The notes beneath the pieces were generated by a model. The model was given only the letters and a program-made list of their open reading frames with translations. It ran no database searches and was not told the origin of the DNA. DNA of 35,551 nt from the NCBI GenBank assembly GCA_036264815.1, contig DATAQH010000229.1, positions 1 through 35,551 on the forward strand. Direction: 5' to 3'. Source of the DNA: Candidatus Cybelea sp. (GTDB lineage: Bacteria > Vulcanimicrobiota > Vulcanimicrobiia > Vulcanimicrobiales > Vulcanimicrobiaceae). A program made the translations under genes and the position numbers. Positions 1 through 35,551 of the stretch are shown one piece after another. The first letter of the stretch is position 1. Each line of letters starts with the position of its first letter.

Positions 1-455
1 ACTCCGTCTTCTTTATGGACGCCGGCGTTCGAGCCTCGGTCGATCGTCACGGCCCGCGATTCGTTCTCCGGCGGGAAACCGATGACGCGGGCCTCGATGC
101 CGTCGTAGAGCTCCACGACCGGACGAACGGCAGTCGTAGCAGCGTAGGCCGCGGCGAGTTCGTGAAGCCGCGCGTTCTCTTTGCCGAGCCGGCGATTTTC
201 GTCGCGGAGTCCGATGTTGTCGCTCTCCAAGCGCGGCAGCGAGATCGCCGTCGTGCCGATCCCGCGCGCGGTACGCGTCGTTGCAGCGATCGCGCTCTGC
301 GCGACTGCAAAAATCGAACCGCCGATGTTTGAAATCGGACTGGTCGCGCCGATGCGCTGCGCGCCGATTTGTAGCAGCGCCAGCAGAGCCGCCACGATGA
401 TGATCGCGATCAGTGCAAAGAGCTTTCGTTCGTCTCGATACGTAAAGATTCTGAT
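1..455 (-). CDS. mreC: Rod shape-determining protein MreC, N-terminal part (gene continues past the left edge)
   Basis: Absent from the ORF track (truncated, no ATG/GTG/TTG). My own minus-strand translation from ~455 reads IRIFTYRDERKLFALIAIIIVAALLALLQIG (N-terminal TM helix), then LRDENRRLGKENARLHEL (coiled coil), then VIGFPPENESRAVTIDRGSNAGVHKEDGV. This is the typical MreC layout. Start codon unresolved: ATC at 453-455 or 447-449, with GGAG 8 nt upstream of the latter. Confidence 0.8.
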   Translation of the reverse strand, partial: MRIFTYRDERKLFALIAIIIVAALLALLQIGAQRIGATSPISNIGGSIFAVAQSAIAATTRTARGIGTTAISLPRLESDNIGLRDENRRLGKENARLHELAAAYAATTAVRPVVELYDGIEARVIGFPPENESRAVTIDRGSNAGVHKEDG

Positions 456-485
456 TACTCCGCTGGTGGGCGCCGTGGGCCGACG

Positions 486-1079
486 CTATTTCGGTATAGG
501 GAGCGCAAATCCCAACCGGCGAAGCGTTCGGACGACGCGCGCCAGCGGCAGGCCCATGACGGTGTAAAAATCGCCGTCGATCGCCTCGACCAGCGACGCC
601 GCTCGCCCCTGGATCCCATAGGCGCCGGCTTTGTCGAACGGCTCGCCCGTCCCGACGTACTCGGCGATCTCCTCAGCCTCCAGGGGGTAAAAGCGGACGC
701 GCGTCGTGAGGCGCTCTTCCTCGCTGCCGTTGGCCGTCGCCAGCGCAAAGGCCGTGTGCACGGCGTGCTCGCGTCCCGAGAGCGCTTGAAGCATGCGGGT
801 CGCCTCCGCCGCGTCGCCGGGCTTTCCCAGCGCCGTCCCGTCGAGATCGACGACCGTGTCGGCCGTCAGCACCGGAACTCCGAGAGTCGTCCCGAGCCGG
901 CGGAGCACCCCGGCGAGCTTCTCACGAGCGTGGTATGAAGCGAGCTCGGCGGGCGTCAAATGCTCGAGAGGAGGCTCGTCGTAACCGCTCCGCACGACGT
1001 CGACCTCTAGCCCAAGCGAGCGCAGAAGTTCGAGCCGGCGAGGCGAGCCGCTGCCGAGAACGACGCGCTGCAGTCTCAA
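486..1079 (-). CDS. maf: Maf-like nucleoside-triphosphate pyrophosphatase (septum formation protein Maf family)
   Basis: 197-aa ORF starting with TTG. N-terminus VVLGSGSPRRLELLRSLGLEVDVV and C-terminal AYGIQG...DFYTVMGLPL are hallmark Maf motifs. Its start overlaps the stop of the upstream gene (TTGA). Confidence 0.9.
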   Translation of the reverse strand: MRLQRVVLGSGSPRRLELLRSLGLEVDVVRSGYDEPPLEHLTPAELASYHAREKLAGVLRRLGTTLGVPVLTADTVVDLDGTALGKPGDAAEATRMLQALSGREHAVHTAFALATANGSEEERLTTRVRFYPLEAEEIAEYVGTGEPFDKAGAYGIQGRAASLVEAIDGDFYTVMGLPLARVVRTLRRLGFALPIPK

Positions 1080-1501
1080 TAGTACATCGCGCCGCCGGCG
1101 GTGATGTATCCGTTCTCGTGGTGTCCGCGCGGATCGCGGTGCGTCCAGTGAATAACGCCGCCGAGCGGATAGTACTCGTACTCGCCTTTTACCGCGATGC
1201 GCTCGCCCGGCGAGAGCGCAATCGTCCCGGTGAAGTCGGTATTGGCCTCGATGCGAACGACGAGGTTACAACCTGAGTCCAGCCGCAGCAGAAAGCCTTC
1301 GTGAGGACTGCTGCGCCCGGCGCGAACGCCGAGGTTGCGCGAGACCGTTCCGCCGGCGACGACTTCGACGCCCGAACGGTGCGCCGCATACGCCGCGCAG
1401 ACCGCGGCGTCGTCCGGATTCTGCGTCGTCGAGCACGCGCCCAGCGTCCCGGCCGCGACCAGCGCCGCGACCGCCGCTCTACGACGCATCGGTGTATCCA
1501 T
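1076..1501 (-). CDS. Small lipoprotein, DUF3465-like (family name from memory)
   Basis: 141-aa ORF with signal peptide plus lipobox-like AAGTLGAC. C-terminal GEYEYYPLGGVIHWTHRDPRGHHENGYI resembles the conserved DUF3465 motif. Overlaps the nadD stop by 23 nt. Confidence 0.7.
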   Translation of the reverse strand: MDTPMRRRAAVAALVAAGTLGACSTTQNPDDAAVCAAYAAHRSGVEVVAGGTVSRNLGVRAGRSSPHEGFLLRLDSGCNLVVRIEANTDFTGTIALSPGERIAVKGEYEYYPLGGVIHWTHRDPRGHHENGYITAGGAMYY

Positions 1502-2087
1502 ACAGGCGCTGCGCGACGATATACTGCCAGACGGGTTCGGGCACCAAGTAGCGGATGCTGCGGCCTTGCGAGATCAAGGTGCGAATCAGCGTCGACGATT
1601 CCGGCGTCTCCGGCATGTTCAAAGAGCTGACGCGCTCGCGCAGCCCGCCTGGTACCGCCGAGATAACCCGCGCGAGCGCATCGGCGCGGACGCCGGCGCG
1701 CGGCGCGATGACGAAGCGCTCCAGCGCCTCCAGTACTTCGTCGAATCGCATCCACGGAGTGTTCACGAGTGAATCCGCACCGATGATGAAGGTGAGTTCC
1801 GCGCCGAACTTCGCACGCAGCTTCGGAACTAAGTCGGCGGTGTATCCCGTCGAATCGGGACGCAGATCCGTATCGTCGAGCGCAAACGCCCGGTTGCCGG
1901 CGATCGCGCCGAGAATCATCGCGCAGCGATGCGCCGCATCGGTCTGCGGCTTCTCGCGGTAGTGCGCGTTAGCGGTCGGAACGAATAGGACGCAGTCGAG
2001 GCGTTCCAAGATCCGCGCGGATTCTGCAACGAAGAGATGCGCGTTATGAATCGGGTCGAACGTTCCGCCGAAAATTCCGACTCTCAT
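1479..2087 (-). CDS. nadD: Nicotinate-nucleotide adenylyltransferase
   Basis: 202-aa ORF. N-terminal GIFGGTFDPIHNAHL is the (H/T)xGH nucleotidyltransferase motif typical of NadD. ATGA overlap with the obg stop. Confidence 0.9.
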   Translation of the reverse strand: MRVGIFGGTFDPIHNAHLFVAESARILERLDCVLFVPTANAHYREKPQTDAAHRCAMILGAIAGNRAFALDDTDLRPDSTGYTADLVPKLRAKFGAELTFIIGADSLVNTPWMRFDEVLEALERFVIAPRAGVRADALARVISAVPGGLRERVSSLNMPETPESSTLIRTLISQGRSIRYLVPEPVWQYIVAQRLYGYTDAS

Positions 2088-3349
2088 GAATAGGTGAACT
2101 CGTACGGTCCGATGCGCACGGTATCCCCTTCCCGCGCGCCGAGCTCGACCAGCCGCTTCTCCACGCCCATCTTCCCGAGCGCGCGCTCGAACCGCGCGAG
2201 CCCCTCGTCGGATTCGAAGTTCGTCATCGCCGCCAATCGTTCGACGCGCTCGCCGCTAACGACGAACGTCCCATCGTCCTGACGCTCGATCGCGAACGCT
2301 TCGGGGGATCGCAGTTCGATTCGCACGGCTTGCGGCGCGACGACCTCGGGCAGCGGCGCCGATTCGATCGTGCGCCAAACCTCGAGCACCACCTCGCGCA
2401 CGCCGTCGTGCGTCGCTGCGCTGATACCGCGAACGCCCGGAAAACGCGCCTGCAGCTCCGGAAAGCACTCGCGCGCGTTGGGCAGGTCGAGCTTGTTGAG
2501 CACGAGCAGCGCCGGCTTCTCCAGCAGTCGCGGATTCCACGCGCCCAGTTCGCGTTCGATCGTTTCCTTATCGGCGAGAATTTCGTCGAGCGGCTTCGAT
2601 CCGTCGAGCAAGTGGAGTAAGACACGCGTTCGCTCGACGTGCCGCAGGAAGAGATCGCCCAGGCCGGCGCCTTCGTGCGCGCCCTCGATCAGCCCCGGCA
2701 CGTCGACCATCACATACGACTCCTCGTCGGAGACGCGCACGACGCCGAGCTGGGGTTCGAGCGTGGTGAAGGGATAGTCGGCGATCTTCGGTCGAGCCGA
2801 CGACACGACCGAGAGCAGGGTGGATTTCCCCGCGTTGGGGACACCGATGATCCCGCAGTCGGCGAGGAGCTTGAGTTCCAAACGCAGGTGTGCGCGCTCG
2901 CCGGGTTCTCCGCGCTCGGCAAAACGCGGCGCCTGCCGAACGCTCGTCGCAAAATGCTGATTGCCCAGGCCGCCGCGGCCGCCCTTCGCGACTAAAAGCC
3001 GGGCACCGGCCTGTGCAAGATCGGCGACGACGGATTCGGGTGAGTCCCCGGCGCGCCCAAAGACGAGCGTCCCAATGGGGACGGCGATCGTCAAATCCGC
3101 GCCGCTTTTTCCAGATTTCTTCGAGGTGCCGCCCGCTTTGCCGGATTCAGCCGAAAAGCTGCGACGAAAGCGGAACTCGACGAGCGTCGACAGTTCTGCG
3201 CTCGCTTCGAGGTAGATGCTTCCGCCGTGGCCCCCGTCACCGCCGGCCGGCCCACCCTTCGGCACGTACTTCTCGCGGCGCCAGGCGACGATGCCGTCAC
3301 CGCCGTCGCCGGCGGCGACGTCGATCTCGGCTTCGTCGATAAACTGCAC
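2084..3349 (-). CDS. obg: GTPase Obg/CgtA
   Basis: 421-aa ORF. Glycine-rich Obg fold (MQFIDEAEIDVAAGDGGDGIVAWRREKYVPKGGPAGGDGGHGGSIYL), G-domain motifs GVPNAGKST and DVPGLIEGA, NKLD, and a C-terminal OCT-like domain. Confidence 0.95.
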   Translation of the reverse strand: MQFIDEAEIDVAAGDGGDGIVAWRREKYVPKGGPAGGDGGHGGSIYLEASAELSTLVEFRFRRSFSAESGKAGGTSKKSGKSGADLTIAVPIGTLVFGRAGDSPESVVADLAQAGARLLVAKGGRGGLGNQHFATSVRQAPRFAERGEPGERAHLRLELKLLADCGIIGVPNAGKSTLLSVVSSARPKIADYPFTTLEPQLGVVRVSDEESYVMVDVPGLIEGAHEGAGLGDLFLRHVERTRVLLHLLDGSKPLDEILADKETIERELGAWNPRLLEKPALLVLNKLDLPNARECFPELQARFPGVRGISAATHDGVREVVLEVWRTIESAPLPEVVAPQAVRIELRSPEAFAIERQDDGTFVVSGERVERLAAMTNFESDEGLARFERALGKMGVEKRLVELGAREGDTVRIGPYEFTYS

Positions 3350-3370
3350 GCTTGTTACTTCGCCGGATAA

Positions 3371-3392
3371 CGAAAAGGGGCCTAACGGCCCC
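3371..3392 (-). terminator. Candidate intrinsic terminator/attenuator between rpmA and obg
   Basis: On the minus strand, GGGGCC-GTTA-GGCCCC followed by TTTTCGTT. It lies about 24 nt after the rpmA TAA stop and about 20 nt before the obg start. Confidence 0.5.
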
Positions 3393-3415
3393 AGTCGCAG
3401 ATGGCCCGCAGCGCC

Positions 3416-3694
3416 TTAGGCGGCAGGGACTACCGAAATCTGCTGGCGATCGCGGCTCACGCTGAAATGCACGACCCCCTCGACGAGCGCAAAAAGCGTG
3501 TGGTCGCGTCCCATCCCGACGTTGGTGCCGGGGTAGAAGCGGGTGCCGCGCTGGCGAACAAGGATGTTGCCCGCGATAACGCGCTCGCCACCGAAGCGCT
3601 TGACCCCCAGGCGCTGAGCGTTGGAATCCCGCCCGTTGCGGGTCGAGCCGGCGCCCTTCTTGGACGCGAACAGCTGCAGATCGAAATCGAACAT
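3416..3694 (-). CDS. rpmA: 50S ribosomal protein L27 with a 9-residue N-terminal pro-peptide
   Basis: Translation [37 protein letters not shown]...[15 protein letters not shown] is unmistakably L27. The pre-ASKKG extension has the same length and pattern as the Prp-cleaved extension of Firmicutes L27. I prefer ATG at 3694 over the ORF-track TTG at 3724. Confidence 0.9.
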
Positions 3695-3703
3695 AGCCGG
3701 GCT

Positions 3704-3731
3704 ATTGTAGCAGAGGCCGCCCAAAAGGCAA
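3704..3731 (-). promoter_or_regulatory. Candidate sigma-70-type promoter for rpmA (TTGCCT-N16-TACAAT)
   Basis: Minus-strand -35 TTGCCT (3726-3731) and -10 TACAAT (3704-3709) with a 16-nt spacer. The -10 box ends only 9 nt before the rpmA ATG and no Shine-Dalgarno lies in between. This implies a near-leaderless mRNA. Confidence 0.35.
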
Positions 3732-3752
3732 TGACCTTCGCCCGGGTCTCGC

Positions 3753-3857
3753 CTAGGTGCGGTTCTTTGCCGTCCAGACGATGGCGGTAACGACGACGGC
3801 GAGGACGGTGCCGCATATCATCGCGGTGGCCGTTACGGTCGCAACGGGCAGGGTCAT
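3753..3857 (-). CDS. Hypothetical 34-aa hydrophobic micro-protein (speculative)
   Basis: Not in the ORF track (too short). ATG preceded by AAGGGAG with a 6-nt spacer. Translation is [34 protein letters not shown], one TM helix with a basic C-terminal tail. Third codon positions are G/C rich. Confidence 0.25.
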
Positions 3858-4028
3858 ACGGGGCTCCCTTCGAGCCTGCCCTTAATACTGGCGTGGGGTC
3901 TGCCGGGTTTCGGGCCGGAACGCCTGCTCCCACCGCTTTAAACGGGCTTAACCGTCGCTCCGAAGGAATTCAACCAAGCGCGTGCATTCCCGCCCTTCGG
4001 AGCCTCCTCCCGGGGGGATGGCGGCTCC

Positions 4029-4060
4029 GCTTTCCACACCTGTGGACAAGGTTGTGGAGA
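4029..4060. promoter_or_regulatory. Cluster of three DnaA-box-like 9-mers (oriC / dnaA promoter region)
   Basis: Measured against TTATCCACA/TGTGGATAA: CTTTCCACA (4029-4037, 2 mismatches), TGTGGACAA (4040-4048, 1 mismatch), TGTGGAGAA (4052-4060, 1 mismatch). They are packed into 32 nt upstream of dnaA. Confidence 0.55.
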
Positions 4061-4188
4061 ATGCGCCGTTTCGAGCCGAAAGCATTAGGCCGGAAGCCTT
4101 ATGCCGCCGGATAATTCCGGCAGCCCGCGGACCCGGAAACGGGCGGTACATAATTCGGAAAAAACCTCGAAATAGCGTTGCTGGCGGC

Positions 4189-4205
4189 CTGTGTATAAGT
4201 GGATA
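4189..4205. promoter_or_regulatory. Two adjacent DnaA-box-like 9-mers next to an AT-richer stretch
   Basis: TGTGTATAA (4189-4197) and AGTGGATAA (4197-4205), each one mismatch from TGTGGATAA. The locally AT-rich cataattcggaaaaaacctcgaaatagc (about 4148-4175) lies just upstream. Confidence 0.55.
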
Positions 4206-4301
4206 AGGTCGTGCATATTTTCCGCAGGAAGGCGGCTTCATTAAGCCAAGGCAATGCGCCCTCACGGGGGTGGTGCAGTACGACGAAAGAGGACGCAGAG
4301 G

Positions 4302-5651
4302 ATGGCGCTTGCGATCAACTCGGACATCTCCAACGAGCTTTGGCAGGCCGCGCTCGACACGTTGGAACGGACCTTCTCGAAACCTGTTTTCGAGATGTGG
4401 ATCAAACCTATCCGGTTCATTTCATTCCACGGTAACGAACTGCACCTCGCGGTGCACAGCAAGTTCGCTCAGGACTGGGTTGGAAGCAAGCTTCGTCCCC
4501 AGATGATCGGCGTCTTGAGCGAACTCTTCGGGACGAGCGTCGAGTTGCGGCTTTCGGTCGCAGATCCGGTGGAAGCGGCTCGCCCGGCGCCTGTAGCGGG
4601 AACTGGTCCTCTTGAAGAGTTCCGCACCGCCAACCTTAATGCACGTTATACTTTCGAAGAGTTCGTCGTCGGCAATTCCAACCGCTTCGCGCACGCCGCA
4701 GCACAAGCCGTTGCCGGCGCGCCGGCGCACGCCTATAACCCGCTCTTCCTGTACGGCGGTGTCGGCCTGGGCAAGACGCATTTGATGCACGCCATCGGCC
4801 ACCGCGTCATTCAAGACAATCTGGCGGCCAACGTCGTCTACCTCACGTGCGAGAAGTTCACCAACGAATTCATCATCGCGCTGCAGAACAACCGCACCCC
4901 GGAGTTTCGCAACCGTTACCGTCAGGTCGACGTGCTGCTGATCGACGACATTCAATTTCTCGCCGGCAAAGAAACGACCCAAGAAGAGTTCTTTCACACG
5001 TTTAATGCTCTGCACGAGTCCGGCCGTCAGTTGATCATCTCCTCGGACCGGCCGCCGAAAGAGATCCAAACCCTCGAAGCGCGGCTGCGCTCGCGATTCG
5101 AATGGGGATTGCTGACCGACATTCAGGCCCCCGATCTCGAGACTCGCGAGGCGATTCTGCGCAAGAAGGCCGGCAGCGAGAACATCCCGGTACCCGACGA
5201 GGTCACCTCGTTTATTGCCAAAGTGATCCCTTCGAATATTCGCGAACTCGAGGGCGCCCTGATTCGCGTTATCGCCTACGCCTCGCTAACCAAAGCGCCG
5301 ATCACGACCGATCTCGCCGCCGACGTCCTCAAGAGCGCCGTCGCTGCGGCCCCGTTGCACCGTATCACGATCGGCAAGATCAAAGAGACGGTGGCGAGCG
5401 CGCACGGACTGACGGTCAAAGAGATGGACAACGGCCGGCGGGACCAGCGGCTTGCCGCGCCGCGCCAGATCGCGATGTACATCGCCACCGAGCTGACCAA
5501 CTACTCTCTGCCGCAGATCGCCCGCGAGTTCGGTAAGAAGGATCACACCACGGTTATGTACGCTCGCGACAAGATCAAAGACCAAATGCAGCGAGATGAA
5601 GCCTACCGAAATAAAATCCGGCAGCTCATCGCGATGTGCCAGAACCCTTGA
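4302..5651 (+). CDS. dnaA: Chromosomal replication initiator protein DnaA
   Basis: ORF 4254-5651. Conserved N-terminus starts at MALAINSDISNELWQAALDTLE (ATG 4302, AAGAGGA upstream). AAA+ Walker A GGVGLGKTHLMHAIG, LLIDDIQFL, and the C-terminal DNA-binding helix KDHTTVMYARDKI. Confidence 0.95.
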   Translation: MALAINSDISNELWQAALDTLERTFSKPVFEMWIKPIRFISFHGNELHLAVHSKFAQDWVGSKLRPQMIGVLSELFGTSVELRLSVADPVEAARPAPVAGTGPLEEFRTANLNARYTFEEFVVGNSNRFAHAAAQAVAGAPAHAYNPLFLYGGVGLGKTHLMHAIGHRVIQDNLAANVVYLTCEKFTNEFIIALQNNRTPEFRNRYRQVDVLLIDDIQFLAGKETTQEEFFHTFNALHESGRQLIISSDRPPKEIQTLEARLRSRFEWGLLTDIQAPDLETREAILRKKAGSENIPVPDEVTSFIAKVIPSNIRELEGALIRVIAYASLTKAPITTDLAADVLKSAVAAAPLHRITIGKIKETVASAHGLTVKEMDNGRRDQRLAAPRQIAMYIATELTNYSLPQIAREFGKKDHTTVMYARDKIKDQMQRDEAYRNKIRQLIAMCQNP

Positions 5652-5663
5652 GCTCGGCCACAA

Positions 5664-5864
5664 CCTTCCACACAGGGCGGCCGTGCGGAGGGGATAAGCG
5701 GCTCCGAGCCGGCACGCGGTGGAAAAGTGGATAGCCGGCCCGATCCGTCCACACCTTTATCCCACGCGAAAAAGCCAAGCCCCATCGAACAAATACCGAG
5801 TTGTCCTCAGAATGCACCGCTCTACTACTGCTGCGGCTTCCTGTTATACTTTACTAGGAAAACC
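5664..5864. promoter_or_regulatory. Weaker DnaA-box-like motifs plus an AT-rich tract in the dnaA-dnaN spacer
   Basis: AGGGGATAA (5689-5697) and AGTGGATAG (5726-5734) have 2 mismatches each. CCTTCCACA (5664-5672) and CCGTCCACA (5745-5753) share only the TCCACA core. TTATCCCAC lies at 5757-5765. AT-rich ctgttatactttactaggaaaa lies at about 5842-5864. Confidence 0.35.
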
Positions 5865-5890
5865 TCGGCCCACGACCAACGGTGGAAGCA

Positions 5891-7006
5891 ATGAGATTCG
5901 CCTGTACTTCCAAAGACATCGCGGCAGCCGTCGGAGCCGCCAGCAAAGTCGTCAATGCGCACACGACGGTCCCCATTCTGTCGAACGTCTTACTGCAAGC
6001 CGATGGCGACAAGATCGCGGTGCGGGCGACGGATCTCGAACTGACCCTCGAGCACGCCTTCCCGGCGCAGGTCAGCGAAGGCGGCGCGGTCACCATCCCG
6101 GCGAAGCTCTTTGCGAGCTACCTCGGCAACCTGGCCGCAGGAACGCTGGAGGTGACGGGAACGCCCACTCGAGCGAGCGTGAAGTGCGATCGGAGCAACT
6201 ACGATTTCCACGCGTTGCCGCCCGAAGAGTATCCGCCGCTGCCGGCCGCTGCCCGCGGTTCACACTTCACGATCGCCGGCAAACGCCTGCGCGACGGGAT
6301 CGACGCGACGATCTTTGCCGCCTCGGGTGAAGAGGCTCGCGGCGCGGTGCTGATGGGCACCCTTCTCGAGGTGGAGGGAAGTGCCCTTACGATGGTCGCG
6401 ACCGACGGCTACCGCCTCGCGAAGTTCGCGACGACCCTCGACGAGGGGATGAGCGGTCCCGAAAAGTTCATCGTTCCCTCTCGAGCGCTCGCGGAAGTTG
6501 CGCGCAATCTCGGCGGCGGTGAGGAGGTCGCGGTTAACGCGCTCGGCGCCCAGAGCAACCAACTGCAGATGAGCAGCGGTGACGTCTCGATCACGGTTCG
6601 GCTGGTCGACGGCCAGTACCCGAACTACCAGCAGGTCATCCCGGCGAAGTTCGACCGCACGGTAACCGCGGGTACCGCGGCGCTCATCGGAAGCCTGCGC
6701 CGGGCGGAGCTGGTCGCCGGCGATCGAGCCAGCATGGTGAAACTTTCGATCGCCAATCAAACGCTGATCGTGACCGCCAGCTCCGACGTCTCGGGCAACG
6801 CGTACGAAGAGGTGGAGGTCGAGCAGACCGGCGAGGATCTCGCAATCGCGTTCAACGCGCGTTATCTGGTCGAGATTCTCAACCACATCAAGAGCGAGAA
6901 GGTCGTGATGGAGTTTCTTGGCCCGCTCTCTCCGGCCGCGATCCGGCCGCTCGAACCGCTCGAGAGCGGGCAGCAGCTCTACGTGCTGATGCCGCTGCGG
7001 CAATGA
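5891..7006 (+). CDS. dnaN: DNA polymerase III beta sliding clamp
   Basis: ORF 5882-7006. MRFACTSKDIAAAVGAASKVV...ATDLELT...ATDGYRLA...PLRQ are typical DnaN features. ATG 5891 preferred over GTG 5882. Confidence 0.95.
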   Translation: MRFACTSKDIAAAVGAASKVVNAHTTVPILSNVLLQADGDKIAVRATDLELTLEHAFPAQVSEGGAVTIPAKLFASYLGNLAAGTLEVTGTPTRASVKCDRSNYDFHALPPEEYPPLPAAARGSHFTIAGKRLRDGIDATIFAASGEEARGAVLMGTLLEVEGSALTMVATDGYRLAKFATTLDEGMSGPEKFIVPSRALAEVARNLGGGEEVAVNALGAQSNQLQMSSGDVSITVRLVDGQYPNYQQVIPAKFDRTVTAGTAALIGSLRRAELVAGDRASMVKLSIANQTLIVTASSDVSGNAYEEVEVEQTGEDLAIAFNARYLVEILNHIKSEKVVMEFLGPLSPAAIRPLEPLESGQQLYVLMPLRQ

Positions 7007-7007
7007 T

Positions 7008-8117
7008 GTGCTCCTGCAGCACTTGACGCTATCAAACTTTCGCAACTACGCGCAACTCGATCTCGAACCCGCCGGCGGATTGAACGTTTATGTCGGAGCC
7101 AACGCGCAGGGGAAGAGCAACCTGCTCGAAGGCATCGCCATGCTCGGCACGGGCAAGTCGTTTCGCACCTCGCACGAAGGCGACGCCGTGCGGAGCGGCA
7201 GTGAAACGGCGGTCGTACGCGGAGAGGCTCTGCTGCGCGCGGGACGGGTCGACCTCGTCTGCACGATCGTGAGAAGCGCGCGAGGTACGAGAAAGAGCTA
7301 CACGGTCAACGGCAGCGGCGTTCGGTATGCGGGTTATTTGGGGCGAATTCGCGTCGTTACGTTCGTGCCGGCAGACCTGCAGCTGGCAGCGGGAACGCCG
7401 GGCGTACGCCGGGCGTTCCTCAACGTCGCGCTTTCGCAAAGCGAGGCGCGTTACTACCACGAGTTGGCGCGGTACCGCAACGCAGTGCAGCAGAAAAATG
7501 CGCTCCTGCGCGGCACGGTCGCGCCCGATGCCGCACTGCTCGCGGTCTACGAGCGCACGCTGATCGATGCGGGAACGGAGATTATGCTGGCCCGAGAAGG
7601 CCTGATCGCCGCACTCGCCCGCACGGCGGCCCGGGCGCACGCACGTTTTGCCGGTAGCGAACGTCTCGACGTAACCTACGAGCCCAACGTCGCCTTCGAG
7701 CGGTCCTCGCGCGAAGCGATTGCGGCGGCGTTCGAACTGCGTCTCGAAGAGACGCGTGAGTCCGAGCGCACGCGTAAGACGTCGTTGACCGGCCCGCACC
7801 GCGACGATATGGGGCTTTCGCTCGACGGCGCGTCGCTGGCCGCCTATGGTTCGCAGGGCCAGCAGCGTACCGCGGTGCTCGCCCTCAAGATTGCGGAGTA
7901 TTCGGTGATGCGCGAACGCTCGGACGAGGCACCGCTCTTGTTGCTCGACGACGTGCTCTCCGAGCTGGACGAAGATCGCGCGGCGGCGCTGCTCGCGGAG
8001 ATCGGTGAGTACGACCAGGCCTTCGTGACGGCGACCCACTTGCCGGCCGGCCTGCACGCCGGTGCGTGCGTCGCGCGGGTGCACGAGGCTCGCATCGAGG
8101 CGTACGCGGCGTGCTGA
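7008..8117 (+). CDS. recF: DNA replication and repair protein RecF
   Basis: 369-aa ORF with GTG start 2 nt after the dnaN stop. LTLSNFRNYAQLDLEPAGGLNVYVGANAQGKSNLLEGI (Walker A), SQGQQRT signature, and LLLDDVLSELD (Walker B). Confidence 0.95.
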   Translation: MLLQHLTLSNFRNYAQLDLEPAGGLNVYVGANAQGKSNLLEGIAMLGTGKSFRTSHEGDAVRSGSETAVVRGEALLRAGRVDLVCTIVRSARGTRKSYTVNGSGVRYAGYLGRIRVVTFVPADLQLAAGTPGVRRAFLNVALSQSEARYYHELARYRNAVQQKNALLRGTVAPDAALLAVYERTLIDAGTEIMLAREGLIAALARTAARAHARFAGSERLDVTYEPNVAFERSSREAIAAAFELRLEETRESERTRKTSLTGPHRDDMGLSLDGASLAAYGSQGQQRTAVLALKIAEYSVMRERSDEAPLLLLDDVLSELDEDRAAALLAEIGEYDQAFVTATHLPAGLHAGACVARVHEARIEAYAAC

Positions 8118-8938
8118 AACTCTCCCAGGCGATCTCGCGGTGGACGCCGGCCGGCGAACGATTCGTCTCGGATCCATTGAGCCTGCTGCAGGCAGGCTGG
8201 GGCGAGATCGTTGGCGCGGAGGTCGCCAAAAACTCCAGCCCGTCGCGCGTCGTGGACGGTACGTTGATCGTCGTCACGCGTTCGGCGGCGTGGAGCCATC
8301 AGCTGAGCTTCCTCGCCGAACGCGTCCGCGAGGCCGTTGCCGCCAGGCTGCCGAGCGCCGGAATCGAGCGGCTGCGATTCCGCGTGGGAGCGCTACCCAA
8401 ACGCGCCGCCGCGCCAATCCCAAGGAACAGCCGGGCCAACCCCCAGCGCGGTACGCCGCCGCCGGCCGAGAGCGCGGGCCAGGCTCTCGAGCGCTTCGCG
8501 CGCAACGTCGACGCCGCGAGGCGGGCCAAGCGGGCAGCTGGGTGGAAGGAATGCGAGGCCTGCGGCGACCTTGTGACGCCTTCGCGAGCGCAGTATTGCG
8601 TCACGTGCAGCGCGGCCCGTCTCCAACAGCGTGCGCTGGCAACGGCGAGGCTGCTCTTCGAAGCCCCCTGGCTAGGTTTTGCTGGAACGGCCGAGCTCGT
8701 CGACGGGTTATGTAAGTCGGAGTACGAGAGCCTTCGGAGCCAGCTGCTCAAACGCTGGTGGGGAATGCTCGAACAAACGAGGCTCGCCGGGCGCCTATCG
8801 CGCGATGGCCGCGAGCGGCAGGTTGCGAGCTCGTACGTCGTACTGCGAAGCAAAATTCCGCCGGAAGAGATTGCTCCGGCAACCGTGCGCAACGTCTTGG
8901 GCGACGAACTGCACGATTTACTTTACGCTGACGAATAA
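8111..8938 (+). CDS. DUF721/DciA-like protein with zinc ribbon and a C-terminal extension
   Basis: ORF 8066-8938. Likely GTG start at 8111, overlapping the recF stop. DUF721-like core WGEIVGAEVAKNSSPSRVVDGTLIVVTRSAAWSHQLSFLAERVREAV in the canonical recF-gyrB position. CEACGDLVTPSRAQYCVTC is a CxxC...CxxC ribbon, followed by a ~100-aa tail. Confidence 0.8.
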   Translation: MLKLSQAISRWTPAGERFVSDPLSLLQAGWGEIVGAEVAKNSSPSRVVDGTLIVVTRSAAWSHQLSFLAERVREAVAARLPSAGIERLRFRVGALPKRAAAPIPRNSRANPQRGTPPPAESAGQALERFARNVDAARRAKRAAGWKECEACGDLVTPSRAQYCVTCSAARLQQRALATARLLFEAPWLGFAGTAELVDGLCKSEYESLRSQLLKRWWGMLEQTRLAGRLSRDGRERQVASSYVVLRSKIPPEEIAPATVRNVLGDELHDLLYADE

Positions 8939-8945
8939 AGGTTGA

Positions 8946-10841
8946 ATGTCGACGAATTATACAGGCGAGCAGATCGAGGTTTTACGTGGGCTGGAGGCCG
9001 TACGCAAGCGCCCTGGCATGTACGTCGGTAATACGGCCGAACGCGGCTTGCACCAACTCGTCTACGAAGCCGTCGACAACGCCGTCGACGAAGCACTCGC
9101 CGGGTACGCTCACAACGTGCACGTCGTCCTGTATGCGGACGGCTCGTGCTCGGTCGATGACGACGGGCGCGGCATTCCGACCGACATCCACGCCGAAGAG
9201 AAGAAGCCGGCGCTCGAGGTCGTCATGACGATGCTCCACGCCGGCGGCAAGTTCGGTAAGGGCGGTTATAAAGTCTCGGGCGGATTGCACGGCGTCGGCA
9301 TCTCCGTCGTCAACGGGCTCTCGGAGTGGATGGTGACGCAGGTAAAGCGCGACGGCTTCCTTTGGGAGATGAAGTTCGCGCGCGGCATCACCGTTCAAAA
9401 GCTCAAGAAGGTCGGAAAAGCCGAGGGAACCGGTACGCTCCAGTGGTTCAAGCCGGACCCCGAAGTCTTCGAGGTCACCGAGTTCCATTGGGACATCTTG
9501 CAAAAGCGGCTGCGCGAACTGGCGTTCTTGAACCGCGGTCTGGCGATTACGCTGCGCGACGAGCGCGGGGAGACGCCGCGCGAGCGCAGCTACACATTCG
9601 ACGGCGGGATCGTTTCGTTCGTCGAGTGGCTTAACGAAAAGAAAGATACGCTGGCGCCGATCATTTCGACGCACGCCGAGCGCGACGGCGTCGACGTCGA
9701 AGTGGCGATGCAGTACACCGACTCGTACGCCGATCAAATCTATTCCTACGCGAACAATATCGGGACGATCGAGGGCGGAATGCACCTGCAAGGCTTCCGC
9801 CAGGCCGTTACCAATGCGGTCAACTCCTACGCGCGCAAGCGCGGGCTCCTCAAGGAGGCCGACAGCTCGCTTTCTACCGACGACATCATGGAAGGCTTGA
9901 CGGCCGTGGTCTCCGTGAAGCTGCAAGATCCACAGTTCGAAGGTCAGACGAAGACGAAGCTCGGCAACGCGCGAGTACGCAGCATCGTGGCGGGCCTCGT
10001 CTCCGAACGCCTCGACTTCTTTCTCGAAGAGAATCCGAAGTACGCGCGCGCGATCGTGGAAAAGTGCATGCAGGCGCAGCGCGCCCGCGACGCAGCGAAG
10101 AAAGCGCGCGACCTCTCGCGGCGCAAGAACGCGCTGGAAGGTTCGGGCCTGCCGGGTAAACTCGTCGACTGCAAGAACGCCAACGCCGCCGAGAGCGAGC
10201 TTTTTCTCGTAGAAGGCGACTCGGCGGGGGGGACCGCGAAGGGCGGCCGCGACCCCAACAATCAAGCGATCCTGCCCCTGCGCGGCAAAATTCTCAACGT
10301 CGAGAAAGCGCGTCTCGATAAGGTTCTCGCCAACGAAGAGATTCGCACGATGATCACGGCGCTCGGCACCGGTTTCGGAGACGAGTTCAACGTGCAGAAG
10401 CTGCGCTACCATAAGATCATCATCATGACCGACGCCGACGTCGACGGATCTCACATCCGCACGCTGCTGCTGACGTTCTTCTACCGCCAGATGAAGCCGC
10501 TGGTCGTGGAAGGCCACGTCTTCATCGCTCAGCCGCCGCTCTACGGCATCCGAAAGGGAAAAAAGCAGTGGTGGGCCTTCAACGAAGGAGAGCTCAAGTC
10601 GATCGTCGGCGAGGATGGCAAAGACTACGCGATTCAGCAGTACAAGGGTCTGGGCGAAATGGATGCCGAGCAGCTTGCCGAGACGACGATGGAAGTTGGG
10701 CACCGCCGGCTCAAACAGATCACGGTTGAGGACGTCGTCGAGGCCGAGCAAATCTTCACGGACTTGATGGGCGACAAAGTCGAGCCCCGCAAGCAGTATA
10801 TCTTCGAGTACGCCAAGAGCGTAAAGAATCTCGATCTGTAA
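8946..10841 (+). CDS. gyrB: DNA gyrase subunit B
   Basis: 631-aa ORF. GLEAVRKRPGMYVG, GHKL ATPase motifs (GLHGVG), Toprim EGDSAGG, and PLRGKILNVEKA. Short (non-insert) GyrB type. Confidence 0.97.
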   Translation: MSTNYTGEQIEVLRGLEAVRKRPGMYVGNTAERGLHQLVYEAVDNAVDEALAGYAHNVHVVLYADGSCSVDDDGRGIPTDIHAEEKKPALEVVMTMLHAGGKFGKGGYKVSGGLHGVGISVVNGLSEWMVTQVKRDGFLWEMKFARGITVQKLKKVGKAEGTGTLQWFKPDPEVFEVTEFHWDILQKRLRELAFLNRGLAITLRDERGETPRERSYTFDGGIVSFVEWLNEKKDTLAPIISTHAERDGVDVEVAMQYTDSYADQIYSYANNIGTIEGGMHLQGFRQAVTNAVNSYARKRGLLKEADSSLSTDDIMEGLTAVVSVKLQDPQFEGQTKTKLGNARVRSIVAGLVSERLDFFLEENPKYARAIVEKCMQAQRARDAAKKARDLSRRKNALEGSGLPGKLVDCKNANAAESELFLVEGDSAGGTAKGGRDPNNQAILPLRGKILNVEKARLDKVLANEEIRTMITALGTGFGDEFNVQKLRYHKIIIMTDADVDGSHIRTLLLTFFYRQMKPLVVEGHVFIAQPPLYGIRKGKKQWWAFNEGELKSIVGEDGKDYAIQQYKGLGEMDAEQLAETTMEVGHRRLKQITVEDVVEAEQIFTDLMGDKVEPRKQYIFEYAKSVKNLDL

Positions 10842-10949
10842 CCTTCGGCGCAGCCTCCCGGGCGCAATCGGAACCTTGGCAGTTTAGAACTGGCTTAACG
10901 TAGCGGGGCGAACCCGCGCGCAGGAGGTATAACTGCACCAGGACTCCAC

Positions 10950-13900
10950 GTGCGAAAACGCTTTGCAATCGGCCTGGTGGCCGCGGCGATAGTTATCGGG
11001 CTCGCGGTCGCAAAGCGCCACGAGCTGCTTCGCGGCGCCCTCGTGGCCGGCGCGGGGATTGCCGGATATCAGCTGCGCATCGGCGGGCTGCACGTCGACC
11101 GGGACGAAGCCGTGATTGCCGGGCTCTCCGTAGCGCGCGCGTCGCAGCCGCTGCTGCGCGCGAAGCGCATTACGCTGCGTTACTCCCTGCGCGATCTCTT
11201 TCCGGGCAGCCGGCATCGCTTCGGGCTCGTCGACGTCGAAGCCGTAGGCGTCAAGCTAACGCTTACTCGATTTCGCGACGGAAGCTTCGATATCGCGTTG
11301 CCGGGCACGGGCCCGGCGCCGCCCGGGCCGCAGCCCGTCAACGGCGTACCGCTGCGCTTCCACGCCCGCGTCGCCGACGCGCAGATCGTCCTTCGGGAGC
11401 CGACCGCTTTCGATGCAAGCGCGCGCACGATACGCATCAACGGCATCAACGGCGACGCCGGCATCGATTCGGCAGCGGTTACGAGCTATCGCGTCGCAGG
11501 CGCGTTCGAAGAGCGCCGGCGGCGGGAGCCGTTTACCGTGCGCGGGCGAATCGACGAGCCGGCCGGCTTCGCCACGCATCACGCCAAGGCGGCTCGTTTT
11601 CCGCTGCGCGCCCTCTCGAACTATTTCGCGCAGAGCCCCGACGTCGTGATCCTGCGCGGCGGCGCGAGCAACTTCGATGCAGTCGTTTATGCACTCGGCC
11701 TCGAGACGGGTGTGCCGCCTTCGTATCACGTGACTTTGAAGCTCGACGTCCACGACGCGCGTCTCGCCTTTCGCGCACTGGCAATTCCTATCGAGGATAT
11801 CAATGCCCGGCTCAACGTCGTCGACAACGCGTTCTTCGTAACGGGCGCGCGCGCGACGCTGGCGAAGATCCCGCTGCAGATTCGCGGGGGAATCTTCGAT
11901 CTTAGCGGCGCGCTCACCGGTGCGGCGCAACTTCGTCTGGCCGTTTGGGGAAGCGGCAGCCTCAACAATTTGCGCGAGGCCTTTTCCTTCACGCGCGACC
12001 AGCCGATCGCGGGTAAGGTGACGCTCGGCGTTTCCGTGCGCGGTCCGATCAACGATCCGCTGATCGTTGCCAAGGCGACCGCGCCTCGCGCCAGCTATCG
12101 CGCGCTTCCGTTCGATGACCTAGCGGCCGGCGTCGTGTATCACTCCAGCGTCGTCGCGCTTGCGCCGCTGCTCGCGCGCTACGGAGGGGTTTCGGTGGCG
12201 ATTCGCGGGAGGCTGCAGACCGGCGCGCATTTGAAGTCAGAGTTCGGCCTCCATGTCGCCGGGCCGGCAAGCCGGCTGCCGTATCTCGACGAGATGCTTG
12301 GCGACGAGCCGATCCTCATCGATGCGGTCGCCACCGGCAACGACCTACGCTTTCACCTGCTCGGCAGCGCCGCATCCGCGCGTGGAGTCGATCGCGTGGC
12401 CGCGCTCGTCCAGATGAACGGCAACGGAACCGCGCTCGTCGACCCGTTCTGGCTGCACACGCCACGCGGCAACCTCGACGGGGGATACCTGCTCGATCGT
12501 CCGAGGGGCACGAGTGCGTTTTGGATGATCGCCGACCGTTTGGCGATGCGCGCACCGCGCTACAACGCGTTTCCGAACTTGACGCTGCCGCAGGTGCCGA
12601 AGATCGACGGGGGACCCTTCGGCATATCGGTTGCGGGCGGGGGCGCCGGCAACGACATCGTCTTAGCCGGAGTCGTGCACGGATCGAACGCGAGTATCGC
12701 CGGAGTGCACTTCACGCGGCTGCGTGCTTCGTTGGCCGGCACCCTCGCGAACGCGCCGATCAACCGTCTGGAGGCCGATGGACCCTGGGGAACATTTGCG
12801 GGCAGCGGCGCTTTTTCGACGCAGCGATTCGTCGCGAGCGGGAAGTATCGCGGCACCTTTGAAGGCCTCGCTCCACTTCTCGGCAGCGCGATCGAGGGCC
12901 GCGGACCGGTTAGCGGCAAGGTTGCGATCGCCGTCGAGGGCGCGCGGATCGTCGTCGTCGGTTCGGATCTTGCAATGCCTGGTGCAACCCTGCGAAGCAT
13001 TCCGATCGATCGTGCCAGCGTGACGCTGGCGGTCGAGGGAAACCGGCTGCGAATCTATTCGGCGCACGCGCATGCCGCCGGCGGCGACGTCGTAGCAGCG
13101 GGCACTTTTGCGCTAGGCCCGGGCGCCAAAGTTGGTTCGCTTTCTTTGGTCGCCAATCGGCTCGCCGCCTCTCAGCTGCGCGGCATCGGCCTGCCGCTCG
13201 AAGGCGGTACGATCTCGGCGAGCGGAAATTTGCGCGCGGGTTCGCCGGTCCCGAGCTTTCTCGGGGGCGTGGCGGTCAACGGCTCGCGCGTCGCGCAGTT
13301 TTCGCTGGCGGGTGACTCCGAGATCGACCTTCACGGCGACTCCGTAGGACTGCGGCGGATGCTCGGAGCGCTCGGCGGAACGTACGCGCGGGTAGACGGA
13401 AGTATCGGTTCGCTGACCTCGGGGTCGCCGAGCTACTCGCTTAACGCCGAGGTGGCGGCTTCGCAGATCTCGCGCACGCTGCACGCGTTCGGCCTTCCAA
13501 ACTACATGACCGACGGCTCGTTCAACGCGCGCGTGCATATCGGCGGGCGAAGCGCTTCGCCGACGGTAAGCGGCGCGATCGGCGTACCGGCGGGCGAGGT
13601 CAACGGCCTGCCGTTCGTCGACGCGAGCGCCGCACTCAACGCGGATCGAACTGGAGTGAGCATGCGAGGAGGGTCGGTGGTCGTCGGCACGACGAAGGCG
13701 CGCTTCGATGCCGTCTCGCGCCCGCACGTCCTGGCGATGCAGGTGGACGCACCCTACGCCGATCTCTCCGATTTCAATAATTTTTTCGATACCGGCGATA
13801 CGCTCGACGGTGACGGCAGCGTGCGTATCGCGGCTGCCTCGAGCCAAGCGCGCATAACGACAAGCGGCAACATCGATATCCGCAGTCTGCGCTATCGAAA

Positions 13901-16178
13901 TCTGCCAATCGGCGATACGCGCGCCGTGTGGTCGAGCGCGCGCAACACGGTAAGCGGAACGTTGGCCGTCGGCGGCCGTGAAGGCGTGCTGCACGCCCAC
14001 GGCACGATCGACTTGGTGCCGGGTCCGCAGTGGCTCGATACGCTCGAGCGCTCGCGCTACGATCTCGCCGCGGGCGTCAGCAATCTCGATCTGTCACTCT
14101 GGCTGCCGGCGCTCGGAATGCAGGCGGTGCCCATTACGGGACGGGCCGCCGGAGAGGCGACGGTTCGCGGCCGGTTTCCAGAGATCGGGGGGCGCGGCCA
14201 CGCCGGCATCTCAGGCGGTACGCTCGGACCGCTAACGCTCGATACCGCGACGGTGGCGCTGCACGCCGCGGGCAGGCGCGTGGTCGTCGACCAAGCCCAG
14301 CTGCTGACGCCGGGGCTCTCCGCTACCGCCTCCGGTACGCTCGGCTTCGACGCGTCGCAGCCGCTCGATCTGCGGGTCTACGCGGCGACGAACCGGCTCG
14401 CCGAGCTCGTCTACGACGCTGCGCGAGTGCGTATTCCGGTTAGCGGCGCGTTCGAATCGACGCTGACCATCGGCGGAACGTATCGCGTGCCGACCTTCGT
14501 TGCCGGCTTCGATGGAACCGCCGTGAAAGCGTACGGCATTCCGATTTCCACGCTCTTTGGGGAGCTGCGCTTGCGCCGCAACGCGCTCGTGCTCTCGAAT
14601 GCGGGGGTGACCTTCAAGAAGGGCGAGGCGAGCCTAACCGGTGCCGTGCCGCTGCGGCTTGCGCCGCTCGGTATCACGCTGGATCAACCGTTGAGCTTCG
14701 ACGTAGACGTCGTCGGCCTCGATCCTGGAATCTTTTCCGATACGCTCGGCGGCAATACGAAGATGACCGGATCGCTCGACGGGCACCTCGGCGTCTCGGG
14801 GACGTTGCGTAGTCCGGCGCTCGTCGGCCGCGTCTCGCTGGCGAATGGGTCGTACGTCAGCGACCTAGAGCGCATCCCGATTACGCAGATGGTAGCGGAT
14901 ATCGTCTTCGATCACGCGGCCGCCTCGCTCGTCAGGGCGTCGGCGCGCGCCGGCAGCGGAGTACTCTCGGGGTCCGGCAAGGTATCGTTCCCTTCGGGAC
15001 TCTCGGCCGCCGGATTATCGATTGCGCTGACCGGGGTCGCACGCGGAGCGCAGCTCGACCTTCCCGCTTACGGCAGTGGAACGCTCGACGCGGCGCTGAC
15101 GGTGGCGAAGCAGCCGTCTGGTCTCGCCCTCCTTTCGGGAAGCGTGACGCTCAGCAATGCGGCGTTGCCCTTCGCCTCATTTCTTAAAGCTGCCACGCAG
15201 ACGGGTGCCGGGCAAACGCTCGCTTTGCCGCTTGCCTTCGACGTGCGAGCGACGGCCGGCAAGAACGTGAGGGTTCGGGGGAACGGCTACGGCGCCGGGC
15301 TCGACATCGGCGCGAGCGGATCGGTCCGGCTTGCGGGTACCCTCGCCGCCCCGACCCTCGAGGGCACGTTCGAGTCCACGGGAGGCACGCTGACCTATTT
15401 CGATCGCGCCTTTCGCGTTCAGCAGGCGAGCGTTCGGTTCGATGCCGCGGACGGCGTGCTTCCGACGCTTCATGCCGTCGCGAGCACAACGGTCGTGAAT
15501 CCCGATCCCGACCGGGGCCGCAATCCGTATGGGAGCGCGGACGTGACCATCACGGTCAACGGTCCGATCGCCGGCCTAAAGGTCGGCCTCGACTCGAGTC
15601 CGTCGGGGTACACGCGGGATCAGATACTCGCGCTCATCGCGCCGCTCGGCGGCTTCGTAAGCGGTATCTCGTTTAGCCGCCAGCAACTGCTGGCCCGGCA
15701 GCAGCCGGCCGGGATCACGCCGCTGGGCACGCTCTCCCCGATACCGAACGTATCGCTATCGCAGAACAGCAGCATTACGGTCGGCCAGGAAGCCTTTAAC
15801 ATTCTCAACGCTCAGTTTACCGCCGGACTGCTGGCTCCGGTGGAGACCACGATCGGGCAAGGGCTCGGGCTCTCGAGCATCAACTTGACGCTCGGCTATT
15901 ACGGAAACGTCGGATTGACCGCCACGCGCTTGCTCGGCAAAGCCGTGAGCGCAGTGTACGCCGTAACTTTCGGTCTACCTCAGGTGCAATCGTTTGGGCT
16001 GGTGCTCCAGCCCGGGCCGACGACCACGGCAAACCTCAACTTCTTCTACCAATCAGGCCCGACGAAACTTTTACAGCTCCCCGGCTCGCCGATCGGATAC
16101 AGCGCCGGCTATCTCGTCGGCCAGCCGTTGCTCGGTAACAGCGGCTTCAGCCTTACCCTGCAGCACTATTTCTGGTGA
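10950..16178 (+). CDS. tamB: TamB/AsmA-like translocation and assembly module protein (DUF490-type C-terminus), 1742 aa
   Basis: Single N-terminal TM anchor (FAIGLVAAAIVIGLAVA) followed by a very long G/A/S/V/T-rich beta-type region. C-terminal region GGTLTYFDRAFRVQQASVRFDAADGVLPTLHAVAST resembles the TamB DUF490 signature. The protein ends in aromatic ...LQHYFW and lies directly upstream of bamA. Confidence 0.85.
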   Translation: MRKRFAIGLVAAAIVIGLAVAKRHELLRGALVAGAGIAGYQLRIGGLHVDRDEAVIAGLSVARASQPLLRAKRITLRYSLRDLFPGSRHRFGLVDVEAVGVKLTLTRFRDGSFDIALPGTGPAPPGPQPVNGVPLRFHARVADAQIVLREPTAFDASARTIRINGINGDAGIDSAAVTSYRVAGAFEERRRREPFTVRGRIDEPAGFATHHAKAARFPLRALSNYFAQSPDVVILRGGASNFDAVVYALGLETGVPPSYHVTLKLDVHDARLAFRALAIPIEDINARLNVVDNAFFVTGARATLAKIPLQIRGGIFDLSGALTGAAQLRLAVWGSGSLNNLREAFSFTRDQPIAGKVTLGVSVRGPINDPLIVAKATAPRASYRALPFDDLAAGVVYHSSVVALAPLLARYGGVSVAIRGRLQTGAHLKSEFGLHVAGPASRLPYLDEMLGDEPILIDAVATGNDLRFHLLGSAASARGVDRVAALVQMNGNGTALVDPFWLHTPRGNLDGGYLLDRPRGTSAFWMIADRLAMRAPRYNAFPNLTLPQVPKIDGGPFGISVAGGGAGNDIVLAGVVHGSNASIAGVHFTRLRASLAGTLANAPINRLEADGPWGTFAGSGAFSTQRFVASGKYRGTFEGLAPLLGSAIEGRGPVSGKVAIAVEGARIVVVGSDLAMPGATLRSIPIDRASVTLAVEGNRLRIYSAHAHAAGGDVVAAGTFALGPGAKVGSLSLVANRLAASQLRGIGLPLEGGTISASGNLRAGSPVPSFLGGVAVNGSRVAQFSLAGDSEIDLHGDSVGLRRMLGALGGTYARVDGSIGSLTSGSPSYSLNAEVAASQISRTLHAFGLPNYMTDGSFNARVHIGGRSASPTVSGAIGVPAGEVNGLPFVDASAALNADRTGVSMRGGSVVVGTTKARFDAVSRPHVLAMQVDAPYADLSDFNNFFDTGDTLDGDGSVRIAAASSQARITTSGNIDIRSLRYRNLPIGDTRAVWSSARNTVSGTLAVGGREGVLHAHGTIDLVPGPQWLDTLERSRYDLAAGVSNLDLSLWLPALGMQAVPITGRAAGEATVRGRFPEIGGRGHAGISGGTLGPLTLDTATVALHAAGRRVVVDQAQLLTPGLSATASGTLGFDASQPLDLRVYAATNRLAELVYDAARVRIPVSGAFESTLTIGGTYRVPTFVAGFDGTAVKAYGIPISTLFGELRLRRNALVLSNAGVTFKKGEASLTGAVPLRLAPLGITLDQPLSFDVDVVGLDPGIFSDTLGGNTKMTGSLDGHLGVSGTLRSPALVGRVSLANGSYVSDLERIPITQMVADIVFDHAAASLVRASARAGSGVLSGSGKVSFPSGLSAAGLSIALTGVARGAQLDLPAYGSGTLDAALTVAKQPSGLALLSGSVTLSNAALPFASFLKAATQTGAGQTLALPLAFDVRATAGKNVRVRGNGYGAGLDIGASGSVRLAGTLAAPTLEGTFESTGGTLTYFDRAFRVQQASVRFDAADGVLPTLHAVASTTVVNPDPDRGRNPYGSADVTITVNGPIAGLKVGLDSSPSGYTRDQILALIAPLGGFVSGISFSRQQLLARQQPAGITPLGTLSPIPNVSLSQNSSITVGQEAFNILNAQFTAGLLAPVETTIGQGLGLSSINLTLGYYGNVGLTATRLLGKAVSAVYAVTFGLPQVQSFGLVLQPGPTTTANLNFFYQSGPTKLLQLPGSPIGYSAGYLVGQPLLGNSGFSLTLQHYFW

Positions 16179-16366
16179 TCTGCCGCTCCATTCGTTCCAG
16201 ACGTTCCCTTGATTAAGTACGCGTTGGAGCATCGGCAACGGAGCAAGGACCCCGGCAAAGGCGGGCGGAACAGGGCGTGCCGGGCCGCAGGCGATATGCT
16301 TGCAGCGAGGTGCCCGTGCTAAACATGCCCGCCACGTCGAGAGCAGATTGAGAACGACTTTTTCAG

Positions 16367-18631
16367 ATGACCTTTGACCCCCGACGCATCCGCGCAAGCA
16401 GATGGCGCTTGGGCATCATTCTTCCGCTCCTCGCGATGCTTCGGCTGAGCCTCGCGCCCGCGGTTGCCGCGCCCGCGCCCGCGGCTCCGAAGATTGTGTC
16501 CGTAGACATCACCGGCAACCTGCACGTTCCGACGTCGACGATCATGTCGGTGATCGCGGCGCGGCCGGGCCAACCCTACGATCCCAAGACCGTTCAGGAC
16601 GATCTCGCGCGTATCAACGCGCTCGGGTATTTCGCCGATATCGCGCCGCCGCTGGTACGCGCGCGCCCCAACGGTGTGGCCATCACGTATCGGGTCGTCG
16701 AGAATCCGGTCATTACGAAGATCGACTTCACCGGAAATCAGAAAGTGTCCAGCGACACGCTGTCGGCGTTGATGGACCTCTCCGTCGGTCAGGTTTTCAA
16801 CACGAATACTTTCCGGCAGGACGTACTGAAGATCAATAACTACTACGAGCGTATCGGCTACGGCGGCCAAGTGCCGACGCACGTCAAAGACATCAATCTC
16901 GACTCGAAGACCGGCGCCTTGACGCTGACGATTCAAGAAGGTTTGATCGTCAAGAACATCGAGATCGGCGGCGACCCCCTGCTCCCGCCGCAGCTGATTC
17001 TGCCGGCGCTGACGCTCAAAGAAGGCAGCGTTTATTCCGACGCCGTTCGCGACGCCGACGCAAAAGCGCTGCAGAAGCTCTACGAGAACCACTTCCACCT
17101 CGAGCTCGGAAACTTCGAAGGCGGCATCGTACCGTCGTCGATCGATCTCAAAGCCGGGACGGCGGACGTGAAGTACAATATCTACGTCGCACGCATCGAG
17201 GTCGTCGAGATCACCGGTAACACCCGAACGAAGGACAACGTCATCCGGCGCGAGCTGCGCGAACGCCCGGGCATGGTCCTCAATACGGATGCGATCAAGC
17301 GCGACTACGAGCGGCTCAACGCGCTGAACTTCTTCTCGAAGGTCGAGCCGGACATCAAGCCCGGACCAGACCCGAAGAAGCCGCAGGACGTTACGGTCGT
17401 CTGGCACGTCACCGAACAGCGTACCGCTTCGGCCTCGGTGGGCTTCGGGTATTCGGGCGGCCTGACGGGCCTGGGCCTCTACGCAACGCTTGGCCTGACC
17501 GATACGAACCTGCACGGCACCGGCAACTCCGCCGGAATTCAGTTTGAAGAAGGCGCCCGGACCGGTGTCGCCCAGCTCAATTTGTCGGTTCCCTACCTCG
17601 GCAATACCCCTCAGGGACAGCGCTACACCGCCGGCGGCTCGATCTTCTTCAACCATTCGACGTATTATTATCCGGTCTACAGCATCACCGGAAGCGGAAG
17701 CTCGATCGCGAGCAATCCCAACGTGCCGATCCCGGTCACGCTCTATCCGAGCTCGAGCTCGCAGCAGCTCGGGAACATCGTTGCGACCAGCACGTCCAGC
17801 TCCAACGGCGTCACCGGCAACGTCGGCCGCCGCCTCAGCGACTACACGATCCTATCGCTTGCGGTCACCGGAGAGAAGATCCGATACGACACGAACGTGC
17901 CGTCACCGTACTACTTCCAAGGTAATCAGCCGAACATCTTCGTCGGGCCGTCGCCCTCGCCGATCAGTTCTACGCCCAATCAGTACGGCGGCTCCTTCGG
18001 TATCGCGGCGGCTTCGATCGCCAACGTCAACACGGGCTCGCCGTACAACCTCATCACGACCGGATTGAGCTTGCAGTCGATCACGCTCGACGATCCGTTC
18101 AACCCGCGCGAGGGTGTGAAGGCGCTCCTCAACTCGACCTTATCGACGCCGACGTTCGGCTCGAATTTCTCTTTCACGCAGAGCACGATCGATCTGGCGA
18201 AGTTCTTCCCGATTCTGCGGGACGCCACCATCGGCGTTCACGGCGTCGGGTACGTATCGACCGGTATCATTCCGCCGAGCTCGCTGTTTACGTTCTCGGA
18301 CCAGCAGATGCGCGGCTATAACCAAGTCTTTTACGCGACCAATGCGTACCTCGGTCAGATCGAACTGCGCCAGCCGCTGGCGCTCGACCGCCGTATTACG
18401 CTCGCGTTCTTCGTCGACGAACTCGACTATCGAATCCGGGGAGCCTATCCGCTGCTCAATCCGTACACCAACCGGATCACCGGGTACCCGTCGGACTGGG
18501 CACTTTTAGGCGACGCCGGCGCGGGCATCCGCTTCGACGTGCCGCAGCTGGGCCTGCGCACGGTGCGCATCGATTTTGCCAAGGGTCTCTACGGTACGCA
18601 CACCAGCTTCGGAATCGGGCAAAGCTTCTAG
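16367..18631 (+). CDS. bamA: Outer membrane protein assembly factor BamA (Omp85)
   Basis: 754-aa ORF with a signal peptide and repeated POTRA-type units (KIVSVDITGN..., ITKIDFTGNQKVS..., VKNIEIGG..., IEVVEITGNTRTKDNVIRREL). C-terminal barrel ends in GIGQSF, a terminal-Phe beta-signal, followed by TAG. Confidence 0.92.
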   Translation: MTFDPRRIRASRWRLGIILPLLAMLRLSLAPAVAAPAPAAPKIVSVDITGNLHVPTSTIMSVIAARPGQPYDPKTVQDDLARINALGYFADIAPPLVRARPNGVAITYRVVENPVITKIDFTGNQKVSSDTLSALMDLSVGQVFNTNTFRQDVLKINNYYERIGYGGQVPTHVKDINLDSKTGALTLTIQEGLIVKNIEIGGDPLLPPQLILPALTLKEGSVYSDAVRDADAKALQKLYENHFHLELGNFEGGIVPSSIDLKAGTADVKYNIYVARIEVVEITGNTRTKDNVIRRELRERPGMVLNTDAIKRDYERLNALNFFSKVEPDIKPGPDPKKPQDVTVVWHVTEQRTASASVGFGYSGGLTGLGLYATLGLTDTNLHGTGNSAGIQFEEGARTGVAQLNLSVPYLGNTPQGQRYTAGGSIFFNHSTYYYPVYSITGSGSSIASNPNVPIPVTLYPSSSSQQLGNIVATSTSSSNGVTGNVGRRLSDYTILSLAVTGEKIRYDTNVPSPYYFQGNQPNIFVGPSPSPISSTPNQYGGSFGIAAASIANVNTGSPYNLITTGLSLQSITLDDPFNPREGVKALLNSTLSTPTFGSNFSFTQSTIDLAKFFPILRDATIGVHGVGYVSTGIIPPSSLFTFSDQQMRGYNQVFYATNAYLGQIELRQPLALDRRITLAFFVDELDYRIRGAYPLLNPYTNRITGYPSDWALLGDAGAGIRFDVPQLGLRTVRIDFAKGLYGTHTSFGIGQSF

Positions 18632-18662
18632 GCGTCCCGGGGCGAAGCTCCAGAGAAGGAAG

Positions 18663-19466
18663 ATGAAAACTCGATCAATTATTCTCAGCGCCGCCGCGTT
18701 GCTGCTGGCGGCCTCGCTTATGCCGGGTGCCATAGCGGCCGACCTCACCGACGTCGCGTACGTCGATCAGGCCGACGTCGCCAACCTGCCCGTCTTTTTG
18801 AGCGCAAATCGTCAGCTCGCCGGGTTCAAGGCTCAGATGGACGCGCAGTATAACTCGCAGATCGCCCACGCCAGATCCGATGCCGACAAGCAGCGGATAA
18901 CGATGCAGTTTCAGCAGCAGCTCAACGACAAGCAGCGCGAAGTCGTCGGGCCGCTTTTCCAGCGAGTGCAGCTGGCGATCGCGGCGGTTGCCGCGGCGCA
19001 CAACGTCTCGGTCGTCGTCGACAAGCGAATCGTGATTTACGGCGGCCAAGACGTCACCAAAGACGTCGAGACGATTTTCTCAAGCCCGCAGGCGGTCTCT
19101 CCGCCGGCGGCCTCCCCGCCGCCGTCGGAGATCGGTTTTGTCGACCAAAGCGCGCTCGACGGAATTCCGAAGGTGCAGGCGGCGAATCAGCAGATGTCGC
19201 AGTTCGAGAGTACGCAGCGACAGCTCTACGCCGCGAAGATGGACTTGGCGAAGGGCAACGGCGACAAGCAGCAAGTCCTCACGGCCTATAACAAGTCGAT
19301 ATCCGACAAGCAGGATCAGCTGCTCAAACCGCTGGTCGACGCGACAAAATCGGCAACCGCCGACGTCGCGCGCAAAAAGAACCTGCTGCTCGTCGTCGAT
19401 CGTGCCGATGTCGTTTATGGAGGCACGGACATCACCACGGATGTCCAGAATGAGCTCTCGAAATAG
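18663..19466 (+). CDS. Periplasmic chaperone, tandem (duplicated) OmpH/Skp-like protein
   Basis: ATG 18663 after GAAGGAAG, with signal peptide MKTRSIILSAAALLLAASLMPGAIA. Two OmpH-like modules are joined by a proline-rich linker (SPPAASPPPSE). Each module starts (V)A/GYVDQ... and ends ...VVVDKRIVIYGGQDVTKDV or ...LLVVDRADVVYGGTDITTDV. Confidence 0.8.
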   Translation: MKTRSIILSAAALLLAASLMPGAIAADLTDVAYVDQADVANLPVFLSANRQLAGFKAQMDAQYNSQIAHARSDADKQRITMQFQQQLNDKQREVVGPLFQRVQLAIAAVAAAHNVSVVVDKRIVIYGGQDVTKDVETIFSSPQAVSPPAASPPPSEIGFVDQSALDGIPKVQAANQQMSQFESTQRQLYAAKMDLAKGNGDKQQVLTAYNKSISDKQDQLLKPLVDATKSATADVARKKNLLLVVDRADVVYGGTDITTDVQNELSK

Positions 19467-20751
19467 TGCCGCGGCATTGCTTGGCATGCTAACGACGCTC
19501 GGAGCCGCCGCGGTTTTGCCGTCGGGCTGCGGTGTCAACGTTCACTCGGCCGCCATCCGCGGTACCGGCTACGTCCGCCTCGACGAAGCCGTCAAACGCC
19601 ACCCGCTCTATCCCCAGTTGTCGCAGGTCGACGACGCGATTGCGGCGATCACCCTTCAGTCTTCCGGCCCCCACGTACCGCTGACCGCGCGGCAGATCAC
19701 CGCGCAGACGGGGGAGCTCAATCGGGAGCTGCGGGCCGCGCAGGACCGCGCCAACAAAATCCTGGCGCAAAAGCAGCGCGACTACACGCGCCGCGAGCAG
19801 CAAGCCGTGGCGTCCGCGCTGGCTGCTGCGGGGGTCTCGGGGGCGGGCGCACTCGCCGCGCAGCAGATGAGCGGCGCATCGGCCGTCCAGGCGCAGCAGG
19901 CTGCCCAGAGCGCGAGCGCCGACCTTCAGGCCTATCAGCAGAACGTCATCTCGCAAGACAATGCGGCCACCAATTCGATCGCCAATCAGCTCGAGACGCA
20001 AGCCGCGCAGAAGTATCGCGCCAAGGCCGAACAGCTGCAGCAGAACGAGACCGATCTGTCGCTGCGTCTCACGCAACAGGATGCCGGCGCGCGCTTAGCG
20101 ATCAAGATGCGGCTCTCAAATCTCGCCATGGACCCGGAGGCTCGCAAACAGGCGCAGCAGCAGCTCGCGGCCATCAATGCGAAGGAGGAGGCGCAAGTCA
20201 ATACCCTGCGCGGCAGCGATGCGGCCGCGTTGCGCGCCTACAAGGCGCAGTTGGATCGCCAAACCTCCGACGCGATCCACTCGCAGGTCGGAACGATCAC
20301 CGCCCAAACCAAGGCGAAGCTCGAAGAGCACCGCAGCGAGCTCGGATCGCAGCTGCGCAGTCTGGCACCGGCTACGGCCTCTCCGAACCTTTCGCCGGGC
20401 GTGCGCGCGCAGATCGCCAAGATTGCGCGGCAGTACGCGACCCAGTTCCAAGCCGACGCCGGCAAGACGCTTGCCGAATATAACGCCACGAAAGCCGATC
20501 TCGACCGCCAGTTCGCGGCCATTCACGGGGCCGACGTCGGAGCGACCGGAGCGGCCGCCAAGGAACTCAACTCACTGCAGAAGCGCCGCACCGAACTGTA
20601 CGGGCAGATCGTCGGTCAGGTCGAGCGCGACGCGGCCCGCGTCGCGAAGGATCGCGGGCTCAGCATCGTTTTCGTTAACGTTTGGGCCGCCGCCGGCGGA
20701 TACGACATGACATCCCAAGTCATCAGCGACGTTGAAAGCCAACACGAGTGA
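19441..20751 (+). CDS. OmpH/Skp-like lipoprotein with a greatly extended Q/A-rich coiled coil (~435 aa)
   Basis: Real start probably ATG 19441 or 19450; the ORF-track start 19138 overlaps the previous gene out of frame. Signal peptide with lipobox-like VLPSGC. N-terminal GYVRLDEAV strand and C-terminal RGLSIVFVNVWAAAGGYDMTSQVISDV match the OmpH body. About 350 residues of heptad-like Q/A/K/E-rich sequence lie in between. Confidence 0.7.
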   Translation: MSRMSSRNSAAALLGMLTTLGAAAVLPSGCGVNVHSAAIRGTGYVRLDEAVKRHPLYPQLSQVDDAIAAITLQSSGPHVPLTARQITAQTGELNRELRAAQDRANKILAQKQRDYTRREQQAVASALAAAGVSGAGALAAQQMSGASAVQAQQAAQSASADLQAYQQNVISQDNAATNSIANQLETQAAQKYRAKAEQLQQNETDLSLRLTQQDAGARLAIKMRLSNLAMDPEARKQAQQQLAAINAKEEAQVNTLRGSDAAALRAYKAQLDRQTSDAIHSQVGTITAQTKAKLEEHRSELGSQLRSLAPATASPNLSPGVRAQIAKIARQYATQFQADAGKTLAEYNATKADLDRQFAAIHGADVGATGAAAKELNSLQKRRTELYGQIVGQVERDAARVAKDRGLSIVFVNVWAAAGGYDMTSQVISDVESQHE

Positions 20752-21155
20752 AAAAGAATAGATACTTCATCGTCATCGCACTTGCAGCGATGCTCGCCGG
20801 CTGCGCGACGCACAGCCAGATCGGGCTGGTGGACGTGCAGCGAATCGTAAGCAACTGGCCCGAGTACCAAGGCTATCAAAACCAACTGGTCTCCGAAGAG
20901 CGGTCGATCGCCTCGCGACGAGAGAGCGCCGGTCGCCGAGCGCGCGATACGGTTGCGTTGGAGCGCAAATATGCAAAGATCACCGATCAGCTCTCGCAGC
21001 AGATTCGCGACGCCGCCGGGAAGATCGCCGCGAACGGCCAGATGAAGCTCGTGTTGACTCGCGAGGGCATCGGCTACGGCGGCACGGACATCACCAGCGA
21101 CGTCGAAAAGTCGCTGAACATAACGGAGAAGGCTACTCCCACACCGGGAGTCTAG
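20748..21155 (+). CDS. Small OmpH/Skp-like lipoprotein
   Basis: 135-aa ORF with GTGA overlap onto the previous stop. Lipobox AAMLAGC. IGLVDVQRIVSNWPEY...MKLVLTREGIGYGGTDITSDVEKSL matches the OmpH pattern. Confidence 0.8.
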   Translation: MKKNRYFIVIALAAMLAGCATHSQIGLVDVQRIVSNWPEYQGYQNQLVSEERSIASRRESAGRRARDTVALERKYAKITDQLSQQIRDAAGKIAANGQMKLVLTREGIGYGGTDITSDVEKSLNITEKATPTPGV

Positions 21156-21162
21156 CGATCCC

Positions 21163-22185
21163 GTGCTCGGCACGCTGGAGGACCTTGCGCGGCGCGTCGG
21201 CGGCCGCGTCGTCGGCGACGGCGGCGTGCCGATCGAAACGATCGCGAGCATCGACGACGCCCGGCCGGGTGCGCTGACTTTTGCAACTTCCCCAGCGTAT
21301 CTCGCCGCGGCGTGTCGCAGCGCCGCGACGGCGGTTTTGATCGACGAGTCGCTGGCACAAACCCCCGCTCCAAAGCCGTTGCTCGTGGTCGAGAACGCGC
21401 GTCAGGCGTTAGCAGCGCTCCTCGAGAGTCTACGCGCACCGCGGCCGCGCGGCCCGTTCCGGCACCCGGCGGCATTCGTCGCGGCGGACGCTGCGCTCGC
21501 ACAAGACGTTTACGTCGAAGCCCACGCCTACGTCGGCAGCGGCGTCTCGATCGGAAAAGGGAGCGTCGTCGGCGCCGGCGCCTATATCGGAGACGGGAGC
21601 GTCCTAGGCGAGTCGGTTTGGATGAAGGCGAATGCGAGCCTGATGCCGGGCTGCGTCGTCGGCGATCGGGTCGTCCTGCATTCCGGCTGCGTCATCGGCA
21701 GCGACGGCTTCGGTTGGACGTTCGTAGATGGCCGCGCCGAACGAATTCCGCAGGTTGGCAACGTGGTGCTGGAAGAGGACGTCGAGATCGGGGCCAACAC
21801 CTGCGTCGACCGGGCTCAGACGGGCTCGACGGTCATCGGCGCCGGAACGAAGATCGACAACTTAGTTCAGATCGGGCACAACTGCCGGATCGGAAAGCAC
21901 TGTGTCATCGCGTCGTTGACCGGGCTGGCGGGCTCCACCGCGATCGGAGACTACGTCCGAGTCGGGGGACAAGTCGGATTCAAAGGGCACATCACGGTGG
22001 GCTCGGGCGTAACGATCGCGGGTCATACCGGCGTCTGGCACGACATCGAAGACGGCGCGACGATCTCGGGTCAGCCCGCGCAGAATCACCGCGACGAGCT
22101 GCGGCGACAGGTCATGATTCGCAAGCTGCCAAAGCTGTTCGATCGTGTCGACGCCCTGGAGCGCTCGTCCTCAAGAAAAAACTAA
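21163..22185 (+). CDS. lpxD: UDP-3-O-acylglucosamine N-acyltransferase
   Basis: 340-aa ORF. N-terminal LpxD-type domain (LEDLARRVGGRVVGDG...ASIDDARPGALTF) followed by hexapeptide left-handed beta-helix repeats and a C-terminal helix. Confidence 0.92.
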   Translation: MLGTLEDLARRVGGRVVGDGGVPIETIASIDDARPGALTFATSPAYLAAACRSAATAVLIDESLAQTPAPKPLLVVENARQALAALLESLRAPRPRGPFRHPAAFVAADAALAQDVYVEAHAYVGSGVSIGKGSVVGAGAYIGDGSVLGESVWMKANASLMPGCVVGDRVVLHSGCVIGSDGFGWTFVDGRAERIPQVGNVVLEEDVEIGANTCVDRAQTGSTVIGAGTKIDNLVQIGHNCRIGKHCVIASLTGLAGSTAIGDYVRVGGQVGFKGHITVGSGVTIAGHTGVWHDIEDGATISGQPAQNHRDELRRQVMIRKLPKLFDRVDALERSSSRKN

Positions 22186-22218
22186 GGCACCTCCGAAGAG
22201 GCCCGCGTACCGAATCCG

Positions 22219-23058
22219 ATGATGCAAGCGACGCTTCGCGAGAAGCTCTTCTTCGAGGGCGTCGGCCTTCACACCGGAGCGCCGTGTCGCGTCGAGCTGC
22301 GCCCGGCAGCGGCGGACGCGGGCCTGTACTTCGTCGCCGGCGGGGTCCAGATTCCCGCCACGGTCGAATACGTGGTCGACACGACCCGCGCGACCGTTAT
22401 CGGCCGCGACGGCGTGAGCATCTCGACGACCGAACATCTCCTCTCCGCGCTTTTCGCGATGGGAGTGGCAAACTGTGAAATCCTCGTCGAAGGACCCGAA
22501 ATACCGGTCTGCGACGGAAGCGCCTCGCACTTCGTTGCGGCGATCGACGGCTGCGGTTTAGAGACGCAATCTCAAGAACGCAGGCGGTTGGAACTCTCCG
22601 AACCGCTCTTCGTGCGCGACGGCGACAAGCTGATCGCCGCGCTCCCGTCGCCTTCTTGGCGAGTGCGATTCATCGCCGATTTCCCCGAACCGATCGGCAC
22701 CCAATACTTTAGCAGCGAGATCGACGAGAGCGGATACCGCGACGAGATCGCGGGCGCCCGTACCTTCGGATACTTGCACGAAGTGCAGGCGCTCTTGGAG
22801 CGAGGCTTGGCGCGCGGCGGAAGCCTGGACAACGCGCTGGTCTTTGGACCCGACGGCCCGATGCAGCCGCTGCGCTGGCCCAACGAGGCCGTCCGGCACA
22901 AGGTGCTCGATCTGATCGGCGACCTCGCGCTGCTCGGGGCGTGGCCGCAGTGCGAGATCGTTGCGGTTAAGAGCGGACACGGGCTGCACTGCACGATCAC
23001 CAACGTCCTACGTACGCAACTGCGCGTACTGTCTGCCGAGGAGAGCACGATTGGCTGA
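22219..23058 (+). CDS. lpxC: UDP-3-O-acyl-N-acetylglucosamine deacetylase
   Basis: 279-aa ORF. QATLREKLFFEGVGLHTGAPCRVELRPA, STTEHLLSAL, HKVLDLIGDLALLG, and GHGLH are LpxC hallmarks. Confidence 0.92.
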   Translation: MMQATLREKLFFEGVGLHTGAPCRVELRPAAADAGLYFVAGGVQIPATVEYVVDTTRATVIGRDGVSISTTEHLLSALFAMGVANCEILVEGPEIPVCDGSASHFVAAIDGCGLETQSQERRRLELSEPLFVRDGDKLIAALPSPSWRVRFIADFPEPIGTQYFSSEIDESGYRDEIAGARTFGYLHEVQALLERGLARGGSLDNALVFGPDGPMQPLRWPNEAVRHKVLDLIGDLALLGAWPQCEIVAVKSGHGLHCTITNVLRTQLRVLSAEESTIG

Positions 23059-23524
23059 ACTCGATATCCGTCAGATCTTCGAAATTTTACCGCATCGGTA
23101 CCCAATGCTTCTCGTGGATCGCATCCTCGAGTTCGAACACATGGTCCACGTGCGCGGCTATAAGAACATTACGTACAACGAACAGATATTCGCCGGGCAC
23201 TTTCCCGGCAATCCCGTGTTGCCGGGCGTGTACATGATCGAAGCGCTCGCGCAGCTCGGCGGCGCGATGATTCTCGAACCCGGCGAATTCTCTCGCAAAA
23301 CGCCGTATCTCGCCGGCATCGACAAAGCGAAGTTTCGGCGACCCGTCGTTCCCGGCGACCGATTGGATATGGAAGTGACGATGCTGCGCCACAAGCGCAA
23401 CATCGGCTGGGTCAATGCGGAAGCGACCGTCGACGGTCAGTTCGCGTGTTCGGCGGAGATCATGTTTTCGATCGTCTCCGACCCGCGAATGTTTGGCGTC
23501 GACTCCACCGTGCTGCACGTCTAG
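23051..23524 (+). CDS. fabZ: 3-hydroxyacyl-ACP dehydratase FabZ
   Basis: TTG start at 23051 overlapping the lpxC stop. DIRQIFEILPHRYPMLLVDRILEF, NEQIFAGHFPGNPVLPGVYMIEALAQ. About 157 aa, the usual FabZ size. Confidence 0.92.
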   Translation: MAELDIRQIFEILPHRYPMLLVDRILEFEHMVHVRGYKNITYNEQIFAGHFPGNPVLPGVYMIEALAQLGGAMILEPGEFSRKTPYLAGIDKAKFRRPVVPGDRLDMEVTMLRHKRNIGWVNAEATVDGQFACSAEIMFSIVSDPRMFGVDSTVLHV

Positions 23525-23538
23525 GGCGAGGCCTTCCC

Positions 23539-24306
23539 ATGCTGCATCCCAGCGCGATCGTTCATCCGAGCGCCGAGATTGGAAAGTACGCCGAGATTGG
23601 GCCGTTCTGCATCGTCGGCGAGCACGTCGTGATCGGAGCGCGGACGGTCTTGCAGGCGCACGTCGTCGTCAACGGCTGGACGAAGATCGGCGACGATTGT
23701 CAGCTGTATCCGTTTTCGACCGTCGGCGCTGCGTCGCAGGATCGCAAGTACGCCGGGGAGCGCGCCTACACTCGAATCGGCAGCCGCACCACGCTGCGCG
23801 AATACGTCAGCATTCAGCGTGCGACCGGGCAAGACCAGGTGACGGCAGTCGGCGACGATTGTCTCTTGCTGGCCTACGTTCACATCGCACATAATTGCGT
23901 TTTGGGCAACGGCGTAACGATGAGCAATCTCGCGCAGCTCGCCGGCCACGTGCAGGTCGCGGATTACGTTACGATCGGCGGACAGACCGGCATTCATCAG
24001 TTCACGCGGGTCGGACGCCACGCGATGGTCGGCGGGATGAGCAAGCTGACAAAAGACGTGCCGCCTTTCTTCCTCGTCGAAGGGAACCCGTGCCAGCCGT
24101 ACGGACTCAACAGCGTCGGGCTTCGCCGCGCGGCCTTCTCGGCCGAAGATCGTCAAGAGATCAAGCGCTTTTATAAGCTCCTATACGATCCGAAGCTCAA
24201 CGTTTCGCAAGCGACCGAGGCGATGAAGGCGGAGGTAATGACGGATCCGGGGCGCGAGATCATCGCGTTCCTCGAGGCGCCGTCGGAGCGCGGCGTCCTC
24301 AAATAG
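23539..24306 (+). CDS. lpxA: Acyl-ACP--UDP-N-acetylglucosamine O-acyltransferase
   Basis: ATG 23539. MLHPSAIVHPSAEIGKYAEIGPFCIVGEHV hexapeptide repeats, and GNPCQPYGLNSVGLRRAAFS...FYKLLY C-terminal helical domain. Ends at TAG 24304-24306. Confidence 0.92.
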   Translation: MLHPSAIVHPSAEIGKYAEIGPFCIVGEHVVIGARTVLQAHVVVNGWTKIGDDCQLYPFSTVGAASQDRKYAGERAYTRIGSRTTLREYVSIQRATGQDQVTAVGDDCLLLAYVHIAHNCVLGNGVTMSNLAQLAGHVQVADYVTIGGQTGIHQFTRVGRHAMVGGMSKLTKDVPPFFLVEGNPCQPYGLNSVGLRRAAFSAEDRQEIKRFYKLLYDPKLNVSQATEAMKAEVMTDPGREIIAFLEAPSERGVLK

Positions 24307-24318
24307 ATCGAGTTCTCG

Positions 24319-25428
24319 CTGAAATACTTCATCTCGACCGGGGAACCGTCCGGAGAGGCTAGCGGGATCGCGCTGGCAGAGGCGATTCGACGATACGATC
24401 CCGACGCGCGGTTCGAAGGAATCGGTGCGGCGCCGATGCGCGCGGCCGGCGTCACGTTGTGGCGCGACCATACCGGATGGGCGAGCATGGGCCCGGCGGC
24501 GGCGTTACCGCGCATTCCGAAATTGCTTCTGGCAATGCTGCAGACGGCCGCGCACATCGTCGCGTCGAAGCCCGCTCTGGTCGTGCTCGTAGACTTCGGC
24601 GTCTTCAATCTCCGGCTGGCCCGTCAGCTGCGCCGAATGAAGTATCCGGGTCCGATCCTCGATCTCTTTCCACCGGGAACCTGGCTGGATGACGAGGAGA
24701 AGGCGCGCCGCGTCAGCGCTGCCTGCGTTCCGGTGACGGTCTTCAAACATCAATACGATTTTTATCGCGGGCTCGGATGCCGCATCGAGTTCTTCGGACA
24801 TCCGCTTACCGGACGCTACGCGCTGCGCCCGCGCAAGGAGCCGCCGCCGCCCGACGGGGGAAAGGTAGCGATCCTCCCGGGCAGCCGCGGGGGCGAGCTG
24901 CGGCGGCACCTGCCGCTGCTGCTGGCGGCGTTTGCCAGGCTTGCGGCGCGGCGCCCCAACCTGGAGGGCGTGATCGGTGCCGCAAACGCACGCGCGCAGC
25001 AGCGCATCGCCGAGACGATCGCGCGCGCAGGTTTAAACAGGGTGAGGATGGCCCGCGGCGTAGCCGAGACCTTGGCCGGCGCGGACGGCGCTTGGGTTTG
25101 CTCGGGCACGGCCGTCCTCGAAACGGCGCTGCTCGGCGTTCCCGCCGTCGCGCTGTACGTGATTCCGCCGGCACTCATTTGGTACGGCAAGCGCATGATC
25201 AGGCATCGCTACATAACTTTGCCGAATCTCGTATTGGGGCGCGAAGTCGTTCCGGAGCTGCTCCAAGACGACGCAACGCCCGAGCGTCTCGCGCAGACGC
25301 TCGAAGGGCTCATGACCGACTCGGCTCGCCAGTACGCAGACTACGCGGAGATGCGCGAAGCGCTCGGTCCGAGCGATGCGCTGGAGCGCTGCGCGAAGTT
25401 CGCGGTCGCACTCGCGCGTGCCGGTTGA
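24319..25428 (+). CDS. lpxB: Lipid-A-disaccharide synthase (start codon non-canonical or unresolved)
   Basis: The ORF track starts at ATG 24436, but the same frame is open from 24307 and encodes the conserved LpxB N-terminus (L)KYFISTGEPSGEASGIALAEAIRRYDPDARFEGIGAAPM. Downstream matches include ILPGSRGGELRRHLP, SGTAVLETALLGVPAVALY and ITLPNLVLGREVVPELLQ. The only candidate starts are CTG 24319 or ATC 24307. Confidence 0.85.
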   Translation: MKYFISTGEPSGEASGIALAEAIRRYDPDARFEGIGAAPMRAAGVTLWRDHTGWASMGPAAALPRIPKLLLAMLQTAAHIVASKPALVVLVDFGVFNLRLARQLRRMKYPGPILDLFPPGTWLDDEEKARRVSAACVPVTVFKHQYDFYRGLGCRIEFFGHPLTGRYALRPRKEPPPPDGGKVAILPGSRGGELRRHLPLLLAAFARLAARRPNLEGVIGAANARAQQRIAETIARAGLNRVRMARGVAETLAGADGAWVCSGTAVLETALLGVPAVALYVIPPALIWYGKRMIRHRYITLPNLVLGREVVPELLQDDATPERLAQTLEGLMTDSARQYADYAEMREALGPSDALERCAKFAVALARAG

Positions 25429-25442
25429 GACGCAGCGCGGGC

Positions 25443-26186
25443 ATGCTACGCATCTATCATACGTCCGATCTGCACGACCATCGGGGATTCGTGCCTCGTC
25501 TGCGCGCGTTGCGCGCGCAGCGCCCCGGGCTTTTATTCGATTGCGGCGATTCGCTGCGCGGCAGCCAAACCGTCTACCATCGCACCGAGCCGGTCGTCGG
25601 CGAACTCCGCGAGGCCGGCTACGACGCCCAGAGCATCGGCAACCGCGAGTTCCATTATCTGTTTGCGCTCCTGCGCGCCCGCGCGCGGACGATGGGCTAT
25701 CCGCTGGTCTGCACGAACCTGCGCGACGTCAAGGGGCGCGAGCTGCCCTTTGCGCAGTCGCTGCGCTTCGCCGTACCCGACGGTACGGGCGGATCCTACA
25801 GCGTGCATGTTTTGGGCTTGCTGATCATGCAGTATCCCGTCGGCAGCCCCTGGGAGCGGCTCTTCGGCTGGCGCTTTCTGGATCCGTGGGACGCGATCGC
25901 GCCGTACGCCGCCGCGCTCGCCCCGCACGAGCCCTTGATCGTGCTCTCGCATCTGGGACTCTCGCTCGACGTCAAACTCGCACAACGCGTACCACGGATC
26001 GATCTGCTGCTGGGCGGCCATAGCCACGACACGCTCGCGCAGCCGCGATACGCCGGCGACGTGCCGATCGTTCACGCGGGACCGTACGGAAAGTTCGTTT
26101 CGCGCAGCGAGCTCGTCTACGCGCCGGGGCGGCGCCGGTTCGTGCTGCACGACTTCGCGCTGCTGCCGCTGCTGGAAGCATCGTGA
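25443..26186 (+). CDS. Calcineurin-like metallophosphoesterase (5'-nucleotidase-N-like), function unknown
   Basis: ATG 25443; the ORF-track start 24777 overlaps lpxB out of frame. Motifs are HTSDLHDH, CGDSLRG, GNREF (variant of GNH[DE]), LSHLG and GGHSHD. Starts 15 nt after the lpxB stop and overlaps the next gene (GTGA). Confidence 0.8.
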   Translation: MLRIYHTSDLHDHRGFVPRLRALRAQRPGLLFDCGDSLRGSQTVYHRTEPVVGELREAGYDAQSIGNREFHYLFALLRARARTMGYPLVCTNLRDVKGRELPFAQSLRFAVPDGTGGSYSVHVLGLLIMQYPVGSPWERLFGWRFLDPWDAIAPYAAALAPHEPLIVLSHLGLSLDVKLAQRVPRIDLLLGGHSHDTLAQPRYAGDVPIVHAGPYGKFVSRSELVYAPGRRRFVLHDFALLPLLEAS

Positions 26187-27346
26187 CGCGCGTGCTCTTC
26201 GTCTCGAACGGGCACGGCGAGGCCGCAATCGCCGACCGCATCGCCTTGGAGATTCGCGAGATGGAGCCCGGGTCGATCCGCGACCATCTCGCGCTCGTGG
26301 GCGTGAGCGCGGCGGAATCGGCGCGGGAGGTTGGCCCGCGCCGCGCGATGCCCAGCGGCGGTTTGATAGCGATGGGAAACGTCGGCAATCTGCTGCGGGA
26401 TTTACGCGCGGGGCTTTTGTCGCTCGTGGGAGCACAGCGACGCTTTCTGCGCTCGGTGCGAGGAGAGTACGACGCCGTGGTTGCCGTCGGTGACGTCTAT
26501 TGCTTGGCGATGGCGCGGCGCGCGCACGCGAAGACGATTTTCGTGGGCACGGCGAAAAGCGTGAGCGTGGCGCCCTACGGAAGGTTCGAGAGGCTCCTGC
26601 TTTCTCGCGCGCAGGCGTGTTTCGTGCGCGACGACGCGACGGTACGTTCGCTGCGCGAGGACGGAGTGAGCGTCGAGCCTTCTGCAAACGTGATCGTCGA
26701 TCTCTTCGAGAACTCAGGCGATGACGACGCGGCTCGCGCGCACCGCGGTTTCGATCCCGCGCTCGCGCTCTTCCCCGGAAGCCGCCCCAGCGCGTACGGC
26801 GATGCCGCCTTCTTATTGCAGGTCGTTGCGGAGATCGCCGCCGCGCATCCGACTGCCGGCGCCGTTCTCTCGATCGCGCCGGGGCTCGATCCGGTTCGCT
26901 TCGCGACCGAAGCGCGGCGTGCCGGCTGGGAGGTAAGCGACGGAGTCGCTGCGCGGATTCCGTTCGTGCTGTGCGCGCAGGGACGAGCAGTCGTGCGGGC
27001 GTGGAACGGGCCGCTCGGTGCGGTGCTCGCACGCGCGGACCTCGTTCTCGGACAAGCGGGAACCGCAAACGAAGGTGCGGCGGCAGCGGGCGTTCCGGTC
27101 GTCGCTTTCGATCGCGAGCGCGACACGGGGTCGCGCTGGTATCGGCAACGGCAGCAGGGCCTGCTCGACGGCGCACTCACCGTTCTTCCCGGCGACCTTC
27201 CCACGGCGGTTCGCGGCGTCGTCGAGCTTTTGAACGATCCCGATCGGCGCAGGCGGATGGCGGAGATCGGGCGCGCGCGCATGGGGAGTCCGGGCGGGGC
27301 GCGGCGCATTGCGGTATGCGTGCTGGCGCTCGCGCGCGGCGGCTGA
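26183..27346 (+). CDS. LpxB-related GT-B glycosyltransferase (lipid-A-disaccharide synthase-related family, from memory TIGR03492-like)
   Basis: 387-aa ORF. N-terminal VLFVSNGHGEAAIADRIALEI and C-terminal ADLVLGQAGTANEGAAAAGVPVVAF mirror the LpxB N- and C-lobe motifs, but the protein is clearly distinct from the bona fide lpxB upstream. Confidence 0.7.
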   Translation: MTRVLFVSNGHGEAAIADRIALEIREMEPGSIRDHLALVGVSAAESAREVGPRRAMPSGGLIAMGNVGNLLRDLRAGLLSLVGAQRRFLRSVRGEYDAVVAVGDVYCLAMARRAHAKTIFVGTAKSVSVAPYGRFERLLLSRAQACFVRDDATVRSLREDGVSVEPSANVIVDLFENSGDDDAARAHRGFDPALALFPGSRPSAYGDAAFLLQVVAEIAAAHPTAGAVLSIAPGLDPVRFATEARRAGWEVSDGVAARIPFVLCAQGRAVVRAWNGPLGAVLARADLVLGQAGTANEGAAAAGVPVVAFDRERDTGSRWYRQRQQGLLDGALTVLPGDLPTAVRGVVELLNDPDRRRRMAEIGRARMGSPGGARRIAVCVLALARGG

Positions 27347-28536
27347 TGCGGCGCTTCGTCCCCCCCGGCCTCGCGCTGATCTACTCGGCGCTCCCACTTT
27401 TTCCGAGCTTCATCGCGCTGACCGGCGTGGCGTTTCCAGGCGTCTCGCTGCTGCCGATTCCGGCGACGCTCGCGGTGCTCGGCGGCTGCTGCGTTCTTGC
27501 CGTTTACGCGCTGGTCATACTCGCACGATATCCGCTGCCCGGCTCGCAGCCGCTGTTTTTGCCGTTGCTCTCGATCTTCGCTGCGGGACTGCTCGCCGGA
27601 TGCTTGGGCTTCGATCCGCGCTCGGGTCTGCTCTTCACCTTCATCGGCGGCCTCGGTATCGTCTGGCACTGCTCGATCATGCGCTTCTACGACGATCGCT
27701 ACGCGGCTGCAGCGCTCTTCTTTGCCTATCTTCTCTCGGGAGGCATCGCGGCCGCGGTTGCAATCGTGACGGTCGTGCTGCGCGTACCGGCGGCGCTCTA
27801 CGCGCTGCAGCACGGGCGTGCGACCGGAACGTTCATCCTGCCCGGCGAGCTCGCGGGGTATCTGATCGTGCTGCTGCCGGTCGCCTTTGCCGTCGGGCGC
27901 GTCGCGAGTCTGCCGGCAATGCGAGCCCTCGCATGGAGCGTCTTCGGCGTCGGGCTCGTCGCTCTGGTGCTGACGTTTTCGCGCGCCGGATGGATGGGCG
28001 CGGCAGCCGCGGCGGCCTTCCTGGTCGCGGTGCGTACCCGTCGCCCCGCGGTTGCGGCAGCGGTCGCGGGCGCCGGCCTTTTGGCGATCGTGCTGCTCTT
28101 TAACGCGCATCACGATCCGAGCGAAGATTACACGCGCCTCTCGATCTGGCAGGCAGCCATCGAGATCATCAACCGCTTCCCCCTGCTGGGCGTCGGGCCG
28201 TTCAACTTCTCGCATCTCTACGCGCTCGTCCGCGCACCCGACGGGGACGCGACGGCATTCCACGCTCACAGCCTCTATCTCACGTTTTTCGCCGAGTTCG
28301 GACTCGTGGGAGTCGCCGCGGTCGCGTGGACGATGTGGCGATTCGCGCAAGAACTGCAGCGGCGGCTCGCCACCGCCACGCCGTCGGCGGCGCTGCTCTC
28401 CTGCAGCATCGCCGCCGGGCTGGTCGGGGTGGGAGTTCAAGGCCTGATCGACACGGTGAGCGTGGTAATCTTTGGATTATGGATGCCCACGTTGGCCCTT
28501 GCGCTTGCCACGGCAGCCTCTCGCGAGGTTCCCTAG
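27346..28536 (+). CDS. O-antigen ligase/polymerase-like polytopic membrane protein (Wzy_C family)
   Basis: ATG 27346 (TGATG overlap). About 10 predicted TM helices. RATGTFILPGELAGYL, TFSRAGWMG and FHAHSLYLTFFAEFGLVG resemble the WaaL/Wzy_C periplasmic-loop signature. Confidence 0.8.
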   Translation: MRRFVPPGLALIYSALPLFPSFIALTGVAFPGVSLLPIPATLAVLGGCCVLAVYALVILARYPLPGSQPLFLPLLSIFAAGLLAGCLGFDPRSGLLFTFIGGLGIVWHCSIMRFYDDRYAAAALFFAYLLSGGIAAAVAIVTVVLRVPAALYALQHGRATGTFILPGELAGYLIVLLPVAFAVGRVASLPAMRALAWSVFGVGLVALVLTFSRAGWMGAAAAAAFLVAVRTRRPAVAAAVAGAGLLAIVLLFNAHHDPSEDYTRLSIWQAAIEIINRFPLLGVGPFNFSHLYALVRAPDGDATAFHAHSLYLTFFAEFGLVGVAAVAWTMWRFAQELQRRLATATPSAALLSCSIAAGLVGVGVQGLIDTVSVVIFGLWMPTLALALATAASREVP

Positions 28537-29084
28537 TGCGGCTGGTTCGAGCGGTCGCGGCGCTCGTTCTGACGACGGTCACCGCGTGCAACCCGCAGCC
28601 CCCCAAAAGCGCTCCGTCCCCGCGGCCGCACGCGACGCCGCGTGCCAAGGGCACCCCGCTTACCTTCGTGGTCACCGGGAAAGGCACGGCCAATCGCCCG
28701 ATCCACTTTATTCAGCAAGTCCACAACCGCATAAACTACGATCTGCTGGCGAGCTCGTACGAGAGCAAGGGCCCGCAGAACAGCATGCGCTCGGTCTTCT
28801 CGGATGCCCGGGTTACGTTTCGGGACCCCAAGGGCTCCACGATCACGGCCAGCGCTCCGCAAGCCGTCGTCGATCAGACCGCGAACACCGTTACGCTGAC
28901 CGGCGGCGTGGCGGCTCACACCGCGGCGGGGATGACGCTGCACTGCGACGAGCTCGTTTATCGTCGGGACAACGCTAGCTTACACGGAGACGGCAACGTA
29001 GTGATTACCGACCCCAAAGGCTTTCGCGCAACCGGGTCCAGTTTCGATTCCGACATTTCGCTGACACACATGCGGATGCAATGA
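28536..29084 (+). CDS. LptC/OstA-fold periplasmic LPS-transport protein, probably lipidated
   Basis: GTG 28536 (TAGTG overlap). Signal with VLTTVTAC. The beta-rich body ([83 protein letters not shown]) fits the LptC/LptA jellyroll repeat pattern. ATGA overlap with lptB. Confidence 0.6.
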
Positions 29085-29824
29085 GCCACGTCCCCTCAAT
29101 CAAGGTACGCGGACTCGTCAAACGGTACGGCGAGCGCACCGTCGTCAACGGCGTCACGGCCGCAGTAGAGACGGGTGAAGTCGTCGGCCTGCTGGGGCCC
29201 AACGGAGCCGGCAAGACGACGACGTTCTACATGGTCGTCGGACTCGTCAAGCCCGATGGCGGAAGCGTGCTCTTGACCAACGGCGACCACGAGATCGATC
29301 TGACCGGTGCGCCGATGTACGCGCGTGCGCGAAACGGTATCGGTTATCTCGCGCAAGAGAACTCGATCTTCCGCAAGCTCTCCGTCGGCGACAACATCCG
29401 CCTGATCTGGCAGCAGAACGGCGTCCCGCACGACGAACGCGAGCGGCGGCTGCCGGCACTCCTCGAAGAGTTCGGTTTGCGCGCTTTCGTCGACGCTCGC
29501 GGGGACAGCCTTTCGGGAGGCGAGCGGCGGCGCGTCGAGATCGCCCGGGCCCTCGCGATCGAGCCATCGTTCCTTTTGCTCGACGAGCCCTTCACCGGCA
29601 TCGATCCGATTGCCGTCGCCGATATCCAGGCGATGATCCGTCAGCTACGCGACCGCGGTCTCGGGATCCTGATTACCGACCACCAAGTACGCGAAACGCT
29701 CGCGATCGTGGACCGCGCGTACATCCTCAACAATGGGCGAATCGAAGTCTCGGGCTCCGCGCAAGAGGTGCTCGACTCCCCGATCGCACGCCAATTCTAT
29801 CTGGGCGAAGGGTTCCGGTTATAG
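29081..29824 (+). CDS. lptB: LPS export ABC transporter ATP-binding protein LptB
   Basis: 247-aa [56 protein letters not shown], and C-terminal [10 protein letters not shown] typical of LptB. Confidence 0.93.
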
Positions 29825-29849
29825 CCTCTTTCGCCGGAGGAGCCGGCTA

Positions 29850-30953
29850 GTGCGGTTTACGATTCTCGACCGCTACATGCTGGCCGAGCTGGGCGGCCCG
29901 TTCGTCTTCGGCCTGTCGGCATTTATGCTCATCTTCGCGGCGACCGAGATCTTGAACATCGGCAAGCTGGTGAGCAACGATCACGCACCGATCTGGGCCG
30001 CGCTAACGGTCTTCCTATGGTCGCTGCCGGCCGATGTCGTGCTCGTGATTCCAATGGCGCTCCTGCTCGGCACGCTGCTCGCGGTTCAGCGACTCTCGGG
30101 CGAGAGCGAGCTTACCGCGATGAAGGCTGCGGGAATTACCTTCACCCGGATCGTGGCTCCGCTATTGGCCGTCGGTATCGTGATGTCGTTCGTCACGTAC
30201 TATCTCCAAGAGAGCGTCGTGCCGTATGCCAACGATCAGCTCACGGAGATCGAAAACGGGGTGATCAATCACATCAGCGCGTTCAACCGTGACTTGACCG
30301 TTTCGGCCCCGCTGCCCGGCGGCGGAAGACAGATGACGATCGCTACCGCGTACGAACCGAACTCGCGCGCGTTGCTTCACGTAACGTTGATTCAATACGA
30401 CAACCACAACGAGCCCCGGCAGATCATCTTTGCCGATCGGGCCGAGTTCGGCGCCGATAAGTGGACGCTGCAGAACTCCAGCGTCTATCGTTTCAGTCCC
30501 GACGGCACGACGCTCTCCGAGCCGCACATCCCGTTCCAGGAGGTCCAAATCGGCGAAAAGCCAACGGATTTGGTCAAGCGCATGAGCAACGACGATCCCG
30601 AGAACATGAGCCGATCGGAGATCGCCGACGTCGTCCACTCCGGCCAGCTGACCGAAACGGAGCGCCGCAAGTACGTTACGACCTACCAGGAGAAGCTGGC
30701 GCGGCCCTTTGCAAGCTTCGTCTTCATTCTCATCGCCATACCGTTTGGATTGCGGCAGATCCGATCGAGCGGCAGCACGAGCCTCGGCTTCGGGCTCTCG
30801 TTGGCAATCGTCTTCGTTTACTACGTCGTCATGACGGTCTGCTCGTTCGCGGGGGAAGCGATGCTTTCGCTTGCCGCGTTGTGGGCCTGGATGCCGAACC
30901 TGCTGTTTACCGCGATCGGATTGTTCCGGCTGCGACGAGCCGCAATGGTATGA
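29850..30953 (+). CDS. LptF/LptG-family LPS export permease (YjgP/YjgQ)
   Basis: GTG 29850 preceded by GGAGGAG. FTILDRYMLAELGGPFVFGLSAFMLIF N-terminus, a periplasmic beta-jellyroll insert, and C-terminal TM helices. Only one such gene is in the window. Confidence 0.88.
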   Translation: MRFTILDRYMLAELGGPFVFGLSAFMLIFAATEILNIGKLVSNDHAPIWAALTVFLWSLPADVVLVIPMALLLGTLLAVQRLSGESELTAMKAAGITFTRIVAPLLAVGIVMSFVTYYLQESVVPYANDQLTEIENGVINHISAFNRDLTVSAPLPGGGRQMTIATAYEPNSRALLHVTLIQYDNHNEPRQIIFADRAEFGADKWTLQNSSVYRFSPDGTTLSEPHIPFQEVQIGEKPTDLVKRMSNDDPENMSRSEIADVVHSGQLTETERRKYVTTYQEKLARPFASFVFILIAIPFGLRQIRSSGSTSLGFGLSLAIVFVYYVVMTVCSFAGEAMLSLAALWAWMPNLLFTAIGLFRLRRAAMV

Positions 30954-31204
30954 GCTTTGTCGAGATCGTCCGCGGGATCGGTAACGTCGCCTTCGTGATG
31001 GCCATCGCCGGCGGCGTGGCTTACGTCGGCGATCGCGTCGGCCATCAGGTCGGCCGCCGGCGTTTGAGCCTGTTTGGAATTCGCCCGCGTTACACGTCGA
31101 CGATCGTCGCCATCGCGACCGGAATGGTGATCGCCCTGGTCGTAACCCTCGGCGCGATATTTGCCTCGCAACAGGTAAAGACGGCGTTCTTCAAGCTAAA
31201 TTAG
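30950..31204 (+). CDS. DUF3084-like protein, N-terminal membrane fragment (terminated by in-frame TAG)
   Basis: ATG 30950 (ATGA overlap with the lptF/G-type gene). FVMAIAGGVAYVGDRVGHQVGRRRLSLFGIRPRYTSTIVAIATGMVIALVV matches my recollection of the DUF3084 N-terminus: two TM helices flanking GDrlG..vGkkRLSlF.lRPr.T. Confidence 0.7.
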   Translation: MSFVEIVRGIGNVAFVMAIAGGVAYVGDRVGHQVGRRRLSLFGIRPRYTSTIVAIATGMVIALVVTLGAIFASQQVKTAFFKLN

Positions 31205-31297
31205 ATTAACGCGCAGATCGGCGAGCTTCAGGCCCGCCAGCGCGATCTCGAAACCAAGGTCAACAGCGGACGGCTCGTCTTCCCGGTCGACACGCTG

Positions 31298-31888
31298 ATG
31301 GTCCCGTTCTACCGGATCATCGACCAGTCGGCGTCACCCGCGAAGCGCCTGTCGACGGTTCGCGACTACTACTTCTTTGCGGTGAAGTACGTCAACGCGA
31401 CCTATCCCCGCCTGGGGCTGCGCCCGTACGTCTTCCCGCCCGACGTAGACAAGAAGCTCAGCGGCGTCGCCAACGATCTGACGACCGCTGCGAAGCTCTC
31501 GCAGGCCAACGTCATGCTCACCGTAACGTCGGATCAGAATCTGTTCGAAAACGACCAGATTCACTTCGCGATCAACGTGACGCCGGACATCCGCTACTTT
31601 CGCAAGGGCGATATCATCGCGCAGCTCGTGATCCCAGGCCGGAGCGGCGCGAGCATCAACATCGCGCTTTCGCAGCTGCAGAACTACGTCTCGATCACGG
31701 CCCGGCGGCTGCAGCTCCCGACGTTCCTTACCGACATTCAGCCGCTTCAGCTAATTCCCGACGCGCAGCAGATGCAGCAGCGAATCTCGCGCCAAGGCAC
31801 CTTTCTGCTCACGGCGTACGTCGCGCAGGATTTCTATCCGCACGTCGGCGGTATCCCGATCGTGATCGTCCTGACCCCCCGGCCTTGA
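31298..31888 (+). CDS. DUF3084-like protein, C-terminal fragment (frame open from 31205)
   Basis: Same reading frame as 30950-31204. The codons immediately after the TAG read INAQIGELQARQRDLETKVNSGRLVF (coiled coil) before the first ATG at 31298. Together the two pieces form one 312-codon gene interrupted at codon 85. Confidence 0.7.
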   Translation: MVPFYRIIDQSASPAKRLSTVRDYYFFAVKYVNATYPRLGLRPYVFPPDVDKKLSGVANDLTTAAKLSQANVMLTVTSDQNLFENDQIHFAINVTPDIRYFRKGDIIAQLVIPGRSGASINIALSQLQNYVSITARRLQLPTFLTDIQPLQLIPDAQQMQQRISRQGTFLLTAYVAQDFYPHVGGIPIVIVLTPRP

Positions 31889-32307
31889 GCCCCGGCGGGG
31901 CGGTGCTGGCGATCGATCCGGGGCGCCGCAAGGCCGGCTACGCGGTACTCTCGACGGCAGGAGCGGTCCTCGAGGCCGGCATCGAGCCGGTCGCCGAGCT
32001 GGAGCAGCGCGTGGCCGAGCTGCTCGGAAGGCTCGGCATCGACCGCATTGCGATCGGCCGGGGAACCAACGGCCGTGCCGTTCGCCGCCTGGTCGAGCGC
32101 TTCGGGGTGCCGATTTTCTGGGTGGATGAGTTCGAGACGACCCGCGCCGCCCGGAGCCTCTATTTCGTGGAACATCCGCCGAGAGGCTGGCGACGTCTGA
32201 TCCCGATCGGCCTTCAGACGCCGGGGCGGCCGGTGGACGATTATGCGGCGATCGTCATCGCCCGCCGGTTTCTCGCAAGGGGACTGGCCGCTCAATCTCC
32301 AACCTAA
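31885..32307 (+). CDS. YqgF/RuvX-like putative pre-16S rRNA nuclease / Holliday-junction-resolvase-like protein
   Basis: 140-aa ORF with TTGA overlap onto the previous stop. LAIDPGRRKAGYAVL, IAIGRGTNG, VDEFETTRAAR, and DDYAAIVIARRFL follow the RNase-H-fold YqgF pattern. Confidence 0.7.
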   Translation: MSPGGAVLAIDPGRRKAGYAVLSTAGAVLEAGIEPVAELEQRVAELLGRLGIDRIAIGRGTNGRAVRRLVERFGVPIFWVDEFETTRAARSLYFVEHPPRGWRRLIPIGLQTPGRPVDDYAAIVIARRFLARGLAAQSPT

Positions 32308-32379
32308 GAGACCCCACGCAAAGCACGCTGAGGCGGCAGCGTCGCACGGGGAAATCGACTGGACAGAAACGGAGGTTTC

Positions 32380-33384
32380 GTGCGTCGGATCGTCGCCGTC
32401 CTAACGAGCGCAGCACTCGCGCTAATGTTGGCGCGTGCCGCACAGGCTAACCTCCTGCCAATACCGGCGTCGCAGCCCGATTTAGCCTCGCAGCTGATGC
32501 TGCGTCTCTTCGGCGAGACTGCCGACTCAACGGCGTCCTTTTCCGCGCAAAACGGCGATCGCGTAAGCGAATCGCCGTTGCACGAACTGGCGCTTCGCGT
32601 GCCGGGAACCGATTCGAACAACCCGCAAAACTCGGGAGGCGCTTCGGTCGCCGTGCTGGCGCAACAACTCGCCGTAAATAGTTTGGGAACCGACGCATCG
32701 TACCTCGCGCGCGCGGCGGACGCGGGCCTGCTGTCTACCCAGATCCGTTTCGCGCCGGCGACGTCGCAGCCGAGCCAAGGGCTTTCGGGGACGCAGAGTT
32801 CGCTGCTAACGGTCGCCTATCAACCGGTTGCGCGGGTGCCGAACATCTCTCCCGGCCCGGGTACCCTCGCGTTCGATAGCACGTCGTCGCCGGCCGCGCC
32901 CGCCCTCACCAAAGACCTTCCGCTGGAGTTCAATCCGGATCTGAAACAGTCCAGAGGATTCAACCTCAGCGTCTCGGGTCAGTACGAAGGCTCGACCCCG
33001 AGCGATATCGCCGGGCTCACCGCGGCAACGCCGGCCGCACCGGCGTGGCACCTCCCCGACGCCGACGCCGCGCTGGCCGCTCCGAACTATGCCGGCTCAA
33101 ATAAGGTCTCTCTGCGCGCGGGCCTCGCGGTTCCGGTCGTTCACGGCTTGACGCTGAATCTAAACTACGACGCACAGCGATCCTCCGGAGGCACCGTCCT
33201 GCCGGGCCTTGAGAATCTCGACGCAGCGAACAACTCCTACATCGGACGCCTCACCTACACGATTCCCTACTCGTCGAGCACCCTCTCGGTCTCCGCGTAC
33301 CAGAACCGGTACGGGCAGAGCGTTCTCCCGCTCAACGGCTATACGCAAACCGGCGAAGACGTCAACTTTACCGTCAAGTTTTAG
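32380..33384 (+). CDS. Secreted protein, candidate outer-membrane beta-barrel (no recognisable family)
   Basis: GTG start after ACGGAGG. Signal peptide MRRIVAVLTSAALALMLARAAQA, then an S/T/A/P-rich middle. The C-terminus shows alternating-hydrophobic strands (LTLNLNYDAQ, YIGRLTYTIPY, TLSVSAYQNRY) and ends in VNFTVKF, a terminal-Phe beta-signal. Confidence 0.6.
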   Translation: MRRIVAVLTSAALALMLARAAQANLLPIPASQPDLASQLMLRLFGETADSTASFSAQNGDRVSESPLHELALRVPGTDSNNPQNSGGASVAVLAQQLAVNSLGTDASYLARAADAGLLSTQIRFAPATSQPSQGLSGTQSSLLTVAYQPVARVPNISPGPGTLAFDSTSSPAAPALTKDLPLEFNPDLKQSRGFNLSVSGQYEGSTPSDIAGLTAATPAAPAWHLPDADAALAAPNYAGSNKVSLRAGLAVPVVHGLTLNLNYDAQRSSGGTVLPGLENLDAANNSYIGRLTYTIPYSSSTLSVSAYQNRYGQSVLPLNGYTQTGEDVNFTVKF

Positions 33385-33385
33385 A

Positions 33386-34261
33386 TCGCCGAAGTCGCGC
33401 CCGCTCTCGTTCTTTCGAGCGATTGTCGCTGTCGCTCTGACGTCGCTGCTCGTCGCCTTCGCGCTCGTCCAGTTCGCCTCTGAGGCACTCAGCGCGCGCG
33501 CGGCCGCGCCGCACACGATTCCGCGGCGTATTCCGCCGGAATTCGGCGAGCGCATTTATTCTATCCTCGATCGGATTGCCCCGGCGCCGTACGTCGAGGC
33601 ATCGCTGGCCCAATTCGCGCTCGAACGAGGTGACGCCGCAGCCGCGCGGCACTACGCGCTGCGTCTGCCTGCCTCGTCGAATCGGGACGAGCTTCTTTCC
33701 CAAATCGCGCTTGCAATGGGCTCGCGGCAGCTGGCGTTCGAGTACGCGCTTGCGGCCTTCGACGCCGACGCCGTCGCGGCGGAAGCGCAACGGCGTGCCG
33801 TCGACGATCCTCACGCCGCCTACGAACTGGAGGGTCTCCTGGCGCGGCGTTTGAGCGAGCGCACGACACATCCCGACGCGCTCGCGCAGGCGCATTGGCA
33901 GATGGGTCTCCTCGCTAACGAAACGGCCTGGAGAGAGGTACCCGGGAGTGCGCGTCAGCGGGCCTGGCTGCGCCGCGCCCTCGCCGAGTTCGAAACCGCC
34001 GTGCGACTAGCGCCGCTCTCGGAGCGCTACGCGATCGCCGACGCCAATCAAGCAGATCTGCTCGGCGAACGGGCGCGCGCGGCCCAGCTCTTCCGCCAGG
34101 CCGTCGCGCTCGATCCAAGCAGCGCCGATGCCGTCGCCGGGCTTGGGGTGATCGCCTTTGAAAACGGCGACCGGTTCGCCGCGAGGGACTACTTGGCGCG
34201 GGCTCGCGCGCTCGATGCGCATTCGTTGATGGTTCGTGCGTTGGAACGCGATCTGCGGTGA
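33386..34261 (+). CDS. Membrane-anchored TPR-repeat protein (start codon unresolved)
   Basis: The ORF-track start TTG 33209 overlaps the previous gene by 176 nt in a frame with poor G/C third positions. Good codon bias begins at about 33386 (SPKSRPLSFFRAIVAVALTSLLVAFALVQF, a basic n-region plus TM helix). Later TPR-like helices include AVRLAPLSERYAIADANQADLLGERARAAQLFRQAVALDPSSADAVAGLGVIAFENGDRFAARDYLARARALD. Confidence 0.65.
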   Translation, partial: SPKSRPLSFFRAIVAVALTSLLVAFALVQFASEALSARAAAPHTIPRRIPPEFGERIYSILDRIAPAPYVEASLAQFALERGDAAAARHYALRLPASSNRDELLSQIALAMGSRQLAFEYALAAFDADAVAAEAQRRAVDDPHAAYELEGLLARRLSERTTHPDALAQAHWQMGLLANETAWREVPGSARQRAWLRRALAEFETAVRLAPLSERYAIADANQADLLGERARAAQLFRQAVALDPSSADAVAGLGVIAFENGDRFAARDYLARARALDAHSLMVRALERDLR

Positions 34262-35283
34262 GGGTGGCGCTCGACGCGCAATTAGGCGTCGGCACCGCGA
34301 CGGGGATCGGCGAGTACGTGACGGGCTTGGCGGCGGCGCTTCGTCGCCGCGGCGTCGATCTCGTGGAGTTGCGCGAGCCGCGGCTCGATCCGTGGCGCTT
34401 CGACCGGCGCGTGCGCTGGGACCAAACCATTCTTCCCCTGCGTGCGCGCTCGAGCGGAGCGGACGTGCTGCACTGCGCGTCGGGGACGATGCCGCTGCTC
34501 CGGCCGATGCCGGTCGTCGTCACGGTTCACGATGTCGCATGGCTGCACGTGCAAGCGCACGCGCGCGCCTACGCGCGGTACTATTTCGGAAAGTTTTCGC
34601 TCGCACAGTATCGGGCGGCCGCTGCGATCGTCGTCGACTCGTCGTTTTCGCGAAAGGCTTTGCTCGAAGTGCTCGGCGGCATCCCCGCGCGCAGCGTGCG
34701 GGTCGTGTATCCGGGCGTCTCTCCTGAGTTTTGCGAAATCGCGCGAGGCGCCGGAGACGGGCGCACGATCCTCGCCGTCGGAACCGTCGAGCGACGAAAG
34801 AATCTCGAACTGCTGATCCGCTTGCTGCCGCAATTGGACGGCGCCCGTTTGGTCTCGGTGGGGCCGCAGACCGAGTACGCCGCGGAGTGCGCCGCGCTCG
34901 CCGGTCGCCTCAACGTTGCGTCGCGCGTGGAACTGCGCGGCTACGTTTCCCGCGAAGAGCTGCTAACGCTTTACCGGCAAGCAGCGGTCGTCGCGCTCGC
35001 GTCGCGCTACGAAGGATTCGGTTATCCCGCGGCCCAGGCGCTCTGCGCCGGAGTTCCGTGCGTCGTCTCGGATTGCGCTTCGCTTCCGGAGGTCGCCGGT
35101 GACGACGCCGTCGTCGCCGGCATCGATGACGAGCACGCCTGGCTCTCGGCGCTGACGGCGGCGTTGAGCGGGCAGGCCGATGCGGACGCAGCGCGCGTTC
35201 GGCGCAACGCGATCGCGCGGTTCTCTTGGGAGTCGAGCGCTGCGGCGATGCAGCACATCTACGAAAGCGTCGCGGGCTCCTAG
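34258..35283 (+). CDS. Family 4 (GT-B) glycosyltransferase
   Basis: 341-aa ORF with GTGA overlap. GIGEYVTGLAAAL, GTVERRKNLELLI, and GYVSREELLTLYRQAAVVALASRYEGFGYPAAQALCAGVPCVVSD form the EX7E-type GT4 signature. Confidence 0.85.
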   Translation: MRVALDAQLGVGTATGIGEYVTGLAAALRRRGVDLVELREPRLDPWRFDRRVRWDQTILPLRARSSGADVLHCASGTMPLLRPMPVVVTVHDVAWLHVQAHARAYARYYFGKFSLAQYRAAAAIVVDSSFSRKALLEVLGGIPARSVRVVYPGVSPEFCEIARGAGDGRTILAVGTVERRKNLELLIRLLPQLDGARLVSVGPQTEYAAECAALAGRLNVASRVELRGYVSREELLTLYRQAAVVALASRYEGFGYPAAQALCAGVPCVVSDCASLPEVAGDDAVVAGIDDEHAWLSALTAALSGQADADAARVRRNAIARFSWESSAAAMQHIYESVAGS

Positions 35284-35551
35284 TAAATCGGCGAGCCGGG
35301 GCCGCCCGGCGCTACGCTTCCGTCATCGGGCGCGAAGATCAAGCGCAGCGGCAGGCTCGAGCCGGCCTCCGGCATCGTGACGATCGTTACGCGGACGAAG
35401 CCGTGCGCGGGAACGACGTATTGGCGTACTTTGTAGCGAGAGTACGCCGGCACTTGGTGCGATTGCACGAGGACGCCGTCGATGATGTACGTTCCGGTCG
35501 CACGGCCGCCTCGCGGGTTTTCGTAGATCGCAAAGGCTTGCGGAGACGACA
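35280..35551 (-). CDS. Hypothetical protein, C-terminal part (gene enters from the right edge)
   Basis: My minus-strand translation is open from the window edge: SSPQAFAIYENPRGGRATGTYIIDGVLVQSHQVPAYSRYKVRQYVVPAHGFVRVTIVTMPEAGSSLPLRLIFAPDDGSVAPGGPGSPIY. It is beta-rich with good G/C third positions. Convergent with the GT4 gene, and the stops overlap. No family recognised. Confidence 0.4.
   Translation of the reverse strand, partial: SSPQAFAIYENPRGGRATGTYIIDGVLVQSHQVPAYSRYKVRQYVVPAHGFVRVTIVTMPEAGSSLPLRLIFAPDDGSVAPGGPGSPIY

Follow-up and report, generated by a model that had tools for sequence, protein, structure and literature searches.

Twenty-one consecutive genes, all on the plus strand, fill positions 10950-35283 of the window (the whole 35,551-nt stretch of DNA that was analysed; Table 1). 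The initial annotation had described about 20 co-directional plus-strand envelope genes over 24 kb, and this 24-kb run agrees with that description. No credible antisense gene was detected in the cluster by GC3 analysis, and the next gene after the run lies on the minus strand. Five one-mismatch TTATCCACA sites are present in the window, compared with a mean of 1.5 after shuffling, and four of them are grouped beside dnaA. On account of these four boxes, the cluster begins ~6.7 kb from the likely origin, close to the ~7 kb first estimated.

Table 1. Features of the envelope gene cluster and of the DnaA-box region upstream of it (window coordinates).
Feature	Coordinates	Strand	Evidence and remarks
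DnaA-box cluster, four near-consensus boxes	4041..4206		just upstream of dnaA (4254-5651); likely oriC
TamB-like giant protein, 1742 aa, N-terminal membrane anchor	10950..16178	+	PF04357, 92 bits, residues 1332-1655
BamA (Omp85 + 4 POTRA)	16409..18631	+	POTRA 160 bits in 4 stretches, Omp85 69 bits
Skp/OmpH 1, signal peptide, two OmpH stretches	18663..19466	+	PF03938, 61.6 bits
Long Skp/OmpH-like lipoprotein (Skp2), coiled coil, lipobox LPSGC	19450..20751	+	PF03938, 28 bits (below cut-off of 32.4)
Short Skp/OmpH lipoprotein, lipobox LAGC	20748..21155	+	PF03938, 38.8 bits; GTGA overlap with upstream stop
LpxD	21163..22185	+	PF04613 + Hexapep
LpxC	22219..23058	+	PF03331, 292 bits
FabZ	23051..23524	+	PF07977, 112 bits; TTG start, 8-nt overlap with lpxC
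LpxA, TAG stop	23539..24306	+	Hexapep + PF13720
LpxB (probable start)	24319..25428	+	PF02684, 184 bits, match from residue 8 of frame opening at 24307
MPE, cytoplasmic metallophosphoesterase, 247 aa, UshA/5'-nucleotidase N-domain only, motif GNRE	25443..26186	+	family, fold, neighbourhood
TIGR03492 'lipid-A-disaccharide synthase-related' glycosyltransferase	26183..27346	+	TIGR03492; GTGA overlap with MPE stop
Wzy_C (O-antigen ligase / IctB-like) polytopic membrane protein	27346..28536	+	PF04932, 74.5 bits
LptC-like protein	28536..29084	+	PF06835, 26 bits; TIGR04409, 39.1 bits (cut-off 38)
LptB	29081..29824	+	TIGR04406, 330 bits (cut-off 240)
Single LptF/G-type permease	29850..30953	+	PF03739, 255 bits
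DUF3084 membrane/coiled-coil protein, 312 codons	30950..31888	+	PF11283, 84 bits
YqgF/RuvX-like (COG0816-type) small protein	31885..32307	+	RuvX 24 bits, Tex_YqgF 24 bits, both below cut-offs; TTGA overlap upstream
Putative outer-membrane protein, signal peptide, C-terminal ...VNFTVKF	32380..33384	+	no match in Pfam or NCBIfam
Membrane-anchored TPR protein	33386..34261	+	TPR_19
GT4 glycosyltransferase, last gene of run	34258..35283	+	Glyco_trans_1_4 + Glycos_transf_1; GTGA overlap upstream

Around half of the junctions (about ten) are overlaps of 1-17 nt. Every stop/start motif listed in the initial annotation was found at junctions: GTGA at 20748, 26183 and 34258, TGATG at 27346, TAGTG at 28536, ATGA at 29081 and 30950, and TTGA at 25425 and 31885. 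Longer overlaps join lpxC to fabZ (8 nt) and Skp1 to Skp2 (17 nt). Larger gaps separate tamB from bamA (about 190-230 nt) and the YqgF-like gene from that of the putative outer-membrane protein (72 nt), and promoters might sit in both. To judge from the overlaps, the cluster may be organised as an operon, and its tight or overlapping junctions would yield a few long, translationally coupled transcripts.

Family assignments were checked against Pfam and NCBIfam profiles, and the profile searches supported all the TamB, BamA, Lpx and Lpt calls made earlier. The two enzymes previously left uncharacterised turned out to be a Metallophos protein (henceforth MPE) and a TIGR03492 protein, the latter with full-length coverage (5-381) and a score of 199.4 bits for a cut-off of 219.2. 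BamA ends in ...GIGQSF followed by a TAG codon; its start follows the gene call of the relative L001, with ATG 16367 as the alternative. The Wzy_C protein scored 78 bits against TIGR00947 IctB, under the cut-off, and the LptF/G permease fell below the cut-off of both equivalogs (LptG, 211 bits for a cut-off of 240; LptF, 139 bits). For the putative outer-membrane protein, formerly described as an orphan barrel, the AlphaFold2 (AF2) model is unreliable (pLDDT 40); it has 199 homologues, and those with a lineage name are all Eremiobacterota except one labelled 'Ca. Binatia'. Absence of lpxK, waaA, kds, lptA, lptD and msbA, also noted at the outset, holds for the window, and no LpxI, LpxK, WaaA, kdsABCD or OmpM (SLH-porin) domains were detected with Pfam or NCBIfam in 10950-35283. 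Elsewhere in the window, L27 bears the extension MFDFDLQLF|ASKKG, described earlier as Prp-type, but the prp gene is absent from the window.

Three reading frames deserve comment. The start codon of lpxB is probably a non-canonical CTG at 24319, with ATC at 24307 as an alternative. Given a non-canonical start, the PF02684 match is full-length and includes the N-terminal G-E-x-S-G motif; starting at the first ATG (24436) would cut off the GEPSGE N-terminus. In the relatives L084 and L085, an ATG is found at the site homologous to the CTG, and L001 is arranged like the window. Against TIGR00215, LpxB scored 160 bits, below the cut-off of 190. This non-canonical start leads annotation pipelines to predict a shortened LpxB in this lineage. 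The DUF3084 gene is broken by an in-frame TAG (31202-31204) that aligns with TCG (Ser85) in L001, L084 and L085, and L084 and L085 carry the gene as one intact ORF of 312-313 aa. The TPR gene has no canonical start codon at the position where its relatives start; in L084 and L085 it begins with a GTG directly after the upstream gene.

Source names ('Candidatus Cybelea', 'Baltobacteraceae', 'Eremiobacteraeota') indicate that the lineage is Ca. Eremiobacterota (Baltobacterales, 'Ca. Cybelea'-like), in line with the Terrabacteria-type diderm initially suspected. In the cultured member of the Eremiobacterota, an outer membrane and 3-OH fatty acids are present (PMC9758169), and a 2019 study pointed out LPS and BamA genes in the phylum (PMC6664022). 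The full 21-gene order, unknowns included, is kept in L001, L084 and L085, and in all three the cluster ends at the same GT4 gene. Identity of MPE to that of the window is 93% in L001 and 72-73% in L084 and L085; the TamB orthologue of L084 is 1743 aa long, and the long Skp/OmpH-like lipoprotein is kept in the three relatives. Two strings, LptB-LptFG-DUF3084-YqgF and lpxC-fabZ-lpxA-lpxB-MPE-TIGR03492, reappear in phyla that are more distant. The YqgF-like gene always follows DUF3084, and the pair follows LptFG, in six loci (L010, L035, L041, L054, L059 and L070). In these related genomes, the genes of unknown function are linked rather than scattered. The initial annotation had viewed them as candidates for envelope functions by association: this stands across phyla for the DUF3084/YqgF-like pair and is narrower for the putative outer-membrane protein, TPR and GT4 genes, whose linkage to the cluster is documented in the three close relatives only.

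The AF2 model of MPE (pLDDT 97) is matched best, in structure, by the N-domains of YunD and of E. coli UshA, the latter a UDP-sugar hydrolase with UDP-sugar pyrophosphatase chemistry. MPE shares the N-terminal catalytic fold of UshA and 5'-nucleotidases (TM-score 0.78, normalised to query length) but has neither a signal peptide nor the C-terminal 5_nucleotid_C domain, and carries Arg in place of the catalytic His of GNHE. Identification as a complete 5'-nucleotidase/UshA was hence rejected, the protein being an N-domain of 247 aa. Its start, MLRIYHTSDLHDH, shows no hydrophobic N-terminus. Motif III reads GNRE in 45 of the 46 family members, and all metal ligands are invariant. With LpxH, MPE has in common a metallophosphoesterase core with conserved dinuclear-metal ligands, GNR(D/E) in place of GNH(D/E), a cytoplasmic location and an lpx gene context. 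The His-to-Arg change has been reported as unique to LpxH, in which the Arg binds the lipid X phosphate (PMC5016852). Unlike LpxH, MPE has no helical lipid-binding insertion in its AF2 model, and LpxH was absent from the PDB sequence/profile matches of MPE at E<=10 and from its top 50 structural matches. LpxG has an N-terminal transmembrane helix and a GNHD motif (PMC4807358); MPE was rejected as an LpxG because its N-terminus is not hydrophobic and its motif is GNRE.

Examination of gene neighbourhoods revealed that, of 80 species-level loci, 38 have TIGR03492 and 34 have lpx genes beside MPE. Loci with such neighbours come from Melainabacteria, Eremiobacterota/Xenobia, UBP9 and other groups; in Armatimonadota, 25 homologues lie away from lpx genes. 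Pfam annotation of MPE clusters gave an LpxH or LpxI domain in none of them, and LpxG was likewise missing from the MPE clusters looked at. As lpxA and lpxB are contiguous, the slot filled by LpxI in Negativicutes is empty. LpxB-MPE and MPE-TIGR03492 fusion proteins were detected as singletons only and may be artefacts caused by frameshifts where the genes overlap. Two loci (L086 and L087) show the arrangement LpxB-[LpxD2]-LpxB-like-PEMT/ICMT-MPE-TIGR03492-[LpxA2], and in another (L013) a PEMT gene accompanies a second LpxB-like gene.

Both the identity of the genes and the conservation of their order are established, and the region is very probably an envelope-biogenesis supercluster, inherited vertically, that lies on the leading strand beside oriC of a Ca. 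Eremiobacterota chromosome. TamB, BamA and the three Skp-like chaperones would place proteins, and probably also lipids, in the outer membrane, while LpxD, LpxC, FabZ, LpxA and LpxB would carry out the early Raetz pathway to lipid A. After the Lpx core, MPE (UshA-like) and TIGR03492 (GT19-like) would provide two accessory enzymes, followed in the cluster's order by the Wzy_C ligase-type protein and by LptC, LptB and LptF/G, the predicted inner-membrane LPS extractor; the conserved DUF3084 and YqgF-like pair and then the putative outer-membrane protein, TPR and GT4 genes would complete the set. MPE may supply the missing fourth step, conversion of UDP-2,3-diacylglucosamine to lipid X and UMP, standing in for LpxH, LpxI or LpxG, and TIGR03492 may act on what LpxB produces or work beside it. 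In the literature up to a February 2026 paper, as far as it is searchable, only LpxH, LpxI and LpxG are named for this step. On the basis of gene context and motifs, MPE is a candidate UDP-2,3-diacylglucosamine hydrolase. A bolder proposal, which we regard as tentative and just short of an even chance, is that it founds a fourth class of such hydrolases, closing a long-standing gap in the 'four-enzyme' lipid A pathway of Eremiobacterota, Melainabacteria, UBP9 and related Terrabacteria-type diderms, working next to or with TIGR03492, and with an Arg-for-His change convergent with that of LpxH.

One may argue that the co-directional run reflects nothing but leading-strand bias near the origin and chance adjacency, as dnaA, dnaN, recF, a DciA-domain gene and gyrB, upstream, also lie on the plus strand; promoter and terminator scans were uninformative either way. 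Synteny contradicts this view, which we consider extremely improbable: the order is kept at ~72% protein identity, with sub-strings kept across phyla, the same clustering is documented in Firmicutes, about ten junctions overlap, and each of the 21 genes is either related to the envelope or a conserved partner. A doubtful but serious alternative concerns MPE, which might not form lipid X: it could be a housekeeping hydrolase of nucleotides or UDP-sugars, for instance one that clears UMP/UDP from LpxB and glycosyltransferases, or a cytoplasmic 1-phosphatase of lipid A or lipid X, giving a phosphate-poor lipid A as in cyanobacteria, with LpxH or LpxI encoded elsewhere. In fold and sequence, MPE corresponds to 5'-nucleotidase/UshA/CpdB N-domains, a lipid-binding lid is missing, the Armatimonadota homologues lie away from lpx genes, and cyanobacterial LPS has been reported to be devoid of phosphate (PMC3087551). 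Against these points, the whole family, like LpxH, carries Arg where 5'-nucleotidases have their catalytic His, and the C-terminal nucleotide-binding domain is missing; moreover, the gene is set between lpxB and the GT19-like gene in several phyla, and LpxB requires lipid X, for which the clusters hold no other candidate.

It is also conceivable, if unlikely, that MPE and TIGR03492, together with the extra LpxD, LpxA, LpxB-like and ICMT/PEMT proteins of other lineages, make up a second, paralogous glycolipid pathway that might yield a variant form of lipid A, or some other acylated aminosugar lipid, instead of completing the main Raetz pathway. The extra LpxD2, LpxA2, LpxB-like and PEMT/ICMT genes of L086 and L087, and the second LpxB-like and PEMT genes of L013, would fit this possibility. 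The window and its close relatives, however, have a single LpxA, LpxD and LpxB along with MPE and TIGR03492; hence, in this lineage the MPE-TIGR03492 module must work with the single core set. Under the preferred reading, MPE offers a concrete candidate for a lipid A step left uncovered in lineages that have only LpxA, LpxC, LpxD and LpxB.

The resemblance to the diderm Firmicute locus, pointed out in the initial annotation, is real. That locus, described by Antunes et al. (2016) in Negativicutes and Halanaerobiales, contains TamB-BamA with up to three Skp genes, lpx and fabZ together with Lpt genes, and the conserved unknowns COG0816 (YqgF-like) and DUF3084, all of which are shared with the window (PMC5007114). 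Because the pattern was already published, the cluster belongs to a known type; it extends to Eremiobacterota a single-locus organisation of outer-membrane/LPS genes that was first reported from diderm Firmicutes. Presence of the DUF3084 and YqgF-like pair after LptFG in several phyla supports the existence of an ancestral Terrabacteria envelope gene cluster, and both unknowns stay priority targets. The window differs from the Firmicute locus in having no LpxI, LpxK, WaaA, Kds or MsbA genes, no OmpM/SLH or flagellar genes and no COG0750 protease; it contains MPE and TIGR03492 instead, and its cluster lies beside oriC, in another phylum.

The 'four-enzyme' lpxD-lpxC-fabZ-lpxA-lpxB cluster of Cyanobacteria and Dictyoglomi (Opiyo et al. 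2010, PMC3087551) has a core order identical to that of the window and, likewise, no known enzyme for step 4; lpxK, waaA and kds are also absent within the window. In contrast with the cluster of Opiyo et al., the core of the window is joined upstream to TamB/BamA/Skp and downstream to Lpt/DUF3084, and it is followed by MPE and TIGR03492.

Long spurious ORFs are common in the window because its G+C content is 61-68%, and real genes were chosen on the basis of third-position GC and stop-to-stop frames. In this manner, 21 plus-strand genes were recognized at 10950-35283, and no credible minus-strand gene was found within that interval. The run of about 20 consecutive same-strand genes described in the initial annotation was thus confirmed, and its family calls were borne out when the cluster proteins were searched with Pfam and NCBIfam profiles. 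All the stop/start overlaps that had been quoted are present: GTGA at 20748, 26183 and 34258; TGATG at 27346; TAGTG at 28536; ATGA at 29081 and 30950; and TTGA at 25425 and 31885. Longer overlaps were found between lpxC and fabZ (8 nt) and between the first and second Skp genes (17 nt). Scans for promoters and terminators gave counts no higher than in shuffled sequence. Lipoprotein signals are present in the second and third Skp/OmpH-like proteins (19450-21155; LPSGC and LAGC, respectively), and a long Q/A-rich coiled coil is found in one of the two, a protein of about 430 aa. Such features are unusual for Skp. No exact match to LpxC of the window is on record.

Products of the outer-membrane/LPS cluster, with profile support
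Product	Position	Strand	Support
TamB		+	1742 aa; PF04357, 92 bits
BamA		+	4 POTRA stretches plus Omp85; C-terminal ...GQSF, then TAG
OmpH/Skp-like proteins (n=3)		+	61, 28 and 39 bits; middle one under the Pfam cut-off
LpxD, FabZ, LpxA		+	Pfam/NCBIfam
LpxC		+	292 bits
LpxB		+	184 bits
Metallophosphoesterase (MPE)	25443-26186	+	Metallophos match
TIGR03492 'LpxB-related' protein		+	199 bits (cut-off 219)
Wzy_C protein		+	Pfam/NCBIfam
LptC		+	TIGR04409, 39.1 bits (cut-off 38)
LptB		+	330 bits
LptF/G permease (single)		+	255 bits
DUF3084 protein		+	84 bits
YqgF/RuvX-like protein		+	weak, 24 bits
334-aa protein	32380-33384	+	no Pfam/NCBIfam family match
TPR protein; GT4 transferase		+	Pfam/NCBIfam

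Four near-consensus DnaA boxes were detected at 4041-4206, directly upstream of dnaA, while shuffles yield 1.5 sites per whole window. Hence, the distance between the likely origin and the start of the cluster is about 6.7 kb, in agreement with the value of about 7 kb proposed earlier. The gene order before the cluster is dnaA-dnaN-recF-DciA-domain gene-gyrB. The first minus-strand gene by the DnaA boxes is rpmA (3416-3817). Its product, L27, has the N-terminus MFDFDLQLF followed by ASKKG, so that the Prp-type extension is indeed present; no prp gene lies within the window, and neither rplU nor prp is found between rpmA and dnaA (3817-4254). An ORF of 105 aa at 3948-4265 is probably not a gene as it has no family match and covers the DnaA boxes.

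The order of the 21 genes is identical in long contigs of three relatives (L001, L084 and L085), and the end point of the cluster, a minus-strand gene after the GT4 gene, is also the same. MPE shows 93% identity to its counterpart in L001 and 72-73% to those in L084 and L085. Close homologues of two cluster proteins bear the source names 'Candidatus Cybelea', 'Baltobacteraceae' or 'Eremiobacteraeota', which places the window in Ca. Eremiobacterota (WPS-2). Horizontal acquisition of the cluster was considered and rejected, since GC is even across the cluster and the cluster is kept in relatives. The spacer between lpxA and lpxB is only 12 nt long in the window and in L001. In the other two relatives (L084:8685-8890 and L085:8693-8935) it extends to some 200-240 nt and contains palindromic, GC-rich repeats, so that a small repeat element may have been inserted there.

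A diderm envelope is already accepted for this phylum: a 2019 paper noted LPS and BamA genes (PMC6664022), and thin sections of Vulcanimicrobium alpinus, the first isolate of the phylum, reveal an outer membrane; iso-3-OH fatty acids are also present in this organism (PMC9758169). In the supplements of the V. alpinus paper, lpxH, lpxI, lpxK, waaA and kdsA were not found.

The 334-aa protein has a signal peptide and a C-terminus (...VNFTVKF) compatible with an outer-membrane beta-signal. Its 199 homologues include a single one named 'Ca. Binatia'; all the others with a lineage name are Eremiobacterota. The AlphaFold2 model of this putative barrel is unreliable (pLDDT 40). Linkage of the 334-aa protein, the TPR protein and the GT4 transferase to the cluster was seen in L001, L084 and L085 only.

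Oddities in stop and start codons were also examined. Codon 85 of the DUF3084 gene is an in-frame TAG (31202-31204) that interrupts the gene, and LpxB homology starts directly after the TAG of lpxA, in the same frame (24304-24436). The existence of these TAGs raised the possibility of stop-codon recoding, which was rejected for several reasons: TAG ends BamA (after ...GQSF) and many other genes in the window, the DUF3084 position is TCG (Ser85) in the three relatives, and lpxB of L084 and L085 begins with ATG at the homologous site. The DUF3084 protein is a single product of 312-313 aa in L084 and L085, and the TAG results either from one C-to-A nonsense mutation or from an error in base calling. 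As for lpxB, the first ATG, GTG or TTG is found 129 nt downstream, with none before 24436. A CTG at 24319 (LKYFISTGE...), present in the window and in L001, aligns with the ATG of lpxB in L084 and L085 (MRYFFSTGE...). From this alignment, LpxB of the window probably starts at a non-canonical codon; the gene call in L001 truncates LpxB to 330 aa. The TPR gene likewise has no canonical start at the site (within 33384-33450) where the L084 and L085 orthologues have GTG. Its sole upstream start, TTG at 33209, would overlap the preceding gene by 175 nt, and translation may begin at an in-frame ATT immediately preceding the membrane anchor.

The metallophosphoesterase encoded between lpxB and the TIGR03492 gene is a protein of 247 aa that begins with MLRIYHTSDLHDH and lacks a signal peptide. 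Sequence comparison places it closest to the N-terminal catalytic domain of 5'-nucleotidases, UshA, CpdB and SoxB, whose C-terminal domain is missing from MPE. When 1.84 billion cluster representatives were searched, its relatives were found to be stand-alone proteins of about 235-260 aa with 30-50% identity. With 46 homologues as input, AlphaFold2 gave a confident model (pLDDT 97, pTM 0.93), whose top PDB matches are YunD and the N-domain of E. coli UshA (query-normalised TM-score 0.78), and LpxH is not among the top 50 structural matches. The metal ligands D9, H11, D36, N67, H170, H193 and H195 are invariant in the 46-member alignment. In ordinary metallophosphoesterases, motif III carries the catalytic His of GNH(D/E); at the same position, 45 of the 46 aligned family members read GNRE. 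Such a His-to-Arg replacement has been stated to be exclusive to LpxH (PMC5016852), yet the MPE family has it too.

The neighbourhood of MPE was scanned using patterns derived from a 7-sequence alignment, with one genome per GTDB species, and 80 loci were obtained. TIGR03492 adjoins MPE in 38 of them, and lpx genes do so in 34. The linked loci include Melainabacteria, several classes of Eremiobacterota (Vulcanimicrobiota, Xenobia) and UBP9, together with MAGs labelled Chloroflexota, Synergistia, Bacillota or Burkholderiales, labels that may be binning or classification errors. Cyanobacteriia gave no matches, which is not evidence of absence as the patterns were restrictive. In Pfam-annotated contigs carrying the MPE cluster, lpxA and lpxB are contiguous and neither an LpxI nor an LpxH domain was found. 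Elsewhere the module is expanded to LpxB-[LpxD2]-LpxB-like-PEMT/ICMT methyltransferase-MPE-TIGR03492-[LpxA2] (L086:6846-11948, L087:5851-12800, L013:6551-11832 and L004:8309-11879). The additions are a second LpxB-like protein, a second LpxD and LpxA, and a membrane methyltransferase of the PEMT/ICMT family, which resembles LmtA, the lipid A 1-phosphate methyltransferase of Leptospira.

In our preferred reading, MPE is a candidate for the hydrolase that, in these lineages, splits UDP-2,3-diacylglucosamine into lipid X and UMP; the GT19-like TIGR03492 protein would work together with LpxB or at a later step. Two observations stand against a lipid X-forming MPE: it has no lipid-binding lid, and 25 homologues from Armatimonadota are not linked to lpx genes. 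For one of these 25, in an Armatimonadota MAG (L041:9968-13314), the MPE homologue is followed by a PMT_2 (ArnT-like) glycosyltransferase gene and then by LptC-LptB-LptFG-DUF3084-YqgF; this homologue is LPS-linked even without lpx genes nearby. LpxB-MPE and MPE-TIGR03492 fusions, considered as Rosetta-stone evidence, were given little weight: each forms a cluster of one, and frameshifts between the overlapping genes may have created them as artefacts. Searchable literature on this hydrolysis step names LpxH, LpxI and LpxG only, with nothing relevant on a fourth class, and yielded nothing on TIGR03492 and the MPE family.

The cluster is genuine and clearly exceeds chance expectation, and the view that its single-locus organisation is of Terrabacteria type is supported. 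In 2016, Antunes et al. described an extensive locus conserved in Negativicutes and Halanaerobiales, in which TamB/BamA and as many as three Skp genes occur with the lpx genes and fabZ, Lpt genes and three conserved unknowns, including COG0816 (a YqgF-like 'resolvase') and a DUF3084 protein (PMC5007114). This backbone is shared by the window, in which the COG0816 and DUF3084 unknowns likewise follow LptFG; in contrast with the Firmicute locus, it is devoid of LpxI, LpxK, WaaA, Kds, MsbA, OmpM/SLH and COG0750 genes. The LptB-LptFG-DUF3084-YqgF block recurs among the fetched loci, in the Armatimonadota MAG L041, a Synergistia-labelled MAG (L010), 'Ca. Bruticola' (L059, and also L079, which is cut at the YqgF end), rumen MAGs (L035 and L070) and another Eremiobacterota MAG (L054). 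Nothing relevant to DUF3084 function was found in the literature. The lpxD-lpxC-fabZ-lpxA-lpxB core also matches that of the 'four-enzyme' cluster of Cyanobacteria and Dictyoglomi, for which no enzyme is known for the UDP-2,3-diacylglucosamine hydrolysis step (Opiyo et al. 2010, PMC3087551). As a type, therefore, the architecture of the cluster is already published; what is added here is a conserved MPE-TIGR03492 module, which offers a candidate, amenable to testing, for the missing step in lipid A synthesis.

Follow-up and report, generated by a model that had tools for sequence, protein, structure and literature searches.

The window analysed here, a 35,551-nucleotide stretch of a Candidatus Cybelea contig with a GC content of about 65%, carries a lipid A gene cluster and raises the question of which of its products could hydrolyse UDP-2,3-diacylglucosamine to lipid X. 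An earlier note, made from the DNA letters and a list of open reading frames (ORFs), had named LpxA, LpxC, LpxD and LpxB in this cluster, had seen nothing resembling LpxH, LpxI or LpxG, and had proposed that a calcineurin-like metallophosphoesterase encoded just past lpxB (here MPE) was recruited independently for the missing step. Pfam and NCBIfam scans of the ORFs place the origin region first (dnaA, dnaN, recF, a dciA-like gene and gyrB), followed by one long outer-membrane biogenesis cluster. The first half of this cluster reads TamB, BamA, three Skp/OmpH-like genes, lpxD, lpxC, fabZ, lpxA and lpxB; the second half reads MPE, a TIGR03492 gene, a Wzy_C ligase-like gene, LptC, LptB, LptF/G, DUF3084 and a GT4 glycosyltransferase. 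The scans recovered all four Lpx proteins that had been named, plus FabZ. The proteins of the window have their closest matches in Candidatus Cybelea / Baltobacteraceae (Eremiobacterota). The lipid A pathway is real in this phylum, given that the cultured Vulcanimicrobium alpinus is Gram-negative, has an outer membrane covered with LPS and is rich in 3-hydroxy fatty acids (PMC9758169), and that WPS-2 genomes have been reported to encode LPS synthesis (PMC6664022). The features on which the argument draws are as follows.

21163..22185, + strand: lpxD
22219..23058, + strand: lpxC
22961..23524, + strand: fabZ
23446..24306, + strand: lpxA, with homology from Met 23539
24319..25428, + strand: lpxB (lipid-A-disaccharide synthase), its frame open from 24307, directly past the lpxA stop
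25443..26186, + strand: MPE, 247 aa, candidate UDP-2,3-diacylglucosamine pyrophosphatase of the short GNRE family
25638..25652, + strand: motif III of MPE, GNREF (residues 66-70), with Arg68 (CGC, 25644-25646) in place of the catalytic His of GNHEFD
26183..27346, + strand: TIGR03492 "lipid-A-disaccharide synthase-related" GT-B protein, translationally coupled to MPE through a GTGA overlap
27340..28536, + strand: Wzy_C / O-antigen-ligase-like membrane protein, with which the envelope cluster continues
up to 30953, after the Wzy_C gene: LptC, LptB and LptF/G

MPE is a real gene and not a chance ORF, as it has 1777 homologues at E ≤ 1e-5 and an AF2 model built from a 70-sequence alignment is very confident (pLDDT 97.1, pTM 0.94). 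The ORF runs from the ATG at 25443 to the TGA at 26184-26186. Its reading frame is open upstream as far as 24777, and the start at 25443 is supported by the 64 of 72 family representatives that begin at the aligned Met. Upstream, lpxB probably starts at CTG 24319, 12 nt past lpxA, and stops with the TGA at 25426-25428, so the close placement of MPE behind lpxB stands with a gap of 14 nt rather than the 15 nt first counted. At the other end the length of 247 aa, the strand and the overlap with the next gene were all as described, the MPE stop overlapping the following GTG (26183) by 4 nt in the sequence GTGA.

None of the major ORFs of the window resembled LpxH, LpxI or LpxG in Pfam scans, phmmer with E. 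coli LpxH found no match among its 388 six-frame ORFs, and MPE bears the only metallophosphoesterase signature; within the window, the gap in the pathway that had been pointed out is confirmed. MPE itself falls outside the known profiles for this step. The LpxH models TIGR01854 and NF003743 did not match it at E ≤ 10 but recognised E. coli LpxH, used as a control, with 389 and 364 bits, and no Pfam LpxI match was obtained. A profile alignment of MPE with LpxH by hhalign had a probability of 0.7%, the GHxH motif alone being aligned, and LpxH was absent among the best 50 Foldseek matches of MPE. For LpxI the search extended to the related clusters (about 20 kb each): neither their ORFs nor those of the window matched the Pfam LpxI family, and in none of the clusters of the lpx-linked subfamily described below is lpxA separated from lpxB by an LpxI gene. 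Over the span of the window and these clusters, lpxH, lpxI and lpxG are all absent.

Sequence and fold both identify MPE as an N-domain-only, signal-peptide-less relative of UshA/5′-nucleotidase. The Pfam Metallophos profile (PF00149) matches it with 23.3 bits, barely above the cut-off of 21.5, and the seven metal ligands expected of this superfamily are all retained (D9, H11, D36, N67, H170, H193, H195). The 5′-nucleotidase-N-like layout that had been read from the sequence proved correct: besides GNREF, the motifs SDLHD (residues 8-12), GDSLRG (35-40), LSHLG (168-172) and GGHSH (191-195) are present, which makes all five. A sequence search of the PDB returned 5′-nucleotidases with E-values down to 2e-11, and the best NCBIfam matches, all sub-threshold, were to SoxB, UshA-like and 2′,3′-cyclic-nucleotide phosphodiesterase/5′-nucleotidase models. 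The predicted structure has the fold of a UshA/5′-nucleotidase N-domain, with the N-domains of B. subtilis YunD, E. coli UshA and human CD73 as the best Foldseek matches in the PDB (TMq 0.72-0.80, 18-24% identity; the targets are 460-530 aa long, with TMt of about 0.38). Between its core strands the model has only short helices (136-141, 148-158) and no obvious LpxH-like helical lipid-binding cap, as judged from the secondary structure alone and not from coordinates. MPE is predicted to be cytoplasmic: there is no signal peptide or hydrophobic N-terminus, since motif I begins at residue 8, and no transmembrane segment (maximum 19-residue hydropathy 1.15), and the pI is 9.35.

A HMMER search for relatives of MPE, run over 1.84 billion cluster representatives, returned two kinds of protein: about 70 of 225-280 aa that stand alone and have 26-50% identity to the window MPE, and many two-domain 5′-nucleotidases. 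Motif III separates them cleanly. It reads GNRE in 72/72 distant short homologues (representatives clustered at 50% identity) and GNREF in 120/120 close homologues, whereas the two-domain relatives (36 or more) have GNHE in every case, as GNHE(F/Y)D. The seven metal ligands, R68 and E69 are invariant in the 72 representatives. In a neighbour-joining tree of N-domains, all 76 Arg-type sequences fall on one side of a single split, accompanied by just one short His-type sequence, so the loss of the C-terminal domain and the change from His to Arg apparently happened once. The short GNRE proteins are a coherent clade, and the window MPE fits it in length (235-275 aa in the clade), lack of a signal peptide, GNRE motif, TIGR03492 neighbour and location in an lpx cluster. 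Members with names come from LPS-bearing Eremiobacterota/Vulcanimicrobiota, from Armatimonadota and from one lpx-carrying "Chloroflexota" MAG, and are annotated automatically as "5′-nucleotidase", "2′,3′-cyclic-nucleotide phosphodiesterase" or "metallophosphoesterase". No NCBIfam model covers the family, and our literature search found no description of it or of a fourth UDP-diacylglucosamine hydrolase; in reviews up to 2026, LpxH, LpxI and LpxG remain the only lipid X-forming enzymes named.

The replacement of the motif III His by Arg in MPE (GNREF against canonical GNH[DE]) had been noted before and taken to suggest altered chemistry. The substitution is real; it is not an unexplained oddity, since the same change has been stated to be unique to LpxH among metallophosphoesterases (Opiyo et al., PMC3087551; Okada et al., PMC5016852). 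In the LpxH structure, Arg80 holds the 1-phosphate of lipid X, equivalent to the β-phosphate of the substrate, through a bidentate salt bridge (PMC5016852), and we verified that the E. coli LpxH sequence reads GNRD at motif III. As a hallmark of LpxH, the GNR motif argues for the proposed hydrolase activity of MPE, and an LpxH-type Arg appears, from sequence comparison, to have been acquired independently on a UshA-like scaffold.

Gene neighbourhoods tell the same family apart into two subfamilies. The lpx-linked subfamily was followed in 13 loci (the window, L001, L072, L084, L002/3, L004 and L085-L091), three of which (L001, L072, L084) are Eremiobacterota; source labels across the set include Eremiobacterota/Vulcanimicrobiota, a single "Chloroflexota" MAG and a single "Armatimonadota" MAG. 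The set spans 30-93% identity to the window MPE, with GC contents from high to clearly low. In 13/13 of these loci MPE lies 0-3 genes downstream of lpxB. The consensus order is (OmpH ×3)-lpxD-(unknown, ~590 aa)-lpxC-fabZ-(gnnB)-gnnA-lpxA-lpxB, and after lpxB (second LpxB-like)-(LmtA-like methyltransferase)-(small ORF)-MPE-TIGR03492. The second subfamily is found in Armatimonadota (L005-L016, L018, L073; Chthonomonadales and Fimbriimonadales), has GDAxxxGN as motif II and has no adjacent lpx genes. Its members lie downstream of secG or upstream of two PMT-like GT-C membrane glycosyltransferases; in L014 alone, lpxD/lpxC are found about 1.3 kb upstream. The expectation that MPE orthologues should be linked to lpx genes in other genomes is borne out in all 13 loci of one subfamily and fails in the other. 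These counts can be set beside a profile scan of contigs that yielded 80 loci, mostly canonical GNHE 5′-nucleotidases drawn in by the GGHSH pattern, with true GNRE members in at least 16 (14 Armatimonadota, 2 Eremiobacterota).

The unlinked Armatimonadota members and the automatic annotation as 2′,3′-cyclic-nucleotide phosphodiesterase or 5′-nucleotidase would suit a housekeeping cytosolic nucleotide phosphoesterase (a nucleotidase, or a phosphodiesterase of cyclic nucleotides or dinucleotides) that is not dedicated to lipid A, its synteny reflecting inherited gene order. Part of the conserved synteny may indeed be inheritance rather than selection, as much of it lies within one broad phylum-level group. 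However, the order lpxB...MPE-TIGR03492 is kept in 13/13 loci, whose GC contents differ widely and whose MPE identity falls as low as about 30%; MPE is translationally coupled to its neighbour and in one case fused to it; and the family has neither the C-terminal nucleotide-binding domain nor the catalytic His of true 5′-nucleotidases. We regard a housekeeping role as improbable, and MPE as very probably a dedicated enzyme of lipid A/LPS biosynthesis.

The coupling of MPE to lpxB needs one correction. Placement near lpxB holds, as above, but the tightest partner of MPE is the downstream TIGR03492 gene, which is directly 3′ of MPE in 12/12 unfused loci, overlaps it by 4 nt in five loci, and forms a fusion with it in one further locus. 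In that locus (L091), a cleanly assembled low-GC contig, an in-frame fusion gives a single polypeptide of 650 aa, in which the MPE C-terminus is followed by a linker of about 14 residues and then by the N-terminal "LFISNGHGED" motif of TIGR03492. Apparent LpxB-MPE fusions (P0126, P0231 and fragments) were discarded, as their contigs are indel-ridden long-read assemblies full of split genes. Against the PDB, the TIGR03492 profile matches UDP-GlcNAc 2-epimerases (3e-8) better than LpxB (5w8s, 4.5e-4), which points to a UDP-sugar-binding GT-B enzyme that is remotely LpxB-like.

Because the tightest coupling is with a protein closer to 2-epimerases, the true substrate of MPE could be another UDP-linked intermediate. 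MPE would then be a lipid A/LPS enzyme that acts with TIGR03492, for instance by converting a UDP-(acyl-)sugar to a sugar-1-phosphate for it or by clearing UDP/UMP-linked by-products, and lipid X would be made by a canonical or a new enzyme. Such a role agrees with the unbroken adjacency to TIGR03492, and with overlaps of 4 nt and a fusion that likewise involve TIGR03492 and not lpxB; it also agrees with the up to three genes that separate lpxB and MPE in sister clusters and with the fact that UshA-type enzymes take many UDP-sugars. On the other hand, the UDP-diacylglucosamine hydrolase LpxH is the one enzyme in which Arg has so far been described in place of this His, and the clusters hold no other candidate for lipid X formation, yet a methyltransferase gene in sister clusters implies a 1-phosphate. 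We consider a different UDP-linked substrate rather unlikely, but among the alternatives it is the strongest.

The methyltransferase is a membrane protein, most like Leptospira LmtA (lipid A 1-phosphate O-methyltransferase), and its gene lies between lpxB and MPE in sister clusters; in L088 the methyltransferase and an LpxB paralogue are joined in one protein. Its presence suggests that lipid A in these lineages retains the 1-phosphate from lipid X, and a step that forms lipid X is thereby implied. The same gene bears on a further possibility, that MPE trims the 1-phosphate or 1-diphosphate of lipid A on the cytoplasmic face to give a phosphate-poor, cyanobacteria-like lipid A. The 5′-nucleotidase relatives of MPE are phosphomonoesterases, cyanobacterial LPS has been reported to lack phosphate and cyanobacterial genomes to carry lpxA/C/D/B only (PMC3087551), and the polar lipids of V. 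alpinus are mostly unidentified glycolipids and lipids (PMC9758169). Against this, loss of the catalytic His-Asp dyad disfavours ordinary monoesterase chemistry, and the LmtA-like gene implies that the 1-phosphate is kept. The known lipid A phosphatases are PAP2 enzymes in the periplasm. Trimming is in our judgement very improbable; both this role and a housekeeping one are made less likely by the fusion, by the LmtA-like gene nearby and by the loss of the dyad.

What we favour is that MPE is a non-orthologous UDP-2,3-diacylglucosamine hydrolase, a plausible candidate to which we assign a probability of about 0.55. The earlier proposal of an independently recruited lipid X enzyme is strengthened, short of proof, by a placement in lipid A clusters that is conserved over deep divergence, by closest characterised relatives that are UDP-sugar hydrolases (UshA), by the predicted cytoplasmic location and by the intact metal ligands. 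From these features we infer what MPE acts on, what it releases and what Arg68 does. MPE would be a soluble or peripheral cytoplasmic binuclear-metal pyrophosphatase whose substrate, UDP-2,3-diacylglucosamine or, in sister lineages, the GlcN3N analogue, is split into UMP and lipid X. Asp9, His11, Asp36, Asn67, His170, His193 and His195 would hold two metal ions, which would activate a water molecule for attack on the α-phosphate, as in UshA and LpxH. Arg68, at the site of the catalytic His of 5′-nucleotidases, may bind the β-phosphate (the future 1-phosphate of lipid X), like Arg80 of LpxH. Lipid X would then serve as the acceptor for a GT19-type condensation by LpxB, by the co-translated TIGR03492 paralogue, or by both. 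In evolutionary terms, the short GNRE family would have arisen once from a UshA/5′-nucleotidase-like ancestor through loss of the signal peptide and of the C-terminal nucleotide-binding domain and replacement of the His-Asp dyad. We offer more tentatively, as a possibility we would not bet on, that MPE and TIGR03492 form a two-enzyme module of a terrabacterial early Raetz pathway, in which a UshA-derived pyrophosphatase with a convergent LpxH Arg makes lipid X and a dedicated LpxB-like transferase takes it directly.

To our knowledge, lipid X formation stands alone among the early lipid A steps in having been invented repeatedly (LpxH, LpxI, LpxG). In several diderm phyla, no enzyme has been recognised that carries it out (Opiyo 2010, PMC3087551). 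If MPE does act as proposed, it would be a fourth independent solution, drawn from a different metallophosphoesterase branch, and, given the same His-to-Arg substitution as in LpxH, a clear case of convergent active-site evolution. A pathway hole would be filled in Eremiobacterota and Armatimonadota, TIGR03492 would gain a functional context, and genome-based inference about which uncultured lineages make LPS would become sharper; the module, if real, could explain lipid A in diderm phyla that have no LpxH, LpxI or LpxG. The hydrolase idea is directly testable, with representatives available in culture and E. coli offering a system for lpxH complementation.

Compared with the known systems, MPE combines features that are otherwise found apart. 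LpxG (Chlamydia Ct461) is a calcineurin-like phosphoesterase recruited independently for the LpxH step and so sets a precedent for non-orthologous replacement (PMC4807358); by its published description, on which this comparison is based, it combines a transmembrane helix at the N-terminus with a canonical GNHD (PMC4807358), and MPE has neither. LpxI (DUF1009), an alternative lipid X-forming enzyme, is encoded by a gene that typically adjoins lpxB (PMC3087551). The genomic logic of LpxI and MPE is similar in that both genes lie beside lpxB, but LpxI is not a metallophosphoesterase, and its fold and mechanism are unrelated to those of MPE. LpxI attacks the β-phosphate. LpxH shares most with MPE in kind: both are calcineurin-like metallophosphoesterases of about 240 aa, cytoplasmic or peripheral (for MPE, by prediction), with an Arg in motif III (GNRD in LpxH, GNRE in MPE), and the reaction and the role of the Arg would be identical if MPE acts as proposed. 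The two have no family-level sequence relationship, however, and while lpxH usually lies away from the lpx cluster and from lpxB, the MPE gene begins 14 nt past lpxB.

Nearest by sequence and fold is the UshA/5′-nucleotidase family (UshA, EC 3.6.1.45; CD73; YunD; the SoxB N-domain), with which MPE has the five-motif layout in common (DxH, GD, GNxE, H, GGHxH). UshA and CD73 carry a secretion signal and MPE does not; the C-terminal substrate-binding domain of the family is wholly absent from MPE, which ends at residue 247, and from all short family members; and the catalytic His-Asp dyad of GNHEFD is replaced in MPE, which has GNREFH. UshA serves periplasmic nucleotide scavenging, whereas the MPE gene sits within a lipid A cluster. 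UshA is a bifunctional UDP-sugar hydrolase/5′-nucleotidase that converts UDP-sugars to UMP and a sugar-1-phosphate, and this bond chemistry is the same as that of the reaction proposed for MPE.

The invariant downstream partner of the GNRE-type metallophosphoesterase (MPE), in which Arg replaces the catalytic His of motif III, is a TIGR03492 “LpxB-related” GT-B gene. It lies directly downstream of the MPE in 12 of 12 unfused loci and is fused to it in one low-GC lineage (L091; L-numbers denote loci of MPE-family relatives). The TIGR03492 profile matches UDP-GlcNAc 2-epimerases better than LpxB.

Window 26183-27346: TIGR03492 gene
L091 8001-9953: in-frame MPE-TIGR03492 fusion, 650 aa

The window's outer-membrane biogenesis supercluster (TamB, BamA, three Skp, lpxDC-fabZ-lpxAB, a ligase and LptC/B/FG) begins <300 nt downstream of a dnaA-dnaN-recF-DciA-gyrB origin block, and this order is kept in L001, an Eremiobacterota locus on a 2.98-Mb contig. 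Of the three “Skp-like” ORFs, the middle one is unusually long; its OmpH match is limited to the last ~110 residues, and the Gln/Ala-rich remainder is probably coiled.

Window 4254-30953: outer-membrane biogenesis supercluster
Window 19138-20751: middle “Skp-like” ORF, 537 aa as listed

The window's lpxB frame opens at the first codon after the lpxA TAG (junction, 24304-24330) and contains no ATG, GTG or TTG before residue 44. The Met/Val start of lpxB orthologues (M/V-R-Y-F-x-S-T-G-E) aligns with CTG 24319, and the lpxA-lpxB spacer measures 12 nt, compared with ~140-250 nt in the Eremiobacterota loci L001, L072 and L084. A spacer this short, together with a frame devoid of the usual start codons, implies that lpxB may either initiate at CTG or have lost its start region through a recent deletion.

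Apparent LpxB-MPE fusions and split lpxB, lpxC or lptB genes in ENA long-read assemblies look like indel artefacts, which calls for caution when mining such assemblies for fusions.

L092 8001-10010: apparent fusion or split gene
L093 6966-8783: apparent fusion or split gene
L001 8870-10001: apparent fusion or split gene

In NCBI MAGs, proteins sharing >70% identity with the window MPE (P0036, P0105 and P0118) carry the taxon labels of the archaeon Nitrosotalea, of Acidoferrales and of Verrucomicrobiae; their source contigs are almost certainly mis-binned Eremiobacterota.

Outside lpx clusters, a second GNRE subfamily (motif II GDAxxxGN) occurs in Armatimonadota (L005-L016, L018 and L073). Its gene follows secG in Fimbriimonadales, where L014 also has an AsmA/YhdP-like gene of ~1490 aa lying opposite, and precedes two PMT/PMT_2 GT-C membrane glycosyltransferases in Chthonomonadales.

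Sister clusters (lpx clusters of MPE relatives) encode a conserved ~560-600-aa protein between lpxD and lpxC, which has no match in Pfam or NCBIfam and no counterpart in the window, and a small ORF of 110-170 aa immediately 5′ of the MPE, likewise with no family match.

L086 581-2266: ~560-600-aa gene
L087 2207-4021: ~560-600-aa gene
L089 3440-5203: ~560-600-aa gene
L090 1499-3292: ~560-600-aa gene

They also encode a PEMT-like membrane methyltransferase (additionally in L002, L004, L086 and L091).

L090 8959-9534: PEMT-like gene
L088 8106-10019: PEMT-like gene fused to a second LpxB-like paralogue

Its nearest likeness is Leptospira LmtA, the lipid A 1-phosphate O-methyltransferase. The sister clusters contain gnnA/gnnB as well, and this gene content implies that lipid A of these sister lineages would be methyl-phosphorylated and GlcN3N-containing.
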